Below are positions 1 through 64,000 of a stretch of 64,000 bases of DNA, one piece after another (within the stretch, counting starts at the first letter, position 1; every line of letters begins with the position of its first letter). The notes beneath the pieces were generated by a model that was not told the origin of the DNA, ran no database searches, and saw only the letters and a program-made list of their open reading frames with translations. The translations under genes and the position numbers were made by a program. The DNA comes from an uncultured virus (IMG/VR IMGVR_UViG_3300002125_000001). Its lineage: Duplodnaviria; Heunggongvirae; Uroviricota; Caudoviricetes. The DNA lies in the IMG/VR virus record IMGVR_UViG_3300002125_000001. One strand, 5' to 3'.

Positions 1-225
1 CCTTGAANGTAAAGTATTTCAGTCACGTTGTATCGAAATAGTACATCTGGAAATATCTGTCAAATTTGAACCTCACTTTCTCGGCCACAAAAACAGTTGT
101 AGGTATTTGATACAAAAGCAGTTAGCTTCATTTTACTAAAAAACCACCCACAGATGTTGGTGAGGAGGCGATTTTATTAACCACCGATGGGCCGTGTATG
201 TCCGCGACACAAACACATCTCAAGC

Positions 226-480
226 TCATTGCATCTCCTTTTCAAGGATCTCAACCTGTATCCATTGATCTGAATACTCGTTCCACGCATTGAATAAACC
301 GTCAACGTTTCTAACCTCCCACTCGTCGTCAGCGTCAATACCATTTGCTTCGAGTTCACCCGCGACTACATGCCCGAATCGTTCTCTGGCAGACTCCAAC
401 GAGGTGTGTACCGAATCAATGTAATGGCCGGGATCAGTATGTCTTAGGTCCCAACTTTGTACAATCGCATAAACTCTCAT
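226..480 (-). CDS. small acidic hypothetical phage protein
   Basis: 84-aa ORF in a tightly packed minus-strand run of small ORFs with 4-nt stop/start overlaps. Confidence 0.6.
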   Translation of the reverse strand: MRVYAIVQSWDLRHTDPGHYIDSVHTSLESARERFGHVVAGELEANGIDADDEWEVRNVDGLFNAWNEYSDQWIQVEILEKEMQ

Positions 481-767
481 GTTCGTATCCCCAATTGTTG
501 TAAAAAATGTTTATTCTTCACCTCGCGATTAGCCTCTTCAACGACTTCTTCAATTGTTTTGCACGCTTTTGTATTACCGGTTACGCGAGACATAACGCCC
601 ACATAGTAGCCCTTGTACGGGCCGTCTTCCGCTTCGTATATATTGCACATAAAACGCACACCACCACTGCCGGAAAACGGAACGGTTTTCACACTTTTTG
701 ACGTACAAAAGGCAGGTTCCCGCTCTTCCCGTCGTTCAATCTGTTTCTTTTTTCTTGGCATAATCAC
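477..767 (-). CDS. hypothetical phage protein
   Basis: 96-aa ORF overlapping both neighbours by 4 nt. Confidence 0.6.
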   Translation of the reverse strand: MIMPRKKKQIERREEREPAFCTSKSVKTVPFSGSGGVRFMCNIYEAEDGPYKGYYVGVMSRVTGNTKACKTIEEVVEEANREVKNKHFLQQLGIRT

Positions 768-1045
768 GCTCGCTTGTTGTTGGTATTGGTTAAACCAGTC
801 GGGGTATCGTATTTATGGGGCACACGACATATCTTTCCTTCTTCCGGTTCACAATCAGGATGACATTCATCCTTAGATACACCGTCACAAATTTCCCTCT
901 TCGCCAATTGACAATCTTGATTAAGTTCGTCGCACGGACAGTCCGCGTCACATCCGCAATTGAATTCGGAATTGTACAATGCTTCTACGCCCAAGAACTC
1001 AATTGCCCAATGTAACAAGTCTCCTACGTCGTTAAGTTTTTTCAT
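764..1045 (-). CDS. small Cys-rich hypothetical protein
   Basis: 93 aa with CGC..CPC...C...C clusters; packed operon. Confidence 0.6.
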   Translation of the reverse strand: MKKLNDVGDLLHWAIEFLGVEALYNSEFNCGCDADCPCDELNQDCQLAKREICDGVSKDECHPDCEPEEGKICRVPHKYDTPTGLTNTNNKRA

Positions 1046-1059
1046 AGCTTTCTTTTCAA

Positions 1060-1329
1060 TTAGTGTGTATTGATATTACAAATTACCTCGACAACTTCAC
1101 CGTCAATGGGCCAGTTACTTTTAATGTTGTACGAAAAGCCGCCTAGCATCCAGTCCTTATATACTTCCTCATCGACGTTGTAATCAGTAGTAACAGCGTC
1201 AACCGATCTGTCATAGAGGGACCGAAGTGCTTCTTCTTTCGTAGAACAGCATTCTGACTCATAGATAAGAGCATTCCAGTCCTCGTCAACACAATAATTA
1301 AGCCTTGCTTGATAGAGACGTACTTTCAT
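1060..1329 (-). CDS. hypothetical phage protein
   Basis: 89-aa ORF in packed operon. Confidence 0.55.
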   Translation of the reverse strand: MKVRLYQARLNYCVDEDWNALIYESECCSTKEEALRSLYDRSVDAVTTDYNVDEEVYKDWMLGGFSYNIKSNWPIDGEVVEVICNINTH

Positions 1330-1718
1330 TGTTCATCCTGTTCTTGTAAAAATTGTATTGCATCTTCAAGGGTTGCAAAATCCTGGTAGTCTTTACGATA
1401 AGGATATGCCGCATGAAAAGGATATGCTGCAAAAGGCAAACTACCCGGCTGGCGGCTGTCATAAGAAATCGACCCTATTTTTTTCGCGCCACGGGTAACA
1501 ACCCACCGGGCGGGAGTTGCCTTAGCGGGTTCCTGCCATACTTCCCAGTCAGTCGCTAATGTATCGTCCTCCGAAAACGTCGTACCGCAATTAGAAATAG
1601 GCGTACAGCGTTTCAACTGATCGTCCTTGTAAAAGTAATACTTATCCTTACCGCCCCACGATTTTCTGCACACTCGCTCCCCACTATACAGTTGGTAACA
1701 TGCTTGCACGATGTTCAT
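1326..1718 (-). CDS. DUF2829/Tad2-like protein with C-terminal extension (possible anti-defence nucleotide sponge)
   Basis: N-terminal MNIVQA..L.SGERVCRKSWGGK and FSEDDTLATDWEV match the family pattern MxFxxAlxxlkxGxkvxRxgWngk...sxxDxLAxDW. Confidence 0.6.
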   Translation of the reverse strand: MNIVQACYQLYSGERVCRKSWGGKDKYYFYKDDQLKRCTPISNCGTTFSEDDTLATDWEVWQEPAKATPARWVVTRGAKKIGSISYDSRQPGSLPFAAYPFHAAYPYRKDYQDFATLEDAIQFLQEQDEQ

Positions 1719-1920
1719 TATGTGTCTCCCTTAGTTTAATGTATTCTTCTGCCAGTTCCCGTGTATCAAAATCGGCGACCCAACAATCGATCCCATCATC
1801 GTCACTTTTATACACACCCCAGAGTTCCGCTTCGTCATCGTTGTCAACAGAATCATAAACGATACTGTGTTCGTCGGCATGAACGATCTTTGCTCCTCTA
1901 CATCGGAATTGTTTACTCAT
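1684..1920 (-). CDS. hypothetical phage protein
   Basis: ATG at 1920 (MSKQF...) preceded by GGAGG; in frame with the listed ORF 1684..1953. Confidence 0.5.
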   Translation of the reverse strand: MSKQFRCRGAKIVHADEHSIVYDSVDNDDEAELWGVYKSDDDGIDCWVADFDTRELAEEYIKLRETHNEHRASMLPTV

Positions 1921-2102
1921 TGCTTGTCCTCCTTCCATTTCTCTTCGACCCATCGGACAGCTTTTCCGAGTGTTGGGTGGCGTTTAGGTTTTTTTTTTGT
2001 TCCACGCTTCAAACGGAAAATCTTGCGGCTCATCTCGCTCAACAAGGCCAATACACTCACCATCTTTAAGCACTCTCCACTTAACAGGAATTGTTTCAAT
2101 CG

Positions 2103-2459
2103 TCATTTTGCCTCCTTTACAGGTGTTAAATCATCAAGAGTACAGACGTTAGTATCGTCTAACGTTTCCACAAAATCTTCGGCATCAAAGGCTACGTATT
2201 TACCATTGCGTTTTGTCCACGCTAGTTCATCTGCAACGTCCATCGGTTCTTTTGAACAGATGAAATAAGATTCGCCTTCATCGAGAACGTATGCTACATA
2301 CGCAACTGTCCAATCGACGTCAACGACGTACTCAACCACAAACTGCTTGCTCTTGGAGTTACAAAACTCCTCGAACTTCTCTTTAATAGAGGTTTCAGTG
2401 TAAGCATCGTAATCGTCGTAACCTTCGGGATCAGTTGTTTCAACTAGAAATAGTTTCAT
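2103..2459 (-). CDS. acidic hypothetical protein
   Basis: 118-aa ORF with AGGAG upstream. Confidence 0.6.
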   Translation of the reverse strand: MKLFLVETTDPEGYDDYDAYTETSIKEKFEEFCNSKSKQFVVEYVVDVDWTVAYVAYVLDEGESYFICSKEPMDVADELAWTKRNGKYVAFDAEDFVETLDDTNVCTLDDLTPVKEAK

Positions 2460-2516
2460 TATTCAGTCTCCTTGTTAGCATAACTTTCTTTGAATTTCTC
2501 CCATTCAATGTTGAGC

Positions 2517-2852
2517 TTAACTCTCATTGACAAACCCCTCACTTTCTAACAGTGCTAAAATTGCTTGATTATATTCATTGTGAAAGCCACATGCCCGACC
2601 GCCAGGAATATCTCTGCACAACTCGCCAAGTTTTTTACCACGTTTTGTCAATTGAAATCCAACCGATGTGTTGGTAACTAACCCATTATTTACGGCTCCT
2701 TGTAAATGATTCATAAACCCCAAAGTAGAACCAAAATATCTTGTCCCGTATCCTCCTTCGACAAGATCACGGCATATCGCCGCGTGACGAAAACTAATCC
2801 CTTCAATATCATAGGGCGTAGCTGGCGTATATTTTGGTTTCTTCTTTTTCAT
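2517..2852 (-). CDS. hypothetical protein, possibly winged-helix-like
   Basis: GLV...FQLTKRGKKL resembles a wHTH wing motif. Confidence 0.45.
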   Translation of the reverse strand: MKKKKPKYTPATPYDIEGISFRHAAICRDLVEGGYGTRYFGSTLGFMNHLQGAVNNGLVTNTSVGFQLTKRGKKLGELCRDIPGGRACGFHNEYNQAILALLESEGFVNES

Positions 2853-3220
2853 TGTTTTGTAGGCTAAAGCGTAGCGAATGGTAGGCTAAGAGCAGAAGGT
2901 GTTAAAATCAGCCACTATCTTTCACCATTGCTATTCAAACGGCCTGCCCCGGCAAACGGGTAATTCACACGTGGTCTCTCGCATCCACCTCTTAGTGCAA
3001 CTTGGGCCCACCAAACGCTACATGTTTATCGTAATTCCTCTCACTTTTTCAGCAGTGCTCTTATGGCTTCTTGTAAACCATCAATAATCTCAGACTTGTT
3101 GACAAGTTCTGCTGCCAGGATGTCAACGATTGTTTCCAAACTAACATCGCCTTCGTGCTCTGGGCATTCGTAATCATAGCTGCGGCGTGCCCAATCAATC
3201 CAATCATTTTTCGTCATAAT

Positions 3221-3526
3221 TTATCCGTCCGTTTCAACAAGTTCAAATTCTTTTCTTTTACGTTTTAGAAAATAACGTTTCCGCAACCGAGACAACGCTA
3301 CCTTTGGATCAGGGTGAAAGCATATCTCGTGTAAAGCTGGCGGTTTTATATCTTCCTCATCAGGTGGACACTGCGCGGGTAGCTTAAACTCTTTAACCAC
3401 CGCAACCAAGCTAGAAATCCTGGCCAACGTTCTGGTACTCTCCTCATCAATGTACCAGCGCATGCCCAACAAAGTCGCTAACTCGGCCACAAAGCCGGAT
3501 ACAAGCAATGCAATGAACGTAAACAT
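3221..3526 (-). CDS. hypothetical protein with N-terminal hydrophobic helix
   Basis: MFTFIALLVSGFVAELATLLG; GGAG upstream. Confidence 0.5.
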   Translation of the reverse strand: MFTFIALLVSGFVAELATLLGMRWYIDEESTRTLARISSLVAVVKEFKLPAQCPPDEEDIKPPALHEICFHPDPKVALSRLRKRYFLKRKRKEFELVETDG

Positions 3527-3712
3527 GTGGGTCTCCTACGTAAATGGAATTTTTGTAATCATGGCGCTAATGTAGGCAAACTGAAAATGAAAAGTAGCGT
3601 TGGTGAATTCGTTTGTAGTTTTTATATGGCGATTTTGAACCGTTTGTTGAACACTAAAATTATTTTGATAACACCGTTTCTCAAATAGATTCACAATGTG
3701 ATACTCCCGCGT

Positions 3713-4381
3713 CTAAAGCCGTGGGATTTCCCACACGTTTGTCTTAAAAGTTTCAACTCGCATCCGTGCCTCGGCGATTCCGGCGGTTCCATTTTCTTTA
3801 CCGTATGGGGTATGAAACGCGATGCCGTCTAAAAATTCAATCGTCTTTTCAAGGTATTCGTCCCACCCAGTATACCGAAAACATTCGGAACGAATCCCAA
3901 CTAAACAACCGAACAACGTATCATTACAATACTGCATCATATCCGCGTCAAGAAGACACATGCGGTCGGCGGTTAAACATTCCAATTCATGCGGGTATTC
4001 CGTTGCCAAAATCAAATTCGCCACCATATCAACATGGTAAGCATCGGGCGATATGTAAGGCTCTCGTTTCCTCTCGTTGTGAAAATGAAAATATCGGAAC
4101 GCATCCGCCGCAATTTCAACATTTTTACCATCTGGGAACAAACCGCCGGAATGCCCAAAATCATGGAAAAGGGCTGCGAGCAAAACATGGACTGGGCATT
4201 CTTTTTCAAATCCCCATCGCCACGAGTCCCAACATTTCTCGGCGTAAAACATAACGTAAAGCGAATGTTGGAGGTTATGGTACGGTAAAGCCTGCGAAGG
4301 ATTGTTTTCCAGTATCCAACGGACAACTGGGCCTAGTTGGTACTTTTCGATCAGTTGTAGAACGCTATCCGGAAATGACAT
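3713..4381 (-). CDS. HD-domain phosphohydrolase
   Basis: Motifs YHNLQH, AALFHDFGH, LILATE, LLDADM. Confidence 0.85.
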   Translation of the reverse strand: MSFPDSVLQLIEKYQLGPVVRWILENNPSQALPYHNLQHSLYVMFYAEKCWDSWRWGFEKECPVHVLLAALFHDFGHSGGLFPDGKNVEIAADAFRYFHFHNERKREPYISPDAYHVDMVANLILATEYPHELECLTADRMCLLDADMMQYCNDTLFGCLVGIRSECFRYTGWDEYLEKTIEFLDGIAFHTPYGKENGTAGIAEARMRVETFKTNVWEIPRL

Positions 4382-4402
4382 TATTTTGATGATAGAACGG
4401 CA

Positions 4403-4445
4403 GAAGTAGGCATATCGGCATGTAATACGCCGATATGCCTACTTC
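4403..4445. terminator. strong hairpin (17-bp perfect stem), probable terminator or regulatory stem-loop
   Basis: GAAGTAGGCATATCGGC-9 nt loop-GCCGATATGCCTACTTC, downstream of the tail gene block. Confidence 0.55.
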
Positions 4446-4589
4446 CGACGAAAACGCAAGAAAAATATCGGGATGATGCTAAGTCTACGAAAAAATTCTC
4501 TAGTGCGCCCGATTCCCAAAGTTTACTGATTTATGATATAAATCAGCGAAGGTTTTATTTCATTCGTAAACCTTATCCACAAAATTACC

Positions 4590-4684
4590 ATGCAAAAGTT
4601 AGCAGATATCTTCACGTTTTCGAGGGCCTACCCCGCCACGTGGCGGGGTTTCAACGTTTGCCGCCGCAACAGCCGACCAAGTGA
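4590..4684 (+). pseudogene. degenerate (frameshifted) copy of the class A leader
   Basis: Starts MQKLADI; FEGL follows in a shifted frame; contains the CCCGCCACGTGGCGGG palindrome; no cargo. Confidence 0.45.
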
Positions 4685-4887
4685 GTGTAGACGGGCGACG
4701 AAACGGGCGGCCCGTTGTACGTCGAGTTGGCCACCGGCATTTTATCATAAACAGGCGGACTATGTTGCATCTGGGTATGGAAAAATTCCTTCTTCCGGAA
4801 GCTACCGCAGGTACGGCATTGTGCTATGTCAAGCCCAAGATTACATTTGGCGGTCTCCGCCATTCGGAAGTGTAGGCACGGTCGCAT
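4651..4887 (-). CDS. small Cys-rich protein at end of tail operon
   Basis: 78 aa with CxxC and terminal GCCGG; starts 2 nt after the stop of the 2416-aa gene. Confidence 0.55.
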   Translation of the reverse strand: MRPCLHFRMAETAKCNLGLDIAQCRTCGSFRKKEFFHTQMQHSPPVYDKMPVANSTYNGPPVSSPVYTHLVGCCGGKR

Positions 4888-4889
4888 CG

Positions 4890-7800
4890 TTATTGAAGTC
4901 GTTCTTTTGTCAGCGCACTAAATTCCAACCGGTTAAACGACCGGTCCCATACGTATATTGTGTTGTTCCCGGAAACAACGAGTCTGCCGCTTTTATCCAA
5001 CGGATCGTTCGCCACGCTCATTTCGCCGTTGTACATCGGGGCGGCGAGCCAAAAATCACCGGTCCCAGCTGCTTCGCTATAAAAAGTATTTTGCCAACAG
5101 TCAACGGGATCGTTTGCGGTTAGCCTATCGTACCTTACCGCCGTATTGTAATCGTTTACGTAAATACATCTATCTCGTAACGGATGCGTAATCGCATCCG
5201 CTTCGGACACTTCCTTCCGCTCGCCTATTTTATGGAACGGGATATACGGCACGTCGTCTTTGTGGATTTTTAGGGAATCGTGCAACTCACGATTCCAAAC
5301 TATTATACACACGTTGGGGTACGATTGTTTTATTTTGGCCCTTAGTTCGCAATCGCAGGGGTAGTCCCATATATTCATATCGTCGGGGCCTTTGCCGCCG
5401 AAACAGTCGTACCGCTCGTACAACGGGAGCAGGTTCTTTACAACGGGCTGCTTCCGTGACCATGTAACAACCGATTGCCCAACCCCCATATCTTTCCAGT
5501 CCATGTGATCGTCCCGCTCGTTATTCCAGGGATCGTCGTAGAACATAGAGTACGCCGCAATCCCGTGAAACACGGGTGCCGCTATTGTCCCTTTGTTCTC
5601 ATACCGGAAACATACAATATTTGATATACGGGGATCGGTAGACAACAATTTTGGCGGTTCGTTTGCAACCACGCGCTCCTCGGTGCTGTAGAAGACGTAG
5701 GCGGCCCGTTCATCCGGCGTTTCGCCCATATATTTGTATTTCCACGGCACGTAGCCGACGCGTTCTTCCTGAAGGAACCCGTGTCGCACGTAGCCTTCGT
5801 TGTTTGTGTCGAACGAATAGGCCAGGTCATGCTCAAAATAAACATCAACCTCATCGCCCCGCAAATCCTTGATCTTTGTTTTCCACCTTTTCGGTCGCTC
5901 GAATATGTAAAAATACTGCGGTTCCTGCCCCCCGGTCGGGCCTGTTTTATTCGGTTCCGTCTGTCCTTCGTACACCGCGATCTCTACCAACTCCGCCTCA
6001 TATTCCAATTCAACGCCGTTTTCGTCCACGCTGACAAGTTTTACCTTTTGACCAAGTGGGCAATCTTGATAATAGTAAAAGAACATGCCCGACGTATCGG
6101 CACATGGCTCTACATCTCTGGGGCATTGACGTATTTCTGTGGTGATTTCAATATCCGGCCGTTTTCTATAGAAAGAGCCACGCTGCACCACGTAGTAATC
6201 TCGCCCGCAACAGGAAATACTGAAATTATCTTCGCCCAAAGACAATTTGTCGGTAGTCGGCAGTGTTCCGTTGCTGATCGGGGCCTCTCCGCTAACGTTA
6301 ATGTTGCGTGTGCCGTTTATAAAAAGAACTTGGTCTCCGTCAGGAACGAGGGTAGGCTTGCCTTCGATAAAATGCACGGAGGTACCACGGAGAATCACGC
6401 CGTTCCCGCAGCACCCGGTTACTGTGTAATTTCTGAAATCCCCGTCTAGCTTTTTCGATTTGTAGTAGAAATTACCGCTCTCAAACAAAGCGTATTCCCC
6501 GTCGCCCAAAACGCCGTCCCCGCAACACGACGCGAACGGCGTGGTTTCATTCAACAAGGTATTGCCGTAATATGTCGTTATATTTTTGGTATCTACGTCT
6601 GTTATTTGGGTGTAGTTGCCGCACCTTGCCGAGCTGCGACATGCACAAACCCAGCTTAACTCTCCCCGGTAGTGTACTATCTTATTCGGAACAACATGTC
6701 CGTCCGTGTCAACTGCGAGCATGGTATTACCGAAGGTAGAAATGCCCGCCATGTTGGGCGGGATTTGGCAGCACCAAATCACAGCGCTGGTATCGCCTGT
6801 TTCCCACCCTGACGATACTCCGCACGAACTGCCACCCTCAAATCCCATACATTGAACCTTACCATCAAGCTCGCCTATATCTTCGGGATCATCGCTCGCC
6901 CACGCCGCAACTGCCGAGTTATACTGCACAATATACGAATTAAACCCGCCTGTGGTCGTTTGCGAGTAATCGTAGTAGCTACCCATTATCTGGGCCTGCC
7001 GGGTATGTTTCGTTTCGGGGTCGGTGCTCAAGGCAGCACACCCACCCCAGCCCATACTGATGCCACGCGAAGACCCGCCACCCCCCATACTCCAGCGGGA
7101 CTCGCCCCAGGCGTATATACCTCCGGGCATGTCGCCCAACATACTCCTCGGACACGTACTCCATACATGCTGCCCCGTAATACTCATATCAACGCTACAG
7201 CCGGTCGGGACCATCCGTTCGGTTTTGCTGTTCCATTTATACAGGGTAAAAGAAGCACCGATGACGCCGCCCGGTTCAGTTACATCGCCGCTATCCCCTA
7301 CAATAAACAGCGACCAGTCGCCAATTTCTGATAAGGGGAACAGACCCGTGCTAAGCGCATCGGATTCCATATAATAATCGCCCATACAAACACGAAGGAG
7401 TGATACCCATGTTTTGGAATCGCCCGCATCCGTAAAAACAGCCTTACGGATAGTGATACTTGTGCTGCAACCTCGCACGTGTTCCTCGCAATTAACGGTT
7501 TTAGCGAACATGCACGTTACAACAATCGCGCCTCCGAGCAGAACTTGGGCACTGATCGCCTCATGCGCCACACGCCCGTCAAGCCAAACATCGACAGACG
7601 TATCGCCCGTACCACCGCACGGGTTAGGGCGGCCCTCGCCCGGTCGGTACACAAGAGCGTAACGCGGCCCGCAAATGCAATTACAACTTGTGCTCCCGTC
7701 CGCATACGTTTTGACCAACCGCCCCTTGTAGAACGCATAAAGAGTTGTCCCATCCCTCGATTGGACAAGAAGGTAGTTTTTCATAATGGCATTGCCGTAC

Positions 7801-10800
7801 TTTTCGATGTCTGCGCGTGAGACCCAACTGGATCGCAACGAAAAGATGTCCGGAACCTTGTCATAGTCGAACGATTGTGAGAATTCTTTTAGTACCGTCC
7901 GTCCCGTATTAACGGTGCTCTCCAACGATTCAGAAAAATCCAACATCCACAGCCGGAACATCTGGACGTTATCGCCTATACTATACGTTGCCACGGCATA
8001 CGTATCGCCTAAACATCGCATCCCTTCTCTCATTTGCTCGCCGTTCGGGGCGATAAAAGCGCGGCTGCCCGCCTCAAGCGACCATAGAATATCGGCGTTT
8101 TTATACAATACTTTTCGATGCGTACCGTCCGCGTCGAGGTTTACCGCGAGCATATCTCCGCAGGCGGTCATTGAAGCGACCTTGCCGACGAACAACGCCT
8201 TCGCCTGCGCACACGTCTCCCAATCGCCGGTACTCGCTTGGTATTCCGTGGTAGGCCGCAGGTCCATCTGTCCCATGTTCTTGTAGAAAATGGCAAGTTC
8301 GCTGTTCGTCTTACCTCCGATTTCCGAGAAAGGTCTGCGCCCGTTTTCCCAATGGAACCCGGTCCAAAAGCAGTATTCATCTATATTTATCGGGTCCTGC
8401 GTAGGCGAGGATGCCTGAATCGAATACCGCATATAATAAACATCGCCTTCCTGCGTCCCCACGCGGAGCGGCAGACCTTCGGGATCGCCCCAGCACTGTA
8501 TCCATTGCCGCCACCAAATCCCTGATTCTTGGTCATCCTTCGGCGGGTGCGTTACGGTTATCAAATCCTCGCCTACAAGGATTTGTTCCGTAACCATCCT
8601 CGGAGGATCGGGCGGATCGAAAATATCGTCCTTCCGGTATATCGGCCCCTGTACGTACCATTTACCAATTACGCCGGACGTTGAATCGGTCTCTCGGACA
8701 TGCGCGTCTTGGGGCGGGACCGGCATCTTTCTTTCTAGCGTTTTCGGCTTGTCGTTTTCATCCCAATCGGGGATTTCATCGTCATCACCCCGCCCCCGCG
8801 ATTTGAAATAATCGGTCCAATAATCGGTCCAATACTGTAATATTTCCGTTTCGTCCTCGAAATGCCCCGTCGGGTTGTCCAGCTCTTTCTGAACATCGCG
8901 GGCGATAAGCCTGGCCCGTAAATCCTTTACCTTGATAGGCGCGGTAAACCAATGCGCGTACCAAAACAACCCTTTTTTCTCAAACCGACCAAATTTCCAT
9001 GTAGTGCCGTTCTCGTCTGGGAGACTTTCGCTCGGCGGGCTGGGTATCGGGTACGTGTTGAATTTTGTTGTATCCTCTTCCAATTCCGTTTGCGGCGGGG
9101 ACGGGGCGGAACCGCGTTCGTACCTGTGCATCCGCTGATGTATATCGACATCATTCGGGATTTCAAACCCCGGTCGGGTCAGATAGGCGGGGTAGAAGAG
9201 TGTAAAATACTTGCGTAGCTCTACCGGGTCGTCGTCTCGTGCCCATTGTTCCGTAAACCCGGTAGCGTTGTCGCGTTCTACCGTGTGCGGGGCGCGCAGC
9301 ACCAACGCATGGACCGCGTTAAACCCAAGCTGCGAATCGCTAACGTTATCGTTATCGGGTCTAACCATACCCGGCAGTTGCCGGTATAGCCCGTTTAGAT
9401 TGACAACATCAATCCGCCCGATCACCGTGTAATCTTTTTTCGTCCGGCAGTTCGCCATATCACGCACGATATAGGCGTAATTTGTCGCGTAGCCCGAATC
9501 CGAGCGGATCGGAAATATACGACCGCCCAACGGCTCCAGTTTCGCAACGCAGCCTTCCCCATGACACTGTACAGTTCTTTTTATCGTCGCGGGTCGGCCT
9601 TCATCATCCTGTTTGCACGCGATAAAATAGGCGTCGAACGTAGGGAGTCTGTATCCGATGCCGGGCATAACAATCCAGCCATCCTGATAGACGGGGTCAT
9701 ATTCGTCGCAAAACGTCGGATGCACGCGTAGAATCCTATCGGCCAGATCGGGGTCGCACGATCCTCTCGGCCGGTGACTCCACGTCGGTTCCTTGTCTTT
9801 CCGGTCCTCTTCTGGCTCTTTATCTGTGCCCGGCTTCCCGCCATTTATCTGGTAACAATCGCTACAGCCACTCGGCGGATCGCACCCGCACCCACCCCCG
9901 CAATTTAATTCGGAACATTCGCCTGACGAATCCTCGAAACAGACCAAGCAGCACTGTTCCATCCATTTGGAGAACGTTACTCGGACATCGTTAGGCAGGA
10001 TATTACCCGACGAGCCTTCATACCATGTTTTATGTCGCGGGTACGTCGGGACCTTATCTTCGCAATTATCGTGATACTCTACTTCCGAAAGATGGTATTG
10101 GAACTCATAATCGCACCCGAACAAAATCGACCCCAATTTTTCCTCCGGCAACGGTTTCGCCCAATACGCATCGTCCCGAAACGACCATAAAACGCGGTCG
10201 TCGATCAACGTTTCCAATTTCGTATCGTCGATTGCTTCTTTTACCGCCCGCAGGTACGCAAGTTTCGTCCTGAGTTCAAATATGTCCGACCAACCATCCT
10301 GAAGCTCTTGTATGAAAATATCCCGTTGCGTTTTAGCGCTGTCAAGATTGCTGACGCATGACGTATGTTCCGTATTTCGGCTGCTTATCCGGCTATTCAC
10401 AATTTGCAACCATGCTACCACCATCGGATAGCGAGGGTCCGTATTGGTGTTATTGAGCAGCCATGTATCCCAAATACTTTTTTCAAGCGAAAGATCATAC
10501 AAATCCGCTTCCAGTTGTGCAATTCGACGGCCCAACGCGGTTATCTTACGCTCGTTCGCCTTGTACGCCTTGTTCTTCAGCAGTAGCGTTTTCGAGGTGG
10601 CCATCAATTCTGATTCCGCAGGTGTTACCAGGGCATCCATATCCGTCTCGTTGAACACGCCGGTTATTACGCCGGTGGCCGTCGCCACTTTAACCAACCC
10701 AAGCAATTCCCCCGACCGTTGGAGATCGTTCAACGCTTTGTTCCATTGTTCCGACGCAACCATAGCGGCTTCGTAATCCGGGAGCATTACGATCAGGTCA

Positions 10801-12140
10801 TTTTCCAAACCGTCGCGTTCGGATTCCAGACTGGGCAGTTTTCCTTCCAGCTCTCCCTTTTCATTCTTTGCGTTGGCCAGTAGCGTCTCCGTTTCGCCGT
10901 AATCCTGCCCGTCGATAGGGTTCGCCAACTTCTCTTCCGATTCTTGTATGAAATTTTCCAGGAACGCGATACGGTCTTCGGTATCGGCCACCTTTTGCGA
11001 CGCGGCTATAAATAGCTCTTGGACATCCCTAAAGCTAAGTTCTGCCTGCTCCGCCGCTTCCTGTTTCTCTTTTGCTTTCTTTTCGGCCTCGGTCCAATCA
11101 ACGCTGCCCACCTCGAAAACACGGCATATCCGGGGATCGGGTACGGGCATTAAATCATCTTCCAACGGGGAGATCGGAAAATCGTATACGAATATAGGCA
11201 ACACGGTTAGCCTTATTTCGTGCGGCTCTGGTTTCTGGGTGTCGTTCACGTTCGTATGGACCACGTTTCCGTATGTAATTTCGCCCTCCTCATTTATTTG
11301 CATGTCGCTGATGGCCTTATCCCATAACGATTGGACAATAAACTGGAATTTATCGTCCACGGTCTTTTCCAGCCATTTTTGGAATTTTTCGCACGACCAG
11401 CCCAAAAAACCCCACGCGGTACAGCAGCCGGGATAGGGGCAGTATTTGACGCCGTGTGCAAACGTTACGGGGATGCCCGACGTATTCGCCTTCCCTTCGT
11501 ATATCAAAGTGCCACGGTAGAAAACAACGCAATGATCCTGCCCGTCTTGGAGGACGTAATAGCCGTTCGTAAACGGCATCTCCATAATATACGGTCGTTT
11601 CGGATTCTGCCAGAAATTGTTTCTCGGTATGATAAGCGTTTCCGCGCCGTCGCTGCTACTATTTGGGGGTGCCAACCGTGGCGGGTTACATTGTATTTTA
11701 CCGGGCCGCCACGGGACCAAATGCCCGTGGCGTGGTCGTATAATTTGGGCCTTATTGTTGCCCCTGTTCGGGTTATCCCAACATATCGTAATCGTATCGG
11801 TAGTCGGCGGCTTGCATTCGGCAAGATTCTCGATAGGTGGCGGGACCAACTCCGCCGTAACATACGTATTCAACGGATAGATTTGCAGCATTGAATTGGA
11901 GCCGGGGTCGAGAAAGAAAACAACTCCGTCCGGGTTGACCACGTAAACGCCGCCGTCCTCCGTAAGACAGTAATAGGGTTTCGTAACCGGGTGGCATACC
12001 GGCCTTTCGCAGCTACTCAGATCGTGGTCGGGCGGCCAGTAGACGCCGGGGTAAGCGTACCGATGCGTAGTTACGCCGTTTAAAATATACGCGCCGGTTT
12101 TTATCGTCCCGGCGCATCTGCTACACTCAGATAATGGCAT
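4890..12140 (-). CDS. very large Cys-rich virion/tail-associated protein with coiled-coil region
   Basis: 2416-aa ORF at the distal end of the tail cluster; coiled coil at about aa 350-640; many CCG/CxxC motifs. Confidence 0.7.
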   Translation of the reverse strand: MPLSECSRCAGTIKTGAYILNGVTTHRYAYPGVYWPPDHDLSSCERPVCHPVTKPYYCLTEDGGVYVVNPDGVVFFLDPGSNSMLQIYPLNTYVTAELVPPPIENLAECKPPTTDTITICWDNPNRGNNKAQIIRPRHGHLVPWRPGKIQCNPPRLAPPNSSSDGAETLIIPRNNFWQNPKRPYIMEMPFTNGYYVLQDGQDHCVVFYRGTLIYEGKANTSGIPVTFAHGVKYCPYPGCCTAWGFLGWSCEKFQKWLEKTVDDKFQFIVQSLWDKAISDMQINEEGEITYGNVVHTNVNDTQKPEPHEIRLTVLPIFVYDFPISPLEDDLMPVPDPRICRVFEVGSVDWTEAEKKAKEKQEAAEQAELSFRDVQELFIAASQKVADTEDRIAFLENFIQESEEKLANPIDGQDYGETETLLANAKNEKGELEGKLPSLESERDGLENDLIVMLPDYEAAMVASEQWNKALNDLQRSGELLGLVKVATATGVITGVFNETDMDALVTPAESELMATSKTLLLKNKAYKANERKITALGRRIAQLEADLYDLSLEKSIWDTWLLNNTNTDPRYPMVVAWLQIVNSRISSRNTEHTSCVSNLDSAKTQRDIFIQELQDGWSDIFELRTKLAYLRAVKEAIDDTKLETLIDDRVLWSFRDDAYWAKPLPEEKLGSILFGCDYEFQYHLSEVEYHDNCEDKVPTYPRHKTWYEGSSGNILPNDVRVTFSKWMEQCCLVCFEDSSGECSELNCGGGCGCDPPSGCSDCYQINGGKPGTDKEPEEDRKDKEPTWSHRPRGSCDPDLADRILRVHPTFCDEYDPVYQDGWIVMPGIGYRLPTFDAYFIACKQDDEGRPATIKRTVQCHGEGCVAKLEPLGGRIFPIRSDSGYATNYAYIVRDMANCRTKKDYTVIGRIDVVNLNGLYRQLPGMVRPDNDNVSDSQLGFNAVHALVLRAPHTVERDNATGFTEQWARDDDPVELRKYFTLFYPAYLTRPGFEIPNDVDIHQRMHRYERGSAPSPPQTELEEDTTKFNTYPIPSPPSESLPDENGTTWKFGRFEKKGLFWYAHWFTAPIKVKDLRARLIARDVQKELDNPTGHFEDETEILQYWTDYWTDYFKSRGRGDDDEIPDWDENDKPKTLERKMPVPPQDAHVRETDSTSGVIGKWYVQGPIYRKDDIFDPPDPPRMVTEQILVGEDLITVTHPPKDDQESGIWWRQWIQCWGDPEGLPLRVGTQEGDVYYMRYSIQASSPTQDPINIDEYCFWTGFHWENGRRPFSEIGGKTNSELAIFYKNMGQMDLRPTTEYQASTGDWETCAQAKALFVGKVASMTACGDMLAVNLDADGTHRKVLYKNADILWSLEAGSRAFIAPNGEQMREGMRCLGDTYAVATYSIGDNVQMFRLWMLDFSESLESTVNTGRTVLKEFSQSFDYDKVPDIFSLRSSWVSRADIEKYGNAIMKNYLLVQSRDGTTLYAFYKGRLVKTYADGSTSCNCICGPRYALVYRPGEGRPNPCGGTGDTSVDVWLDGRVAHEAISAQVLLGGAIVVTCMFAKTVNCEEHVRGCSTSITIRKAVFTDAGDSKTWVSLLRVCMGDYYMESDALSTGLFPLSEIGDWSLFIVGDSGDVTEPGGVIGASFTLYKWNSKTERMVPTGCSVDMSITGQHVWSTCPRSMLGDMPGGIYAWGESRWSMGGGGSSRGISMGWGGCAALSTDPETKHTRQAQIMGSYYDYSQTTTGGFNSYIVQYNSAVAAWASDDPEDIGELDGKVQCMGFEGGSSCGVSSGWETGDTSAVIWCCQIPPNMAGISTFGNTMLAVDTDGHVVPNKIVHYRGELSWVCACRSSARCGNYTQITDVDTKNITTYYGNTLLNETTPFASCCGDGVLGDGEYALFESGNFYYKSKKLDGDFRNYTVTGCCGNGVILRGTSVHFIEGKPTLVPDGDQVLFINGTRNINVSGEAPISNGTLPTTDKLSLGEDNFSISCCGRDYYVVQRGSFYRKRPDIEITTEIRQCPRDVEPCADTSGMFFYYYQDCPLGQKVKLVSVDENGVELEYEAELVEIAVYEGQTEPNKTGPTGGQEPQYFYIFERPKRWKTKIKDLRGDEVDVYFEHDLAYSFDTNNEGYVRHGFLQEERVGYVPWKYKYMGETPDERAAYVFYSTEERVVANEPPKLLSTDPRISNIVCFRYENKGTIAAPVFHGIAAYSMFYDDPWNNERDDHMDWKDMGVGQSVVTWSRKQPVVKNLLPLYERYDCFGGKGPDDMNIWDYPCDCELRAKIKQSYPNVCIIVWNRELHDSLKIHKDDVPYIPFHKIGERKEVSEADAITHPLRDRCIYVNDYNTAVRYDRLTANDPVDCWQNTFYSEAAGTGDFWLAAPMYNGEMSVANDPLDKSGRLVVSGNNTIYVWDRSFNRLEFSALTKERLQ

Positions 12141-15100
12141 TATGAAAGGTTTTCAACGTCAGGATCGGATGAGAATAGATGTATTCCGAAAAGGTCCAAA
12201 TCGAGAAACATCCAATCGTCCGAGCCAGAGACAAGATTAGGGACTGGGAAAGCCGCATTATTTTTATGCAACGTGATTCTAAGCTCAAACCCGTGAAATT
12301 CAATGCCGCTATACGTGCTATCAATCGTTCGCAATTCCATTTCATGCTCCGTTCCGTATACCACAGAATTGGACGCAAAAGAAAGAGGAGGAAGCGTGTC
12401 CAAAAGGTAACTGGAACCATTTGACGTTTGCCCAGTATCGATAGTATTCGCACTGCCGTACGTTATGCCATACAATTCAACCTTTACATCCGCTTCTATA
12501 CTCGCCGGGGACACGAGGCCCGGAGGAGGTCCGTAGGCCAACTTAAATCTCGGGCACCAATGGCTTACCTCATACTGTTTCCTGTTTCCTGTGCCCGATA
12601 AACGGTTCCCAAACCGGTATATATACGCTATTTTGGAATCCGATCCGTACATTTGGGGAAAATCTTCGTGCCACGAATAAGTCAACGATGCAGCCGTGTG
12701 TATGCGTACACTTGCCGACGCACCTGGGATGTTTGAAAAAGGCGCAAAGAAATTAGTCGCCGGACTCCAATTCTGCCATAAATTGTCTTTATTCGACCAA
12801 GCCCGGCCGTCAACGCCGATATACGTAAAAACATCCAGGGTCGAAAGGTCGTGATAAAAGTTATAAAATAGCGAATCCAACACGCCCTCGTTTCCGTCGA
12901 TGACGGATTGTTCCACGGGGTAAGAAACGGGAATAAAAGGAACAACTCGAATTTGTGAATTTCTCCACTTGTCGTAAGGAATAAACACAGGGACTGTTCT
13001 CGTATTTATGGCCCCTTTTGTTGGGGTGGAAATCAACGGATCGGAATCCTCGCTTATTAACACGGCCTCCTCTTCCCCGTCCGGTATGTACTCCGATTGC
13101 ATGTTTACCCCCGTCTGTTTATCATACGAAAACTCCCACGTTCCGTTTACGGCCGGTTCGTTATCGAAAGCGACCAAACTGTATGTAATTCTGTCCAACG
13201 TTAGATTTTCCAATTTAGAAACCAGCAATTCGTCGCCGGTTCTAAACACGATATCCAACGGCTCCGAAACCGCATTCGCAGACAGCGAGGGCGGGAATAG
13301 ACCGTCTTTAACATGCGCGCGTATCCTCGCCACGTAGTTTTCATTCGCATCCAAACCACGCAACGTAAACGACTGGGCGCGTATGTCGGTCAACACGTTA
13401 TCGGCATCCGTAACTGTCTCCCAATCAACTATCGTTTCGGGGCCTTCGCCGATACCGTACTCTATACTGTAATGGGAGAAATAGGGGGTCATAACCTCGT
13501 CTTCCCATTTCCAAAGCAGAGTAACCGTATTCCAATATACCGTAAACCCGTCTTCTATAGCGCCCGGTCGCGTTTCCGGCGGCTGGACAATATCCGAGCT
13601 TGTTATCTCAATAGTTGCCCCATCGATAATATAGCTCCAACTGGAACTCCCGATATGAGTAATCATTCGCATCCTATACGCATAACGGGTCTCCGGCATC
13701 AAACCTCTATCTACATACGAGGTAACGGAAATCGGATTGCTATTAGCATCTTGCAGCGGTATAGAAATTTCTTTAACGCTATCAGAATCAAACCCATCAG
13801 GATCACCAAATTCAATCCGTTGCAATTGGTAACGGATAGGAATCGCCTCTTCGCCGCATGGATGTTCCGGCTGCCTAATATCAAACGTCAAACTACCGAA
13901 CGTAGGCGCAGGGGCGGGCAACATCTCAATCTCCGGGGCAAGGGGCGTATTGGGGAACACGTCAAACGAGTAGGTGTACCGAACGATAAGAATTTGCTCC
14001 TCTTCCTTAATAATCGGATCGTCCTCAAAACTCACGCCGGAAATCACGTTTCCTACATAGGACGACCACCGATGACTTTTATTCACAACCATAGGCAACA
14101 GCCCATCAGACGTTACCATCATGTACCGTCGTTCGTCCTCCACGCCGAACAAATGATCTCGTAACCGTGTAAGCTGGTACTGATCGAAAACAAAACCAGG
14201 CTGATAATCGCTCGAAGCGCATTGTTTTACGTTTTTTGTTTTCGTAGGGCATTTCCACGTAAGGGGGCTGGTATCCTCTAATACATGTGTAAACGGCAGA
14301 TAGTATTCGTTTCCAATAAGAGAACCGGTACAATAAGCATTAGGGTCTGTAACATTACTGGAAGACGAAAAGGGCATTTGTCCGATAGCGTAGGGCAATA
14401 CTGCGACTCTAACAGGCGGGCTAACGTGCGCCGCCAAATTCGAGTACATGGCCGATTTCAAATAGGACGCCACATTTATTTTTAATTTGTAGACCCCGAT
14501 ACCGAACCCGCCCGGCTCCTTCGAGGTTTCTTCATAATCTCCGATACCCATACTGATAAAGATTTCAACGGTATCCTCGTCGGCCGTCTCCCCGCGACGT
14601 GCAACCATTACCGGTTGGCAGTTAGAAAAAGCTGCGGGGATTTCAAACGGGCACGTAACGACGCCCACGACGGCATTGTGGGAAGTACTTACCGTACCGT
14701 GTATTTGCGGCTGGACGGCGATGGACACTGTACGGGACCCGGCACCCCCCGCGTTTGATAGCGTAGCGATTGCCAACTTTATGGCACGTGTGCCGCCTTC
14801 GTCGTTTCCGGCAACCACACCATGCCCCAAAACCATCCCGCCGCGTACCGTCGCGTTTATGTTTGTAACCGAGTTTGCGTTAAACAATTGGTTCGGTGAT
14901 ACCAAGTCGTTTAACATTTCCGTTTCTGTCGCGGTAGGCCCGCCTACCACGGCGGGTTTGCCGTAGTCGTAGTAGGCCATTTTTGACGGCGGCAATGACG
15001 CGACTCCCGTATCCTGATTAAACGACACAGAGGGCACGGGCGCATACATAGCGTCGCCCCAAACCGTACCCGCACTGAAATTAGCGAACCTTTGCCGCGT

Positions 15101-16081
15101 CCGCACAAACGGAGCAAGCAAATACGTACCTATAGAAGTATTGGGCCGCAACCTTCGGGGCGCTCCGGGCATGTCGGAAGTGGTATAGCCACTCGATTTA
15201 GGCGCACCTTCGCTATAAGACGTTCCAGAAGTGCCACCGCCTACTGAGGGCCAGGCCGAATCCCATGTTTTATTGGCAAACGTTTGTGAAAACGAGGTAT
15301 TGAGGTAGGCGTTAGAACGGCTGCTCCCGTATTCACCGGGGTAAACTCCCAATACCATACTATAGATTTCCGCAACGCCTTCGCTCTTCATATACCCGAA
15401 CGTATACGAAGGATTGCCGTTAAGATTACTCCATTTGCATTCGCCCCAACTTAGTTGCATAAACCGTGCCCTGTCTTCCGACCGATCATGCCCAGACATT
15501 TGGACAACCGCCAAATTTCTATTTGATCCAAGTTTACCCACATTGTAGGGTTCGCCCCAATTGGGGAATATCATGGCCCTCGTAACCATGTTATCAACGC
15601 CGGACAAAGTATTATTGAAATAGGGTGGTATCTGCGTTGTTGCATCGACCCTACACGGCACGGACAACAGGAACACTCCGTAAGTGGCCCGACTCTCTTT
15701 GGAGGCGAACGTACCGCACGAGCACCGTATTGCCTGATGCCCGTTTGTCTGCGTCACGCCGGTAACATCGGTAGCCGTTTTGGAATGGCTACCCAACATG
15801 GCACTGATCGGGTTGACTATAATATTGCGGGCCCGGTTATCTTCAGAAGCGGGCTGCCCGGAAATCGCATGGGATGGCGTAGGGTCGTCAATTTGGTGTC
15901 CGAAACGGACGGAATTATTATAGACTCCAAGATTGCCAGCCATAAGCCAGCGGGCGAACGGTTCCGTCAGATGGTTCTGCTTGCGCACGTGTTTGACAAC
16001 TCGATTGGTTGCCTTGTCGATAAGCAAAACATCAACAAACCCCTGCACGCCAAAATTATTATTTTTACAATTATCTTTCAT
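12140..16081 (-). CDS. FN3-domain tail/baseplate protein (paralog 3)
   Basis: Shared N-terminus GFVDVLLIDK..VVKHVRKQNHLTEPFARWL; FN3-like GLMPETRYAYR and GLDANENYVARIRA. Confidence 0.7.
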   Translation of the reverse strand: MKDNCKNNNFGVQGFVDVLLIDKATNRVVKHVRKQNHLTEPFARWLMAGNLGVYNNSVRFGHQIDDPTPSHAISGQPASEDNRARNIIVNPISAMLGSHSKTATDVTGVTQTNGHQAIRCSCGTFASKESRATYGVFLLSVPCRVDATTQIPPYFNNTLSGVDNMVTRAMIFPNWGEPYNVGKLGSNRNLAVVQMSGHDRSEDRARFMQLSWGECKWSNLNGNPSYTFGYMKSEGVAEIYSMVLGVYPGEYGSSRSNAYLNTSFSQTFANKTWDSAWPSVGGGTSGTSYSEGAPKSSGYTTSDMPGAPRRLRPNTSIGTYLLAPFVRTRQRFANFSAGTVWGDAMYAPVPSVSFNQDTGVASLPPSKMAYYDYGKPAVVGGPTATETEMLNDLVSPNQLFNANSVTNINATVRGGMVLGHGVVAGNDEGGTRAIKLAIATLSNAGGAGSRTVSIAVQPQIHGTVSTSHNAVVGVVTCPFEIPAAFSNCQPVMVARRGETADEDTVEIFISMGIGDYEETSKEPGGFGIGVYKLKINVASYLKSAMYSNLAAHVSPPVRVAVLPYAIGQMPFSSSSNVTDPNAYCTGSLIGNEYYLPFTHVLEDTSPLTWKCPTKTKNVKQCASSDYQPGFVFDQYQLTRLRDHLFGVEDERRYMMVTSDGLLPMVVNKSHRWSSYVGNVISGVSFEDDPIIKEEEQILIVRYTYSFDVFPNTPLAPEIEMLPAPAPTFGSLTFDIRQPEHPCGEEAIPIRYQLQRIEFGDPDGFDSDSVKEISIPLQDANSNPISVTSYVDRGLMPETRYAYRMRMITHIGSSSWSYIIDGATIEITSSDIVQPPETRPGAIEDGFTVYWNTVTLLWKWEDEVMTPYFSHYSIEYGIGEGPETIVDWETVTDADNVLTDIRAQSFTLRGLDANENYVARIRAHVKDGLFPPSLSANAVSEPLDIVFRTGDELLVSKLENLTLDRITYSLVAFDNEPAVNGTWEFSYDKQTGVNMQSEYIPDGEEEAVLISEDSDPLISTPTKGAINTRTVPVFIPYDKWRNSQIRVVPFIPVSYPVEQSVIDGNEGVLDSLFYNFYHDLSTLDVFTYIGVDGRAWSNKDNLWQNWSPATNFFAPFSNIPGASASVRIHTAASLTYSWHEDFPQMYGSDSKIAYIYRFGNRLSGTGNRKQYEVSHWCPRFKLAYGPPPGLVSPASIEADVKVELYGITYGSANTIDTGQTSNGSSYLLDTLPPLSFASNSVVYGTEHEMELRTIDSTYSGIEFHGFELRITLHKNNAAFPVPNLVSGSDDWMFLDLDLFGIHLFSSDPDVENLS

Positions 16082-16086
16082 GTCTA

Positions 16087-19000
16087 TCAGCTTTCAATTA
16101 CTGGCGTATAATCGCCATCTATAATAATACCCCACATAAACAAACTTAACTGAAGTTCTTCTTGGACCGAGTTATCTCCCAAATGACCGGGCACAGAGCC
16201 GGGGCCCTCTACCAACCAACCGGGCTGACCCGTTTCGTTCCATATCGTCCATTCCAACTCAAACCGCTCAAATGTTTTCGCTGCGTTCGGACCTTTTACT
16301 TGGACCAGCGGACGGCGGATAGTCGATAGCGAATTCGTAAAGGTGTTCGGATTTGAACTTGTTTGCGTTAAACCGCGAGCGTCGAAAATATTACCTATCT
16401 CGATTCTAGGGGGATTGGGGACGGAAATATCCTCGATCCCGTATAATTTCATATCGCATTGGACAGGGCTATTCCACGGCGTATGTATAGCCGATGTTGA
16501 GCTCCCTGTTCGCTTATACTTACGCAAAAAGAAAGGCATCTTCCACGCGATACATTTAACGGCCGTAGGCGTATCTGAGCCTATCGCATTATTGAACCCA
16601 AGCTGGATACGAATATACCTTTGTTTATAAAACTCGGAACCCGTTTCATTTAATACGTCCGTGTTGGCGGCCAAGATAGCCGTAGGCCCCAAATCTAAAT
16701 CATTTGCCGCTGCATTTACATTAGGCTTCAAGAATAGGCTAACCAAATTATTAACTCCCGGATTGGTATCAAAAAATCCGACGTTAGGCGTATATTCAAA
16801 CGGCCCCGATTCCAGCAACGTTTTAGTGGACGCGCCGGTTATCTTGTGCAGACTACATTTCAAAGGGGGTGACGACTCGCTCGCGGCGCGGTACAACGCA
16901 TGTGCCGTAGAAGCCTCTTCGGCCGCGTTCTCCGGAGTGTCCATAGGAAACGAGTCATTAAACGGCCACACTTGAACCCTAATATTACTCCACGTATCGT
17001 ATGGTAGGCGGTCAAAACCCACCACAGAATTTGCTTTTTCGAGAGAGATGGAATTAGTATAAACCACTTCTGTCTGTTGCGGGTCCGATTGATCGAATGG
17101 CGTAGACTCGTCGTCCTCCTCCCACCGCACTTGGTAATTCATCAAACCGGCACCCTGATCTTCCCACTCGATCAGCATATCCCCTCTGTCAAAATGATAA
17201 TTCGTCCGCGTTACGACAATATCGCCCACAGGCACGGGTTCCGGCAGGGAAGCGGTGGTGAATGAATTGCCGGGAATGCCCGACCATTCACTGAAATAGG
17301 GCACCGCGTCAAAACCGCCGTAAGGCACTTCGATATAATAATTACTATTTATCTCGGCCCTAATACGGACAAAATAGTTTGTACCGGGCGTCAACCCCGT
17401 TATCTGGATGGTGCCCGTATCGCGATTCAAAAGCTGGCTATCATCCACATCGATCCAACCGGGATCATCCGCCGGTAAATCTTCCACGTCGCCCCATGTA
17501 TCGGAACCAACCTTCCTATATTGCAACCGGTATCGTGCAAAGAACAGGGAAATATCATCACGCATACCGGAGTCGTTGGACGGCGTCGGCTGCACCCATT
17601 CCCAATTAAGGGCGACGGCCCTTGCGCCTGTCGGCGGGTCTACGTTGAAATTGGTAACGGCCACCGGCTGATTTTGCAACGGCGGGGTAAGAATACCGTT
17701 CCCCATATTTGCATACACGGCTATGGAACTACCGCCGGTATTTACGCCACGCAGGCTATAAAAATAGCGTGTATTGGGCAAAACGGTTTTATCGACAACG
17801 CCGTCGTCGTAAAATTCGGGGAACAACATCGGCGGCAACAATGGAATTTTTACACTATTTACCAATTCGCCCGAACTGTCTACCGCCGTTGCCCGTCGCA
17901 TAACGTACCGTTCCGTATGCGGCTTTTTCGCCCAGTCCAAAAGTACGCGGGTGGCGGACGGTGCCAATTGCGGGTAGTGCAGGGCAACAAAGTTAGAGGG
18001 CGCGGCGGGCGCGGGTGGCGATATTTCAAACGTATACGTATACCTTACCACCAAAATTTGCGTGCCTAATTTTTCGATAGGTGTGTCCAAATTTAAGCCG
18101 GACATAACAAGGCCGTGCGAATGATCCCAACGTTGCGTTGCGTTTACGCACACAGGCGAAAGCCCCTCTTCGTTTACGAGCATCGCAATACGGGGCGAAG
18201 TGAAAGCACCGGCACTAGAAAAAGGAGCAATAGCAAAGATACAATCGCTCATCGGATGCCTTATCAAACTGCCAGCATCACAATGGATACCCGGTTGAAA
18301 ATCAGGCCCCGAACATAGCATAGGGGTCAACATGTCTACATCTAGTTCTGCCTCTTTCTCGTCAAAACTCCAATTATGTAGGCTTGTCCCCTTCAAGATA
18401 TGCGAAATTGGAAGATAGTAACTATCGTCTCGCACGACATCATACGAACCTACCGTGTACCTATTGCCAGGAAATGTAGTAGAAACCGGATAATTACTGG
18501 TGATAGTAACATCCGATTTGTTTCCGGAGCCGCCAGTATTGCCCGGAAATTGACCGATTGCATATGGCAACACGGCGACACGTCCGTAATTTGTAATCTC
18601 CGAAGGGTATGCGCCAAAAAAGTTGGTAAGGGTATAACTACCGCTACCTAGTAGATTTCGTAATTTTCCAATCTTTATTACAATTTTTTGGACCTCTATT
18701 CCGGTACCGCCGGGATGGACAACGACTTTCCCCTCTATTGTTTCTGTAGATTCTTCAAAAGTACCCGAGCCCATAGAAACAAACACCTCAACAACATCGT
18801 CCTCAGGGGCAGCACCTCTTCTCGCCACCATAACAGGCGCGTTATTTTCGTATATCTGGCTATTTATGGGTGCTCTTTCAGTTGTTGACCCTTTAACCAA
18901 CGACGACGTCAACTCCAATTTAGAACTTTCAAAGTATTGGACAGACGCACCTACTGTTTCCATAGTATCCTGCGTCGTCGTTAGCGCATATTGCGCACAC

Positions 19001-20106
19001 AGCATAAGCTGACGTTTAACAATCGTCCCAGTGGCAGATCCTGCGCTGTTTGTAGCGTGGACACCAGTGCCTGCCGTCCGGTTGTAGGCCCCTCGAACCA
19101 CCCGGATAGCCACTCCGTTCCCAATAGCGAACCCACCAGCGCATACCTTGCCTATGGCTTTAACTGGGTTCGAATTAAATGTCTCACCTGTAATACTGTT
19201 TGAACCAGAAGTATCGGAGGCAGCAGGAGAATCACTTATACGTCGTAATAACAAATCAAAATACCTCATACGCGACGTAGCCGCATGGGGCGCGTACAAC
19301 CCATCCCCGTAAATCACGGTGCCTTCGGACAACGAGCGGCTCGAATGCCGGTTAAAAGCCGCAATTAAAAACCGGCCGTCGTCACTTAAAATCGCAGGCA
19401 AATTAAAAGATTTTTCAGCACCCGCCGACCATGTGTTATCCCACATAGTGGGCAACAATACGGGCGATTGGCGGACCGTAATGTGCGCGGGATAACCGTT
19501 ACTAAACCCATCGGGAACTGCGCCTAGCACCACGCTATGTATGACCGCCGTGTCCGTATCATCTTTGACATACGTAGTTTGAAAAGAAGGGTTGCCGCCC
19601 AGCCGCGACCAGCGGCAGTTTGCCTCGCTTATGGACATTTCCTTCCCGGTATTTGAAGATGTCCGGGTTCCGTAATACTTAACGTTACTGGAAAGCTGCG
19701 AAAGGGATGGGCTAAAATAAGGCGGTATCTGCGTATTCTTCCCCAATTCAACACGTTTTTCTATCTGTCCCGACAAGTCAAAAAGAAATATACCAAAATC
19801 TCCGCTTCCGGTATGCGAAGTTACTGTTTGTTGGTATTGATACGGGTAGCTGCCCAGAAGATCACTTATATTATTTTTTTCAAACGTTTTCGAGCCCGAT
19901 AGCGTATCTGCCGTAGGGAGCGTAAGATTGCCGGTCAGTAGCCACCTTGCAAACGGTTCCGTAATTTGGTTCTTTTGACGTATGTGCTTTACAACTTTTT
20001 TTGTTTCGCGGTCAATTAAAAGGAATTCAACATAGCCCGCGAATTCAACCGGGTTGCATACTTCTGAAAATTTTATTTTTGCCATTTGTCTATAGGTGTT
20101 TATCAA
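16087..20106 (-). CDS. FN3-domain tail/baseplate protein (paralog 2)
   Basis: GYVEFLLIDR..VVKHIRQKNQITEPFARWLL; FN3-like VLPNTRYFYSLRGVN and GLTPGTNYFVRIRA. Confidence 0.7.
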   Translation of the reverse strand: MINTYRQMAKIKFSEVCNPVEFAGYVEFLLIDRETKKVVKHIRQKNQITEPFARWLLTGNLTLPTADTLSGSKTFEKNNISDLLGSYPYQYQQTVTSHTGSGDFGIFLFDLSGQIEKRVELGKNTQIPPYFSPSLSQLSSNVKYYGTRTSSNTGKEMSISEANCRWSRLGGNPSFQTTYVKDDTDTAVIHSVVLGAVPDGFSNGYPAHITVRQSPVLLPTMWDNTWSAGAEKSFNLPAILSDDGRFLIAAFNRHSSRSLSEGTVIYGDGLYAPHAATSRMRYFDLLLRRISDSPAASDTSGSNSITGETFNSNPVKAIGKVCAGGFAIGNGVAIRVVRGAYNRTAGTGVHATNSAGSATGTIVKRQLMLCAQYALTTTQDTMETVGASVQYFESSKLELTSSLVKGSTTERAPINSQIYENNAPVMVARRGAAPEDDVVEVFVSMGSGTFEESTETIEGKVVVHPGGTGIEVQKIVIKIGKLRNLLGSGSYTLTNFFGAYPSEITNYGRVAVLPYAIGQFPGNTGGSGNKSDVTITSNYPVSTTFPGNRYTVGSYDVVRDDSYYLPISHILKGTSLHNWSFDEKEAELDVDMLTPMLCSGPDFQPGIHCDAGSLIRHPMSDCIFAIAPFSSAGAFTSPRIAMLVNEEGLSPVCVNATQRWDHSHGLVMSGLNLDTPIEKLGTQILVVRYTYTFEISPPAPAAPSNFVALHYPQLAPSATRVLLDWAKKPHTERYVMRRATAVDSSGELVNSVKIPLLPPMLFPEFYDDGVVDKTVLPNTRYFYSLRGVNTGGSSIAVYANMGNGILTPPLQNQPVAVTNFNVDPPTGARAVALNWEWVQPTPSNDSGMRDDISLFFARYRLQYRKVGSDTWGDVEDLPADDPGWIDVDDSQLLNRDTGTIQITGLTPGTNYFVRIRAEINSNYYIEVPYGGFDAVPYFSEWSGIPGNSFTTASLPEPVPVGDIVVTRTNYHFDRGDMLIEWEDQGAGLMNYQVRWEEDDESTPFDQSDPQQTEVVYTNSISLEKANSVVGFDRLPYDTWSNIRVQVWPFNDSFPMDTPENAAEEASTAHALYRAASESSPPLKCSLHKITGASTKTLLESGPFEYTPNVGFFDTNPGVNNLVSLFLKPNVNAAANDLDLGPTAILAANTDVLNETGSEFYKQRYIRIQLGFNNAIGSDTPTAVKCIAWKMPFFLRKYKRTGSSTSAIHTPWNSPVQCDMKLYGIEDISVPNPPRIEIGNIFDARGLTQTSSNPNTFTNSLSTIRRPLVQVKGPNAAKTFERFELEWTIWNETGQPGWLVEGPGSVPGHLGDNSVQEELQLSLFMWGIIIDGDYTPVIES

Positions 20107-20109
20107 AAG

Positions 20110-23100
20110 TTACGACGCGTGAATTATATCAAGGACAGCCCACTCGCTTTCATTTAGGCCCGCCATATCGTAGTATTTCGGGTTGATGACGGCCCTTAGC
20201 CGAACCACATAATCTAAATTAGAAACGTATCCGGGCAGCGGTGCTTGCCTTGTTGTGTGCCGTTCCATATTATAGAAACCGATAGTTCTGAATTCCGAAT
20301 CTGGTTCACTTGCAAACTTAAATTGTAACTCCCATTTTAAAAAGAATCGCGTAATATCATCTTTTACAAACGGCGCAACGTTCATTTGAGGCCATTGCCA
20401 ACTAACAATGTCATTATACCATACCAAGTTGGTAGGGGCAACCGGCTTATCAACTAAAGCCGAAGTTATTATTTCACGAACGGTAGGCAAACTAAAATCC
20501 ACACCGTTCCAAACTTTCATACGATAGTAGTATTTGGTTTTTGGCAAGACGGTGCCGTCGCTAAACCTCATAACATCATGTTCGCTATCGAAAGAGGCAC
20601 GCCGGGCATTCAAAGAAACGGTATTGCCTCGAGCGAACAAATCCGACAACGCGCGGGTCAGCACAACAGAATTAGGGAACGGAACAGGGGGCCATGTAAA
20701 AGAACAAGATGTTGCCGAATTTACCGTTACCTCAAAATCAACAGCCGACGGCGGTTCATCGTATACCTCCATTTCATACGAATAACTTACGTACAGCCGC
20801 TGGTCCTCGTTCTTAGTAACCGGTTCCTCCAAATTTAACGCGGACATCATCCATGACCATTGCGGCTGCCACCGCTGCATTTGGTTGACCGTGATCGGCA
20901 CAAGACCGTCCGCCGTTGACAACAAGGCTATTTTAACCCCGTCCACCCCGAACGGAAAATTCCGGATAAATTCAAATTCCGAATCTAATACTACGCCATG
21001 CTGGTATGTATCTGAAGAGCACAGCACAACATCTCTTGCGCTTTCTACTTCGTCATCGTAAAACCACGTAAAAGTAGAAACACCTCGTAAAAAATGGGTT
21101 ACGGGCAGGTAGTACAGACCGTACCCGGCTTCGCCGTGTGGGTCATAACCGCCGACAACGTAATCGCCGCCGAGTGTCGTCGTGTCGATCTCGGCATCTT
21201 TTTGTGAAGTCGTCCGGCCGACGGCGAACGGCAACACGGCGACCCTCCCGTGATACTGAAAAATACTGGGGTTGTTTCTGATATTAGGTCCGAACCCGGC
21301 GGTTGTCCAACGAACGTAAAAGGCGTTCAGAGTAAACTTGTGCAATTCAACGCCCACGCCTCCGGGGTGGACCCCGTGCTCGTCTTCGTATTCCTCAAAT
21401 TCGCCCACGCCGAGCGACATGAAAATTTCAATTTTGTCTTCCCGCTCGGAATTCCCACGAACGGCGACCATTACGGGCGCGTTTTCCTGCCAAATAGAAA
21501 GCGGGATACTATTTCCGCCGGTGGCGTATACGATGTCCGTCTCAAACTGTTGCTTCATTCCGGACCCACCGCCGGAAAGACTATCTTGGTAGTCGATCAC
21601 AAACGTTCTACCGATACACCGAAAGACGCCGGTTTCCTTACCGTCTTTTATACGCTGCTCCAACCGGTCCCGTTCATTCTGCAGGTTTAGAAGATCATTT
21701 TCTAAAATAGCAATCGAATTTAATGTGGATGCTACAAAGTTATCGATTAAACCACTCTCATCTTCTGAACCGTACACAACTGCAATCGCCTGCATTACGT
21801 ATGCGTACACTGTGTAATACGCCTCTATACGAGCCATATCGATGGCCTTATTTAACGCTAACTGTAACAAGAAATCTGCCTCGATTTCTGTTATAAGCCC
21901 GTTATTCAAATCATCATGGATTTCCTGTACAATATCTGTATATATGCTTCCCAATATCCCAATAATAGTCGTTTCTAAGTCTTGGATAATTTGCGCCACA
22001 CCATTTTCCAGCTCCTGCCTCAAGTTGACGATCCTTCCAGACGTTGACACAATATCGGCATTAACTTGATCCAGTTGATCTTCCAGTTCGTCCAAATGTT
22101 CAAATATCGCTCGGCCCTTGTTGACGCGGAACGCCTTCCCGTTCCCGATAGCGAACCCCCCGGAAACAAGGGGTGCAACAAAACTTTCCGGGGTCGTAGT
22201 GTACCGTTCGCCCGTAATGATGTTGGTAAACGAAGGCATTCCCGCTCTATTGTCGTCAAATTGCAGCGACAACAGATCGTAGAAATTGATAAAACCGTAT
22301 GGGCCGACGGCGTACAGACCATCGCCAAACCGTCCCTCTCGGTACAGCATACCTGGCGGGTCAACAAAAGTAGATTTTTCCGGTTTGATAGTTGCGGACG
22401 CACGCAAAAACGGGGCAATCAAAAAGTAATCCGACCGTTTGTTTGCGACAATGGCGGGCACCCCCGATTGGGAAGGGTCTTTCCACCAATTATGCCATGC
22501 GGTATCCCACGATTCGGGCAGCTCTGCAGGCGACTGGGCTATGGCAATCGCCGTCTTATCCCTATTTCCTGGCATCGCGCCCATAACGACGCTACTAAAC
22601 GTACCCGCCCCGTTGTCCTTGTAATAGCACGTTGTGAATTTAGGGTTCGACCGTACTTTATCCCAATGACTCGCGTGTCGATGATCGGGCACTAAAAATC
22701 GCGGGTCATCTGCTTCTTTCGTATACGAATTGCCGTAAAAGACAACAACGGATTCCTCTTCATCTCGTTCTGTGGTTATGGAATTCAAAGAAATATCGAA
22801 CGTAGGAGGGATATAAGATTGCGGGTTTACAAAAACAAGGCGGGACATCAAAAACATACTAAACTGGCCGGTGCCTGAAGTATGACGTACTATTTGGTAC
22901 CCCTGCATTAAATTTGTATCGTAGACAACGTTCGTGTCTTTGTCAACAAGCGGCGACGTTGCTTTCAAATACGGATTGCTTCGCAAAAACAAACTAATCG
23001 GATTGGCGTTCACGTGATCCAATACTATTTGTTCCCCCTGGTATACTTCTTCCTCCTCGTATACCTTCATACGCTTAACAGCGACCGAATCTTTTGGAGT

Positions 23101-23241
23101 GGGGTTGGCAAGCAGAAGCCATCGGGCGAACGCTTCCGTTATCTGGTTCCGTTGGCGCACGTGTTTATCTACCCGCCCGGTTTTTTTATCAACCAGCCAA
23201 ATATCAACGTACCCGTTAAGAAGAACCAACGAATTTGCCAC
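20110..23241 (-). CDS. FN3-domain tail/baseplate protein (paralog 1) with coiled-coil insertion
   Basis: GYVDIWLVDK..RVDKHVRQRNQITEAFARWLL; FN3-like VLPKTKYYYRMKVWN. Confidence 0.7.
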   Translation of the reverse strand: MANSLVLLNGYVDIWLVDKKTGRVDKHVRQRNQITEAFARWLLLANPTPKDSVAVKRMKVYEEEEVYQGEQIVLDHVNANPISLFLRSNPYLKATSPLVDKDTNVVYDTNLMQGYQIVRHTSGTGQFSMFLMSRLVFVNPQSYIPPTFDISLNSITTERDEEESVVVFYGNSYTKEADDPRFLVPDHRHASHWDKVRSNPKFTTCYYKDNGAGTFSSVVMGAMPGNRDKTAIAIAQSPAELPESWDTAWHNWWKDPSQSGVPAIVANKRSDYFLIAPFLRASATIKPEKSTFVDPPGMLYREGRFGDGLYAVGPYGFINFYDLLSLQFDDNRAGMPSFTNIITGERYTTTPESFVAPLVSGGFAIGNGKAFRVNKGRAIFEHLDELEDQLDQVNADIVSTSGRIVNLRQELENGVAQIIQDLETTIIGILGSIYTDIVQEIHDDLNNGLITEIEADFLLQLALNKAIDMARIEAYYTVYAYVMQAIAVVYGSEDESGLIDNFVASTLNSIAILENDLLNLQNERDRLEQRIKDGKETGVFRCIGRTFVIDYQDSLSGGGSGMKQQFETDIVYATGGNSIPLSIWQENAPVMVAVRGNSEREDKIEIFMSLGVGEFEEYEDEHGVHPGGVGVELHKFTLNAFYVRWTTAGFGPNIRNNPSIFQYHGRVAVLPFAVGRTTSQKDAEIDTTTLGGDYVVGGYDPHGEAGYGLYYLPVTHFLRGVSTFTWFYDDEVESARDVVLCSSDTYQHGVVLDSEFEFIRNFPFGVDGVKIALLSTADGLVPITVNQMQRWQPQWSWMMSALNLEEPVTKNEDQRLYVSYSYEMEVYDEPPSAVDFEVTVNSATSCSFTWPPVPFPNSVVLTRALSDLFARGNTVSLNARRASFDSEHDVMRFSDGTVLPKTKYYYRMKVWNGVDFSLPTVREIITSALVDKPVAPTNLVWYNDIVSWQWPQMNVAPFVKDDITRFFLKWELQFKFASEPDSEFRTIGFYNMERHTTRQAPLPGYVSNLDYVVRLRAVINPKYYDMAGLNESEWAVLDIIHAS

Positions 23242-23243
23242 AG

Positions 23244-24569
23244 CTAAAACAGGTAAATGGACCCGGTTAAATCCTCATATCCCATAACATTGGAAGGCGG
23301 CTCACGAGGGGGCGTTTCATTCGGATCGCCGACGAATACATGTTCTTGGGAAATATCCGTCAAAAGCGTAACATCCGGCTGCGTGATGTGTGGCGCAACC
23401 GGTTGGTGTACTATATCCCAAAGCAGCAACGGCTCACTCATTTCATGGAATACGCTACCGCGATGCCCTATTTCCTCGTAATACGTCAAAATATCCTCAA
23501 CGCCACCATGTAGCGTGTCGTTCTTAATCTCGCCGCTTGCCCAAATAAACACGGGTTCCACAAAAGCAACCGAAACTCCGAATCTAGGTGTCTCAAACCT
23601 GTCTCGAATACGGAGGTGAATATCGTAAATATCGTGTATGGTGCTTTCGGTAGTCCCGTAAGAAATTAGGCTACTTGCCGACCAGCCGTCCCGAACATCG
23701 AATATAGCATTTGTAAGCGCATGGTACTGGACGAAATCATCTATCGTAAAATGAGAATATACATCCTTTTCGATAATTACCTGCCATTGATAATTTACAT
23801 GACCTTTGACCGTAAACGAATCGTAAACATCATGCGATATCGTAACAAGATACGAATGAGTTACGAAATCTTTTTTTGAACGGAGCCAACTTACGCCTGC
23901 ATCAAAATAAACAAAATCTACGGAATAGGCCGACGTGCTATCTGAGATAACCAGAATATCGTCCAAAAAGGCGCGGCTGCTACTGGGTATAGTCATCGGA
24001 GCCTCCAGCCAACCGATTGGGGTAGACCAACCCAATTCATCGGGGGAACCGATGAAATTTGTCACTCGGTACACGTACTTGCCCGGCGCAACATACAAAA
24101 CCGTAAACTGCCTACTAAAAACGCGGACCGTATACGAGCCTGCGTATTCATCCGTTCCGGTAAACATAATATCCGTAAAATCAGGGGTAAGACCCCACTG
24201 CCACCAGATACGCGTCATACCCGTAACGGGATCGTAGCGATACCCAATTTTACGGAGGAGAATATCGTCCGGCGTAAACGTTTTCAACGTTTTCAACGGT
24301 CCGATTATTTGCGAAGTGCAACCGGACCTATTACACGCGGTAAGTTTGAAATAATACGCCGTATTTGGTTCTAACGCGGTTGCCGTAAACGTATGCGCAT
24401 CGCCCGAAAGTGGAAATTCGTCGATAACCACGTCCGTTTGCCATATAGCCACTGGCGGATTCTTTGTTGTATCCCAGCCTACAACGTATTTGTCAAACAA
24501 ACGCGACGTGCTTACGGAGACGGTATAATAAGAAACGAAGGTCGGGTCGGCCAAAACAAAGCTCCGCAA
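23244..24569 (-). CDS. FN3-containing tail-associated protein
   Basis: ALEPNTAYYFKLTACNRSG FN3 signature; position in tail cluster. Confidence 0.6.
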   Translation of the reverse strand: MRSFVLADPTFVSYYTVSVSTSRLFDKYVVGWDTTKNPPVAIWQTDVVIDEFPLSGDAHTFTATALEPNTAYYFKLTACNRSGCTSQIIGPLKTLKTFTPDDILLRKIGYRYDPVTGMTRIWWQWGLTPDFTDIMFTGTDEYAGSYTVRVFSRQFTVLYVAPGKYVYRVTNFIGSPDELGWSTPIGWLEAPMTIPSSSRAFLDDILVISDSTSAYSVDFVYFDAGVSWLRSKKDFVTHSYLVTISHDVYDSFTVKGHVNYQWQVIIEKDVYSHFTIDDFVQYHALTNAIFDVRDGWSASSLISYGTTESTIHDIYDIHLRIRDRFETPRFGVSVAFVEPVFIWASGEIKNDTLHGGVEDILTYYEEIGHRGSVFHEMSEPLLLWDIVHQPVAPHITQPDVTLLTDISQEHVFVGDPNETPPREPPSNVMGYEDLTGSIYLF

Positions 24570-24575
24570 CGAAAT

Positions 24576-27131
24576 TTACAATGTAGTAAGCGTGCTACAG
24601 GGGACGTAACACGCAGCGGCGAGCATCAGTTGGAAATTAGTATCGTCCCTTACCAACCGGTATTGTTGACCCACCAATTGCGGGGCACAATTCTCCTGCG
24701 CCGTCGCCTTATAAAAACAGGAGGGGGTCTTGCTGGGCACCGCGTACCCGAACGGGACAAAAGTCAGATTGACCGAGTTCGGGTACTCCAACGAGAACCG
24801 GTCCCGCTTCATAAAAAGCGCGATACTCGCCTTATTTTCACAATCGTTGAACGCCCCGAACGGCTCCCGCATATCCGGCTTACTATTGCCTTCCGTAAGT
24901 CTCATCGCGGCGTAGTAAATATGGTTCGGCTCACGGAGATTCGGTAGTTCTTTAATATATGCCCGCTTAGTGATCCAAAAATCATCTTCCGTTATTATTT
25001 TCTGAACATCAATTTCGTCGTTCGTTGGTCGCCGTCGGGCGATGTCCACAAATTTGATGTGCGGGGTGCCTTCTATATCCGTTAAATAGCGTTCCGGTGG
25101 AGTTACCTCCGCGTACACAAAATCAACGGGGTACTCATACCACGTTTTTGTGGGATCGTCGGGGTCTTTGATAAAATCACGGTGAACGTAATATAACAGT
25201 TCGATAGCTTTCATTTCGTACTGAATACGTTCGCCGGGTATGAGTATTTCGTTCCGGTCGCTTTCTTTACAAAACGCCGGTATCCATTGTTTTGTCTCTT
25301 TATGCGCGAGCCGTGGCTTCGACGTTACCATCATCCGGTTCACGGACGTAATACCGGGCCAGAACGGAAACGAATTGATCTGATCGTATTCGATATATTT
25401 TGGTGTAAACTCCCACGTACATTCCCCGGTCTGCGGATCGCATGAAACAAGGTCATACATGCCGTAATTGGTATCGCCGTTGATCGGCTGCTGCGGATTC
25501 CGCTTGTACGTTTTGATGCTGCCGCCATCTTCATATTCAAATGTGGCCTCGCCTGTACTTGCATCGGCTTCTTTAAACACGCCGATAATAGCCGGGTTCG
25601 GACGTGGTAACTTAATAATCTCTTTTTCCACCTGCGGCGAGCTGCCACCGGCACCACTGCCCCAATCATATTCAAATTTCAGCCAGCCGCAGGTGGACGG
25701 TTCTTCTGAACCATCGATAAGCTGATGGATGCCGGGCGTGTTTCCCAACGCATCGACGCGGACACGTCGCATGTACGCCGGTTTGGTTTTTGTGAACGGG
25801 TCCAAAAACATTTGCACGCCAGTAGTATGTGGCGTATACTTACCCCCCCCTTCATAAACAACGTATTCTTCGTCCGTACTCGATTTGAAAGAGAATAACT
25901 GCGTCCAAACCCACCCAGTTTCGATATTATGGTGCCTGCCATCAAGGTATTCTTGCGGGACTTTGGTAGGGGCCGCGTCGCCCTTTTTTATCATCGCAAA
26001 CGTTTCGATGGGCACTTTGTCTGCGCCCGAATAATACGCACATTGCGGCAAACCCAGATCGCCCAAAACGGGTTCGATCAGTCCCATACTTTTTGCGCCC
26101 AGATACGACGCGGCTATTTGGGTGGCGTCCAATACGTCATGTTGCAGAAATCCCAATTTGTCGGCATCGGAAGATGTGCCCCTCGACTTTGTGTACCCGT
26201 TCGGACGCGGGTTGACGTCGGCGAACGACAATTGTGGCGAAATAGGCAATACCACGAGGGCCTCCCCACCCTCCAAGTCGGTATCGGGCACCGGTTTGTA
26301 CAACGCCTCGACATACCCGGACGTTCCCGGAAGGTCATCCGGTATTATCGGGTCTACCATAGAACCAATACCGGATATATTTCCGTTTATATCCACCCCC
26401 GGCGGGCGCGGCCATACGTTATCAAGGTAGAACCCCTGCTGATCTCCCAAACGAGGGTCGGCAGGGTGCGGGCTCATCTCAAAACCGATCTCGACCTTAC
26501 CTCTAATCGGCCCGTACCCTTCCAACCGGAGCGGATTGAAAAGCGGGTCGGCATTCATAGCGTTCAAAACGGGTGCTTCGGGCGGCCCTGTCACCTGATG
26601 CCTGAGAACGATGAATTCTGCCTTTAGCTCATTGCTTGAGGCGATCAGCCGTTCTCCGTCCCATTCGCACAACTGGCCCTCCGCCATAAAACCGGGCTGC
26701 GCTCGCAGGACGTATTTCTTGCCGGGGATCAACGCTTCGCACGCGATCATCTTCCGTTCGCCCTTACCCGTTATTTGCGGCGGCGAATAGGGCGCGCCGG
26801 TTATATCCGTTTTTTGCGAGCCTACGACGTCTATACTCGAATTGCCGAGCGTGTAGAAAGGCTGCGAACCGCGACGGCGGACGGTGGACCATTTATGCGC
26901 GGATTCCGTCGGCTTGCAATAGATAACCGAATGCGACTTTACGGTCCCCACGTCGGAATCTGTCAAATCCGCCATCGATTGTTCGTTAAGCGGGGACGGA
27001 ATAATGAAATTCATACCGTCCCCAAATATCCCGTTCTGCGCGGACGGACCGCCTGAGTTGCGGAGCAACCTGTTGACCGTATCGGCCTGTAATTGTTCGC
27101 CGGGCTTGTAGGGACGGAGTGGAAGCGTCAT
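24576..27131 (-). CDS. putative tail tip/hub protein
   Basis: 851 aa; second structural-looking gene downstream of the tape measure gene. Confidence 0.5.
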   Translation of the reverse strand: MTLPLRPYKPGEQLQADTVNRLLRNSGGPSAQNGIFGDGMNFIIPSPLNEQSMADLTDSDVGTVKSHSVIYCKPTESAHKWSTVRRRGSQPFYTLGNSSIDVVGSQKTDITGAPYSPPQITGKGERKMIACEALIPGKKYVLRAQPGFMAEGQLCEWDGERLIASSNELKAEFIVLRHQVTGPPEAPVLNAMNADPLFNPLRLEGYGPIRGKVEIGFEMSPHPADPRLGDQQGFYLDNVWPRPPGVDINGNISGIGSMVDPIIPDDLPGTSGYVEALYKPVPDTDLEGGEALVVLPISPQLSFADVNPRPNGYTKSRGTSSDADKLGFLQHDVLDATQIAASYLGAKSMGLIEPVLGDLGLPQCAYYSGADKVPIETFAMIKKGDAAPTKVPQEYLDGRHHNIETGWVWTQLFSFKSSTDEEYVVYEGGGKYTPHTTGVQMFLDPFTKTKPAYMRRVRVDALGNTPGIHQLIDGSEEPSTCGWLKFEYDWGSGAGGSSPQVEKEIIKLPRPNPAIIGVFKEADASTGEATFEYEDGGSIKTYKRNPQQPINGDTNYGMYDLVSCDPQTGECTWEFTPKYIEYDQINSFPFWPGITSVNRMMVTSKPRLAHKETKQWIPAFCKESDRNEILIPGERIQYEMKAIELLYYVHRDFIKDPDDPTKTWYEYPVDFVYAEVTPPERYLTDIEGTPHIKFVDIARRRPTNDEIDVQKIITEDDFWITKRAYIKELPNLREPNHIYYAAMRLTEGNSKPDMREPFGAFNDCENKASIALFMKRDRFSLEYPNSVNLTFVPFGYAVPSKTPSCFYKATAQENCAPQLVGQQYRLVRDDTNFQLMLAAACYVPCSTLTTL

Positions 27132-27144
27132 TAGCTAAGTTAGT

Positions 27145-28365
27145 TTAGGATTCAAGAACAATAGGCAGTTTATCCCACGTGAACACGTTAGAGCCTATAA
27201 ATAAGGCATCGTCAACTACGGCGTTGGTCAAGTAGGTGTCTACAACCAACTTTCGTAACGACACGAAAATATTTCGATACAACCAAAAATAGGTACCGTT
27301 CCCCGTTTTAGCTTTCGGATCGTAATCTGGATTGTACCGAAATGTTCTTACGATATAATCATCGCCCATCATTTGATCTTCGGCGAGCGGCCCCGCCACG
27401 GGGAGACCATCAAGGGGGCCTCCCTCATGCAAGCCTTGATCCGGGCGGCTGTCGAAAGTCAAAACGGGGAACGGAGCTGGCGTGTACAGCCAATACGGGG
27501 CACCTTTGTACATAATCCGATCCACCCCGTGCGGGCGTTGGAAATTGTTCCAACCAATCGGGTTCCAGTTTAGTTCAAACTGTAGATTCCATTGCGACGA
27601 CACGGTAGGATCGTCGGTCAAATTGATCTGCCGGTCCATAGAGACGGGGTTAAAAAGTAACTGACCGGGCTGCGCAACAAAAGAAGGAACGTACACAGGC
27701 TCCCCATCACTATCGTACACAGGCTTCCCTGTTAGCGGATCAATCTTTATCTGGGCCGATATAATATCTGACCATACATTCGAGTTGCATTTCCCGGCCA
27801 GTAGGAAGAACCAACGGGGGATACGGCGGACCCCGCTAAGGGTCCGCGATATTTTGAGTGAAAACGACATAGCTGCGGGTGCCTCCTTATCCAACACGGG
27901 CGACCCGTCCGAATGCCAGTAATAGCCCCAAGAAGGCAGCGTTCGCATCCCGATACTCGGCGTAACGGTTTGTTGTACCGCGCCGTTAAATCTGGCCACG
28001 CCTTCGTAGCTTGCGTCAATCTGGCACATGGTATGCGGCTGCCATACAAGATTGCTCGATTGATTCCAACCGACGGGCGGTGTCTGTCCTTCGGCTCCGA
28101 GCGGTTTCGACGACAGCGAAGAACATATAGGGGGGTAATAAGTACTAAAAAAGAATGCGTCCTCGTCCACGCTATTAAACATAGGTTGGTATATGGACCG
28201 GGACGCTCTTTGCATGACCATGGCGCGGTGTTTCCATTCGCAAATATACGATATACTTGCGGTAAACTTCTCTTTCGCCCACTGCTCGGACCGGCTCCCG
28301 TTTACCTCCCAAACGAAACCGACAGGTAGCCACGAAGTATAGTTTGGACGTACAGTATCAGCCAT
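27145..28365 (-). CDS. putative distal tail protein
   Basis: 406 aa, aromatic and beta-rich; first structural-looking gene downstream of the tape measure gene. Confidence 0.45.
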   Translation of the reverse strand: MADTVRPNYTSWLPVGFVWEVNGSRSEQWAKEKFTASISYICEWKHRAMVMQRASRSIYQPMFNSVDEDAFFFSTYYPPICSSLSSKPLGAEGQTPPVGWNQSSNLVWQPHTMCQIDASYEGVARFNGAVQQTVTPSIGMRTLPSWGYYWHSDGSPVLDKEAPAAMSFSLKISRTLSGVRRIPRWFFLLAGKCNSNVWSDIISAQIKIDPLTGKPVYDSDGEPVYVPSFVAQPGQLLFNPVSMDRQINLTDDPTVSSQWNLQFELNWNPIGWNNFQRPHGVDRIMYKGAPYWLYTPAPFPVLTFDSRPDQGLHEGGPLDGLPVAGPLAEDQMMGDDYIVRTFRYNPDYDPKAKTGNGTYFWLYRNIFVSLRKLVVDTYLTNAVVDDALFIGSNVFTWDKLPIVLES

Positions 28366-28632
28366 AGCAGGGGCAGGGGAATATGTTTACGGGAATGTTT
28401 ATGCCGAGGCAACCGACATATTATATCAAGAACTGTGAAAGAAACAACCGAACCGCCAAAAATTTAGTAGCATCCGCCAAATAAAGTTTGCGAAATTCCG
28501 TTCTGAAAAACTTTTATAGAGCCGAAAGGTTTGGCCAGCGGTTCCTTGATAGGAGGCTTTTACGTCACATGGAACTCACGGCGAAGGTTTTTATGTTAAT
28601 CTAACCATTTAGGTTCTGACCTATTGCAACGT

Positions 28633-29154
28633 TCAATGGCAACTGCCTTCAGTTATAGGTCCTATCCATTTCATTATGTTTTTACGAGGGAATTCCCAAG
28701 CAACTTCTTCCGGAGGCAGTGATGATTGGAATACGGGGTATCGTTGTCTGCCGTATTTTTCTACCAATTCGTGCGCTTCTTGTTTGTCTTTGGCCCTGAC
28801 GCAAAATGCACCCGAACGAAAATAAGTAATCTCTACCTCATAGCATTTTTTTGCATCAGACTTTCCCGCATCGCGAATCATCGCGGGCAGTACACGTTTA
28901 GATTCTCTTACCGCATTAATGCCGTGTACATTCGGTGGGCTGCCCACGGCCCGAAACTCCCACCCGATAAGAGGCGATTTTTTATTTGAATTTTTTTCGG
29001 GGAATGTAAAGCAAGCTCTTGAAGAGTATTTCCTACATTGATTTTCTACCAATGTGATTGCTTCTGTTGTGCCTGTCGCGTAAACAAAAAATTTCCCTGT
29101 ATACGTAAGCATAACGGGCACTTTATAGTTATTCTTTTTCATTGCCTTTTCCAT
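28633..29154 (-). CDS. partner (putative antitoxin/immunity) of the HigB-like gene; two internally repeated domains
   Basis: Starts 6 nt after the HigB-like stop; repeats YKVPVMLTYTGKFFVYA..EAITLVE and YEVEITYFRSGAFCVRA..EAHELVE, each followed by WEF; no HTH. Confidence 0.55.
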   Translation of the reverse strand: MEKAMKKNNYKVPVMLTYTGKFFVYATGTTEAITLVENQCRKYSSRACFTFPEKNSNKKSPLIGWEFRAVGSPPNVHGINAVRESKRVLPAMIRDAGKSDAKKCYEVEITYFRSGAFCVRAKDKQEAHELVEKYGRQRYPVFQSSLPPEEVAWEFPRKNIMKWIGPITEGSCH

Positions 29155-29160
29155 GTGTTG

Positions 29161-29673
29161 TTAGTGATAATCCGTAATTTCCTGTATTTCAATTTCTGTA
29201 ACTTTCGACCAATCTAAATTACCGTTTGCATCTACGGGAATTGGATCATGCTTTGGCACAAAGATTAAACGCCACCCACCATGCAAAGCGCCAGCAAGTT
29301 GCCCTGCCCTATCGTCTTTTAAGCTGTGAAAATTACCTTTATTGTCACGAACTCCCCGCAATTCTTTACGCCCCTTCAATTCTTCAAGTGTTATAGCTCT
29401 TTCAAGTCTCTTTAATTGCTTTTCAAGCACAATATGATTTTTTGGATTTCCACCATCGCCTCCAAATTCGATATTTCCGGGCGTACATTCAGCTTCTACC
29501 TGAGGATTAGCGTAGGAAATGCCAACCATATTATCAACGGCGTCATCATTCCAAACCTTGCCGTCTGCCGACTGACATTCTTTTATGGTTTGGAACGACG
29601 CATTGCCGCCGATGCAACGACAATCGCCAGAACCAGGCAGTTCGCTAAAACTGTTTACAACATTCATTTTCAT
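29161..29673 (-). CDS. class B leader fused to a HigB/RelE-like (plasmid killer) toxin domain
   Basis: C-terminal FHSLKDDRAGQLAGALHGGWRLIFVP...DWSKVTEIEIQEITDYH is the HigB signature; N-terminus MNVVNSFSEL...ASFQ...VDN|M. Confidence 0.8.
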   Translation of the reverse strand: MKMNVVNSFSELPGSGDCRCIGGNASFQTIKECQSADGKVWNDDAVDNMVGISYANPQVEAECTPGNIEFGGDGGNPKNHIVLEKQLKRLERAITLEELKGRKELRGVRDNKGNFHSLKDDRAGQLAGALHGGWRLIFVPKHDPIPVDANGNLDWSKVTEIEIQEITDYH

Positions 29674-29685
29674 TCTCCTTTTTAT

Positions 29686-29713
29686 AGTATGCCGATTTCT
29701 TAAAATAAATCAA
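29686..29713 (-). promoter_or_regulatory. sigma70-like promoter TTGATT-N16-CATACT
   Basis: Related motifs at 44015-44041, 44828-44855, 55595-55623 and 58996-59023, each just upstream of a minus-strand gene. Confidence 0.55.
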
Positions 29714-29737
29714 CAAGCATGGATTCAAAAAGGCAAA

Positions 29738-29757
29738 AGCCCGCCACGTGGCGGGCT
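29738..29757 (-). terminator. palindrome AGCCCGCCACGTGGCGGGCT with minus-strand U-tract; terminator after the tape measure gene
   Basis: Perfect 20-bp palindrome 8 nt after the TMP stop, running into a T-rich tract (TTTTGCCTTTT) on the minus strand. Confidence 0.65.
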
Positions 29758-29765
29758 CGCCCATT

Positions 29766-32700
29766 TCAATAGTTCCTGTTTGCCCCGCCCGCCAGTCCGG
29801 CCGGGCGGTTGTAATTGTTGGTCACGTACTCATTGCGACCCTGCGGCATCATCGCTCGCTGTTGCGTGGCCTGGATCAATTGCGGCATAGAGGTTGTCAG
29901 GAACGTCATCAAATTCGCGTGTTGCAATTGCATATTACGGTCCATTGTGATCGTTGCATCGGCGGCGGGGTCCGTAACATGCCCGAACGCGGCGGCCTGT
30001 ATCCGTTCCCACGTACCCTCCATCGAATCCTTACCGCCCACGTCCTCACTAATCAGACCCCGGTACGTACCGCTTGCGGCCATACGGTCGGAGATCGCCT
30101 CGGCTATTTGTTTACTATTGTCCATTTCCGCCCTTTGGTTGGCGTATTTCTCTTGGATTTGCGCCATTTCCGATTCGGTTACGCCGCGTTCTTTGGCCCG
30201 TTCGGTTTCGCGTTTCTCCTGCACCGTTAAATCACGCGATTGCCGTTCGTATTGGAGTTCCCGGTTGCGTTTTTGAATCGCCTTCATCCAATCGGCACCG
30301 GTTTGCGCACCGGCCATATCGACGGCGAATTGTGTATTGATATTCCCCTCGCGCCGTTGGGATTCGCCGCGTGTTTTTATCATATCGGCTTGGAAACTAT
30401 CGGCTCTTTTCCTACGTTCGGCATCAAGTTTTACCCTTTCTTCTTCAAGTTTTTGGGCGCGTTCCTGTTCTTTTTTTGACGCCGTATTTCTGGCTTCCCG
30501 TCTGTCGTCGGCTTCCATTTTTTGTCTTTTCTGTTTCGCGTCCAGATCGTCCTGCGCCATTTGATGTTGGCCTTTTTTGGTAGCTTGGTCCATAGCCAAT
30601 TTACCCAATTGTGCTGTCCCTTCCTTGTAGCTTGCAGCCAACGTTTCCAGACTTGCCTTTTGATCGCCGTTATTGATGCCTAGTTGCTTCAATATATCTG
30701 CCAATATGTTGTTGCCCTGCATAGCTTGCGCAAGCTGCGCATCGCCCGCCGCGGCGGCGGCCTTCATAGCATCTGATATATCTGCGTTGGCTTCTTTGAG
30801 ACCCTCTTTCATTGCTTCTTTCGCTTTGTCGTCTGCTACCTGTTCATCTGTCAGGCCGGGCGTTGTTTGAGAAGGTGGACCGCCACTTGTTACTGCGCCT
30901 GTCCCTGAAATCTCGCCCGGTTTCGCTTTCTCAATCTGCTCCTTAAAATAGTCGCGTATTTCAATAGCCGTTTTTTCATCGCCATCTTTTGAAAGCGCAT
31001 TATTTATCATACCTTGTACTTTTTTGCGTTCCTCAGGACTTAAATCTGCCGTCTTAAGATAGGAAGCCATTCCTGTTGAAAGTTCTCTTGTCGCGGATGC
31101 CGCACTATCTTTCTCAGCAAACAAATTCCAACCGCTTCTTTCTTTATTGCTCTTATTTGCTTCTACAACGGTAGAACTATCCGCATACAATTTACGGAGT
31201 TCCTGCAAGTTTTTCAGTTGCTCAGGCGTTAATTCAGGCGTTTGTTCCTGTTGCCCCTGTTGTCCTTGCGTCTGCTGTTGCGGCGGCTGTTGTGGGACAT
31301 TCGGGGTATTCGCCCATTGCTGCACGTCCTCGCGGGCGGCCAATTCGCGCAGTTTTTCAACACGTTTATCGCCCGTCAAACCTCTGACTGCATCGTTAAA
31401 TTCACTTATTTTCCCCTCTTTTTGGAAAAATGCTTGAAGGCTGCTCTCCAACTTTTGGCTACCTGCAGTAAACCCTTCCATTATTTCCCTTGCCAACGCT
31501 CTCTTGTCGTCGTCCGTAAGCTCTGCCTTGACCTTTTTCTCTGCCTCTGCTTCGGACATACCCTTGCCCATAAGGTCTTTTTTCTGCTGCTCCAAACTAG
31601 CGATAAACGCCTGATCGCGGCCACCTCCTAAAGACGCCGATTGTGCTAGTGTTTTTTTCATTTGTTCCCAGCCCATATTTTCTATGGGTTTTGCCCACGT
31701 CGTAGGATCGGTCAGCGCGGCCGCTGCTTTCGCCTGTGCTTCTTCCATCTGCTTCCGGTATTCGACTTCTTTCTTGATATACTCCAACTGCATAGCGAAC
31801 CGGATCGCCATCATTTGAAGTTCCAATTGGTGTTTCATCTCAACCATTTTCATTTCAAATTGGGCTTGATCTTCGTTCTGCTGTTGTTGGAGCGCGTGTT
31901 TTTCCTTCATCGCGGCATCGTCTTCCTGATTCTTTTCGGCGGTGTCCAACGTGGCCTGTCTCTCTTCCATTTTCGTGACAATCCGGTCGAATTTTTCGGC
32001 GATTTCAATAAGCTGCAAATCACGCTGAATGTCGAACGGGGATTTGCCGTATGTGTCCATCGTTACGATTTGACGGTCCAGAACGCGGTCGAGCGTCCGT
32101 TGGAACAAATCGCGTTCTCGTTTCCGGTTCGCCAACACGGTCTCGAATGTTCGTATTTCGTTGTTCTTTCGCAACTTGTTGTACTCCACGGCCATATCGA
32201 CCATTTTCTGGTGCAAATCAAGCGCGATCTTTTGTTCCAGATCGAACCGGGCCTTTTGGTACTCGGCTTCATGCTCAACGCGGGCCTCGAACATTGATTT
32301 TTCCGCTTCCAACCGTACCTCCATTTCTCTTTTGGCATCTTCTCCCTGTAGAGCGGCGATACGCATCTGCGAGGCTTCGTACGCGACGAATTCCCGCTTC
32401 TGTCTACCGGCCCACTGCGAACCTCCGGACATATCTTTCCAATCGCCTGCCGACGCCGCGGCTTGCTTGGCCAAATCATGCAATTTATTACGGAATTCTT
32501 TCTCTGTGTTAATTTCGAGTTCGATGCGCGCCTTTTTGGCGGCCTGCAGCTCTTTTTCTTTATCCGCCAATTCATTGGTCATTCTTATTTCTTCATTTTT
32601 CCATTTGTCAAATTCATCAAAAGCCTTCTTTTGATTTTCACGCGCCTTTTCAACTTGTGCTCGCACTTCCACGTACCGTTTGGCTATCCGTTCCTCGGTT

Positions 32701-35700
32701 TCCACGTACACGTTTCCTTTTTCATCTGCGTACGTATACTTATTCCCTTGTTTAACGGCCCGTTTTTTCACGCCCTCAACGCCGCCCTCCCACACAGCTA
32801 CAAGTTTCGCATCCATCGAGTTTGCAAGTTTATCAAACTCATTTTTGAACCTTTCATTCATTTGTTCTACACGTTCTTTAAACGAATCGGGGATTTCCCA
32901 ATCTCCCGCGAGAATTACGTCAAGCGCGCCTTCATAGCTTTTGAACAACTCCTCGAATTTTGTCTTGACGGATTCCGCTATTTGATTGTCCCAGTTTTCC
33001 AAATCCGACTGTAACTTAGCTGCCTTTGCCTGGTCAATACCGGGCATCCCAAGAAAACCATGCCCCCAACTTCTTACGGACGCGCTTACCTCGTTGCTAT
33101 ACGTGTGGCCCTGCCCCGAGCGCAATTTGGGCAACAGATCGCCCTTCAAACTGGCGACGGCCAGACCAACAGCGCCACCGGCTACGGCTCCGATGGCCCC
33201 GCCAATAACCGCACCGAGGGGCCCTGCAGAAAGGCCAACGGCGGCTCCCAATTTAGCGGCAAAAGCAGAACTTGCGACTGCGGCAGTCAAACCTGTGGCA
33301 GTGGCCGTAATAATACCTGCCCCAGCGCCGATCCCCACAGCTCCGGGCATAATACCCGAATCTCCGTGCAACCCCTCACGCCGTGCCGCCTGTTGCTGCT
33401 TCCAATGCTCCATTTGTTTTTCAAACCTTTCGCGTACCTGCTGCACGCCTTTCTGCTTAACCTGGGCATCTTCCTGCGATTTTTTACGACGCTCATCAAT
33501 ATCAAGCAGCCGACGTTGGGCAGCCAAATCTGCCGCCGTCATCGTGAGGCTATCGGCGGCCATTTTCTCACGATTCCTTGCCCTCAATTTTTCCATATTG
33601 AACTCGGCCTGCATAGCGGCCAGCCGCAGTTGCGATTCTTGTTGGACCGCCAGTATACGCATTTCAGAAAGCTGTTTATTGAGCAGCATTTCTCTTTTAT
33701 ACGCCTCGTTTCTACGCTTTTCCCATAACGACCAAAAAGACGCGATTCCAGCCGCGATTAGCCCTACCCCCACCAAAATGCCTGTAGTGGCGGCAGAACC
33801 GCCAATTTTAGCAAACCGGCCGCCGCCCGACTCTGCCAGGGCTACATTGGCTGCATTTTGCGTCCCTACTCGTTGCGCTCCCGTCTGGAAAGCGTCCTTC
33901 GCCGCCTGCGGAGCCTTAGACTGCGCGAGCACGCTATCCGTATATTTTTTTATATCTTTAGTGTACAAATCCCCCACGATTTTCGTCAAATCGCCGCCCC
34001 TCTCGGCAACGATCTTTTTCCCCTGCGCAAGCGCCGACTGCATTGCCTTTTCGGACGCCGCCTTAAATTGGGTCATATTCACGCCAGCATCTTTGGCAAG
34101 CCCGGCAAGACCTGCTATGCCTTTCTTAGCGTTTCCAAACGCGAGAATGGTATCCAAAGATTTACCGGCGTTCGTCATGGTAGTCATAACGTTCTTCATA
34201 CCCATCAGGCCCGCGCTTGCCTGATCGACAATTTTTAGAAAACCATCGGGAATAGGAACGCCGAACGCTCGCATATCGCGCATCGTTTGGTTCACCTTGC
34301 CCAACGCGCCGTGCAGACGTTCGATAGAGCCAACGGCGGATTTGAATTTAGTGATTTCCGTATGCAGTTTTTGGAAATCGCCCCGGATCGAAACGGCCTG
34401 TTGCCCCAACTCCTTTTGCTTCTGGATCAGCGCATCGAACTGTTTGACCTCCTCCGGCGTAATAATGCCCAAAGATTCCTTCTGTTCCATCTTCTTGATT
34501 TCATCCCCTATATCTTTGGCTTTTTCCCTTACCTCATCCATTGAAGACGACAATTCAACGAACTTTTCCTGCATAGCGATAACGGTAGCCGGGTCCAACG
34601 TCCGGGAAGGATCGATACCCGCTATAGCGCCATCAACTTCCCCCAAAGCATCCGCAACGCCGTCCAACTGACTCTGTATACCATCCGTATCCAACGACAA
34701 ACGAAGATCGCCGCTGGTTAGCGCATCAATCTGTTCTTTCGTCATTTTCGCGCCGGTGCCCAATTGCCGGGTAACATCGAGTATTTCCAACAGCGAGGTA
34801 GGGGGCGCACCGTCTGATTTAGAGATAGCCTGTATAGTGGCAATCGCGTCGCCCATATCGAACGCGATGTCGCGGGCCACCCGTTGCGATTCCTCGCCGA
34901 CCTCAACAATATGCTTTTTCAAATTCTCGTATACACCTGCAGTATCAATATCGGAGACGGACACGCCCGCCTTGTTTGCGCTCTCCTCAAACTTAGCCAT
35001 CGCCGCGTTGACAGTATCAATTCCCGCCTTCCCATTCTGAAAATCGGCCAGCGCAGCGTTAAGCATCTGGAACGCCGTCGATACCTGTTTGCCACTTTTG
35101 GGGATCGCCTTAATCGCCTCGTCCATTTTCCCGGCTTCGGCGGCGTACTGAGTAAATTCGGACACGGGCAATTTCATGCCGCCGAGTTCTTCCAGTTTCT
35201 TCCGGTACTTTTCAACTTTTTCAATGTCCGCGTCGCTAACAAGAGCACCCGTCGATTGGATGTCTTTGAACGATTGTTGCAATTGTGGCGGGAGTTCCAA
35301 TTTTTCCAATTTGCCGCCGATAGTTTCGACGTACTTGGCGAACGTTTGGGTGGATATACTACCCTGATCTAATTTCTCTTTTGCCCCGTCCAAGATGGTC
35401 AGCAGGCGTTCGGCTTCCGCCTTATCGCCGAAATCCAATTCAAAACCCTGCAAAGCGTCTTTTGCCGTCTTGAACTTTTGCTCGAATTCAGTCAAATTAG
35501 ACTTGGCGTTCGAGAGCATCTTTTCAATCTCGGCGTCGGCCTCTTTCAACTTCTCCGTCAGCCCGCTGGAAGAGATCGCCGTGTTCATACGGCTAAACAA
35601 CGAACTGACAAGCGTAGTCATCGATTCGGCGACTTTTCCGGCCTGCTCCGTCATACCGTTATTCATAAGGAGCATGAACTGTTCGATCTGGCCCTTAATC

Positions 35701-36017
35701 GCGCCGGTATCCGTCTTGAACTGCATCGAGAGCGCAGGCTGCGATTTGAGTATCTTGTCGAACATGTTCATCGCCTTCGTAGCAAACGCGGCCAGTTCGC
35801 GTTCGTCTACCTTAGAATCCTTCGTGAAAAGCTGCAACGATTCCTTTTCATTAAAGAATTTCTGGACCTGCGCCACTGTCCTTTTCAAGTCTTTATCGTC
35901 CGTAGAGAAACCTACCTTGATATTAGAGGCGGCGGTGGCGAGCGCGTTTGTTAGCTGTTTAACCGCGTCTTGAAAAAGCAACTTAACCTGCACATCTACT
36001 TCGGGCGTCTTTGGCAT
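29766..36017 (-). CDS. tail tape measure protein
   Basis: 2083 aa, Ala/Lys/Glu/Gln-rich and helical, with Gly/Ala hydrophobic stretches; lies after the chaperones and before the tail tip genes. Confidence 0.85.
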   Translation of the reverse strand: MPKTPEVDVQVKLLFQDAVKQLTNALATAASNIKVGFSTDDKDLKRTVAQVQKFFNEKESLQLFTKDSKVDERELAAFATKAMNMFDKILKSQPALSMQFKTDTGAIKGQIEQFMLLMNNGMTEQAGKVAESMTTLVSSLFSRMNTAISSSGLTEKLKEADAEIEKMLSNAKSNLTEFEQKFKTAKDALQGFELDFGDKAEAERLLTILDGAKEKLDQGSISTQTFAKYVETIGGKLEKLELPPQLQQSFKDIQSTGALVSDADIEKVEKYRKKLEELGGMKLPVSEFTQYAAEAGKMDEAIKAIPKSGKQVSTAFQMLNAALADFQNGKAGIDTVNAAMAKFEESANKAGVSVSDIDTAGVYENLKKHIVEVGEESQRVARDIAFDMGDAIATIQAISKSDGAPPTSLLEILDVTRQLGTGAKMTKEQIDALTSGDLRLSLDTDGIQSQLDGVADALGEVDGAIAGIDPSRTLDPATVIAMQEKFVELSSSMDEVREKAKDIGDEIKKMEQKESLGIITPEEVKQFDALIQKQKELGQQAVSIRGDFQKLHTEITKFKSAVGSIERLHGALGKVNQTMRDMRAFGVPIPDGFLKIVDQASAGLMGMKNVMTTMTNAGKSLDTILAFGNAKKGIAGLAGLAKDAGVNMTQFKAASEKAMQSALAQGKKIVAERGGDLTKIVGDLYTKDIKKYTDSVLAQSKAPQAAKDAFQTGAQRVGTQNAANVALAESGGGRFAKIGGSAATTGILVGVGLIAAGIASFWSLWEKRRNEAYKREMLLNKQLSEMRILAVQQESQLRLAAMQAEFNMEKLRARNREKMAADSLTMTAADLAAQRRLLDIDERRKKSQEDAQVKQKGVQQVRERFEKQMEHWKQQQAARREGLHGDSGIMPGAVGIGAGAGIITATATGLTAAVASSAFAAKLGAAVGLSAGPLGAVIGGAIGAVAGGAVGLAVASLKGDLLPKLRSGQGHTYSNEVSASVRSWGHGFLGMPGIDQAKAAKLQSDLENWDNQIAESVKTKFEELFKSYEGALDVILAGDWEIPDSFKERVEQMNERFKNEFDKLANSMDAKLVAVWEGGVEGVKKRAVKQGNKYTYADEKGNVYVETEERIAKRYVEVRAQVEKARENQKKAFDEFDKWKNEEIRMTNELADKEKELQAAKKARIELEINTEKEFRNKLHDLAKQAAASAGDWKDMSGGSQWAGRQKREFVAYEASQMRIAALQGEDAKREMEVRLEAEKSMFEARVEHEAEYQKARFDLEQKIALDLHQKMVDMAVEYNKLRKNNEIRTFETVLANRKRERDLFQRTLDRVLDRQIVTMDTYGKSPFDIQRDLQLIEIAEKFDRIVTKMEERQATLDTAEKNQEDDAAMKEKHALQQQQNEDQAQFEMKMVEMKHQLELQMMAIRFAMQLEYIKKEVEYRKQMEEAQAKAAAALTDPTTWAKPIENMGWEQMKKTLAQSASLGGGRDQAFIASLEQQKKDLMGKGMSEAEAEKKVKAELTDDDKRALAREIMEGFTAGSQKLESSLQAFFQKEGKISEFNDAVRGLTGDKRVEKLRELAAREDVQQWANTPNVPQQPPQQQTQGQQGQQEQTPELTPEQLKNLQELRKLYADSSTVVEANKSNKERSGWNLFAEKDSAASATRELSTGMASYLKTADLSPEERKKVQGMINNALSKDGDEKTAIEIRDYFKEQIEKAKPGEISGTGAVTSGGPPSQTTPGLTDEQVADDKAKEAMKEGLKEANADISDAMKAAAAAGDAQLAQAMQGNNILADILKQLGINNGDQKASLETLAASYKEGTAQLGKLAMDQATKKGQHQMAQDDLDAKQKRQKMEADDRREARNTASKKEQERAQKLEEERVKLDAERRKRADSFQADMIKTRGESQRREGNINTQFAVDMAGAQTGADWMKAIQKRNRELQYERQSRDLTVQEKRETERAKERGVTESEMAQIQEKYANQRAEMDNSKQIAEAISDRMAASGTYRGLISEDVGGKDSMEGTWERIQAAAFGHVTDPAADATITMDRNMQLQHANLMTFLTTSMPQLIQATQQRAMMPQGRNEYVTNNYNRPAGLAGGANRNY

Positions 36018-36253
36018 CGTAATTCAAAGCGTAAGGGGGCGCTCACCTTCCCAAAACAATCAAGAGTTTTCCGAAAATGCGGAAAACATAAATTTGCATG
36101 TAGTATAGCCTAAAACCCTCAAAAAACAACCACCGGAATTACCAAATATACGGTTTATACGACCACGACGTTTCATTCTTACAATTCGTTTTAAAACAGA
36201 CGATACAACGCGGTGTCTGCCCGTTTTAATCAAGCGTACAAAATAATAGAAAC

Positions 36254-37420
36254 ATGCCCACGCAAAAGAAACAAAAAATGACGCCAGAAAACGATTTCCG
36301 TGAAATACTCCAAGAGACATTCCAAAAAATTGCACACGCGGCCACAGAAAATGAAAAACACTTAAAAAAACAAGAGACCAACAGCAGCATGACCGAGACG
36401 GAAACGATCTCTATACTGATCGAGCCGCTTATTACCATACTGGGGTACGACAAGAACGATCTTCGGGAAATCAGACAAGAATACACAGCAAAAAAGCAAA
36501 CAACAAAAGGGAACAAAAGAGTAGACATTGCGATTCTCCAACGGCAGGATGGGAAAGCAATAATGGTCTGGGAATGCAAGGCAAGAAGAGTGCCGCTCGG
36601 CAACTCAGGGGTTTCGCAGCTTAGGGGATACTTTAAAACTCATAGGGCTGCCATTGGCGTTCTTACAAACGGCATCCACTACCAGTTCTACACAAACATC
36701 GACAACCCCGAAAGTAACGAAATGGACAACGAACCTTTTCTGGAATACAACACAGGCAATAGTCTACCTCCCAATCAACTTGATGTTTTTGAGTACCTTA
36801 GAAAAGACAAGTTTAATCTGAAACAAATACACGAAATAGGAAAAGAACAAAAGGACATCAACAGGATCAAACGGGTACTATACAGCCTTTTTTTGGAAAC
36901 AGGCCCAGACGAATTTTACCAAATAACAGCGGCAATGGCCAAACTCGGGAAAGGACTCGCCGAATCAAAACAGATTATCAAATCCGCCTTCATACGCATG
37001 GTAGAAGACGGCGTAATCCCAGCCGAAAGCACAGGAATTTTATACAAGGAAAAATTCGACGAATGGAAAACCAGTTTGTCAGAAACGACCGTGAAACTTT
37101 TTGAAAAATTAGAAAAGTACGTGTTAAGTCTCGAAAATGTCAAAACAAACCTTTCAAGTGCGTACAAAAGCTACGCGGCCCGCAAACAATTCATGCAAAT
37201 GATGTACTGCGGCGGAAGAAAGAAACTAAGAATTCTACTGCTGGGATTGAACGTAGAAGAAATGGGAAAAGCCAAAAAATCATTGGAAAACACAGAGATA
37301 CAATATCACGGCAAAGAACTTAGACTCTTTATAGAGAACGAGGACAATTTGGAGAGAGCCAAACCGATTATTGAAAGAGCATACGAAAAAGCATACGAAA
37401 AAACGACAAAAAGAAAATAG
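36254..37420 (+). CDS. HsdR_N-like PD-(D/E)XK nuclease with C-terminal DUF5655-like domain (moron, possible defence gene)
   Basis: LIEPLITILGYD..EY...RVDIAI....WECKA...QLRGYF...GVLTNGIHYQFY; opposite strand, A-rich. Confidence 0.75.
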   Translation: MPTQKKQKMTPENDFREILQETFQKIAHAATENEKHLKKQETNSSMTETETISILIEPLITILGYDKNDLREIRQEYTAKKQTTKGNKRVDIAILQRQDGKAIMVWECKARRVPLGNSGVSQLRGYFKTHRAAIGVLTNGIHYQFYTNIDNPESNEMDNEPFLEYNTGNSLPPNQLDVFEYLRKDKFNLKQIHEIGKEQKDINRIKRVLYSLFLETGPDEFYQITAAMAKLGKGLAESKQIIKSAFIRMVEDGVIPAESTGILYKEKFDEWKTSLSETTVKLFEKLEKYVLSLENVKTNLSSAYKSYAARKQFMQMMYCGGRKKLRILLLGLNVEEMGKAKKSLENTEIQYHGKELRLFIENEDNLERAKPIIERAYEKAYEKTTKRK

Positions 37421-37426
37421 CGCCAA

Positions 37427-37454
37427 CAATTCCCGGCCACGTGGCCGGGAATTG
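37427..37454. terminator. 28-bp perfect palindrome between convergent genes
   Basis: CAATTCCCGGCCACGTGGCCGGGAATTG; variant of the GCCACGTGGC family. Confidence 0.65.
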
Positions 37455-37473
37455 CAATTTCTGCTCGTTTCTC

Positions 37474-38148
37474 TTAGCCGTCGAGCGAGGCAATAAAATC
37501 TTTAATTTCGTTGACCTTCGCCTCAAACGCATCCCGGTACTTTGGGTCTACTTTCACGTCCGGGCGGTTCATGTGCATCCGCCCTATAGTGATCCATTGT
37601 TGTATCCCTTCGATATTTTGCTTAAACGACGCATCCATTTTATTCAAAAAGCGTTCTTTTTCCGCCAACTTATCTCCCCATTTGGAAGGATCGGATTTCG
37701 CAAAATCGCCCAAAAACTTTTTTGAAGTAGCGTCAATATCTTTCCACTTCAAATCCGAACGCAAATCTCGCAAATCCCTTGTCATCACATCTAAAACAGA
37801 GCCAGGAGTACGCGGCCCAGTCAACGTGCTCATATCCGTATACCCGCTGCTCGGATCGTATACGTACTTGATTTCGTTGAACGCGGCCTGGCTCGACCCG
37901 GCCGGACGCGATTGCCCGCCGGTGTTACGCTCGAAAACGCTAAGATCGGCCACCCCGTCGCTACTGTAGTATTCCCTATCGCTCATATCATCCTCATCTT
38001 CTTTAACTTCATAAGTGTCGGCTACGAGTGCCCTATAGTTCTTCCAATCTTCCCACGTAACGCCGTTCCACAAGGCAACAAGGAAAAAGTAGCCCAGAAT
38101 CAAAACTGGCGTTAGCACAACACCGATTATAACAAAAGGTATAAACAT
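37474..38148 (-). CDS. membrane-anchored protein carrying an internal class A leader motif
   Basis: N-terminal TM helix, then VADLSVFER...SQAAFN; alternative ATG at 37986. Confidence 0.6.
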   Translation of the reverse strand: MFIPFVIIGVVLTPVLILGYFFLVALWNGVTWEDWKNYRALVADTYEVKEDEDDMSDREYYSSDGVADLSVFERNTGGQSRPAGSSQAAFNEIKYVYDPSSGYTDMSTLTGPRTPGSVLDVMTRDLRDLRSDLKWKDIDATSKKFLGDFAKSDPSKWGDKLAEKERFLNKMDASFKQNIEGIQQWITIGRMHMNRPDVKVDPKYRDAFEAKVNEIKDFIASLDG

Positions 38149-38205
38149 AGCAACATAGTCGGGTGAAAAAGTGTGGGAAAAACGGAAAATAGTCGCCGCT
38201 AAAGG

Positions 38206-38856
38206 TTAAATCGAAGCCGGAGATTCATTGATTTTTTTGAGTTCTTCGACGCTCTGTTCCATCCGGTCCAAAGCGTTCATTGCTTCTTGGGCCATCGCGG
38301 ACGAGCCGCCAGCCACTTTTTCTTTAATGTCTTCTCGCAACAGGTCGGCCATTACTTCGTCGGGTTCGCCGTCCGCGTTTACCGGGGTATTGATTTCTAC
38401 AATTTTTTCGATGAGCGTATCTACATCGGGCTGTATCTCGCCTGTATTGGTAAGCGAGAGCATCTTTCCTAGCAGGTCCATACCTTCCACGTTCACAAAA
38501 CCTTCGGGGAACAGCATATCACGGAATTGCTCGAACGTGAACGGCGGATTTTGGATCATCTGATACATCAGACGGGACATCCCGTAGGCACTCCCAAAAA
38601 GGATGTCACGCCCGTCCCCGTATTGGAACGTTAGTTTTGCACAATAGGCCAGCGCCGCCATAAGCAACTCCTGCTTTTCAACCGCGTTCATACCGTCGGT
38701 AGCGAGCGTTACGTTCTTCATATACTGTTGCCGTACCCAAACGTCGAGTTCTTCGTAATCCTTCGCCGTTATATGCTTGAGGATAACGGGGGTCCCGTTC
38801 GGCAATGTGAACGGATGTGCAACGGTACGCGGGTCAACTTGTTTTTCTTCTGACAT
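38206..38856 (-). CDS. putative tail assembly chaperone (paralog of 44038..44799)
   Basis: Upstream of TMP; aligns by eye with the N-terminal 120 aa of 44038..44799. Confidence 0.55.
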   Translation of the reverse strand: MSEEKQVDPRTVAHPFTLPNGTPVILKHITAKDYEELDVWVRQQYMKNVTLATDGMNAVEKQELLMAALAYCAKLTFQYGDGRDILFGSAYGMSRLMYQMIQNPPFTFEQFRDMLFPEGFVNVEGMDLLGKMLSLTNTGEIQPDVDTLIEKIVEINTPVNADGEPDEVMADLLREDIKEKVAGGSSAMAQEAMNALDRMEQSVEELKKINESPASI

Positions 38857-38867
38857 CGTGATAGTTA

Positions 38868-38906
38868 TTGCTAAGGGCTATCGGGGCGACGGTTCCAAAT
38901 ATGGCT
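38868..38906. repeat. 39-bp direct repeat, copy 1 (copy 2 at 39754..39792)
   Basis: TTGCTAAGGG[C/T]TATCGGGGCGACGGTTCCAAATATGGCT, 1 mismatch; corresponds to the 3' end of the Lar-like gene. Confidence 0.9.
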
Positions 38907-38915
38907 GCCATCCTC

Positions 38916-39281
38916 TTAATCTTTTCCTAAACTGTCATTATCATCCTGGATAATATCGGTTTTAATGTTGTGGATTGCCGTTCTGCCTTCCGGAGCGCAT
39001 CGAGAACTGAACGCCTGTACAATTTCTAAGCGAATGTAGCGGTATGGGCACATCTGTTCCGCTTCAAGTTCCGGCGGCATCAAAACATTTTCAACGTTGA
39101 ATGCGGCTATGCGGTCGTTGTGTTTCACAAAATTGCGTATCGTTACCTGCAATTCGTCGATAACCAATTTGTCGCCCCGGACAAACATTTCAACAAACTC
39201 ATCTATTGACCGGACATCCCAAATCGTACAACCGGGTAGCGTCCAACCTCTGGGCGGCCTTATTGTTATTTTAATTTTCAT
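38916..39281 (-). CDS. partner gene of leader ORF 39278..39697
   Basis: ATGA overlap with the upstream leader ORF. Confidence 0.65.
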   Translation of the reverse strand: MKIKITIRPPRGWTLPGCTIWDVRSIDEFVEMFVRGDKLVIDELQVTIRNFVKHNDRIAAFNVENVLMPPELEAEQMCPYRYIRLEIVQAFSSRCAPEGRTAIHNIKTDIIQDDNDSLGKD

Positions 39282-39697
39282 TGTGATCCGCCATATTTTT
39301 CTTTAAAATAATCATCGTATTGGACAATATCTGATATTGTATAAACGCCCAATTCCATTAGCTCTTTTTTTCTATCTGCGTAATCATCTTTCCGTTTATC
39401 AATCATCGACATCATCGCCTTATTAAGGTGCTGTTGAATTCTATCGCCGTCAGTTGGCATCCTTAAACGCCGCGATTCTTCGATAACTTCCTCTTCTAGC
39501 CCTAGAATAATATCTTTTTGTTTTTCCGCATCCCATTCGTTCCACGGTTGTGGTTTGCCTATAAACTCAGCATTATCAACCGTTGCGCCTTCGGTCGTGT
39601 TTTCCTCTTGAAACGCTGACATATTGCCGCTACCACCGGCTTTGCCCGTTTCAAGCAATTCATTGAAACTACTCGCTACTCTCATTTTATGTTTCAT
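39278..39697 (-). CDS. class B leader + unknown cargo
   Basis: MRVASSFNELLETGKAGGSGNMSAFQ...VDN. Confidence 0.75.
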   Translation of the reverse strand: MKHKMRVASSFNELLETGKAGGSGNMSAFQEENTTEGATVDNAEFIGKPQPWNEWDAEKQKDIILGLEEEVIEESRRLRMPTDGDRIQQHLNKAMMSMIDKRKDDYADRKKELMELGVYTISDIVQYDDYFKEKYGGSQ

Positions 39698-39756
39698 TCA
39701 AAAAAGTAACAAACGCAAACATCCGTAGTATGCCTGTTCCTATTATTTATCTGTTG

Positions 39757-40074
39757 CTAAGGGTTATCGGGGCGACGGTTCCAAATATGGCTCACGTACT
39801 GCAACACGTTTTTAATCGAAACTTCATTATCTGCAGCACAATCGTGGTATGTCCGTAACAAACAAGGAAAACAAGCAACGTGGAAGTAATGGGGGTCTGC
39901 GTTAGACGGCGTATAGCTGTAAACAACATACACATCTGTTTTTCCGCATTTAGGACATGGCAGCAATTCGCTCTCTGTCTGTCGGATTAAACGCTTTAAT
40001 TCATAAGCATCCTCCAAATCGTCCAAAGAGTATCGCAATTTTTCAGGAATATTTTGTTTTATTGTCGTTTTCAT
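39757..40074 (-). CDS. Lar-like (restriction alleviation family) Zn-finger partner protein
   Basis: LLPCPKCG...VACFPC...WNRR. Confidence 0.7.
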   Translation of the reverse strand: MKTTIKQNIPEKLRYSLDDLEDAYELKRLIRQTESELLPCPKCGKTDVYVVYSYTPSNADPHYFHVACFPCLLRTYHDCAADNEVSIKNVLQYVSHIWNRRPDNP

Positions 40075-40092
40075 GTTTTTCTAACAACAGTG

Positions 40093-40422
40093 CTATTCAA
40101 ACCAGCCGTGCCCGTATTTCCATTTGCCAAAACCATGCGTATTCTTAAATTGATCCGCCTGTTCTCTTGTAATTGACCGATAGCCTTCAAGAAAAAACGG
40201 ATTGCCTTCAGAACCCGGTTCTGTTACAACAATGTCATACCCATCTCTATCCTGCGCAATATACAGCGAAATATCATAAAAAGATACGGGAGATAAATCC
40301 TCAACGGGCTTTTCTCCGGTCGGCATATTCTCCACTGAAACAGATTGAAACGCTGACATATTGCAGCTGCCACCGGCATTGCCCGTTTCAAGCAATTCAT
40401 TGAAACTACCCACTACTCGCAT
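40093..40422 (-). CDS. class B leader + cargo X
   Basis: MRVVGSFNELLETGNAGGSCNMSAFQSVSVEN|MP; cargo ends FKNTHGFGKW. Confidence 0.75.
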   Translation of the reverse strand: MRVVGSFNELLETGNAGGSCNMSAFQSVSVENMPTGEKPVEDLSPVSFYDISLYIAQDRDGYDIVVTEPGSEGNPFFLEGYRSITREQADQFKNTHGFGKWKYGHGWFE

Positions 40423-40478
40423 AATATGTCCCTTTCAAAAAGAGTAACAAACGCAAACGTCTACGGTATGCCGGATTT

Positions 40479-41588
40479 TCATTCATTTCCCGCCTTGAAA
40501 TTATACAACGGTTTTATTATTTTGACAACTTCCATCGTATCGCGGCTGTTCTCGATAATCTCGTTCATCGGCTTGTACGCCTGCGGTGCCTCGTCAATAG
40601 TCGCCCGGTTCACGGTGGACGAACAGATTCCTTTCATCGATTTCTCGTATTCGATTAGCGTGATCTTTTCCTTCGCCTCTTTGCGGCTCATTACACGCCC
40701 GGCACCGTGCGGAGCCGAAAAGTTCCAATTGGCGTTCCCCTTCCCTACGCAAAGGAGGCTACCGTCCCGCATATTCATAGGCACCAATATACAGTCGCCG
40801 CTTCGGGCCGATACCGCACCTTTTCGTAAGATCATCGCATCCAAATCAATGTAATTGTGTACGACGGAAAACGTATCGACGATCTTGAACTTCGCCTGTT
40901 TTGATATGTCGCGGGCAATGGCCCGTCGGTTTAAGTCGGCGTATTGTTGGACGATGCCCATATCATGTAAATAATCGGACATCGGGGAGCCTTCCAAGTA
41001 GGCCAGTGCCCTATCGTCGCCTTCCTTTGTCCGACCCAACGTGTCGGCGGCCACGTTCTGATAATAGTCGCAAACCTGTTTGCCCAGATTGCGACTTCCG
41101 GAATGGACAATCAAATAGAGCTGTCCGTCATCGTCTTGCCCCAATTCAATAAAATGGTTCCCTCCGCCGAGCGTGCCCATTGAATGGGACGCACGGTGTA
41201 AATCGACGTGTTTTACGCATTTCAATTCAAATAAATCAATATCCTCGTTGAAATGATGCGGATCGTGTCGGGTGTTAAAACCAGCGGGTATGTTTTTTAT
41301 AATCGCCTTGTCGAGTTGGTTTGGATCGACCCGTTTCTCCTTTATCAACGCGACGAACATCCCGCAACAACCGTCCGTCCCCACTAAATTGGGGACAATC
41401 TTATCCGTAATCGTCATGGTCATTCCGACCGTACCGACCTGCCCGCTGTGGACATCGGGCATTACGCGGATTTGGCTTCCTTCGACAAATGGCTGGTTCA
41501 GGATATGCCGAATCTGCGCAATTGCGCCGGGTTCGGTGGTATCCGTGAATATCTTTGCCGTATTGTATGTTCCTTGTAATTCAATCAT
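40479..41588 (-). CDS. rtcB: RtcB RNA ligase
   Basis: MPDVHSG, VGTDGCCG, GTLGGGNHFIE, VHSGSRNLG, HNYID..ILRKGA, SAPHGAGRVMSR, DEAPQAYK. Confidence 0.95.
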   Translation of the reverse strand: MIELQGTYNTAKIFTDTTEPGAIAQIRHILNQPFVEGSQIRVMPDVHSGQVGTVGMTMTITDKIVPNLVGTDGCCGMFVALIKEKRVDPNQLDKAIIKNIPAGFNTRHDPHHFNEDIDLFELKCVKHVDLHRASHSMGTLGGGNHFIELGQDDDGQLYLIVHSGSRNLGKQVCDYYQNVAADTLGRTKEGDDRALAYLEGSPMSDYLHDMGIVQQYADLNRRAIARDISKQAKFKIVDTFSVVHNYIDLDAMILRKGAVSARSGDCILVPMNMRDGSLLCVGKGNANWNFSAPHGAGRVMSRKEAKEKITLIEYEKSMKGICSSTVNRATIDEAPQAYKPMNEIIENSRDTMEVVKIIKPLYNFKAGNE

Positions 41589-41775
41589 TGTTTTTCATTC
41601 TGTGCTTGTCGCCTTTCGGTTTTGGGACGCTCTTGTTCGGTTCCGTTTTGTTCGTTTATCCTCATGCGTGCCTGCACCGCCACATCGTGGCGAATGTCCG
41701 GTCCGCTTTTTGACCTTTATAATGAGTATGCAAGTTTTCTTCTTCTTCTTTTTCATTTTTATTTTTTTTTCAAAA

Positions 41776-41848
41776 TAGGCGATGCAGGGATCGAACCTGC
41801 GACCTACGGATTATGAGTCCGCAGCTCTAACCGCTGAGCTAATCGCCT
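41776..41848 (-). tRNA. tRNA with CAT anticodon (Ile2-lysidine type or elongator Met); CCA not encoded
   Basis: AGGCGAT/ATCGCCT acceptor stem, TAGCTCAGCGGTTAGAGC D arm, GCGGA-CTCATAA-TCCGT anticodon arm, GCAGGTTCGATCCCTGC T arm. Confidence 0.92.
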
Positions 41849-41971
41849 TTTTCCAGTTGCTTCTTTGCTTGTTGTCGTTCGCGTTTCTTCTGCGGACGGT
41901 AAACAGACTGTCTCGTTTCTTTTGACCAACGCTTTTTCCAGTACGATTTAGTAGCGTCATTTCCGTATGGC

Positions 41972-42397
41972 CTAATTTTTGTTCGTAATCTCATTCTTCG
42001 CTATCTCGAATTTTTTGAAGTCTTGCGCGTCAAACAACAATTCCAAGTCCCACCAATAAAATTCAAAAACATACCCGCATTCAAACCGTGATGTTTGCGC
42101 CTTATAGTATTCCACATTTTGAATGTTTTGTTGATTGGCGTTTTGAAAAAACGGGCAGTAAGAACGCGGTATCCGGTAAGTTGCAAATGATGTACTTATA
42201 ACAAAATCAGTATCCGTTACTGAATGTACTTTTATCAAGGCATTTCGACGGTTGTTTTTCCCTCTGATTTTTTTTCTCGACGGGAAAAGCCTGTCGGGGG
42301 CGTTTTTAATCCGCTTCTTTATGCGCGTTATCTTTCGTCGATTGTTCATTTTTACTAAACTAAAGGAAGGGAATGATCTGGGTTGTTTTCGTTCCAA
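41972..42397 (-). CDS. DUF2442-like antitoxin-type protein
   Basis: YRIPRSYCPFFQNANQQNIQNVE...FYWWDLELLF resembles the DUF2442 pattern P..fP.L..At.....nve....ihWpdLD; true start uncertain. Confidence 0.55.
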   Translation of the reverse strand: MERKQPRSFPSFSLVKMNNRRKITRIKKRIKNAPDRLFPSRKKIRGKNNRRNALIKVHSVTDTDFVISTSFATYRIPRSYCPFFQNANQQNIQNVEYYKAQTSRFECGYVFEFYWWDLELLFDAQDFKKFEIAKNEITNKN

Positions 42398-42486
42398 TTT
42401 TCAATGTATTTATTCGGGTTATTCGCCATGTCCATTTGAACCGCCTTAATGATGTCTTTATCCACTCTTGTGGGTTCCATCAACAT
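42355..42486 (-). pseudogene. short ORF resembling the C-terminal remnant of a DUF4160-like protein
   Basis: MLMEPTRVDKDIIKAVQMDMANNPNKYIENWNEN compared with IVSDIKKHIKKNRNGFVKDWQDE in 46172..46609; lies directly upstream of the DUF2442-like gene. Confidence 0.35.
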
Positions 42487-42647
42487 GCGGCTACTTAAAA
42501 GCAATCGAGTTAATCATCTTTTACGTGCCTGGGATTCGCGGTCCGCCAACGGTCAGCCGCCTTTTCGTACTTTTTAACAAATTTTCGTCAAAACGCAACC
42601 GATCAAAACTGCCCGACGCAACAAAACCCCGCCACGTGGCGGGATCG

Positions 42648-43118
42648 TTACGCCCAATAGGTCAAACTTGTTCCAGGTATCCGTCGCAGGTCCCAATTTT
42701 TCGTCGGCCGATCAAACAAATCTTCGACCTTGTTACATTGCGGGCAGGAATCGTCTTCGCAGGGCCAGCAATGCCCGCAAATCTCACAATGGTTATGCAG
42801 ACATTCCGGGCATGTCAGCCATTCGTCTTCCGGTTCAAAAGCATATCTACAATTTTTGCACATCATTTTAACGTCGATACACTCGGACGTATGCGGCTTT
42901 GGTTTTTCGGCAACTATTACAATCATGTCGATTCTCCTTTTATTATTTTGATTTCTTTTCGTATATTCATTGTTTGAAACAATCGGCACAGAGCAGGTAA
43001 GGGGGTCGGGGCAACTACAAAGACCGGGCAGGGCTTCGCACCAGGCGCACCGGTAAGTATCATCGCATCGAACATATCTAGGCATCTGCGTCTCCTTTCT
43101 GGTTTTGTATTTATGCAA
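42648..43118 (-). CDS. Cys-rich Zn-finger protein
   Basis: Multiple CxxC motifs. Confidence 0.55.
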   Translation of the reverse strand: MHKYKTRKETQMPRYVRCDDTYRCAWCEALPGLCSCPDPLTCSVPIVSNNEYTKRNQNNKRRIDMIVIVAEKPKPHTSECIDVKMMCKNCRYAFEPEDEWLTCPECLHNHCEICGHCWPCEDDSCPQCNKVEDLFDRPTKNWDLRRIPGTSLTYWA

Positions 43119-43366
43119 ACAATTTCACGCGGGGAACGCAAACAACGCGGCCTTCCGGGCCTGGGACGATCCTCAATTTATCCTTCGATACCCACCCAAA
43201 TCCGCGTATGTAAATATGAAGGGTCGTCATATCGTCGATAACGCTAAACGTATCAAACGGTATGTGATTCTTTGTTTTTTCGGTTATGAGTATCTCTTTC
43301 CCGATTTCAAACGTTTCTCTTTTCATTTCTATTTCTCCTATTTGAAAATGTGCGGTGTAACAACGT

Positions 43367-43597
43367 TCAGTTAAAAACAATAACATCCCATTCCGACGTA
43401 TTGTATTTATTGGCCTTCTTTTCAAGCCGGATAACGCCGTCTTCAACAAGTTGCGAAATATGCGTTTTGAACTGGCGCCGCGTCCAACCGAAGTAAGCCA
43501 TACCCAAGAGGTAAACGTCGTATTCAAACAGGGCGAATCCGCCGTTTGAAAGATGTTCGCAAGCCTTTACGAACTGCGTCAAAAGTGTGTTTTGCAT
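43367..43597 (-). CDS. small hypothetical protein, possibly winged helix
   Basis: AGGAG RBS; ISQLVEDGVIRL. Confidence 0.5.
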   Translation of the reverse strand: MQNTLLTQFVKACEHLSNGGFALFEYDVYLLGMAYFGWTRRQFKTHISQLVEDGVIRLEKKANKYNTSEWDVIVFN

Positions 43598-43717
43598 CGT
43601 CCCGATCTCCTATTGAAAAAGGTCTTGAACTTGCGGGGATCGTTCCCCGCACCTGTTTTTCAATAGATTCGTAGAGCAAGTTTTCAGGCAACTATGCAAA
43701 ACATTACAAAGAAGTTT

Positions 43718-43957
43718 TTAATCAATAAGCAACTTTATCTTATCAGCAACTTCCTTTCCGTAATGTTCGGCCAACAGCGAATACATTGAATGCCCGGCTT
43801 CCTCATAGTTACCGTGTTGTTCATGTAGCCATTTATCGAACTTGTACGGGTCTAAAAACGGTCTGCCCGTCAGCCACGAGAGCATACCGTCAAGGAAATT
43901 GCATATTTGCATATCGAACGTATCCCTAAAAAATTTGATCGCTTCCTGGTGAGACAT
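43718..43957 (-). CDS. hypothetical phage protein
   Basis: 79-aa ORF downstream of a promoter-like motif. Confidence 0.55.
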   Translation of the reverse strand: MSHQEAIKFFRDTFDMQICNFLDGMLSWLTGRPFLDPYKFDKWLHEQHGNYEEAGHSMYSLLAEHYGKEVADKIKLLID

Positions 43958-44037
43958 ACGCCAATTCCCGTTCTAAAAAAAATACAAGTTAAATCAAAAA
44001 AAAACTTCCAACTAAGTATGCCGGATTATAACGCGAA

Positions 44038-44799
44038 TCAATTTGTTTTTTCTTTTTCGGCGTTCTTTTCGGCAAGCCACGCGAAGTATTCATCGGGGCT
44101 ACTGAACTGTATTTGGCCTGCCTTCGGGGTGGGGAGCGGGGCCGAGTTTGCGTCTTTCCTGGTCTTGTTCGCCAGCTTATTCAATTCTTCAAGATGCGCT
44201 ATTTCTTCGGGCAACAAGCGTAGCATCCAATGTATTTGATAACTCGTCAAATCAAGAATTTGGTCAACCGTCCAACCGTACTTTTCGGCCAACCCTTTGA
44301 AGATACGGGCCACGTTTTCGTCAGGAGTCGATTCGACACGCGGACTATCACTCTCAGGCTGCGGCGGATCGGGCGGGAGCGGGCAAAAAGTAGCTTGTTG
44401 CATCTCCGCGAGGAGCAACCGCGAGGTTTCGGAGATGCCGTTCGGAAAAAACAGCTTTTTTAGCTTTGCATCGGCCCACGCTGGTGCGTCGCGGATAAGC
44501 AACTTAATAAAACGAACCAAATAATCAATATGAGAATATAAAAACTCATGGCCGATACCTACTTGGAAATCAAAGTCTTCGATTTTATTCAACGCAAGAT
44601 CAACAAACTCGGCACGTTCGCTTTCGGGCACCAACTTAATCTGATCGTCAAACTGTTTGGCATACTTGTATTTAAGCCACGTATTGAAATCAATAAGATC
44701 GCGTTGTCGCAAAGGGTATACCCATAGCGTATGCCGGTCCAATTCGTAGGGGACCGGCGATTGCGACATAGCCGATTTGTGCGTGTACGGTAAGATCAT
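44038..44799 (-). CDS. putative tail assembly chaperone with gpT-like C-terminal motif
   Basis: C-terminal LAEKYGWTVDQILDLTSYQI resembles gpT/GT chaperone tails; paralog of 38206..38856. Confidence 0.55.
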   Translation of the reverse strand: MILPYTHKSAMSQSPVPYELDRHTLWVYPLRQRDLIDFNTWLKYKYAKQFDDQIKLVPESERAEFVDLALNKIEDFDFQVGIGHEFLYSHIDYLVRFIKLLIRDAPAWADAKLKKLFFPNGISETSRLLLAEMQQATFCPLPPDPPQPESDSPRVESTPDENVARIFKGLAEKYGWTVDQILDLTSYQIHWMLRLLPEEIAHLEELNKLANKTRKDANSAPLPTPKAGQIQFSSPDEYFAWLAEKNAEKEKTN

Positions 44800-44862
44800 G
44801 TGAATTGAAAACGATTCATTTACCGTATGTATGCCAGAACGCGCCAGAAATTCAAGAACAAA

Positions 44863-45312
44863 TTAGCATCTTCGCCGGGGGAAACGCGCCGGGACCGCCT
44901 GCAGGGTAGGGACAAACGATTGTCGGCCCTGCAATGCCAATTCCGTATCCGCCATGCGCTGGGCAAGGCAGTTATTCGGATCGAGCAGCATCGCCTGCTG
45001 CCCGTGCAAAGAACCTCGAAGGAACGCATCGGTAGTCATAGCATACGCCTCGCTGGCCGCGCCGACCGATTTTGAGGTAACAACGCCGGTAGATACCTGG
45101 AACTGGTGCGCCGCTAGATAAAGCGTAATCGCCTCGATCTGCTCAGGCGTATAATTTGCCATACACCCGTTCAAAATACTTGTCTGGACCATAAGCGACG
45201 CGGTTTTGATAGCCATATCCAACGTCGCGTCGGCGGTCGGCGGTATGTTCGGGTACACCTCCCGTACTTTTCCGTGCGTTGTGTAGGGCGGGGTCATGTC
45301 TTTCGGTGCCAT
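44863..45312 (-). CDS. head-tail adaptor (DUF4054-like)
   Basis: YLAAHQF...VTSKSVGAASEAY...LRGSLHGQQAMLLD. Confidence 0.8.
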   Translation of the reverse strand: MAPKDMTPPYTTHGKVREVYPNIPPTADATLDMAIKTASLMVQTSILNGCMANYTPEQIEAITLYLAAHQFQVSTGVVTSKSVGAASEAYAMTTDAFLRGSLHGQQAMLLDPNNCLAQRMADTELALQGRQSFVPTLQAVPARFPRRRC

Positions 45313-45342
45313 TGCTGCTATATTGTATGATTGGTTATTGTC

Positions 45343-45705
45343 CTATTTTTTCCGTTTCAATGCCTCGCGCACTTGGCTATCCTGTTCGTCGGCGATTTCG
45401 TAGGCAACGGTATCGTTCGCGTTGTGCGCATCCCGCAGCTGAATCCTAAAAAAATTGACGAGTTTATTCAAATCATCAACGCTATAGGCGGCGTACTCTT
45501 TGATGTTTTGTTCTCTTTCGCTTACCAATTTCTTCAGGTCCTCGGAACCGACGGCACCCTGAAAACTAAGCGTCCAGTCCAATTTTCCTTTTGGTTCCCG
45601 CATCGAGGGTAGCGGACCAACCGGGACGGGCATCGCCGCGTTAAATGAGGCATTAGCGCATTGTTGCAAATGCTCAAACTGTGATATGTCTGCCAATTTT
45701 TTCAT
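45343..45705 (-). CDS. class A leader + unknown cargo
   Basis: MKKLADISQFEHLQQCANASFN. Confidence 0.75.
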   Translation of the reverse strand: MKKLADISQFEHLQQCANASFNAAMPVPVGPLPSMREPKGKLDWTLSFQGAVGSEDLKKLVSEREQNIKEYAAYSVDDLNKLVNFFRIQLRDAHNANDTVAYEIADEQDSQVREALKRKK

Positions 45706-45735
45706 TGTGATTCCACTAAAAATTACGCACGTCCG

Positions 45736-46209
45736 TCATATAACAAATGAATCTTGGCTGTCGTTCCAATGCCGCCTATCAATATAATTTACGGATAATT
45801 CCAAACCTGCGATAGTACAAACAAAGTGGTGTCCGCAATGATCCGTATGCGTATCCCAATGATAACCAAGCGATATTAAATCATCAACCAGGGCCATTTC
45901 AAATTCCAACAATTTGTGTTTTGGTCGTCGCCATAGTTTAGAAAGTAGCACAAAACCTGGATTTCCACGTCGTCCCAACGCGGCATAGTATAGCCCTTTA
46001 GTTAGCCAACATATAGGATTTAATTTGTTCAAAACATACGGCAATTTGAAATTGAATTCTAAACCGTAGTCTAAAACCACAAATCGAAAAAACAAACCTA
46101 AAAACGCCAACTTAATTGCGACGTTAATCACGCTATGCCTACTGTACCACCATTCTTTTAAACTGTCCATTCTAATCCTCTCGTAACAGCTGTTGCCTTG
46201 CCTGCTCAT
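45736..46209 (-). CDS. partner of the DUF4160-cargo ORF, with a hydrophobic segment
   Basis: Overlaps the 3' end of 46172..46609. Confidence 0.5.
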   Translation of the reverse strand: MSRQGNSCYERIRMDSLKEWWYSRHSVINVAIKLAFLGLFFRFVVLDYGLEFNFKLPYVLNKLNPICWLTKGLYYAALGRRGNPGFVLLSKLWRRPKHKLLEFEMALVDDLISLGYHWDTHTDHCGHHFVCTIAGLELSVNYIDRRHWNDSQDSFVI

Positions 46210-46609
46210 CTTGCCAATCTTTTACAAAACCATTTCTGTTCTTTTTAATGTGTTTTTTGATGTCGCTTACAATAGGGGCAGGTATGCCATTATTTTCGGC
46301 CAACTCGACAACGGCCTGACCATTGTATTCAAGCCAAAATTTTGCTTTTCCTTCCGGCGTATAGACGTGAACGTGCATAGGTTCTGTTCTGCCGCCATGC
46401 TGTTCTTCGTCAACGTAAACAGAAAATGAAAAACCACGAAATGGCGGCGTATTCTTTGATTTGGGCGACATATTGCCGACAACGGCACTTTGAAATGCAC
46501 CTGACAACTTGGAAACTGCCGCACCATCATTAAACATGGACATTTCGCTTCGAGGCATATCCCAGTTCCCCAACGATTCAAACATTGATATATCAGCCAA
46601 CCTTTCCAT
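46172..46609 (-). CDS. class A leader fused to a DUF4160-like domain
   Basis: MERLADISMFESL...MSMFN...AFQ..VGN|MSP; cargo GFSFSVY..E.H...EPMHVHV....GKAKFWL...VELAENNG...W. Confidence 0.8.
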   Translation of the reverse strand: MERLADISMFESLGNWDMPRSEMSMFNDGAAVSKLSGAFQSAVVGNMSPKSKNTPPFRGFSFSVYVDEEQHGGRTEPMHVHVYTPEGKAKFWLEYNGQAVVELAENNGIPAPIVSDIKKHIKKNRNGFVKDWQDEQARQQLLRED

Positions 46610-46641
46610 TATTCTATCTTTCTTCGTGATTCGGCGAGTTG

Positions 46642-47025
46642 TTACTCTTGGAGATACCTACGATTCCATGATTCGCATATACGTCTTAGAGATTCTTTGA
46701 AATCTTCTTCATCGTCTTCCGCATACCATGTTACTGTTTGCATACCGCATTCTGGATTGCTGCAACTAGCGTATAATCCATGAGGATTTATTGTAAATTC
46801 CACGCCGTAAGTGCCATCTTCTTTTTTCACGCTTCGTCCACCATTTTTTCCGGGATAAAAGGCGTATTCAATACGAGGCTTTTCCTGCCCACAATTTGCG
46901 CACGGTAACAATGAAACCTCAAACGGTTCTATTAACGCTAGAATTTCGGCTTCATTTTCCAACATGCAGGCATAAAAACAAGCGGCAGAACCGGGCTTGA
47001 ATTCTGGGGTCAATTTACTATTCAC
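46642..47025 (-). CDS. Lar-like Zn-finger partner protein
   Basis: LLPCANCG...CSNPECGMQT...WNRR. Confidence 0.7.
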   Translation of the reverse strand: MNSKLTPEFKPGSAACFYACMLENEAEILALIEPFEVSLLPCANCGQEKPRIEYAFYPGKNGGRSVKKEDGTYGVEFTINPHGLYASCSNPECGMQTVTWYAEDDEEDFKESLRRICESWNRRYLQE

Positions 47026-47422
47026 AGCTCACCTCTTCATTTTCAAATTTTACCAAACCTTCTATACTGTCGCCCCAAGTAGAACCGGAACGAACGCGGT
47101 TTATGTATTGTAACGCCTCTGCCCGGTCCGTAAAAGGCGATCCTTGTACAACAAATGAATCTTCCATCGGGTTATCTGGGTTTGTCGCAATTATATCCAA
47201 ACCTTTGCCTTCCGGATTTTTTCGTAACGAAAATTTATACTGTTTTCCGGTCATCTTGCTTTTAGGCTTACTAAAATTTGGCGACATACTATCTACGATG
47301 GCATCTTGAAAAATCTCCGACAGGCGAGCAACCGCACCACTATTAAACATGGACATTTCGCTTCGAGGCATATCCTCGCTCCCCAACGATTCAAACATTG
47401 ATATATCTGCCAACTTTTCCAT
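47018..47422 (-). CDS. class A leader + cargo X homolog
   Basis: MEKLADISMFESLGSEDMPRSEMSMFN; leader DNA near-identical to 46521..46609. Confidence 0.75.
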   Translation of the reverse strand: MEKLADISMFESLGSEDMPRSEMSMFNSGAVARLSEIFQDAIVDSMSPNFSKPKSKMTGKQYKFSLRKNPEGKGLDIIATNPDNPMEDSFVVQGSPFTDRAEALQYINRVRSGSTWGDSIEGLVKFENEEVSCE

Positions 47423-47460
47423 AGCAGTATGCAAAAAAAGAAAAAATACTGATCAAAATT

Positions 47461-47991
47461 TTATTTCAATCCGGCCCGCACATTGTTGTCCATATCTTCA
47501 ATATCGTTTTTGAATGTTTCGTATGCCGCATCGAGGTCTTTGTCGCCGTTCTGCAATTGATCGAAAATTCTGTATTGTTTATCCGCCTCTTGCGACAACT
47601 TGGTATGCGAGTGCAAAAACGTACCCAACGAATCCAACATCCCCTGCTCGCCCTGGGCTACTTTTGCCAGTGTCTGTATCTCTTTTTTCGGTATACTGGG
47701 AAACTGTTTGACGACTGATTTAAGCGTCCGTTTACCCCCGTTCAATTCACGCAGGGCCGAATAGACCTTTTTGAATTCGGGTCCCGTCACGCCCCGGCTC
47801 TCAAACTGTCCCATAAACGCCTCTTTTTGCGCCCGGAAATCATCGCCCGCCTGTGCCGCCTCGTAATGGAACGGCTTTACTTTTTCAACGAACCCGTCCG
47901 ATAATTGCGAGTTGAAACACGACATGGGCGACATCATGCGTTGATTCGCGTGTGCCTGCAACGATTCAAATTGTGAAATATCTGCCTGCAT
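47461..47991 (-). CDS. class A leader + helical cargo
   Basis: MQADISQFESLQAHANQRMMSPMSCFN. Confidence 0.75.
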   Translation of the reverse strand: MQADISQFESLQAHANQRMMSPMSCFNSQLSDGFVEKVKPFHYEAAQAGDDFRAQKEAFMGQFESRGVTGPEFKKVYSALRELNGGKRTLKSVVKQFPSIPKKEIQTLAKVAQGEQGMLDSLGTFLHSHTKLSQEADKQYRIFDQLQNGDKDLDAAYETFKNDIEDMDNNVRAGLK

Positions 47992-47995
47992 TGTC

Positions 47996-48514
47996 TTACT
48001 TTTGTTGTGCGTAGTATTGCATCGCTTCCTCTTTGGTAGCGAATTTTGGCATTTCTTTTTTCGGTTGCGCCGTCCCGCCGGGCAATTCTACGGGTTTGAA
48101 AGCGTCGCCGCCCAACAGGTACGTATTGCCCAAAAACGACTTGGCTATCGCCGCCTGTTTTTTCATCAAGCGGTCATGCGCTTTCGGATCGTCTTTAACC
48201 TGTTCGCCTTCCTGTCGTATCTCGCGGCTAACTTCGCCGACCCCGGCTTTCATAGTATCGACCGCGTTATCGATTTCCGGGCGGATCGATTTGTATGTTT
48301 GCTGCGCCTGCCGCACTTCCTGCTCGTTTCGGGAATGCCAAATATCCTGCTGCGTTTCGTAGACTCCGCGCAAACCGCCTTTCAATATCTCATAGGCGCG
48401 GTCCATCGATTGGAGCGTCTGGTCCAATTCGGGCGAATTGAAGCATGACATAGCAGATACCCCGCCACGTGGCGGGGTATCCAATAATTCGTTAAATGAA
48501 TTTACAACTCGCAT
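47996..48514 (-). CDS. class B leader + helical cargo
   Basis: ATG at 48514: MRVVNSFNELLDTPPRGGVSAMSCFN; the palindrome lies inside the leader codons. Confidence 0.75.
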   Translation of the reverse strand: MRVVNSFNELLDTPPRGGVSAMSCFNSPELDQTLQSMDRAYEILKGGLRGVYETQQDIWHSRNEQEVRQAQQTYKSIRPEIDNAVDTMKAGVGEVSREIRQEGEQVKDDPKAHDRLMKKQAAIAKSFLGNTYLLGGDAFKPVELPGGTAQPKKEMPKFATKEEAMQYYAQQK

Positions 48515-48516
48515 GG

Positions 48517-48864
48517 TTATCTTTGGGCTATTGCCTGTTCTATCCGATCCAAACGAGTATTTGTATCGCTTTGCAACCGGAGTAGTTTTGCATCTACGTT
48601 TGCAAAACCGTTCTTTGTGGTGATTTCCAAATTGTCCATTCGGCTTTCTAATTTTCCAAACCGTTCGTCTATTTTTCCAAATCGCTCGTCCACCTGCTTC
48701 CTCCACTCAACCAATGGAAGATTACTCTGTATAGGCGTAGCTGAACTTATGGGACTTATGCCACTCGGCGCATTTTGCACAGGATTAAACGCCCCCAAAC
48801 CGGAAACAGGGGCACCCACGGCTCCCAACGATTCAAACATACCAATATCAGCGAGCTTTTCCAT
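48517..48864 (-). CDS. class A leader + coiled-coil cargo Y
   Basis: MEKLADIGMFESL...GAFNPVQN; cargo RMDNLEITTKNGFANVDAK. Confidence 0.75.
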   Translation of the reverse strand: MEKLADIGMFESLGAVGAPVSGLGAFNPVQNAPSGISPISSATPIQSNLPLVEWRKQVDERFGKIDERFGKLESRMDNLEITTKNGFANVDAKLLRLQSDTNTRLDRIEQAIAQR

Positions 48865-48869
48865 GTTTA

Positions 48870-49292
48870 TCACTTTCGTAAAAGTTGTTCCCGGTACGCT
48901 TGGTAGCTTTCGGGCGTTAGGTTCAGGTAACGGAGCATTTCCTGCGAAGGCGTCTCCGTTTTTCTAATCGCATCCTGTACTTGCAACATCCCCTTTTCGC
49001 GTGAGGCTCGTTCGGCGCCCCAATCGTCATACGGATCATCCTGCCGGTCCCCGGCGGCGTCGCCCGTAGCGAAATCGGGGTAGACCCGCTTGATCGTTTT
49101 GGCTACATCGCGTGGGTGCATCCGACCCCCGTCGTCCAAATAAGAGAGCATATCGGGCAGGGTAGTGCCCTGGAACGCGGCGTTTACGCTCACGGCGCGC
49201 AGGCTACGGTCATCAAACGTAAACATAGCGGGTATGCCAAATGCCGCGTTCTGTTGCGTCTGTAGCTGCGAAAATAGTGGGATACTGTCCAT
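48870..49292 (-). CDS. class C leader + unknown cargo
   Basis: 41-aa leader identical to that of 49748..50110. Confidence 0.75.
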   Translation of the reverse strand: MDSIPLFSQLQTQQNAAFGIPAMFTFDDRSLRAVSVNAAFQGTTLPDMLSYLDDGGRMHPRDVAKTIKRVYPDFATGDAAGDRQDDPYDDWGAERASREKGMLQVQDAIRKTETPSQEMLRYLNLTPESYQAYREQLLRK

Positions 49293-49330
49293 TTCAATTT
49301 ATAGGCGTTGACGTTACTACAACAGTATGA

Positions 49331-49729
49331 CTACTTACCTGTCCTTTTATTCCATGCGCTGCAGACGCGCCTTAACGCTTCTACAAAATCGTCTTCGGTA
49401 TCTTCGGCATTCCACACTCTTGTTTGGATTCGGCAATCTTCAATATCTGAGGGCGGATCAGTAGCAGCATTTCGGCAACACACAACATACAACTCATGCG
49501 GGCATTCCTTCATGGGGATTTCGCCGTTTGGTTGCAGCTGAGTTGGGAACATATTACCGGGGCGGTACATGTAATGTACATGCGGACGATCATTTCCGCA
49601 ATGCGCACAGGGCAGCAAGGTGGCATCAGCCTCGTTAATGAGGGTAGCTATTTCGGACTCGTTTTCAAGCTCGTACAAAAAACAACGAGTACGGCCATCA
49701 CAATTGCCTGTTTTTAGTTTTGTATTCAT
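49331..49729 (-). CDS. Lar-like Zn-finger partner protein
   Basis: LLPCAHCG...WNKR; N-terminus similar to 46642..47025; GAGG RBS. Confidence 0.7.
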   Translation of the reverse strand: MNTKLKTGNCDGRTRCFLYELENESEIATLINEADATLLPCAHCGNDRPHVHYMYRPGNMFPTQLQPNGEIPMKECPHELYVVCCRNAATDPPSDIEDCRIQTRVWNAEDTEDDFVEALRRVCSAWNKRTGK

Positions 49730-49747
49730 TATTGCACCTCATAAAAG

Positions 49748-50110
49748 CTAAAATAAGTACCCCCACTTATCAAACTTATGCGTATTTTTGAACGCGATTG
49801 CTTCTTGAGCCGTTATATTATCCATATCTTCGATATACGCTGTTTGTTTGCCGCCATCGGGGTCTGAAACGGCAATCCCACACCTGTCCGTTCCTTGAAC
49901 AGGGTGTAGCGAAAAAACGTAATGTCTGTCTGGACGCAATTCTGATAAAGAGATTAAGCCGCTCGGAAAGTTTTCTACGGAAACGTCTTGGAACGCGGCG
50001 TTTACGCTCACGGCGCGCAGGCTACGGTCATCAAACGTAAACATAGCGGGTATGCCAAATGCCGCGTTCTGCTGCGTCTGCAACTGCGAAAAAAGAGGGA
50101 TAGAATCCAT
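49748..50110 (-). CDS. class C leader + cargo X
   Basis: MDSIPLFSQLQ...AAFQDVSVEN|FP; cargo ends FKNTHKFDKW. Confidence 0.75.
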   Translation of the reverse strand: MDSIPLFSQLQTQQNAAFGIPAMFTFDDRSLRAVSVNAAFQDVSVENFPSGLISLSELRPDRHYVFSLHPVQGTDRCGIAVSDPDGGKQTAYIEDMDNITAQEAIAFKNTHKFDKWGYLF

Positions 50111-50121
50111 ACTGATTTCCT

Positions 50122-50481
50122 TTACAATCGTCTCAAAATGCCCTTGCGAACTGCGTCGTTTATTTTACTCTTTACTTCACGTTCCAATTGGGCCATACTG
50201 ATTTCATCGTCTGGCCGACGCGCCTTCACGCCTTCCAATTTGAACCGCATCTTTTCGCCCACCCGGTTCATCACAAGTGTGCCGATAGTGCGTCGTAGAT
50301 TCTCCTGTGTCGCGAGCGGTATTTTACGATTCTGTCGTTCTCTGGGGTCTCGCCGGTCCGTAACGCCCTTCTTGCGAAGTTCGGCAAGCACTTCATTTTT
50401 TACAAACTGCTCTACTTTATTCGTTACTCGTTGTCGGACCGCCTTGTGTATAGCGGCTTCTATCGTCTTTTGTAGACTCAT
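50122..50481 (-). CDS. basic protein, possibly an HK97-gp10-like neck/tail completion protein
   Basis: IPLATQENLRRTI resembles PvxTGxLRxSI. Confidence 0.4.
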   Translation of the reverse strand: MSLQKTIEAAIHKAVRQRVTNKVEQFVKNEVLAELRKKGVTDRRDPRERQNRKIPLATQENLRRTIGTLVMNRVGEKMRFKLEGVKARRPDDEISMAQLEREVKSKINDAVRKGILRRL

Positions 50482-50483
50482 AG

Positions 50484-50828
50484 CTATCTTTGCATAAGAG
50501 CTTGTTTGATACTTGCCACATCCTGCTCCAAACGATCAAATCGCGTATTTGTGTCGTTATGCAACCGTTCTATTTTTGCGTCTACGTTTGCGAAACCGTT
50601 CTTTGTAGCAATTTCCAAATTATCAATTCGGGCTTCAAGGCCATCGACCCGCTTGCTCAAATTCTGGCCCCATTGTGGCATAGGAAGGTTACCCTGGACG
50701 GACGCGGGGGAACCGACGGGGTTCACGCCCGGCGCGTTCTCAATCGTATTGAACGCGCCCAAATTCGACAATCCGACGTTTCCGGTTCCAAGCGATTCAA
50801 ACATCCCAATATCTGCGAGTTTTTCCAT
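50484..50828 (-). CDS. class A leader + coiled-coil cargo Y (paralog of 48517..48864)
   Basis: MEKLADIGMFESL...GAFNTIEN; RIDNLEIATKNGFANVDAK. Confidence 0.75.
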   Translation of the reverse strand: MEKLADIGMFESLGTGNVGLSNLGAFNTIENAPGVNPVGSPASVQGNLPMPQWGQNLSKRVDGLEARIDNLEIATKNGFANVDAKIERLHNDTNTRFDRLEQDVASIKQALMQR

Positions 50829-50857
50829 AATTATCACTTCCGTAAAAGTTGTATTTG

Positions 50858-51250
50858 CTATTGTGGCAATTCGTCGGGCGAGCCGCTACCAAAACTAGGC
50901 GAGCCGATAAGGGCTGGCGGGCCGCCTGAGGGGACGCTCGGCGTGTCTGAGGACTGGTCATTCCCCATACCGCCTTTTTGCAGGTCGGCCACGGCGGTCC
51001 GCGTACCACGCATACCAGCATCCAATCTATTATTCAACTCGTCAAGAACCCCCTCAAGTTTCGCTTGTTCGGCCTCGGCCTCGGCGTCCGCCCGGAGCCT
51101 GCGAAGCGAATCAATTTGCGTCATCCAACTTTCGACGCTTGTTTTAATATCCTCAACAGTCGCGTTAAACACGGACATGGGCGACATCATGCGCCGGTTC
51201 GCGCTCGATTGGAGATTCTCAAACATTGAAATATCGGCAAGTTTTTCCAT
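50858..51250 (-). CDS. class A leader + helical cargo
   Basis: MEKLADISMFENLQSSANRRMMSPMSVFN. Confidence 0.75.
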   Translation of the reverse strand: MEKLADISMFENLQSSANRRMMSPMSVFNATVEDIKTSVESWMTQIDSLRRLRADAEAEAEQAKLEGVLDELNNRLDAGMRGTRTAVADLQKGGMGNDQSSDTPSVPSGGPPALIGSPSFGSGSPDELPQ

Positions 51251-51262
51251 AGTAAATCCTCA

Positions 51263-51532
51263 TTAAATATCAATGATTTCGTTGACCGCCTCCGCGGCGG
51301 TCTTCAAATTAAACTGCGCATTCGCAATATCGACGGCGGACGGCGGATGACGACGTGCTTCAAGCTGCAACAAATACAACTCATGTCGCAAATCGTCCCG
51401 CTTCTTCTCCAAACGCCACAGGGCAGCTTCAACTTCTTTGAGCCCCTGCTCCACGGCGTATATTCGATCTGAAATAGACATTATCGGTTCAATAGTCGCT
51501 GGCCGCCTCGAACCTGGCCTTTTCTTTTTCAA
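51263..51532 (-). CDS. small coiled-coil protein (possible partner of 51489..52283)
   Basis: Overlaps or abuts the 3' end of the leader ORF; start uncertain. Confidence 0.5.
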   Translation of the reverse strand: MKKKRPGSRRPATIEPIMSISDRIYAVEQGLKEVEAALWRLEKKRDDLRHELYLLQLEARRHPPSAVDIANAQFNLKTAAEAVNEIIDI

Positions 51533-52283
51533 ACTTAGCTTGATATTCTGCTAACTCTTGCCTCGCTTTTTCAATATATTCGGATTCAGAAACAGGGTCT
51601 TTTGAATAGGGAAACCGCCGCTCCAACTGCGCTAATTTCATCTCAGCCTGTTCAAACCGATCTTGGGCATCAAACATCCAACGTCGTAATGCTGGCGTGT
51701 TTTGGGAATCTTCCCATTTCTTTATCTCGTCAAATTTTGGGATTGTGCGCTTTATATCGTCAAGCTGCTCTTTAATGACAGATGGGCGTTCGTCATAGTC
51801 ACGTTCGTTTCCTTTTTCATCGTATTTATCGGGGTTTCCCGTGGCAATCCTTTTCGCCCGCTCCAATTTGTCGCTTTCGCTTTCTGTTATTTGCCGCTGC
51901 GGTCGATCATCCTCTATCGGCAACTTTTTTTGGACCGGCTGTTGGTCAATTTCGGCCAACAATTGCTGAGCTTTCGCCTGCGTGTCTTTGCCGACACGAC
52001 GGCGGGTAGTTGCGACAGCATCAAAAAACTGACGAGCGACTTCTCTATCTCGTTCGTCCCAGCTACCAATTACGTCCGCCAACGTATCCGGCAACTCCAA
52101 TTGGTTTTGGTCCAACGGACCACTTTCATCTCTTAGCTCGTTTAATTTTTCTTGATAATATGCGGCACGGGCGCCGTTAAACGTATGTTTGTAGTTAAAC
52201 ACGCTCATCTGCGACATGCCCATCGCGTTGTGTGCGCCGGATTGAAGGTTCTCAAACACAGAAAGGTCTGCTAGTTTTTGCAT
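51489..52283 (-). CDS. class A leader + helical cargo
   Basis: MQKLADLSVFENLQSGAHNAMGMSQMSVFN. Confidence 0.75.
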   Translation of the reverse strand: MQKLADLSVFENLQSGAHNAMGMSQMSVFNYKHTFNGARAAYYQEKLNELRDESGPLDQNQLELPDTLADVIGSWDERDREVARQFFDAVATTRRRVGKDTQAKAQQLLAEIDQQPVQKKLPIEDDRPQRQITESESDKLERAKRIATGNPDKYDEKGNERDYDERPSVIKEQLDDIKRTIPKFDEIKKWEDSQNTPALRRWMFDAQDRFEQAEMKLAQLERRFPYSKDPVSESEYIEKARQELAEYQAKFEKEKARFEAASDY

Positions 52284-52406
52284 GGAAAATTCTGCTATTA
52301 AAGTTGTGTGTTGTTTTGTTCCGCCTTATAGGACGACGAAACATGTTTCCTAACTGAAACAAAAAACAAAAGGTTCGTAATGCAAGTTTCCGGGCAAAAA
52401 ACTGCG

Positions 52407-54101
52407 TTAAGCCGCCATTTTGAATTCATCGCCATCTTCTTCCAAACGCGACGCTTCGTCGGCGACGATAAGTTTCTTCAATTCCGGCGACATGTCCAAC
52501 AAAAACGGGTACCGGGACGCCAGCGAATGGAGCTGCGCAAGGTAGACACGTTTCATATCGTCCGACGATTCGCCCAGGTACATCGCCATAGCGTTCCGCG
52601 TCTCGGCGAATACCTCGTTCATCGCCTTCGTAAACGCGGTATCTACGCTTTTTCCGCTTATCGCGTCCGCCCCGTCATCGGTAGTTGACTGGGCGATCCG
52701 CGTAGCATCGGGCAACGAATCGGCTTTGGAATCCCCGTACTTTTTAATATGGGACAACACGGCGGCCTGCGCCGCCTTCAATTCCACGTCAAGGTTTTCC
52801 AACTCACGCAAGTCGGCGGGATCGAGCGGTTTCTTAGCCTTGAGCAATTTTGCGTTCTTTTCCTCCAACTCCGCGATCCGTGTCCGAATGTCTACTGCAA
52901 TAGCACGCAACCGCTTGCGCTCCGCATTCTTTTTTTCAACCTCTTCACTATCGAACGAACCCTTCGGTCGCCCGGTCGAGGCCGACTCCCACAACCCGTC
53001 CTCAGTCTGCCGGAACTTAAACCCGCCACGCGCGTCGTTCAGAAGGTTCAGAATCAACGCCTCATTGAATGAGGTAACGAGTACCTGTGCCGCGTTTCTT
53101 AATTTCTTAACCGTACTTACGAACAGGTCTTCACCCTCTTCCAAATCGTCGGAGGCCACGATTTCGGGGTTATCCTGCATCTCCTCACGAGCGGGCACCT
53201 CCTCAAGAACAATTTCGGGCGTGTCCGGCATAGCTTCGGACAAACTTGCCACTTTCGCGGGACCTGTCGGCGGCTCAATTGTGATTTTGTAACCCTCGGC
53301 TGTTGTAAACGATTGCACGCCGGGCATGACCGGGCCCGCGCCCATTGATTCCAAAGGCGGCGCGACGGCTACTTTTATTTCTGTATGCGCCGTGCCGTGC
53401 GCATTCGCGTTTTTCGCATCGGTGTGTCCCTGTTCTTCTCTAAAAAGTCGTGTAGATTCCATAACCGGCGACCCCGCAAGATAATCATTGTTGATGTACG
53501 TAGTAATGATATTCAACGTTTCTCCCGCTTTCATTTCTTTTCGTTCGTTAATGAGCAACCCGGCCCCATCCGATAGGCTACAAGCGCCCTGTTTACGGGG
53601 CAGGATAGCGAGATGGTCGGCCCGGATGTTGATGATACGCCCGATATACGGTTCGCTATTCCATACGCCCTCATCCATGATGAGTTCGGAGAACAGACCG
53701 GTCGATATTTCCATCGGGAGCCGGTGTTTGATATGCTCAAGCAGGGTAGGGCACTTCTCCTCGGCCTTGCGTCTATCGATCCACGCTTCGGCCTTGAGCT
53801 TACCGTCCACAAAATGCGTATTCATAATCATCCCGACCGCCTGCCGCTTGTAGACTTCGAGATCGGTCGCCGTATCGCCCCGGAACGGATGTTCGATTAC
53901 GACGGGCTTGAAATTCCACATTTTGGGCGTTTTTGCCAACTCTTCGGTATCGTAATAAACGGGCCCCTGCGAGCCGGTATGGACCCCTTCGAGGATCATC
54001 GTCATCGGGGCGACGACGTATTCACGGTCGTCAAGCGTTTCGTACCGAACCGTCGGGTCGATAGTTACGTTCCAAATGGTTTCTATTTTGTTGCGTGGCA
54101 T
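52407..54101 (-). CDS. prohead protease/scaffold (DUF2213-like)
   Basis: PMTMILEGVH..YYDTEEL...WNFKPVVIEHP...EISTG...DHLAILP...GACSLSDGAGLLIN, followed by a long acidic coiled tail. Confidence 0.85.
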   Translation of the reverse strand: MPRNKIETIWNVTIDPTVRYETLDDREYVVAPMTMILEGVHTGSQGPVYYDTEELAKTPKMWNFKPVVIEHPFRGDTATDLEVYKRQAVGMIMNTHFVDGKLKAEAWIDRRKAEEKCPTLLEHIKHRLPMEISTGLFSELIMDEGVWNSEPYIGRIINIRADHLAILPRKQGACSLSDGAGLLINERKEMKAGETLNIITTYINNDYLAGSPVMESTRLFREEQGHTDAKNANAHGTAHTEIKVAVAPPLESMGAGPVMPGVQSFTTAEGYKITIEPPTGPAKVASLSEAMPDTPEIVLEEVPAREEMQDNPEIVASDDLEEGEDLFVSTVKKLRNAAQVLVTSFNEALILNLLNDARGGFKFRQTEDGLWESASTGRPKGSFDSEEVEKKNAERKRLRAIAVDIRTRIAELEEKNAKLLKAKKPLDPADLRELENLDVELKAAQAAVLSHIKKYGDSKADSLPDATRIAQSTTDDGADAISGKSVDTAFTKAMNEVFAETRNAMAMYLGESSDDMKRVYLAQLHSLASRYPFLLDMSPELKKLIVADEASRLEEDGDEFKMAA

Positions 54102-54104
54102 AGT

Positions 54105-54545
54105 CTATTCAGTTTCTTGTTCGGGCACGCCGGGCGGGTAAAGCACATTGGTTTTAGCGATAAAATACGCGCGGACAAACGGGATAGCATCCAAAGTATG
54201 TATCGCAAACGACGAGCATATACTTACCAACCCGCCGTATAGAAACAACGAGACAAGGCAGGGCCACCCGAAAGATGCCGTCGTTAGGCAAAAGTACAAA
54301 ACGCCGACCCAGAACCCGACGCACATCGGACATTGCGCCCCGTACCGCAAACCATCGGTCGGGAGCGAATCCCGCAGCGACTGAAGTATCGCCGAACGGG
54401 TAAGTATATTAACCAAACCGACAAGCGATATAAGTTCAAGTATTGCTATGTTCATTTTCGTTATAAAAGAAGGGGCGACGGCAGAACCGCCGCCCCAACC
54501 ACCTTTTTCCCAAACCTTCTCTTGCGCGGGCAAGAACTCCCGCAC
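54105..54545 (-). CDS. DUF1360-like membrane protein
   Basis: CPMCVGFWVG motif flanked by TM helices; likely start at MNIAILEL. Confidence 0.65.
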   Translation of the reverse strand: MREFLPAQEKVWEKGGWGGGSAVAPSFITKMNIAILELISLVGLVNILTRSAILQSLRDSLPTDGLRYGAQCPMCVGFWVGVLYFCLTTASFGWPCLVSLFLYGGLVSICSSFAIHTLDAIPFVRAYFIAKTNVLYPPGVPEQETE

Positions 54546-54744
54546 CCGTAGTATACCAAATTTTCAGCTACCGTGTAAAAAACGCGCACTAGAGAATTTT
54601 TTTAGCACATTTACCAAAAATATGCCAAAATACACAAGAACAACCATCGAAGTTTACCAAAAATGCGCCGCTTTTACACGGAACGAATTTTTATGATATA
54701 ATGCGAAGGAATCGAATTTCTACTTCTTTCACGGAGACAATAAA

Positions 54745-55278
54745 ATGTTTGCTGATATATCCGTTTTTGAGAATTTACAGCGGGGCGCACACAGCGCTAT
54801 GGGTCTGTCACATATCGCCGTTTTCAACGGGTTCGTTGACGACGAGGCGAAGCGAAGAGCCGAATGGTGCGACGCCGAAATCGGTAAAATGAAACAAGAA
54901 ATAACTGAAATACGCGATGAGCTGCTAAAAGCGCACAATAGCTACAATTTTCAACAGTATTTAATGGAACGTGGCGAAAGCGATAAATCACGAAAGGAAG
55001 AGTTGACAAGAAAAATAGAATACCTTGACGAACGAAACAAGCAACTACAGGCGACGGACACAGATGGAAAATTTGTTACCGTATGTGCAGGAATTGAATC
55101 GTGCCTTGAGGACTTTCAAACACAAATTAGCAGGGCAATAGACAACCCGGCGCGACCAATACCACCAAAAAGACCACCAGGACAATTACCAAAACGCCCT
55201 CCTCAAGGATTTCATAATTCTACGCATGGCACGCCACTCTGTTTAGGGCTCTCCGTGTTTAATAAACCTTCCGAATAG
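54745..55278 (+). CDS. class A leader + coiled-coil cargo, on the plus strand
   Basis: MFADISVFENLQRGAHSAMGLSHIAVFN; GGAG RBS and TATAAT upstream. Confidence 0.75.
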   Translation: MFADISVFENLQRGAHSAMGLSHIAVFNGFVDDEAKRRAEWCDAEIGKMKQEITEIRDELLKAHNSYNFQQYLMERGESDKSRKEELTRKIEYLDERNKQLQATDTDGKFVTVCAGIESCLEDFQTQISRAIDNPARPIPPKRPPGQLPKRPPQGFHNSTHGTPLCLGLSVFNKPSE

Positions 55279-55556
55279 GCTATACGGTGCATGGAAAAAA
55301 ATACGCGGCACATACTATCCGAGTAGCAATTTAATAACTGCTCAGGGGAGAACCACGGATAAAATTCTGAAGCCTCGGCTCTAAAAATATAATTGATAAG
55401 CATATCTACCCTATACCCGTTATGTATGTCAAGACGCACATTTTCACAATCCAAATCTTCCTGTAGCGCCTTTTTCCATTTGTACCGTTGCTCGGCCCTA
55501 GAACGTGGGCCAACCTTTGGAATCTCAGCCAATACCTTATCCAGTTGTGAACCCAT
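55212..55556 (-). CDS. convergent partner of 54745..55278
   Basis: 3' ends overlap by 67 nt; own promoter-like motif at 55595..55623. Confidence 0.55.
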   Translation of the reverse strand: MGSQLDKVLAEIPKVGPRSRAEQRYKWKKALQEDLDCENVRLDIHNGYRVDMLINYIFRAEASEFYPWFSPEQLLNCYSDSMCRVFFSMHRIAYSEGLLNTESPKQSGVPCVEL

Positions 55557-55684
55557 GATACTGCCACGCCTTTCCTGCTTTGAACAATAGCCACAATATG
55601 CCAAAAACAAACGAAAAGATCAAGACGTTCTGAAAACGAAACAGCCGCGATCCCGCCACGTGGCGGGATTCTCAACGGGAAGCA

Positions 55685-56239
55685 TCATTTATCTGCGACC
55701 GCCTGCGAGTAATCGCGGTCCGCGAACAGTTCGGCAAGACCCGAAATCTGCGACAACCGCAGTACCTCGTCCGGCTCCATGCCCAACTCACGGCCGATCT
55801 TTTTATCCGACCAGTTCCGACGCTTCAACTCAACCACAATATCGCTCATAGAAGACACCAGATGAACGCCGCGTGCGCGGTTATGCCGTATGGTCGCCGC
55901 GATACGATCACAGCGATCCGTGCGCGATTCGTTGATAACAACAACCGGTAGATGCGATAGTTTCAATTTGTCTTTGCCGATAATATGACGATGGAAACCG
56001 TCCACTACCTCAAACAAATCGCCATTAAAAAACGTTACGATAGGCTGCGTGAAACCGTCCGCCCTGATCGATAGTTCAAGAAGTTTCAATTCGGGCGTAG
56101 CGACCTTATTGGGGTTGTAGTCGTTCGCAACGACCAACTCGGAGGGCACCCAATAGACCTTTGAAACGGGGTGCTCGCCTGCCCACGCGGGCGCGTGTTC
56201 ATACGCCGAAAAATCGCGTGTATCACCTACAGCCCCCAT
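55685..56239 (-). CDS. ParB/Srx-domain protein, IbrB/YbdM-like
   Basis: ANDYNPNKVA..ELKLLELSI..DGFTQPIV...VVDGFHR...ATIRHNRARG. Confidence 0.9.
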   Translation of the reverse strand: MGAVGDTRDFSAYEHAPAWAGEHPVSKVYWVPSELVVANDYNPNKVATPELKLLELSIRADGFTQPIVTFFNGDLFEVVDGFHRHIIGKDKLKLSHLPVVVINESRTDRCDRIAATIRHNRARGVHLVSSMSDIVVELKRRNWSDKKIGRELGMEPDEVLRLSQISGLAELFADRDYSQAVADK

Positions 56240-57414
56240 GCGGCCCTCCGCTTTTTCATTAAAATTTTGTACTTTTCGTAGGCGTCCGATTTCGTGGGCG
56301 AAAACGAAAGCCCCTTGCACCAATAGTCGTTCCGCAACAGCGCCCGGCATATCCGACGCCAGCTGGGTTTACGATCCGAAACGGCATTTTCTTGTTTAAG
56401 CGGCAACTCATCGGGTATCTCCGCGTACCCGCGATCTCGCCACCATTTCAAAAACACAGCAATTTTGTTCTCGTAATGTTCGCAAAGATGGCCCGGCATG
56501 GAATCGAGCAGCAACCGTGCGAACGCCTGCCACGTGATGCCCGCCGGTTTGGAAACCTTTATATTACCCAATATATTGCCCGACGTTTGCGAATAGAGCG
56601 AGCCCGCGTTCGCACCGTTTACGCGGGCAACGACGCGGGCCCATGTCTCCGGCTCGATCCGGTGGAACAGCCACAAACCTTTCCGCTGATCGTCGCCGTA
56701 AGGCTGACAAATCCGCATCTGATGTATCGAAAGGCCCGCCTTGTGCATCAGATCGTACAACAGGTTATAGGGCAGCCGCGTCTTACCGAAAAAAGTCCAT
56801 ATATCTTCCGTTTTCCAATCGAAGATCGGGTACGCATTGTAGACGCCGCCCGGCATACGGGTCGTCCACGCCTTATTTGCGAACCGTTCTTTGCTCTCGC
56901 TCCAAATGGTACGCCGCCGGTTCAAACTCTCCGCCATCCGGATACCGACAAGGCAACACGTAGAAACGCCGCCACCGTACCATACGCCAAACTGCGGCAC
57001 AAACTCTTCAAACTCCATCCCGTACCGGAAAAAGGGGAAGTCGGCACCCGTCTTCACTGGATAATTGGGCAACGGGCGTACCCAATCTTTTTCACGACCC
57101 GGCTCCCAACAAATCCAACGCGGCTCAAACTGTGAAACGGCGTTACGCAAAAGGATAGGAAGCGTACACCAAAAAGGCTCGATATGCTCCGCGTACAAAG
57201 AAAACAGCTCGGAAACATGCGCAATCGTATGCGCGTACTGGGCCTCCAAATCAATAAAGAACAAGCCGACTTTTCGACCGCGACGGGCCGCTTCTGCCAA
57301 CGCAAGATGCGTCATCACCGACGAATCCTTCCCGCCCGAGAAAGATACGCAAACGCGGTCAAAACTATCGAAGCAAAACGCGATCCGCTCTTGGGCGGCT
57401 TCAAGCACATTCAT
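56227..57414 (-). CDS. PAPS-reductase family protein with DUF3440, IbrA/YbdN-like
   Basis: VSFSGGKDS, FIDLEAQY, GIRMAESLNR, YPIFDWKTEDIW, MRICQPYGDDQRKGL, SWRRIC..LLRNDYWC. Confidence 0.92.
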   Translation of the reverse strand: MNVLEAAQERIAFCFDSFDRVCVSFSGGKDSSVMTHLALAEAARRGRKVGLFFIDLEAQYAHTIAHVSELFSLYAEHIEPFWCTLPILLRNAVSQFEPRWICWEPGREKDWVRPLPNYPVKTGADFPFFRYGMEFEEFVPQFGVWYGGGVSTCCLVGIRMAESLNRRRTIWSESKERFANKAWTTRMPGGVYNAYPIFDWKTEDIWTFFGKTRLPYNLLYDLMHKAGLSIHQMRICQPYGDDQRKGLWLFHRIEPETWARVVARVNGANAGSLYSQTSGNILGNIKVSKPAGITWQAFARLLLDSMPGHLCEHYENKIAVFLKWWRDRGYAEIPDELPLKQENAVSDRKPSWRRICRALLRNDYWCKGLSFSPTKSDAYEKYKILMKKRRAAWGL

Positions 57415-58952
57415 TTTACAATGCGGTACAACAGCGGGTCAAATTCGGTGTGTTTCTTCTGTATACGCAAAATATCGTCATCTTCAATCCAAACGGCGGC
57501 GTTGAGTTTCTTTTTTGCAGCCGTCATCCCGTTTTTATCATGCGGGTTCGATCCCGGCTTCACCTCGTACAACGTGCCAGTCCGCTCGTCAAGGAAATCG
57601 GGGAACCAACGGCGGCAAACGCCATCATCGGTAACGTAGCCGATAAAAACATTGTCCGACCGGTAAAGCCGCTTCAAATGCGGGTTATCGTAATGGAAAA
57701 GCAACTCCCACGACGAATCGTAATGAACGCCGTCGCGGACGTACTTCGCCGAACACAGCGGGCATTTCGTCTTACTATAGTATAGCTGGCTAGGCTTCAC
57801 TGTCCAGATTTGGTTATGCCGCCCGCACAAAAAAGTAGTACGGCGCGTAAAACCGTCCCATTCTCCGTGCAACGAAATCTGCACATCATAGCCCGCCAGC
57901 CACTCCAAAAACGCCTCTTTCGGCCACGGGACCAACCCGGCGCATTTCGGGCATCCGTTGGGTTTGCAACCTTTTTTGCCGATAATAACGCTTCTTGCAG
58001 ACGTTGTCCATTCGTATCCGTCTATTCGGCACCTAAACCGTGCGGGCTTCCTTAAAAACTGAAAATCGCCGACCAGCTCTATATTGGGGTTCACGACGGC
58101 CAGTTTCGCCACAAACATCTCTTCCGTCCAACGCTCTTGACGCGAACAACGCGGACAGCATTTATCACGCGGTCTCGCGGCCACAAAATTACACGGCTTA
58201 GCCGACCATCGACCATCCGCCCCGTACCCGCACACGTTGCACCGAACGGCAATCCGAGTCGTTATATTGACAAACGGGGACATACGGACGATATGCGGGA
58301 AACGTTTCGCCATCAGCGCATCAAACGATTCCTGCGTGTACCGCTCCCGTTTGGAACAACGCGGGCACCCAAACCCATTCAAAACATCGGCAAGATGCGG
58401 ATGCCATTCATAGCCACAGCCATCTACCAAACAACGAAAATGCGTTTTTTCTTTTTTCTTTGTGAAACCGCCGACCATCTCCAACAAACGACCCTGTTCT
58501 CGGAGCTGCGCATTCACTTTCTCAGGCCCCCAATCGTCGCCGAGCATCGTAGCCACCCGCTTCTTTGAACGGCGGGCCGACTCCTCCTTGTCTTTCAACA
58601 GATGGGCTACGCCGTACCGCTTCAAATGGGTAGCTCGGGACGACTCGACAACCGCAGAAACGTCTTTTTCAACGCCCAACTCTAACAACCTCATCCCAAC
58701 CGCACGACGACAACAGCCATAAAATTCGGCAATCTCCTCTTGCGTCTTATTCTCCACCAAATAAAGACGACACAACTCCTCTTTCGTCGCCTGCGCTACC
58801 CGGGACGACTCTTTTTTTATGCCGTATTTCCTGCAATAATTATTGACTGTCTGCAAGCTACACCCAAGACGCCTCGCAACCTCTTCCTTCACAAGGTCCT
58901 GGACAATGTATAAATCAACCAGCTGCTCTTTAGAAAAACCTAACGATCTCAT
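57411..58952 (-). CDS. free-standing homing-type endonuclease (HTH + Zn-ribbon repeats + PD-(D/E)XK)
   Basis: Two N-terminal HTH-like repeats, four C..CGxEW...GCPxC-type repeats, C-terminal YDSSWE...WFPDFLD....LYEVKP. Confidence 0.75.
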   Translation of the reverse strand: MRSLGFSKEQLVDLYIVQDLVKEEVARRLGCSLQTVNNYCRKYGIKKESSRVAQATKEELCRLYLVENKTQEEIAEFYGCCRRAVGMRLLELGVEKDVSAVVESSRATHLKRYGVAHLLKDKEESARRSKKRVATMLGDDWGPEKVNAQLREQGRLLEMVGGFTKKKEKTHFRCLVDGCGYEWHPHLADVLNGFGCPRCSKRERYTQESFDALMAKRFPHIVRMSPFVNITTRIAVRCNVCGYGADGRWSAKPCNFVAARPRDKCCPRCSRQERWTEEMFVAKLAVVNPNIELVGDFQFLRKPARFRCRIDGYEWTTSARSVIIGKKGCKPNGCPKCAGLVPWPKEAFLEWLAGYDVQISLHGEWDGFTRRTTFLCGRHNQIWTVKPSQLYYSKTKCPLCSAKYVRDGVHYDSSWELLFHYDNPHLKRLYRSDNVFIGYVTDDGVCRRWFPDFLDERTGTLYEVKPGSNPHDKNGMTAAKKKLNAAVWIEDDDILRIQKKHTEFDPLLYRIVK

Positions 58953-59030
58953 AACGATTACATCTCAAAGAAAAACAAAATCGGAGCGCAGACCAAGTAT
59001 GCCAGAAAGACAAAAGAAATCAAGAAAGAC

Positions 59031-59064
59031 AAAAGAAAGGGGGCTGACAATCCGTCAGCCCCCT
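59031..59064 (-). terminator. intrinsic terminator after the major capsid gene
   Basis: AGGGGGCTGAC-loop-GTCAGCCCCCT stem followed by a U-rich tract on the minus strand. Confidence 0.75.
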
Positions 59065-59095
59065 CAAACTCAGCATAACGTTTCGAGGATTATGC

Positions 59096-60247
59096 CTAAA
59101 TAACGGGCTTCGGCGCAGACAATCTCGCGTGCAAGATACCTGCCCTTCCGTAAAAGTCCGATTTAAGACGAGGCAACAAAATGCAGATTACCTTGAAGTG
59201 GATTTCAAATCCTCCTTCTGTTTGCCACTGGACGGTGGTGATATCCATACCGGTAACGGCTTGGATGGTATTCTGGTCGAGTTCGATCATGACGAAAGTT
59301 CCGTAGGGTAGGAACTCGGAGCAATTGATCGACTTGATTTCTTTGATCTTTTCCAACCGTTCTCGGAGCGTAATAGTGCTCGTTTGCCCGGCGGTATGAT
59401 CGTTATAATCATCGTCGAGGATTTGGTCAAAATCGGGGCTATGGTAGATAGCGAACGGTCCGTAGTGCCGGATGTCGTGCAGGTTCCGTCGAGCGTCGAG
59501 GATTTGCCTGTAGAGGATAGCTGGCGACCAATCGGGATCGCGTGATCCATCGACCCTTGCCCAGTTGGTAAAGACTTTTGTAAGTCTTTGCGGGTAGTTG
59601 CACACGCCGTAGACGTTTCCGCCTCCGAACTGGAAATCGGGTTCGACGCCGAGCGCGAGTCTTTCGACTTTTTCGGCGACCATCCGGGACGCCATACCTG
59701 CGGTGGTTACGTCGATGGGCATATTGGAGTTCCGGGAGACGGCGATTTGCCGTGCGCTGAAGCTGAAATCCTTGTGGATGATCGGCAACGGCATCTGATC
59801 CATGTCGTACATGGGCCGGTCCGCGTCCCCTTTGCGAAGCCCGTCCATACTGACGGTTGCGCCGGTGATATTGGATTGCCGTTCGTACTGCCACACGGTT
59901 TTCCCTAGCGCGTTTGGCAGGTTGACGTTAAGCCCGGCGGCTCGTAGGTCGTTGAAGAACCGGAGTCGTGGCATTGCTGCGGCGACGACGGTTTCGTCGA
60001 TCATAACCCAGTCATCCTTTCGGAGCGTAGCTGCGTTTGTGGTCTGCACGTTTTTGAGAACGGGCTTCCCGTCTTTCCAACCGATTTGTTGCGAGATGAG
60101 CGAGGTATGCCCGTCATCGTGCAGGAACGGTCGGATGCAGCGGGGGTCGAAGTTGTAGGTAAGCAACCGGGTGGCAACGTCGCCGGACCCGCCGATTAGA
60201 CTTGCGCCGTTCGTAATAGAAACGGGCATCGCGTTCAGATTTTGCAT
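59096..60247 (-). CDS. major capsid protein (HK97 fold, linocin/encapsulin-like family)
   Basis: NAATLRKDDW..IDETVV, SMDGL, PLPIIHKDFSFSARQI..SR, VAEKVE; AAGGA RBS, biased codon usage, strong terminator. Confidence 0.88.
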   Translation of the reverse strand: MQNLNAMPVSITNGASLIGGSGDVATRLLTYNFDPRCIRPFLHDDGHTSLISQQIGWKDGKPVLKNVQTTNAATLRKDDWVMIDETVVAAAMPRLRFFNDLRAAGLNVNLPNALGKTVWQYERQSNITGATVSMDGLRKGDADRPMYDMDQMPLPIIHKDFSFSARQIAVSRNSNMPIDVTTAGMASRMVAEKVERLALGVEPDFQFGGGNVYGVCNYPQRLTKVFTNWARVDGSRDPDWSPAILYRQILDARRNLHDIRHYGPFAIYHSPDFDQILDDDYNDHTAGQTSTITLRERLEKIKEIKSINCSEFLPYGTFVMIELDQNTIQAVTGMDITTVQWQTEGGFEIHFKVICILLPRLKSDFYGRAGILHARLSAPKPVI

Positions 60248-60428
60248 TGTTTATTCCTTTCGTAAAAGGAGTTATTGGCACCCGTACAAGATGCCCGTTT
60301 TTTCTATTCCGCACCCGGAAACATAGGGTTGGCGTGCGCCAACAGCGTATTAGTGAAACAGGTCTTGATTCCCCGTTAAAACTTTTGTAAAATGGGTTGG
60401 TTATTACCCTTAAACTTTTTTCAAACTA

Positions 60429-60647
60429 GTGGCAATGTACGAAACGATTATTTGCGAGCAGGCCAAAAAAATACTAGAGTATATGGCTCTTGAATCATTA
60501 GTGGTTTATTGTTGTGGTCATCCTGACAGGCTGTACACGGAACTACGTCATTTGGACAACTTGTCGGGTTGCAACCGTCATATTGACGATTACGACATCC
60601 CGCAATTGATCGCGGCGTTCAAACGAACGGTACGTTCAAGTGCGTAA
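60429..60647 (+). CDS. small hypothetical protein convergent with 60590..60844
   Basis: 72 aa; 3' overlap with a minus-strand ORF. Confidence 0.4.
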   Translation: MAMYETIICEQAKKILEYMALESLVVYCCGHPDRLYTELRHLDNLSGCNRHIDDYDIPQLIAAFKRTVRSSA

Positions 60648-60844
60648 CTGGCCTGATCGTTGTACAAATCCAATGTTTGTTTGAATTCTTGTTGCAACCT
60701 TTCGGCTGCTTGGTACAATTCTTCGTGGGACAATTCTTTCCCTTTTAGGTCGTCGATTTTCTGTTTGTAATCGTCGAGGAGCGGGATCATCTCGCCCGCG
60801 TAATACGGTTGTACGTATTCAAAAACTGGAGTAGTTGCGGGCAT
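60590..60844 (-). CDS. small helical hypothetical protein
   Basis: 84-aa ORF. Confidence 0.45.
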   Translation of the reverse strand: MPATTPVFEYVQPYYAGEMIPLLDDYKQKIDDLKGKELSHEELYQAAERLQQEFKQTLDLYNDQASYALERTVRLNAAINCGMS

Positions 60845-60926
60845 GGGTTTGTTTTCTTGTCGTATACACCAGTTTTTGCGGCATATTTGATAGTAGCCTT
60901 TTCCTGCCTGTTTCCCGATTCGATTT

Positions 60927-61340
60927 TTGGTAGAATCAAACGTTGTTTTATTGATTTTCTATTTTGTTTTTCCGATGCGTCCTAAAATACACGAGGCGAT
61001 GTTTCCCGAAAAAAAACCGGAAAGGACCGGTCCACGCCGGACACAATCGGAAATCGAGTTTTATAGGCAGCGGCACATGCCCGACAGTATCAAACGCGAT
61101 ATTTCGCATATTGGTTTGATTGACAAAGCATTAGTTGATATTAAGCAGGGGACATTCGAGTACCCTGAAAAAAAGTTGTTCGACGACCGCTACAAAACAA
61201 TTGATTATCTATTTGGACAACTATTGGATTTCGATTCTGAACCGCATGGCCATCCCGAATTCGCAGACTACATGGAGTACCTTGAAACGCCCGGATGGAC
61301 TCCTTACCGACGCCCAAAAAGGAAACGCAACAAAAAGTGA
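60927..61340 (+). CDS. convergent partner of leader ORF 61342..61773
   Basis: Stop codons abut tail-to-tail; probable start at MRPKIH (60975). Confidence 0.55.
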   Translation: MVESNVVLLIFYFVFPMRPKIHEAMFPEKKPERTGPRRTQSEIEFYRQRHMPDSIKRDISHIGLIDKALVDIKQGTFEYPEKKLFDDRYKTIDYLFGQLLDFDSEPHGHPEFADYMEYLETPGWTPYRRPKRKRNKK

Positions 61341-61341
61341 A

Positions 61342-61773
61342 CTATTCTTGTATTTCTCTTTTTTTATGGCCTTTTGATTTTTCTTTAGCACCGTACCAAA
61401 GTGGCGGTCCGTATGTTAGCGCATCTTCAAACGTATCCTCATAGCCCATTTTGTTGCCATCCAAATCTCTTCCCAACGCGATGCGCCCGAGTGCTTCTCC
61501 TTGTTTTTGTATATTTCTTTCTACGCCTTCCTCTATTTTCTTTTGCAATTCTGCGTTTACATCCTGTGCTTTCGCAAGCAATTTGGTTCTTTCTTTTTGG
61601 CTTGTTTCTCTATTAGCCGCCTCGGACAAACCTTCATATTTTCGTTCTAAAGGCTGTTCGCTTTGCGACCCGAAATTATCTGCGAACACGCTCATGGGCG
61701 ACCGCGTGGCCATTTGTTGGTTAGCTGTCGCCTGTAAATTTTCAAAAACTGAAATATCTGCGAGTTTTTGCAT
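61342..61773 (-). CDS. class A leader + unknown cargo
   Basis: MQKLADISVFENLQATANQQMATRSPMSVFADN. Confidence 0.75.
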   Translation of the reverse strand: MQKLADISVFENLQATANQQMATRSPMSVFADNFGSQSEQPLERKYEGLSEAANRETSQKERTKLLAKAQDVNAELQKKIEEGVERNIQKQGEALGRIALGRDLDGNKMGYEDTFEDALTYGPPLWYGAKEKSKGHKKREIQE

Positions 61774-61785
61774 CGTTTATTTCGA

Positions 61786-62193
61786 TCAAATCTGGCATTG
61801 GATCACGACCCTTTCGGACATGAAATCTGGCGGGTACTGTTTCTGTTCCCAACCGAGTTCTGCTATTGTCGATTGTGATACGATCCGTTTTGCGTTTTTC
61901 AACAAATTCGGATTTGCCTTTTCATCGGGCGTTAGCCCCTGTAGCGTCTCTTCGGTTCCCAGCATCACGAAACTCCCGACGACGAGCACGCGGTCGGGGA
62001 ACACCGTGTTTTGTTTTGCGTTTGTTTGTACGGTGTCGTCTTTTTGTATCTCTTCGGTTACGGTATCCCACCGGCATTTGATAACGACCGGTTCGGTGAA
62101 TATATCCTCGAACTGTTCGTCAACGCCGGTAAGTTTCCAATAGATACAATCGTCGGTCAGTGTAAGGTAATAAACAAACATCACAATCAACAA
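61786..62193 (-). CDS. putative head-closure/head-tail joining protein
   Basis: CIYWK..GVDEQF...FTEPVVIKCRW pattern typical of head-completion proteins. Confidence 0.65.
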   Translation of the reverse strand: MLIVMFVYYLTLTDDCIYWKLTGVDEQFEDIFTEPVVIKCRWDTVTEEIQKDDTVQTNAKQNTVFPDRVLVVGSFVMLGTEETLQGLTPDEKANPNLLKNAKRIVSQSTIAELGWEQKQYPPDFMSERVVIQCQI

Positions 62194-62216
62194 CTGCGCC
62201 GCTACTTTCTAATTCC

Positions 62217-62489
62217 CTACTTGAAATACAAATGGTCCTTACGGCTATCTTCGGACACGGTGTACAACCCGTTATCCTCGATCAATTCGTCTTGTCTCTT
62301 GGCCAGCGCGTTATAGTCGGGCCACCGGGTCGATTCTCGCAACGCGCCCGAAACGGCGTCCAGTTCGCATAAACTACACGAATCGCCCTTGTTTGCGTTG
62401 TATACATCCTGGAAGGAACTCATGGCATTTACACTGGTCCCTCCCACGAACGTATCGAAAAAATTAGTAATTGGTTGTCTATCGTTCAT
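62217..62489 (-). CDS. divergent leader (SVNAMSSFQDVYN) + short cargo
   Basis: MNDRQPITNFFDTF...VNAMSSFQDVYN. Confidence 0.55.
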   Translation of the reverse strand: MNDRQPITNFFDTFVGGTSVNAMSSFQDVYNANKGDSCSLCELDAVSGALRESTRWPDYNALAKRQDELIEDNGLYTVSEDSRKDHLYFK

Positions 62490-62500
62490 GGCTTTACTTG

Positions 62501-63913
62501 TTAGGTCCAGTTAATCATTGCCGGGTCCAGGTTAAGGAAATCAATCGCGTCCACTTCTGTCCACGTTTGTGGAGAACCCGGTGTGAATTTCCCTCCGGGG
62601 TAGAACTGGATATACCCGTAGGTACAGGTCCCTTCTTTGCCCGTTTCTGCACTTTTTGGGAATGCGTTGTATTCCATATTACAGGTGAAAGAGATAGGAG
62701 CGGTACTTGCCGTATCCACATTCAAACCGCCGAAAGAACCAAGAAACATTTTCTTAAACTGCCAATAGGCTTTCTGTACCTGGCACGCATAGAATACAGC
62801 CTCTCGGTAATCTTCCTCAAGAGCGTAATGCTCTCTTAATATAGGGTCGCCATCATGGGCCACTTGATCGGTTGAGGAACCGTAGCCTATTACTTTTTCA
62901 AGCGTATTAAGATTTCCGCCTTCTTTGCGTATTAAAGTACCGTGCACAATATCGCCACCGCCAATATAGATACGTGTAAAACGATCTACGCCCGGTAAAT
63001 GGTTCGTTAGGAACTCATTAAAATTACTGCCGTGTACGGTAGTTGCGATAGTGCAGTTTGTCGGCCCCACAACTCCGGATTGCCACCCGCCTGCGGCAGC
63101 CGAACACGAGTTTGCAAACGTAGCGATATCGGTAGAAAACGTGATATTTGCGGTTTGTAAACAAGTGCGAATCATCGAGTCCAGTAATGACGCCGATCCC
63201 CCCGCTTCTTCCGGCGATTTTTCGGATATAATCAACGCGCAATTCTTAGATGGCATGAGCAGATCGCACGGCGGCGTTGTCAAATCCCAAAAACCGGCAC
63301 CCGGCGGGGAACCTGGAACCACGGGGTCATTGAACGTATTATCCATCGCATCTGTAGCCTCAAACGGGACCAGTTCATCCCCATCCAACTGATAATCAGA
63401 TTGCCAACCCACGGACCAACTGATAGGTGTGGTCCCTTCGTAGCTGATATTGATAGCCACGTTATTGGCAAGCGCAGCGATCCTATAGACAGTACCGAGC
63501 CTACTGCCTACCTGGCTGTTGTTAGGCCCCACGTAGCCAAAGAATCGGAACCGTTGTCCGGGCGCAATCGGCGGTAAGCCGCCCAGCCCGTTGATAGTCC
63601 CGGTCGCCGAATGTAGACCTTTTACTTTTCCGGCGTAGCCTCGTGTATTGGACGCTTGGTACGATATGGTATTGATCGTATTTTCCAACGACCAACTGGT
63701 CATAGAAGACACCATCGTTCGCTTTATAGGACTGCCTTGACTGCTGGCGTCCACACCAGTCGGCCATGTTAAAAGCAACTCGGCACCTTTCTCCCAAAAC
63801 GCGGGTTCATTAGCTATAGGTTCCCAGGGGTTAGTCTTGTCCTGGTACCCATTCGAATCAAAACGCGGCAACGCTCTTTGCACGGCTCCGTAACGACCTG
63901 AAATAACTGCCAT
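62501..63913 (-). CDS. putative major tail (tube) protein with duplicated tube-like domains
   Basis: MAVISGRYGAV...MTSWSL...SNTRGY...GLHSATGTING, and a second ASNS..GGWQSGVVG..NCTI-like repeat; GGAG RBS. Confidence 0.6.
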   Translation of the reverse strand: MAVISGRYGAVQRALPRFDSNGYQDKTNPWEPIANEPAFWEKGAELLLTWPTGVDASSQGSPIKRTMVSSMTSWSLENTINTISYQASNTRGYAGKVKGLHSATGTINGLGGLPPIAPGQRFRFFGYVGPNNSQVGSRLGTVYRIAALANNVAINISYEGTTPISWSVGWQSDYQLDGDELVPFEATDAMDNTFNDPVVPGSPPGAGFWDLTTPPCDLLMPSKNCALIISEKSPEEAGGSASLLDSMIRTCLQTANITFSTDIATFANSCSAAAGGWQSGVVGPTNCTIATTVHGSNFNEFLTNHLPGVDRFTRIYIGGGDIVHGTLIRKEGGNLNTLEKVIGYGSSTDQVAHDGDPILREHYALEEDYREAVFYACQVQKAYWQFKKMFLGSFGGLNVDTASTAPISFTCNMEYNAFPKSAETGKEGTCTYGYIQFYPGGKFTPGSPQTWTEVDAIDFLNLDPAMINWT

Positions 63914-64000
63914 TTTATATTCTCCGATATTGTGTTTTTTGAAGTAGAAACGTAGCGCGTTTATTTCTGTTTTGCCTTATCTGCCTGACCGTCAGGTTGA

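Follow-up and report, generated by a model that had tools for sequence, protein, structure and literature searches.

Short N-terminal leaders on 29 proteins of an uncultured phage: candidate cleavable head-packaging tags ending in asparagine

The window that we analyzed is a 64,000-nucleotide stretch of the 168-kb genome of an uncultured phage (Caudoviricetes; IMG/VR record IMGVR_UViG_3300002125_000001). Between positions 29161 and 62489, a first-pass annotation had listed 17 ORFs that begin with related short leaders and continue into different cargos. We found all 17 to be real, with the N-termini and strands claimed (16 on the minus strand and 54745 on the plus strand; members are named here by their start positions). 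Together with 12 further intact members outside the window, several of which sit among replication genes, the genome has 29 among ~221 called genes. The densest cluster had been placed behind the prohead protease, and 11 members indeed lie in the 7 kb behind that gene (Table 1). Neither a tyrosine integrase (PF00589) nor sigma-70 region 2 (PF04542) was found in the genome (record 94% complete).

Table 1. Leader genes, their neighbors and head genes in the window
Feature	Coordinates	Strand	Basis or remark
Decayed, frameshifted class A leader gene copy with promoter cassette	4590..4710	+	sequence
Gene behind HigB-like cargo	28633..29154	-	paralog behind second HigB-like gene; no antitoxin family match
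Class B leader + HigB/RelE-like toxin domain	29161..29673	-	domain starts right after Asn47; PHROG 3066 toxin, E 1.2e-4
Class B leader + 139-aa cargo, no assigned function	39278..39697	-	sequence
Lar-like zinc-finger gene behind 40422	39757..40074	-	Pfam Lar_restr_allev E 1.8e-5 (below cut-off); TIGR03655 E 5.8e-6
Class B leader + cargo with paralogs in 50110 and 47422	40093..40422	-	cargo comparison
Short class A leader + cargo, no assigned function	45343..45705	-	profile
Class A leader + DUF4160 (DhiT-like toxin) domain	46172..46609	-	starts Asn46-Met47; PF13711 E 1.5e-10
Lar-like zinc-finger gene behind 47422	46642..46965	-	Pfam E 0.0024
Class A leader + cargo with paralogs in 50110 and 40422	47018..47422	-	cargo comparison
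Class A leader + cargo, no assigned function	47461..47991	-	profile
Class B leader + cargo, no assigned function	47996..48514	-	sequence
Class A leader + coiled-coil-like cargo with a paralog in 50828	48517..48864	-	cargo comparison
Class C leader + cargo, no assigned function	48870..49292	-	profile
Zinc-finger gene behind 50110, paralog of both Lar-like genes	49331..49729	-	N-terminal similarity; no family match
Class C leader + cargo with paralogs in 40422 and 47422	49748..50110	-	cargo comparison
Class A leader + coiled-coil-like cargo with a paralog in 48864	50484..50828	-	cargo comparison
Class A leader + cargo	50858..51250	-	three relatives elsewhere, each starting after Asn
Class A leader + 264-aa acidic cargo	51489..52283	-	first gene behind protease
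Prohead protease (DUF2213)	52407..54101	-	invariant His71, Ser133, His163; catalytic domain ends at conserved Asn
Class A leader + cargo with second box-2 copy at C-terminus	54745..55278	+	own -10 promoter; convergent with partner gene
Convergent partner gene of 54745	55212..55556	-	three paralogs face three paralogous leader genes elsewhere in genome
Major capsid protein (DUF6260, PHROG 771)	59096..60247	-	predicted propeptide ending at Asn71
Class A leader + cargo, no assigned function	61342..61773	-	profile
Divergent leader (box 2 alone clear) + short cargo	62217..62489	-	weakest member; independent profile E 9.8

The leaders are 22-47 residues long and have two or three boxes, with the consensus L-A-D-I-S-x-F-E-x-L-Q for box 1 and S-x-M-S-V-F-N for box 2. 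The class A pattern was found at the N-terminus of 19 of 520 whole-genome ORFs and of none in each of 10 base-shuffled genomes (~180-216 ORFs each). When the 520 ORFs were searched with an independent profile of 131 leaders, all from other sources, the same 19 ORFs ranked first (E <= 3.3e-7), the two class C ORFs followed at ranks 20 and 21 (E ~1e-4), and class B and 62489 were indistinct from background (E 0.07 to >10). Of the three separate classes originally proposed, A and C are related; class B is connected to these two only by common cargos and the Asn junction, homology to A being unsupported by the profile. A de novo search for more leader classes among the remaining genes of the phage yielded paralog pairs only, and an ESM Atlas search with the leader gave no usable match. 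A hydrophobic segment is absent from 162 of the 163 leader proteins examined. Reading box 1 as an amphipathic helix was dropped on its low hydrophobic moment at 100 degrees (0.13).

Conservation of the class A leader is at the protein level, not the DNA level: across the 19 members, pairwise codon identity in box 1 is 0.81, 0.92 and 0.45 at codon positions 1, 2 and 3, and the 40 bases upstream are only 0.30 identical. These values bear on whether the leader similarity might instead be a DNA repeat, a translation-boosting start or chance. The genome does contain true DNA repeats, one copy lying inside the codons of a leader (a copy of a 16-bp genome palindrome is at 48461-48476, within linker codons of the 48514 leader), and at the DNA level the two class C leaders hardly differ. 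With third codon positions free, upstream DNA unrelated, no occurrence in shuffled genomes and the leader present in 210 protein clusters, we consider this explanation extremely improbable and, for class A, largely refuted. No RNA run was listed among the sequencing runs that contain this sequence. Read joints in run X1 (short side 20-33 letters) were rejected as deletion variants, as they coincide with, or lie close to, a repeated promoter or palindrome sequence or the end of the stretch.

The cargos, first described as unrelated, are in part paralogous (48864/50828, E 9e-26; 50110/40422, E 8e-15, which 47422 joins at 2e-3). ESM Atlas look-alikes of the 50110 cargo were only unnamed phage proteins. 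The proposal that the cargos are toxins or anti-defence effectors fits only a minority of them: five of 29 are toxin-like (one HigB-like, four DUF4160-like), and scans of the own cargos against Pfam, PHROGs and NCBIfam gave no match to any anti-defence family. The HigB-like family profile matched 6f8s_B (E 0.0015) and HigB (E 0.017) in the PDB, and HigB-like cargos matched PHROG 3066 at E 1e-4 to 2e-7; a low-confidence model had HigB as all four of its top matches (E 0.3-0.6), and there was no Pfam or NCBIfam match. For DUF4160, PF13711 scored 41.6 bits for 46609 and 26.1 and 36.5 bits for two members outside the window (cut-off 23), the fourth being assigned by homology only. Searched for homologs, the DUF4160 cargo matched nothing but its own sequence, and a plasmid search gave two DUF4160/DUF2442 records (E ~1e-3). 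A DUF2442-like gene (E 1.2e-4) sits directly behind one leader-DUF4160 gene, and no recognised antitoxin was found directly behind three of the four DUF4160-like and both HigB-like genes. Recurrent partner genes with no assigned role follow three other cargo families.

It could be that the cargos are packaged and trimmed, yet are mostly internal filler, core proteins or neutral passengers rather than injected effectors. Consistent with this, 24 of the 29 own cargos have no toxin-like match, only a handful of more than 110 outside cargos match any family, and many cargos are small, acidic and helical-looking; 157 cargos form 108 clusters, 83 of them singletons, and two leader gene copies have decayed. 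We nevertheless judge it unlikely, given intact-looking toxin domains and, in a relative, a whole ECF sigma factor fused behind the leader with its native start kept. Furthermore, the cargos are not conserved between relatives, whereas structural cores usually are.

We compared the leader/cargo junction among members of the same cargo family. In four HigB-like cargos with four different leaders, the residue immediately preceding the toxin domain is always Asn, and five DUF4160 cargos have an invariant Asn-Met at the leader/domain junction. This Asn is constant in toxin cargos although leader class and length vary. Leaderless host DUF4160 proteins lack the 30-55-residue N-terminal extension of the leader-borne toxin cargos and start M-S-P or M-S-S at the matching position (4/4), which suggests that the junction Asn precedes the ancestral start Met. 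Since members of one cargo family share ancestry, each family represents one event and not four or five. By eye, more cargo families begin after Asn at any leader length, and in a member with a leader Asn at position 23, PHROG 18237 spans residues 27-97. Among 150 parsed leaders (163 examined), the predicted P1 is Asn in 133 and the predicted P1' is D/A/S/G/E/T in 121. The leaders had been said to end in [SA]xF[NQ]; this box is often not the last element, and an extra [VILT]-x-N follows the SxF[NQ] box within 12 residues in 49 of the 150 compared to 109 of 1230 background windows. Depletion of the cut motif in cargos was not significant (63 seen vs 73 +/- 8 expected). Five proteins have a box-2 copy at their extreme C-terminus, where cutting would free nothing.

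Asn also recurs in the head proteins. The protease model (pLDDT 87) has T4 gp21 as its top fold match (E 7e-4) and herpesvirus assemblins next, with TM-scores of 0.41-0.47, and in 56 of 64 parsed proteases an Asn stands at the catalytic-domain end. All 38 capsid relatives have an Asn at most 8 residues before a conserved (T/S)-L-R. Scaffold orthologs retain V-x-N sites and the phage's own scaffold has a box-2-like site; the cut motif is enriched in two orthologs, its enrichment in the own scaffold (3 vs 1.9) not being significant. No significant leader-like box 1 was found in scaffold, protease, portal or MuF. In openly searchable text we found no Asn-specific prohead protease, although a prior description is possible, nothing relevant on DUF2213 together with protease and capsid, and no account of the present leader system.

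Outside this genome, the class A profile matched 210 protein clusters, mostly from related Planctomycetaceae phages, and 145 of 150 among the matches listed start at residue 13 or earlier. A second phage has 14 leader members, likewise clustered behind its protease gene. In one MAG, all 13 matches fall on a single 171.6-kb phage contig, with four leader genes behind the protease, and none in the remaining ~5 Mb. Co-occurrence with DUF2213 proteases, which the first-pass annotation had suggested checking by profile search, held for close proteases (57-60%; leaders in 3/3 genomes) and failed for distant ones (34-45%; 0/3). Five of the seven leader-positive genomes had first been found via the leader itself. 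Around distant capsid relatives (35-47% identical; 80 loci, 1.1 Mb) there was no match under E 1, and a viral-contig related-locus search with the class A alignment and with the protease confirmed nothing. Mainly non-phage matches, as in secretion or RiPP loci, had been named as grounds for rejection; matches instead lie on phage-like contigs, except at loci L253 and L252 (3.7 kb), and leaders on host genes beside secretion or modification genes were not seen, 254 of 261 host-family genomes being without a match.

The leader genes also have features that we count against a capsid tag, namely that some members have their own promoters and that some lie away from head genes. A strong -10 box lies upstream of nine of 29 leader members vs 17 of 193 other genes, and five of six plus-strand members have a promoter of their own. 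These promoters and the opposite-strand cassettes would suit a cytoplasmic docking or degradation signal, read by a phage chaperone, adaptor or host protease in the infected or lysogenic cell, on accessory genes in which virions play no part. So would the C-terminal box-2 copies, the L253 leader gene, which is part of a host defence island whose 14 kb read shows no evident phage genes, and a relative integrated as a prophage, whose tyrosine integrase adjoins host-like genes. Such a signal leaves unexplained why the junction residue matches the capsid, protease and scaffold sites and why leader genes cluster behind the protease in two phages; together with the near-absence of the leader from host-family genomes, this makes it quite unlikely in our view.

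Taken together, we favor, at a probability of about 0.62, the reading that the leader is a T4-CTS-like cleavable head-packaging tag removed by an Asn-specific DUF2213 prohead protease. Capsid targeting with protease removal was the original proposal; the Asn junction, the same Asn in head proteins, the gp21-like fold, near-confinement to one phage clade and the lack of a membrane segment (162/163) now point the same way. Boxes 1 and 2 would bind a component of the assembling prohead, in which the DUF2213 serine protease would cut behind the Asn either of box 2 or of a [VILT]-x-N that follows it, the type of site that, judging from sequence, would also release the capsid propeptide, protease domain and scaffold. 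Trimmed cargos would stay inside the head and pass into the next host along with the DNA; we infer packaging and cleavage from sequence patterns, and injection from the T4 internal proteins as an analogy. The tag is modular, captured genes having been fused behind it with their native start intact (TA toxins; the ECF sigma factor in a relative). A possible but doubtful extension is that the leader doubles as address label and safety catch: TA toxins and sigma factor would be inactive in the producing cell, with no antitoxin needed, until the Asn-specific cut in the prohead restored their native N-terminus, and an armed, fast-changing set of ~30 proteins would be injected. Leader-toxin fusions could also be prophage zymogens that a related superinfecting phage activates through its head protease, causing abortive infection; in favor of this, the toxin domains follow a site that fits the phage protease, and GmrSD, HNH and HIRAN genes adjoin leader genes in temperate relatives. 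We find this very unlikely, as toxin-like cargos number only five of 29, the head operon contains 11 of the members, and the phage's own protease, unless kept within the prohead, would set off the toxins during its lytic cycle.

If the head-packaging tag is real, about one-eighth of the phage genes would be virion cargo, TA toxins and a sigma factor would have been recruited as probable virion payload, and a 30-residue motif would predict from sequence the injected proteome of an uncultured Planctomycetaceae phage clade. It would be a new capsid-loading tag with a specificity unlike that of T4, and it gives DUF2213 head proteases a testable cleavage rule, after Asn. Should the label and safety-catch extension hold, one short fusion would turn any captured host gene into a virion-delivered effector.

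The T4 CTS is ~10 residues long and the gp21 site is Glu. Compared to this, the leader here has 22-47 residues and a predicted P1 of Asn (133/150), and it belongs to a DUF6260/DUF2213 head module, not T4-type head genes, with ~30 cargos including TA toxins; T4 internal-protein families had no match among leader proteins in Pfam and PHROGs. As with the CTS on IPI-III, a short N-terminal peptide is common to diverse small soluble proteins, a gp21/assemblin-fold protease is encoded in the same genome, and by sequence the site that closes the leader is also the one predicted for processing of the phage's head proteins. For T-even internal proteins, the CTS is reported to be the sole conserved part of an otherwise diverse set (PMC3012670), and these proteins are described as packaged and injected (PMC9391042). 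In P1, a non-T4, temperate phage, the N-terminal 30-mer of DarB suffices to bring a reporter into the head, and no consensus among Dar N-termini is reported (PMC9024508), unlike the one consensus in 19 proteins of this genome and more than 130 elsewhere. The protease gp245 of SPN3US is described as cutting capsid, itself and internal proteins at A-X-E, often at several sites per propeptide (PMC10052503), and a single motif is likewise predicted here for capsid, protease and internal proteins; gp245 is Glu-specific, and its propeptides, mostly 111-254 residues, are not presented there as one shared motif. MuF polymorphic toxins, with toxin domains behind a head-associated N-terminal part and proposed phage delivery (PMC5576092, PMC5512222), differ in that the carrier here is a short peptide, the MuF gene is separate (no leader protein has a Pfam MuF match), most cargos are non-toxin and only one is followed by a putative cognate antitoxin. 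DhiT (DUF4160) is reported to inhibit growth in E. coli (PMC8198452) and DUF4160 to pair with DUF2442 (PMC8198452, PMC12065111); the cargo domains resemble the families of the type II TA toxins HigB and DhiT, and one leader-DUF4160 gene adjoins a DUF2442-like gene. The capsid-targeting principle is already known from T4 and P1.

The window spans positions 32778-96777 of one virus record of 167,820 bases (G000), which is linear, rated 94% complete and has genes for a head protease (DUF2213), a capsid protein (DUF6260) and a tape measure protein; the portal, MuF, terminase and the phage's own replication genes lie outside the window. Searches of this 94% complete record with PF00589 and PF04542 found no tyrosine integrase or sigma factor. 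A sequencing run labelled as termite gut metagenome (X1) contains 99% of the sequence words sampled and could be where the record comes from. Upon checking the ORFs in the sequence, we found that all 17 leader-bearing ORFs claimed in the first-pass annotation match their description, and profile and pattern searches yielded 12 further intact members elsewhere in G000, giving 29 among about 221 called genes. Two broken leader-gene copies and one fragment are listed in the table with other features of the phage and its relatives; GmrSD, one of the genes that leader genes face in the loci at the table's end, is inhibited by T4 IPI according to the accessible part of PMC9391042.

Coordinates of features in G000 and related loci (positions counted within the window, within G000 as genome, or within a locus, L)
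Feature	Position	Remark
Frameshifted leader-gene copy	window 4590	
Decayed leader gene	genome 116912-117324	box 1 and box 2 in two frames, stop between
Leader fragment	genome 99539	17 residues
67-aa ORF with terminal box-2 copy	genome 162077-161877	no N-terminal leader
Two ORFs with a different, apparently shared N-terminus	genome 99841, 108489	one bears a HigB-like cargo
Convergent two-gene cassettes (four)	window 54745-55556; genome 25900-26809, 97896-98754, 126904-127783	leader gene faces paralogous partner
16-bp perfect palindrome	window 4632, 29740, 42628, 48461, 55652	17 exact copies in G000, 19 with one mismatch
Second repeat, ~19 bp	window 54584, 4508; genome 25697, 25810, 97711, 101397, 112055, 126822	adjoins extended -10 promoters of opposite-strand cassettes
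PAPS-reductase-like and ParB pair	window 55685-57414	
RtcB RNA ligase	window 40479-41588	
HsdR-N-like nuclease	window 36254-37420	opposite strand
Ribosomal protein S6 homolog	genome 26809-27237 region (L002:9812-10237)	E 3e-13
Probable scaffold	genome 110004-110702	
Probable scaffold and neighbour	genome 109371-110702 (L003:13371-14699)	17 kb from capsid gene in G000; directly precede it in two relatives
Leader genes facing GmrSD, HNH or HIRAN genes	L244:8406-10531; L254:6273-10307; L242; L245	partners on opposite strand; L254 passes from tail-like genes into host genes, resembling a prophage end
Leader with short tail	L253:5081-5335	no family hit

The leader comprises box 1, with the consensus L-A-[DN]-I-S-x-F-E-x-L-Q, and box 2, S-x-M-S-V-F-[NDQ], joined by a variable linker that tolerates even a DNA palindrome. 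Asn directly follows the box-2 Phe in 133 of the 150 leaders that were parsed (163 examined), and the residue after that position is D, A, S, G, E or T in 121 of the 150. An extra [VILT]-x-N occurs within 12 residues in 37/133 Asn-type and 12/17 other leaders, compared with 8.9% of background windows. The N-terminal class A pattern was found in 19 of 520 G000 ORFs and in none across 10 shuffles. Since codon-position identity is 0.81/0.92/0.45 and the DNA upstream of leaders is 0.30 identical, the alignments argue that selection acts on the leader peptide and not on its DNA. An independent profile made from 131 outside leaders only and run against the 520 ORFs placed class A at ranks 1-19 and class C at ranks 20-21, with class B and 62489 not above background. 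Common cargos appear to tie class B to the family: leaders of class A (47422), class B (40422) and class C (50110) all occur with one cargo family, a zinc-finger gene following each, and HigB-like and DUF4160 cargos were each found behind both A and B leaders.

If the leader is cut after Asn, captured domains are predicted to begin right behind that residue, whichever leader precedes them. The four HigB-like proteins aligned all differ at the N-terminus, and an invariant Asn lies directly ahead of the domain in each. Likewise, five DUF4160-like proteins whose leaders differ in class and length share an invariant Asn-Met, four of them reading Asn-Met-Ser-Pro, and in the leaderless DUF4160 proteins of four host MAGs the first residues are Met-Ser-Pro (three) or Met-Ser-Ser (one). 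PHROG 18237 supplied a third anchor, its position 3 corresponding to residue 27 in a leader protein that has Asn23, and several further cargo families show an Asn junction as judged by eye. Members of each cargo family are kin, and the Asn junctions therefore count as a handful of selected events, not one per sequence.

The Asn site recurs in the head proteins. The protease, with His71, Ser133 and His163 invariant in 45 aligned homologs and a model (pLDDT 87) that matched T4 gp21 best and herpesvirus assemblins next, has a catalytic domain terminating in G-x-G-L-L-[IV]-N, the Asn being present in 56 of the 64 homologs parsed out of 65 examined. In the capsid proteins, Asn lies at most 8 residues ahead of the conserved (T/S)-L-R that starts the Pfam domain in 38/38 aligned sequences, an alignment that excludes five loci whose matched range contains stops, as well as other relatives' loci. 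The probable scaffold keeps V-x-N sites across orthologs and has a box-2-like site; compared with shuffled sequences, two orthologs show enrichment of the Asn-site motif, and G000's own scaffold does not. Prohead proteases of this type act inside the prohead; if this applies here, the matched cut site would locate the cargo there as well. In SPN3US, one Glu motif is common to capsid, protease and internal proteins, as the available portion of PMC10052503 describes.

Among the protease homologs compared (P0157-P0221), distant ones terminate in a tail motif of scaffold type resembling that of G000's separate scaffold gene, and close ones have tails that are long and variable (372-966 aa). In the leader-bearing clade, the scaffold thus seems to have split off from the protease.

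Several observations count against the packaging-and-processing reading. A strong -10 box lies upstream of 9/29 members versus 17/193 other genes, and five of the nine are on the opposite strand. Cut sites are not depleted in the cargos. In the four convergent cassettes, the leader protein has an additional, C-terminal box 2, a hint that this motif may have a binding role besides being cut.

The 16-bp palindrome, of which no copies are expected by chance, is mostly intergenic, with one copy inside the 48514 leader codons, and is absent from the four MAGs searched; it is a candidate operator, terminator or small mobile repeat.

We searched a profile of 27 leaders against 1.84 billion representatives at E <= 0.001 and matched 210 clusters. 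Among the best 150 of these 210, the match starts at residue 13 or earlier in 145, and 134 are not G000's own, two of the 134 being near-copies. One outside protein (P0003), on a 2.6-kb contig, has a tandem leader ahead of a whole ECF sigma factor and is a candidate injected transcription factor. Scanning 138 loci, with the six from G000 itself excluded, by a degenerate pattern and then the profile revealed full leaders in 35; two loci from metagenomes are almost identical to G000 and hence not independent. Eleven of the 35 came from the genome collection, every one a Planctomycetaceae MAG, and because the named relatives sit in such MAGs, this family is the likely host. The expectation that matches would keep to phage contexts largely held, since 24 of the 35 loci have other genes in common with G000 (most of the remaining loci are short contigs) and 13/13 leader matches in one Planctomycetaceae MAG (G001) fall on a single 171,649-base contig (JAISLW010000268.1), with zero in the remaining ~5 Mb. 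The one exception is L253, where a leader gene lies inside a host defence island (RloAB, Fic); the short tail of its product resembles the end of a RelB/YefM-type antitoxin, with no family hit. The capsid of JAISLW010000268.1 is 72.6% identical to that of G000, and the contig carries 14 leaders, four of them consecutive directly behind the protease gene. At its end lies a tyrosine integrase gene with host-like genes beyond it, and so it reads as a prophage. Of 261 Planctomycetaceae genomes, seven have a leader and six a protease match. The proposed co-occurrence with DUF2213 proteases was borne out for the close proteases (3/3), but four leader-positive MAGs have no protease match; the three distant proteases occur without leaders. 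We found no leader in eighty loci around distant capsid relatives.

The 157 cargos fall into 108 clusters, and a membrane segment is absent from 162/163 leader proteins. Among the 29 cargos of G000, one is HigB-like (moderate evidence) and four are DUF4160-like (three by Pfam), and nearly all others had no match in family searches; the earlier proposal of toxins or anti-defence effectors is thus right in its first part for a minority only, while anti-defence found no direct support. The N-terminus of a second HigB-like gene is different again. DUF4160 and DUF2442 form the DhiTA toxin-antitoxin pair in the parts of PMC8198452 and PMC12065111 available, and a DUF2442-like gene lies directly behind only one of the four DUF4160-like genes.

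In the literature searched, neither the leader sequence nor a rule of cleavage after Asn by DUF2213 proteases is described. By analogy, the leader system most likely works like the T4 capsid-targeting system, as far as the accessible text of PMC3012670 and PMC9391042 portrays it. Judged by sequence, it does not appear to be a member of that system, because its sequence (with no T4 internal-protein family hit in Pfam or PHROGs), its predicted P1 (the residue before the cut) and its head module are different. Neither is it a MuF toxin system of the kind outlined in the available part of PMC5576092, and it probably resembles the comparable capsid targeting of P1 DarB, as presented in the portion of PMC9024508 at hand.

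What the first reader, a model, noticed from the sequence alone, without database searches (positions are those of the whole stretch)
29161..50110. Leaders end in V-x-N just where the captured domain appears to begin: putative Asn-specific maturation site
Seen in sequence: VDN|MVGISY (HigB-like start), VGN|MSP (DUF4160-like start), VEN|MP, VEN|FP, VQN|AP, IEN|AP, VDN|AE, VYN|AN, plus many xxFN| junctions. In the two recognisable cargos the Asn sits directly before a Met that looks like the original start of the captured gene. The capsid protein (SITN|G, QTTN|AATLRK) and the protease (LLIN|E, YINN|D, TSFN|E) carry similar hydrophobic-x-N sites. Inference: the DUF2213-like protease cleaves after Asn (perhaps also Gln) and releases native effectors inside the head.
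Basis: partly seen in the sequence, partly recalled or inferred. Interest (0 to 1): 0.8.

Follow-up and report, generated by a model that had tools for sequence, protein, structure and literature searches.

The report
Asparagine-cut leader tags on phage proteins
About thirty unrelated small proteins of a large uncultured phage start with a shared tag that ends in the same Val-x-Asn motif found at the processing points of its capsid, scaffold and head protease, so the phage probably loads them into its head and trims them there, as phage T4 does but with an asparagine rule; no cut has been measured.

Summary
Confirmed and extended. The window lies in a 168-kb phage (G000). 31 small ORFs across the genome share a two-part leader; 29 of 31 have F-N or [V/I]-x-N in the first 62 residues. 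[V/I]-x-N is enriched in leaders (19 vs 7.4; 9 vs 3.2 in leaders outside the window), not in cargo or tail proteins, and it studs the scaffold (17 vs 5.0). In 128 leader proteins from other genomes conservation stops exactly at V-F-N (V 120, N 124), so the 'xxFN' and 'V-x-N' sites are one signal. All 65 capsid proteins keep Asn where the shell domain starts; the protease has the T4 gp21/assemblin fold and Asn at its own domain end. 11 of 11 HigB-like cargos keep Asn at the junction under several different leaders. A 172-kb relative carries protease, scaffolds and 13 leaders together. Gln cleavage is not supported. Best reading: a T4-like capsid-targeting and maturation system with an Asn-specific DUF2213-type protease. 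Cleavage, packaging and ejection are inferred; Sf11 proteomics fits only partly. The scan noted an Asn rule in another DUF2213 phage before (e1-5947989).

The parts
29161..29673 (-). Leader + HigB/RelE-like cargo; inferred cut after N48 (nt 29530-29532), second candidate N42
37474..38148 (-). Internal leader behind an N-terminal hydrophobic helix; leader ends A-F-N91
39278..39685 (-). Leader (F-Q type) + unknown cargo; V-D-N38
40093..40422 (-). Leader (F-Q type) + cargo family X; V-E-N32; followed by a Lar-like zinc-finger gene
45343..45705 (-). Leader + unknown cargo; S-F-N22
46172..46609 (-). Leader + DUF4160 cargo (Pfam residues 60-133); M-F-N27 and V-G-N46|M
47018..47422 (-). Leader + diverged cargo X; M-F-N27 kept, second site decayed to V-D-S45|M; followed by a Lar-like gene
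47461..47991 (-). Leader + unknown cargo; C-F-N27
47996..48514 (-). Leader (with the 16-bp palindrome inside) + unknown cargo; C-F-N26
48517..48864 (-). Leader + coiled-coil cargo; A-F-N27, V-Q-N31
48870..49292 (-). Leader (third type) + unknown cargo; only S-V-N37 before A-A-F-Q, one of two leaders with neither F-N nor [V/I]-x-N
49748..50110 (-). Leader (third type) + cargo X; V-E-N47; followed by 49331..49729 (Lar-like by eye, no Pfam hit)
50484..50828 (-). Leader + coiled-coil cargo; A-F-N27, I-E-N31
50858..51250 (-). Leader of the commonest type + cargo shared with 5 foreign proteins; V-F-N29
51489..52283 (-). Leader + unknown cargo, directly downstream of the protease; V-F-N30
52407..54101 (-). 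DUF2213-type prohead protease (domain residues ~11-185). Invariant H71, S133, D162, H163 (catalytic role inferred); inferred self-cuts at N11, N185, N204/205
54745..55278 (+). Leader + coiled-coil cargo Y with a second S-V-F-N near the C-terminus; own TG-TATAAT promoter-like site; convergent partner gene
59096..60247 (-). Major capsid protein (DUF6260, encapsulin-like HK97 fold) with a 71-residue propeptide; inferred cuts after N13 and N71
61342..61773 (-). Leader + unknown cargo; ends V-F-A-D-N33 (neither F-N nor [V/I]-x-N)
62217..62489 (-). Diverged leader (F-Q type) + short cargo; V-Y-N31
4590..5123 (+). Probably broken leader gene: the first motif changes frame and a 16-bp palindrome lies inside; not counted among the 31

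Best explanation
The phage has a T4-style loading and maturation system with an asparagine rule. (1, shown) About 31 small genes carry a 25-50 residue leader: an amphipathic motif (A-D-I-S-x-F-E-x-L and variants), a spacer, then (M/L)-S-V-F-N or a later V-x-N. (2, inferred, ~0.8) The DUF2213-type serine protease at 52407..54101 cuts after Asn, preferring V/I at P3 and a small residue at P1'. It removes the capsid propeptide after N71, chops the scaffold at many sites and frees its own domain after N185. (3, inferred, ~0.75) The same protease removes the leaders. (4, inferred by analogy with T4, ~0.6) The first motif ties the precursors to the prohead core, so trimmed cargos end up in the head and some are ejected into the next host as counter-defence or takeover proteins. 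New cargos are recruited by fusing a leader in front of a captured gene; selection keeps an Asn at the seam.
For: Scaffold G000:110703-111791 has 17 [V/I]-x-N vs 5.0 expected, while tape measure, four tail proteins, tube, portal, polymerase and helicase show no excess. The same test recovers the known T4 rule on gp22 (16 vs 5.7). 47 non-redundant homologous scaffold tails: hydrophobic P3 before Asn 398 vs 250, z 10.6. 65 of 65 capsid proteins (query included; 63 by pattern, 2 by eye) have Asn 2-4 residues before the L-R shell motif, at variable spacing; the encapsulin match starts at residue 74. In the homologue Sf11 gp39 the cryo-EM model starts at residue 46, right after the aligned N45. Asn follows the protease domain in 57 of 59 and 45 of 46 unselected homologues. 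Protease model matches T4 gp21 (Z 11.5) and herpes assemblins (8.5, 6.9). 128 foreign leader proteins: V 120, F 128, N 124, then entropy jumps from 0.25 to 3.36 bits. HigB-like cargos keep junction Asn in 11 of 11 with different leaders. All 13 leader hits in the 5.2-Mb genome G001 lie on the one 172-kb contig that also encodes protease, capsid and Asn-studded scaffolds. In TLS, whose protease looks like the canonical DUF2213 type by eye, the Edman-sequenced capsid start follows Asp, so Asn is a small step.
Against: No cleavage, packaging or ejection is measured. Sf11 mass spectrometry covers residues 40-356, so peptides across N45 exist; the cut there is at best incomplete or lies at N33/N36. 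Scaffold tails of the six cultured relatives show no hydrophobic-x-Asn excess one by one. The terminase large subunit, not expected to be a substrate, is also enriched (15 vs 5.5; two sites are intein ends). Hydrophobic-x-Asp (z 4.5) and -Gly (z 4.9) are also raised in scaffold tails. The foreign leader set was found with a profile that rewards F-N, so part of its uniformity is selection. Several plus-strand leader genes have their own sigma70-like promoter, which does not point to late-only expression. S-A-F-Q or A-A-F-Q also ends four proteins, where a cut would release nothing. Many cargos are coiled-coil or acidic and may be structural filler.
Confidence: 0.65

Rival explanations
1. The Asn rule is right, but the tagged proteins are accessory prohead-core or filler proteins that are trimmed or destroyed during maturation and are not delivered as effectors.
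For: Many cargos are coiled-coil, acidic or low-complexity. Some leader proteins are themselves studded with V-x-N like a scaffold (L177, P0103). Only 1 of 133 foreign leader proteins has a Pfam match above cut-off.
Against: Cargo parts generally lack extra sites (4 vs 9.7; 57 vs 55.9). 151 cargos fall into 114 clusters, a turnover that fits an arms race. Recognisable cargos are HigB-like, DUF4160 and an ECF-type sigma factor.
Confidence: 0.15
2. The leaders are cytoplasmic protease-sensitive switches. Toxin-like cargos are held inactive or made early and are switched on when this phage's own head protease, or that of a competing relative, appears (late timing or superinfection abortion). No packaging is involved.
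For: Plus-strand leader genes have their own TG-TATAAT promoter-like sites. Toxin-like cargos sit next to possible antitoxin genes (DUF2442 match of 22.7 bits, under the 23.9 cut-off). Host immunity triggered by prohead proteases is recalled from the literature, not checked here.
Against: A switch needs only the cut site, yet a separate amphipathic motif ~19 residues upstream is strongly conserved. About 30 unrelated cargos per genome is more than a timing device needs. Leader genes cluster beside the protease gene in G000 and in L163/L164.
Confidence: 0.1
3. Asn is not a scissile residue. V-x-N or S-V-F-N is a binding or structural motif (docking on scaffold or shell like an encapsulin cargo-loading peptide, or a helix cap), or the leader is a host export or degradation tag.
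For: The second motif also occurs at C-termini. The capsid is a close relative of encapsulins. Sf11 peptides span N45. The terminase control is enriched.
Against: The motif marks exactly the places where prohead proteases are known to cut: the shell start, the protease domain end, many sites in the scaffold. Spacing to the shell motif varies, P1' is mostly small, and loss of F-N is made up by a new downstream x-x-N in 3 of 4 foreign and 6 of 7 own cases. All 13 leader hits in G001 are on the phage contig, none on its other contigs.
Confidence: 0.1

Closest known systems
Phage T4 capsid-targeting sequences of IPI/IPII/IPIII/Alt with prohead protease gp21 (PMC9026906, passages read)
   Same: Short N-terminal propeptides on unrelated small proteins; a three-residue rule hydrophobic-x-P1 shared by capsid propeptide, scaffold (cut many times) and protease; same protease fold (Z 11.5); variable cargo between related phages.
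   Different: P1 is Asn, not Glu. The leader is 25-50 residues with two motifs, against 10-19 in T4, and has no profile match to the T4 leaders. About 31 tagged genes scattered over the genome, against 3-4. The capsid is DUF6260/encapsulin-like, not gp23.
Giant-phage head maturation: SPN3US gp245 (A-x-E), phiKZ gp175 (PMC10052503, passages read)
   Same: Propeptides with several redundant sites, protease self-cleavage, incomplete processing seen by mass spectrometry.
   Different: Glu-specific; propeptides are mostly long and not one shared tag; unrelated capsid type.
DUF2213 head-maturation proteases of T1-like phage TLS and Pbunavirus Pa193 (PMC11447400, PMC11456595, passages read)
   Same: Same Pfam family for Pa193 gp24 and the window protease; protease or protease-scaffold gene with a processed capsid.
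   Different: There the mature or modelled capsid begins after Asp (TLS: Asp directly before the Edman start; Pa193: Asp64, model from 66), and a G-R motif follows the His strand. This clade has G-A-C there and Asn at its sites. No tagged-cargo family was looked for in those phages.
DUF6260-capsid phages Sf11, ES18, TW1, KpV2811, StAshley, Hardycor1
   Same: Homologous capsid and protease with Asn aligned to query N71. Sf11's capsid is reported as probably cleaved.
   Different: 45-70 kb genomes. I did not search them for leader families. The Sf11 passages read name no cleavage rule, and the Hardycor1 text has no occurrence of 'protease' or 'cleav'.
Family 1 encapsulin cargo-loading peptides (recalled)
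   Same: Shell homologous to EncA (E 1e-13); a short motif at either terminus of cargo.
   Different: This is a tailed phage with portal and terminase; its tags end in a protease-type site; binding to the shell is not shown.

Membership tests
DUF2213 / assemblin-fold prohead proteases | Pfam DUF2213 match above the curated cut-off | tested here: met
   32.2 bits vs cut-off 22; PHROG 530 head maturation protease E 3e-9
DUF2213 / assemblin-fold prohead proteases | Fold of T4 gp21 / herpes assemblin | tested here: met
   Model pLDDT 90.7; Z 11.5 to 5JBL, 8.5 to 1VZV, 6.9 to 8J3S
DUF2213 / assemblin-fold prohead proteases | Conserved catalytic His and Ser | tested here: inconclusive
   H71, S133, D162, H163 invariant in 42 sequences; equivalence to the gp21 catalytic residues not shown, the sequence comparison with gp21 found nothing
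DUF2213 / assemblin-fold prohead proteases | Proteolytic activity and P1 specificity | not testable with these tools
   Needs an in vitro digest or a virion proteome
T4-type capsid-targeting sequence system (works like) | Shared N-terminal propeptide on unrelated small proteins | tested here: met
   31 ORFs in G000; 213 profile hits; 151 cargos in 114 clusters
T4-type capsid-targeting sequence system (works like) | Propeptide ends in the motif that also marks scaffold, capsid propeptide and protease | tested here: met
T4 CTS family (membership) | Sequence similarity to the IPII/IPIII targeting peptide and the L/I-x-E rule | tested here: not met
   Leader profile gives no match to IPII or IPIII; Glu not enriched after V/I in leaders (8 vs 8.5)
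T4-type capsid-targeting sequence system (works like) | Tagged proteins are packaged and ejected | not testable with these tools
   Uncultured phage; no proteome
HigB/RelE toxins (cargo of 29161..29673) | Sequence family match | tested here: inconclusive
   phrog_3066 E 1e-4; profile to PDB 6F8S killer protein E 0.008; a leaderless homologue hits Pfam HigB below cut-off
HigB/RelE toxins (cargo of 29161..29673) | Adjacent HigA-type antitoxin | tested here: not met
   Downstream gene 28633..29154 gives only a weak DUF4288 hit, no HTH family
DUF4160-DUF2442 pairs | DUF4160 domain | tested here: met
   Above cut-off in 3 of 4 copies (41.6, 36.5, 26.1 bits; the fourth 15.4)
DUF4160-DUF2442 pairs | DUF2442 gene downstream | tested here: inconclusive
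   2 of 4 neighbours scanned: one 22.7 bits (cut-off 23.9), the window neighbour 45736..46209 no hit; the other two resemble it by eye only
Encapsulin cargo-loading peptides | Peptide binds the inner face of the shell | not testable with these tools
   Needs binding data or a prohead structure

The most novel reading that the evidence does not exclude
A clade of large phages of Planctomycetota with an encapsulin-like capsid uses one swappable, Asn-released tag to pack dozens of captured proteins into its head, among them toxin-antitoxin toxins (antitoxin left untagged in the producer cell) and a sigma factor, and injects them into the next host. The leader would then be a sequence marker for a catalogue of more than 100 unknown injected proteins, and the Asn-specific enzyme would define a new specificity class within DUF2213 that extends to cultured phages such as Sf11 and ES18.
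Probability: 0.4. Interest if true: 0.8.

Novelty: new variant of a known kind. Interest (0 to 1): 0.62.

Why it matters
It gives a precise, testable cleavage rule (V/I-x-N, small P1') for a widespread but barely studied prohead protease clade, and part of it can be checked at once in cultured relatives. It suggests that T4-style cargo tags arose independently on a different capsid lineage and at about ten times the gene number. The tag marks over a hundred cargo families without known function as candidate injected counter-defence or takeover proteins. The logic itself is known from T4 and the giant phages, and nothing is measured, which caps the score.

Tried and rejected
Gln as a second P1 residue: rejected (marginal signal noted). 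A DNA-level repeat as the cause of the leaders: rejected, since motif codons vary synonymously and conservation is in frame. Homology to T4 targeting peptides: no match. Profile comparison of the protease with T4 gp21: nothing; only the fold search links them. Complex prediction of capsid precursor with the 32-residue leader: no verdict, score 0.00 in two runs, not evidence either way. ESM Atlas on the leader: no hit at 0.9. Viral-contig search with the protease alone: nothing; the leader alignment was unusable for the search for related loci. DNA pattern scans: 11 of 49 foreign metagenome loci had profile hits, one of which (L128) does not look like a leader; of the 4 viral-contig loci, three read by eye showed no leader and the fourth overlaps L108, which had no hit. 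DUF4160 homologue search returned only the query. Sequencing runs: no RNA holder listed. The ES18 paper (Casjens 2005) is not held; my recollection that 51 residues are removed from its coat protein, which would put the cut after N51, is unverified. Searches for an Asn-specific prohead protease or a DUF2213 rule in the open library found none; subscription journals are not covered. One possible antitoxin gene outside the window was left unscanned.


Full report
SETTING. The window is G000:C1:32778-96777 of a 167,820-bp virus record, 94% complete. It encodes tail genes, a tape measure protein, a DUF2213 protein at 52407..54101 (PHROG: head maturation protease) and a DUF6260 capsid protein at 59096..60247. 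Portal, terminase and a scaffold-decoration block lie outside the window (named by similarity and gene order). The run that holds the DNA is labelled termite gut metagenome and may be its source. Three of the five genome-collection hits to the close-protease alignment are in genomes titled Planctomycetaceae, which makes a planctomycete host likely but unproven.

OBSERVATION. All quoted sites exist; two lie outside the stated range. The leader family is larger than the finding: 34 candidate ORFs on both strands across the genome. I dropped three before counting (one frame-shifted, one 14-residue stub, one without the first motif), leaving 31. A further HigB-like paralogue with a more diverged leader (G000:107977-108489) is outside this count. 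The leader has an amphipathic first motif, a spacer and a second motif ending F-N or F-Q. 29 of 31 have F-N or [V/I]-x-N in the first 62 residues; of the 7 with F-Q and no F-N, 6 have [V/I]-x-N further on. In 26 collapsed leaders [V/I]-x-N occurs 19 times against 7.4 expected; the cargo parts have 4 against 9.7, and 106 control ORFs 34 against 25.2. The broad hydrophobic class gives no significant excess (28 vs 21.8).

THE LEADER IN OTHER GENOMES. A profile of 26 leaders finds 213 proteins among 1.84 billion representatives; 150 were listed, nearly all matched at the N-terminus. After removing 16 own and 1 long hit, 133 remain and 128 could be anchored: P3 is Val in 120, P1 is Asn in 124, and column entropy rises from 0.25 to 3.36 bits straight after the Asn; P1' is mostly A, D, S, E, G or T. 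The profile rewards F-N, so this is partly selection. The sharp end and the excess of second [V/I]-x-N sites in the next 15 residues (27 vs 10.5; rest of cargo 57 vs 55.9) are less affected by that. Cargos are very diverse: 151 fall into 114 clusters. One foreign protein has two leaders in tandem before an ECF-type sigma factor, the only Pfam match above cut-off among 133.

CARGO SEAMS. The HigB-like cargo occurs with several unrelated leaders. All 11 leadered copies keep Asn at the seam (V/I at P3 in 6, Thr in 5); Met follows in 6, Lys or Leu in 5. Three copies share one contig length and are not independent. A leaderless homologue starts one residue after the query's Met. Four DUF4160-like cargos in G000 all follow N|M; their native start is inferred, as no leaderless homologue was found. 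Cargo family X appears three times in the window under three leader types, so leaders are swapped as modules.

THE HEAD PROTEINS USE THE SAME MOTIF. The scaffold-like protein G000:110703-111791 has 17 [V/I]-x-N against 5.0, its neighbour 5 against 1.5; tail, tape measure, tube, portal, decoration, polymerase and helicase show no excess. The terminase does (15 vs 5.5, two of them intein ends), which I cannot explain. The same test on T4 gp22 recovers the known L/I-x-E rule (16 vs 5.7), and scaffolds of two relatives give 14 vs 3.9 and 19 vs 3.8. In 47 non-redundant protease-scaffold tails from viral contigs, hydrophobic residues precede Asn at P3 398 times against 250 (z 10.6; also P4, z 9.1); Gln -1.6, Asp 4.5, Gly 4.9. 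All 65 capsid sequences have Asn 2, 3 or 4 residues before the shell motif, and 55 of the 63 matched by pattern have a second x-x-N-G near the start. The encapsulin-like shell begins at query residue 74 and the DUF6260 profile at residue 71. The protease keeps Asn just after its domain in 57 of 59 and 45 of 46 unselected homologues; N11 and N185 are invariant in the 24 of 47 close homologues aligned.

THE ENZYME. The model (pLDDT 90.7) matches T4 gp21 (Z 11.5, rmsd 3.2, 138 residues) and herpes assemblins. H71, S133, D162 and H163 are invariant in 42 sequences; their catalytic role is inferred.

LINKAGE. In G001 all 13 leader hits are on one 171.6-kb contig, which also carries the protease, a capsid ending its propeptide in Q-N|A, and two Asn-studded scaffolds; leader genes follow the protease there as in the window. 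Leader proteins P0023, and P0035/P0043/P0110, share longest-contig lengths with protease homologues P0169 and P0171, which suggests, but does not show, the same contigs.

EXPERIMENTAL HINTS FROM RELATIVES. Sf11 gp39 (PMC12724387, passages read; its one supplement held 1,460 characters and no hit, so peptide data were not seen) is modelled from residue 46, directly after the Asn that aligns with query N71. The same paper reports peptide coverage from residue 40, so that bond is not fully cut. ES18 gp9 has Asn at 51 in the same column; that 51 residues are removed is recalled and unverified. In TLS the Edman-sequenced capsid start (PMC11447400, passages read) follows Asp, and the Pa193 model starts at 66, two residues after Asp64 (PMC11456595, passages read); supplements of these two were not opened. 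So canonical DUF2213 proteases appear to cut after Asp and this clade after Asn. The six cultured relatives' scaffold tails show no excess one by one. Hardycor1 (PMC7911831, term search) says nothing on processing.

MECHANISM. Shown: the tags, their end point, the motif's spread over head proteins, the fold, the linkage. Inferred: cutting after Asn (~0.8), removal of leaders by this enzyme (~0.75), packaging and delivery (~0.6), from the T4 and SPN3US precedents (PMC9026906 and PMC10052503, passages read). Points that do not fit neatly: own sigma70-like promoters on plus-strand leader genes, C-terminal copies of the second motif, one leader behind a hydrophobic helix.

NOVELTY. It works like the T4 system but is not a member of it. 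Searches in the open library (listings only unless named above) found no Asn-specific prohead protease and no description of this leader; subscription journals were not covered. The scan's own notes hold an Asn rule for another DUF2213 phage and similar tag systems with other rules; these are leads, and one pointed me to the TLS paper. Verdict: real feature, new variant of a known kind, interest 0.62.

Noticed in passing
window 4633, 29741, 42629, 48462, 55653 and 13 more places in G000: A perfect 16-bp GC-rich palindrome occurs 18 times; 6 lie within 200 bp of a leader gene start (1.4 expected) and two sit inside leader-coding DNA. REP-like element, terminator or binding site; absent from L163.
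   Followed up: partly
window 54745..55278 (+) with 55212..55610 (-); G000 25900, 98754, 126904: Cargo family Y genes overlap tail to tail with a conserved partner gene on the other strand, and end in a copy of the leader's second motif preceded in three cases by an Asn.
   Followed up: partly
window 39757..40422, 46642..47422, 49331..50110: Cargo X is followed three times by a Lar-like zinc-finger gene, which looks like an effector-partner pair.
   Followed up: partly
G000:107501-108489 and window 28633..29673: The HigB-like gene and its downstream neighbour are duplicated as a pair with different leaders; the neighbour is not HigA-like.
   Followed up: partly
P0014: Two leaders in tandem in front of an ECF-type sigma factor, on a 2.6-kb contig.
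   Followed up: no
window 59096..60247 vs G000:108688-111791: The capsid and protease genes are separated from the scaffold-decoration block, which is contiguous with them in relatives L163 and L164; the ancestral protease-scaffold fusion is split here.
   Followed up: partly
G000:148237-151377: Terminase large subunit of 1046 residues with two apparent inteins and an unexplained excess of [V/I]-x-N.
   Followed up: no
G000:116912-117324: A leader split into a 14-residue stub and an out-of-frame ORF that starts at the second motif.
   Followed up: no
window 40479..41588, 36254..37420, 55685..57414: RtcB RNA ligase, HsdR-N endonuclease-like gene, and a ParB-like plus PAPS-reductase-like (DUF3440) gene pair among the late genes.
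   Followed up: no
window 59096..60247: The capsid profile scores higher against Family 1 encapsulins (E 1e-13) than against any solved phage capsid (Sf11, E 1e-8).
   Followed up: no

Follow-up and report, generated by a model that had tools for sequence, protein, structure and literature searches.

Among the closest described systems, as far as the excerpted accounts go, muf toxin genes carry a small putative immunity ORF directly downstream in 89.4% of 191 cases (Jamet et al. 2017, PMC5576092), the internal proteins of phage T4 are proposed to be encapsidated and proteolytically trimmed, as for IPI* (PMC3012670), and dhiTA, a DUF4160/DUF2442 pair, is a validated type II toxin-antitoxin (TA) system with the toxin gene first (PMC8198452). 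RalR of E. coli, a small member of the Lar Zn-finger family, has been reported as a DNase toxin (PMC4041452).

The window, a 64,000-nucleotide stretch from the 168-kb genome of a large gut phage whose 1362 ORFs we screened, holds three small cargo genes for a protein that we call X, on three different leaders and each followed by a Lar-like gene. All six ORFs were present on the minus strand, X-A starting at the leader ATG (47422) where the ORF tool instead opens at TTG 47434:

40093..40422, minus strand: cargo X-B, 109 aa, with a class B leader ending in SAFQ
39757..40074, minus strand: partner L-B, Lar-like Zn-finger (105 aa; PF14354 E 1.8e-5 and TIGR03655 E 5.8e-6, both below cut-off; phrog_599)
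47018..47422, minus strand: cargo X-A on a class A' leader (134 aa)
46642..47025, minus strand: partner L-A, Lar-like (127 aa; model pLDDT 95, predicted alpha-beta-beta-beta-alpha core)
49748..50110, minus strand: cargo X-C, 120 aa, with a class C leader ending in AAFQ
49331..49729, minus strand: partner L-C, Lar-like (132 aa; no Pfam match on its own)

Consistently with the sequence-only reading, which had placed the three cargos in one family, their sequences indicate that they are homologous. With leaders removed, X-B and X-C gave a Smith-Waterman score of 136 (0 of 5000 shuffles), X-B and X-A 46 (8/5000) and X-C and X-A 34 (152/5000), so that the pairwise kinship of X-A is weak. A profile of X-B and X-C ranked X-A third among the 1362 genome ORFs (E 0.017), and a profile of X-A and P0015 (the X protein of phage contig L081, 46% identical to X-A) matched a profile of X-B, X-C and P0016 over 73 columns (88%, E 3.1e-6). 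X-B and X-C both end in FKNTH.F.KW, as had been claimed. Identity among the X copies is 16-49%, and their five invariant columns (P, Y, S, A, W) are all structural, with no residue of catalytic type. The X proteins, of 100-134 aa and with no Pfam or PHROG match, have no MuF domain; they are not basic (charge -6, -1, -3), so there is no charge complement between X and its partner.

Every pair among the three Lar-like proteins is homologous (0 of 5000 shuffles each; identity among Lar copies is 27-47%), and the profile built from the three recovered just these in the genome. They form a divergent subfamily, since they score below curated cut-offs (PF14354, 25.3 and 18.1 bits and one without a match, cut-off 28.6; TIGR03655, 26.5, cut-off 39.6) and 11 of 32 subfamily members match PF14354 at E <= 0.01. 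C42, C45, C88, C93, W120 and N121 are invariant in 31 alignment rows, and besides the Zn ligands the subfamily has an invariant His and Asp. L-B lacks the inserted hairpin found in L-A and L-C, and the best BFVD matches of the partner model were Lar-annotated.

A Lar-like gene does lie directly after each X, as had been noted from the sequence, with gaps of 18 nt (B), -8 nt (A, where the L-A start overlaps the X-A stop by 8 nt) and 18 nt (C). Wherever the neighbourhood of X could be seen, a Lar-subfamily gene stood behind it (4/4, three of these pairs coming from one genome). The remaining pair, on the unrelated phage contig L081, combines P0015 and a Lar gene with the same 8-nt overlap on a different leader, with no flanking repeats and with a promoter-like TTGACT-16-TATAAT upstream; the ordinary Lar genes of this contig stand without X. 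P0016 and the Lar-subfamily protein P0030 each have one ENA contig as their source, 41,198 bp long in both cases, circumstantial evidence that a second outside phage contig probably carries the pair. A profile search of the genome found no lone X and no lone subfamily Lar. Moreover, the leader/cargo boundary is sharp, directly after AFQ in classes B and C, which, with the linkage and the other leader in L081, upholds the proposal that the unit travels while leaders are swapped. With two small genes that adjoin or overlap and have stayed together in more than one genome, X+Lar is laid out like a type II TA system, and X and the Lar-like gene are very probably functionally coupled.

Leaders of 25-45 residues, in five classes, were found on about 28 small genes kept from 31 candidates; a class A leader profile placed 20 of the 1362 genome ORFs above inclusion. 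Every X+Lar unit is bracketed by its own leader, which is present in two near-identical copies at a distance of 737-818 nt:

40500..40528, minus strand: sigma70-like promoter match (11/12), about 80 nt before X-B, a consensus match only
40345..40441, minus strand: upstream copy of the leader B repeat, matching 39608-39704 at 89% across 97 nt, with a spacing of 737
39608..39704, minus strand: downstream copy of the leader B repeat, at the head of an unrelated cargo gene (39278..39697)
47332..47422, minus strand: upstream copy of the leader A' repeat, matching 46519-46609 at 92% across 91 nt, with a spacing of 813
46172..46609, minus strand: leader A' with a DUF4160 (DhiT-family toxin) cargo (PF13711 E 1.5e-10, over cut-off), holding the downstream A' repeat (46519-46609)
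49989..50110, minus strand: upstream copy of the leader C repeat, matching 49171-49292 at 93% across 122 nt, with a spacing of 818
48870..49292, minus strand: leader C with an unrelated cargo, holding the downstream C repeat (49171-49292)

Only four leader pairs among the 31 candidates lie less than 1 kb apart with a DNA alignment score above 100; three of them enclose the X+Lar units and the fourth a DUF4160+DUF2442 unit. The leader C copies differ by 7 synonymous and 0 replacement changes in 41 codons, while over 26-27 codons the counts for pairs B, A' and D are 4, 3 and 3 (replacement) vs 2, 1 and 3 (synonymous); selection on the leader is clear for class C only. Sigma70-like sites numbered 31, vs 21.4 +/- 3.9 in shuffles. 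Among the sequencing runs listed for this DNA none was of RNA. Logan contigs of run X1, which may be its source, break at the leader repeats, so that each unit comes out as a separate piece (766, 839 and 795 nt; depth 41.5, 49.4 and 44.2, vs 38-42 on the flanks); no piece bridges the repeats, no joint skipping a unit was listed among these contigs, which drop rare variants, and they gave no sign of unit excision.

Known toxins sit on the same kind of leader. The genome has four leader-DUF4160 genes (Pfam E 1.5e-10, 5.6e-9, 1e-5 and 0.022), and a leaderless DUF2442-like gene (Pfam E 1.6e-4 and 0.064, the third by local profile, E 7e-5) follows three of them, one such unit being leader-flanked like X+Lar; the fourth, at 46172, has no DUF2442 behind it. 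In every known-family pair of this genome the leader is on the toxin. X and the DUF4160 cargos have a common N-M-[SP]-P type start; any further likeness would be faint (hhalign E 0.04-0.06, about 1%), with no Pfam match to DUF4160 in 5/5 X proteins. A second known toxin type and two head genes complete the features considered here:

29161..29673, minus strand: class E leader with a TA-toxin-like cargo (phrog_3066 'toxin of TA system', E 1.2e-4)
52407..54101, minus strand: DUF2213 head maturation protease (PF09979 E 1.3e-7; phrog_530), which may be the leader-cleaving enzyme
59096..60247, minus strand: probable major capsid protein (phrog_771 'virion structural protein', E 2.4e-25)

X and its partners are rare in the databases searched, which limits the reach of these findings. 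A word search for X homologs returned only X itself (3 matches among 24 candidates), and the X profile gave 16 matches among 1.84 billion representatives; 11 of them, long multi-repeat proteins that resemble fibronectin-III repeats, were dropped as artefacts (4/11 inspected). The Lar partner is better conserved and more often found than X (32 proteins vs 5). No relative turned up when viral contigs and genome collections were scanned for X or Lar; with a looser pattern 30 viral-contig loci came up, none convincing (best E 0.006 with the Lar profile, 2.2 with the X profile). Of 80 viral loci whose capsid proteins are related (35-47%), none had X, a subfamily Lar or an above-inclusion class A leader in the stretch of DNA fetched. 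One of these loci, L005, has a weak Lar-type match (E 0.009). Annotated phages gave nothing below E 0.6, the ESM Atlas no match >= 0.9 for X-B, a PDB sequence search nothing credible, and Foldseek no match at E <= 0.001 for either the X or the partner model, with HicA, HicB and DUF4160 structures not among the matches listed.

The reading that we prefer, at somewhat short of an even chance, is that X would be an effector that carries a leader and is probably packaged in the head, with the Lar-like protein as the partner that neutralises it, the two being shuffled by recombination at leader ends. X+Lar is probably a new toxin-antidote pair, since it is laid out like the genome's known TA pairs. 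The leader would most likely work like the T4 capsid-targeting sequence, bringing its protein into the prohead, where, on motif-level hints, the DUF2213 protease may trim it. Leadered cargos would include ordinary TA toxins, with the leaderless antitoxin behind each protecting the producing cell; by analogy, X would be an effector delivered at infection, and the Lar-like protein would bind and neutralise, or chaperone, X during virion production. Recombination at the leader end may carry cassettes from one leader to another, which would leave each unit between near-identical leader copies, the anatomy observed here. A more specific version, in which swappable capsid-targeting leaders load TA toxins (DhiT, phrog_3066) and a non-enzymatic effector X into the head and a Lar Zn finger has been recruited as the X immunity protein, is possible but doubtful.

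The earlier suggestion that the Lar-like proteins are cognate immunity proteins or cofactors of X was borne out in part. Leadered toxins followed by leaderless antitoxin-like genes favour an immunity or cofactor role, but 'cognate' fared worse: X-B and X-C are the closest cargos (136), yet L-B and L-C score only 109, vs 221 for L-C and L-A, and since partner similarity does not follow X similarity there is no sign of cognate co-divergence. Cognate immunity would be plausible at most. A complex prediction of L-A (31-row alignment) with X-A (5 rows) scored 0.00, its controls not folded and the partner fold uncertain, and so weighs neither for nor against binding. The mismatch between cargo and partner similarities counts against the preferred reading, as do the lack of a catalytic-type residue in X, the missing charge complement, the DUF4160 gene at 46172 without DUF2442, the better conserved partner with its invariant His and Asp and its three retained RalR toxicity positions, leader selection clear for class C only, and the fact that three of the four linked pairs belong to one genome.

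Polarity may be reversed, since RalR, a homolog of the partners (hhalign 88%, E 3.1e-6; RalR matches PF14354 at 53.5 bits), is itself reported as a DNase toxin (PMC4041452). The Lar-like protein would then be the toxin, a RalR-like nuclease or a HicA-like RNase with Zn inserts, and X a protein antitoxin placed first in the operon as in small hicBA, the leader pre-loading the antitoxin or being fused to whichever gene comes first. We consider this rather unlikely. The partner model suggests a dsRBD-like arrangement such as HicA has (PMC10865869), matching HPF (Z 5.8, rmsd 3.6, 87 aligned) and dsRBDs (Z about 4.3), and the invariant His82 opens its second core strand; the X model is beta-beta-beta-alpha and weakly matches YegP-like proteins at Z 4.7 (rmsd 2.8 over 54 aligned) and TTHA1013 at Z 3.1 (rmsd 5.3 over 55 aligned), and catalytic-type conservation is missing from X. 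However, fold Z scores below 8 point to a common arrangement only, and HicB and HicA profiles, in a low-powered test with 7 and 6 sequences, gave hhalign E 0.12-0.87 with X and Lar amid noise among 1393 targets. Of six RalR positions at which changes lowered toxicity three are kept (T37, N51, K52) and three are not, the partners are acidic (charge -1, -8, -6), which would fit poorly with the expectation for a DNase, and in this genome's pairs of known family the leader is always on the toxin.

It is also unlikely that X and the Lar-like protein are a non-toxic counter-defence pair, X being an injected inhibitor like T4 IPI* and its partner a restriction-alleviation factor, the two co-selected because both hit the same host defence or because Lar folds or loads X. 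T4 internal proteins are described as diverse anti-defence proteins with the capsid-targeting sequence alone in common (PMC3012670). X resembles a small binding domain, and a cofactor or chaperone role would suit a single partner that is fairly conserved while the X copies diverge. The Pfam and TIGR family names tie Lar to restriction alleviation, a link reportedly made, going by its title, by King and Murray in 1995. Yet the X+Lar units are arranged like this genome's DUF4160/DUF2442 cassettes, L081 has ordinary Lar genes without X, and no defence-related family was matched beyond a CxxC-level Cas12f match.

Linkage by descent only, a chance X-Lar neighbourhood copied by leader-mediated recombination with no functional tie, is highly unlikely. 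In its favour, three of the four pairs seen are paralogs in one genome, direct repeats around each unit would copy both genes together, and the neighbourhood was seen for 2 of the 29 Lar-subfamily proteins from outside. Against it, neither frame is broken and the two genes have stayed neighbours although identity is down to 16-49% for X and 27-47% for Lar; L081 retains pair and overlap without flanking repeats, and the genome holds neither gene alone.

These results define an unannotated gene pair, X and a 32-member Lar subfamily, and supply a concrete partner for the Lar family, which is very common but poorly understood. Whichever the polarity, the role would be a new one for a Lar protein, as an immunity protein or as a toxin held by a protein antitoxin. 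If X is a leader-tagged effector neutralised by its Lar-like partner, the wider system suggests that phages can convert ordinary TA modules into virion-delivered cargo by means of a short leader.

Compared with known systems, class 2 hicBA also has two small touching genes, and the predicted secondary structures of X and its partner follow an order like that of HicB and then HicA (PMC10865869), whereas the small profiles used showed no sequence similarity and HicA lacks the Zn ribbon. With RalR the partners share the CxxC...C..C Zn ribbon, the terminal WN[RK]R helix and homology at 88%; unlike RalR, the Lar founder (64 aa), the subfamily (105-163 aa) stands strictly behind X and adds an N-terminal helix (LENEAEI), an invariant His, an acidic AEDDE motif and a hairpin insert, and RalR is described with an RNA antitoxin, its excerpted account giving no protein partner of the X kind (PMC4041452). 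Like dhiTA, which is on leaders three times in this genome, X+Lar is a bicistron of touching genes, in dhiTA toxin-first (PMC8198452), but X has no HxH motif or His pair and its partner is Lar-like, not DUF2442. T4 internal proteins likewise are many unrelated small proteins with only a short N-terminal sequence in common, as on the 28 leader ORFs here; in the excerpted account they are anti-restriction proteins without downstream partner genes (PMC3012670), whereas here leaders are longer, DNA-level repeats flank cassettes and the candidate protease is DUF2213. MuF polymorphic toxins also join a constant N-terminal part to a variable C-terminal cargo, in the head region and with a downstream small ORF, under a phage-delivered toxin model (PMC5576092), while the constant part here is a 25-45-aa peptide in five classes, cargos include type II TA toxins and the X partner is Lar-like. 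The short-leader cargo idea thus joins two known themes, T4 internal proteins and MuF toxins, and what is new here is the own-leader copies flanking each X+Lar unit and the known toxins carried on such leaders.

The sequence-only reading had placed one cargo family, here X, on three leader classes (X-A, 47018, class A, here A'; X-B, 40093, class B; X-C, 49748, class C), each gene followed by a Lar-like CxxC gene (L-A, L-B, L-C); the three cargo and three CxxC genes are present there, and the cargos indeed form one family, since profiles of (X-A, P0015) and (X-B, X-C, P0016) align at 88% (E 3.1e-6, 73 columns). P0015 and P0016 are the two true outside homologs among 16 X-profile matches in 1.84 billion representatives, next to our own three and 11 long repeat proteins, which were dropped and not counted as homologs. 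Compared without their leaders, X-B and X-C show clear homology (0/5000 shuffles) and pairwise homology of X-A is weak (8/5000 and 152/5000); the X proteins fall into two groups, (B, C, P0016) and (A, P0015). The predicted X structure (pLDDT 57 overall, about 70 in its beta-beta-beta-alpha core) gave weak fold matches, the best being YegP-like HVO_2922 (Z 4.7, rmsd 2.8, 54 aligned). The positions that never vary hold P, Y, S, A and W, so X looks from its sequence like a binder rather than an enzyme. An N-M-[SP]-P start is common to X and the DUF4160 cargos, the two align weakly (E 0.04-0.06), and X is possibly a degenerate DhiT (DUF4160 toxin) by origin.

On either side of each X+Lar unit stands a copy of that unit's leader, the two being nearly identical, a feature missed at first reading. 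Only four leader pairs less than 1 kb apart score >100 in DNA alignment:
Around the X-B unit: leader B copies, 89% over 97 nt, 737 apart
Around the X-A unit: leader A' copies, 92% over 91 nt, 813 apart
Around the X-C unit: leader C copies, 93% over 122 nt, 818 apart
G000 (whole virus record) 5933-7356: class D copies, 839 apart, enclosing one DUF4160 and one DUF2442-like gene

Genome-wide, 28 leader ORFs in five classes were kept out of 31 regex candidates, after a tail gene, a chance match and a 14-codon remnant were dropped. The B and C copies part immediately after AFQ, just past which X-B/X-C agreement starts (SVSVEN/DVSVEN), so the swap point would be the leader end. Across 41 codons the C copies differ by 7 changes, all synonymous; codon comparison of the B, A' and D pairs gave no such synonymous bias.

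The palindrome core CGCCACGTGGCG has 18 sites on G000 (0.007 expected), including window 4634, 29742, 42630, 48463 and 55654; seven fall between -80 and 400 nt relative to a leader start (random expectation 1.4, P 0.0005) and one sits inside a B leader. It is absent from L081, a contig of another phage, and could be a regulator site or REP-like element. Three class A cargos with coiled-coil C-termini are paralogs (window 48517..48873 (-) and 50484..50837 (-), G000 114185..114526), as are another three genes far apart (G000 25900, 98203, 126904).

The CxxC genes downstream of X are one mutually homologous set, with no further such genes in the genome. They belong to a 32-protein subfamily (among 1291 candidates) that is homologous to E. 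coli RalR and set apart by an extra helix at the N-terminus, a fully conserved His and the acidic motif AEDDE; the three window proteins score under the Pfam cut-off. The predicted partner structure (pLDDT 95) has an alpha-beta-beta-beta-alpha core, dsRBD/HPF-like at Z 4-6, and its top BFVD matches are Lar-annotated viral proteins. Members P0024 and P0045 have their longest contig in common (4935 bp, JGI), which suggests multi-copy arrays in other phages too.

The linkage recurs on L081 (11 kb):
L081 4996..5364: X gene (P0015), B-like leader MQVFNNFNEVV

Here X precedes an orthologous Lar-like gene with an 8-nt overlap, as in X-A/L-A; a promoter-like TTGACT-16-TATAAT lies upstream of the pair, flanking leader repeats are absent around it, and two ordinary Lar genes on the contig have no X in front. 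P0016 and the Lar-subfamily protein P0030, each from one 41,198-bp ENA contig, probably lie on the same one. The claimed linkage thus stands, with a partner behind 4/4 X genes with visible neighbourhood (one independent), in a count covering the neighbourhoods of 2/29 outside Lar-subfamily proteins, and the pair is genuine and very probably functional.

DUF4160 occurs on four leader genes, followed by a leaderless DUF2442-like gene in three and not in the fourth (46172); a fifth toxin-like leader gene matches phrog_3066, toxin of a TA system:
L083 5538-7356 and L084 5728-6856 (outside the window): three leader-DUF4160 + DUF2442-like cassettes, leader classes D and E
Window 29161..29673 (-): class E leader with TA-toxin-like cargo

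The gene after the latter (28633..29154 (-)) has weak DpnD/PcfM and DUF4288 matches and is not recognisable as an antitoxin. Behind the A'-DUF4160 toxin, 45736..46161 (-) has a hydrophobic N-terminus, is not DUF2442-like, has no family match and is possibly an alternative antitoxin. An orphan DUF2442-like gene (41972..42397 (-), local profile E 3e-6, no Pfam match) and an apparent broken DUF4160 remnant just upstream (about 42358-42513 (-), profile E 0.58) probably represent a decayed fifth dhiTA cassette. An RtcB RNA ligase (40479..41588 (-), E 5e-66) directly upstream of X-B puts RNA repair beside RNase-type toxin cassettes; G000 136363..137766, which from its motifs we take to be a second ligase-like gene, follows a dhiTA cassette.

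DUF4160/DUF2442 is dhiTA, described in PMC8198452 and PMC12065111 as a toxin-first type II pair working in vivo. Mainly because known toxins (DUF4160, phrog_3066) sit on leaders, the leader-bearing member would be the toxin, and we tentatively read X as effector and the Lar-like protein as its neutraliser. The suggestion that the partners are cognate gained no support: L-C, L-A, the L081 partner and P0030 score 214-280 mutually and L-B 100-119 against all, so that partner similarity does not track that of X. This, the partner's greater conservation and its homology to RalR, reported to be a toxic DNase whose antitoxin is an RNA (PMC4041452), leave the polarity in balance. Reversed polarity, rather doubtful overall, draws on RalR: of its six positions at which a change reduced toxicity (PMC4041452), three (T37, N51, K52) have counterparts in the partner, as read from the alignment. 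That the two form a non-toxic counter-defence pair is unlikely, and linkage merely by descent improbable.

The window covers 32778-96777 of one 167,820-bp virus record (completeness estimate 94%), whose source may be a run labelled termite gut metagenome, the sole run with 99% of its words. Among its genes are:
52407..54101 (-): DUF2213 head protease
59096..60247: probable major capsid protein
29766..36017: tape-measure-like ORF, 2083 aa, labelled by length and position, without family match

The protease carries an internal LVTSFNE (residue about 344) resembling the B/D leader core, TTNA at about 70 in the capsid protein is a candidate cleavage site, and a gene with an HSDR_N domain (N-terminal domain of type I restriction R; 36254..37420 (+)) is flanked by tail genes and runs on the other strand.

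A hicBA reading of the pair found no sequence support against 7 HicB and 6 HicA sequences. Our searches, which covered open-access literature without supplements, turned up neither a Lar-family immunity protein nor a leader system of this kind; the supplements of the polymorphic-toxin and polyvalent-protein surveys (PMC3482391, PMC5512222) may be relevant here. By analogy, T4 internal proteins (PMC3012670) offer a model for the leader as a capsid-targeting peptide, which clustering beside head genes would favour, and MuF toxins (PMC5576092) one for a toxin that the phage delivers and whose gene is followed by a small immunity gene. In its mode of action the X+Lar system would resemble both the MuF toxin-immunity cassettes and the T4 internal proteins, and by the features tested is a member of neither.
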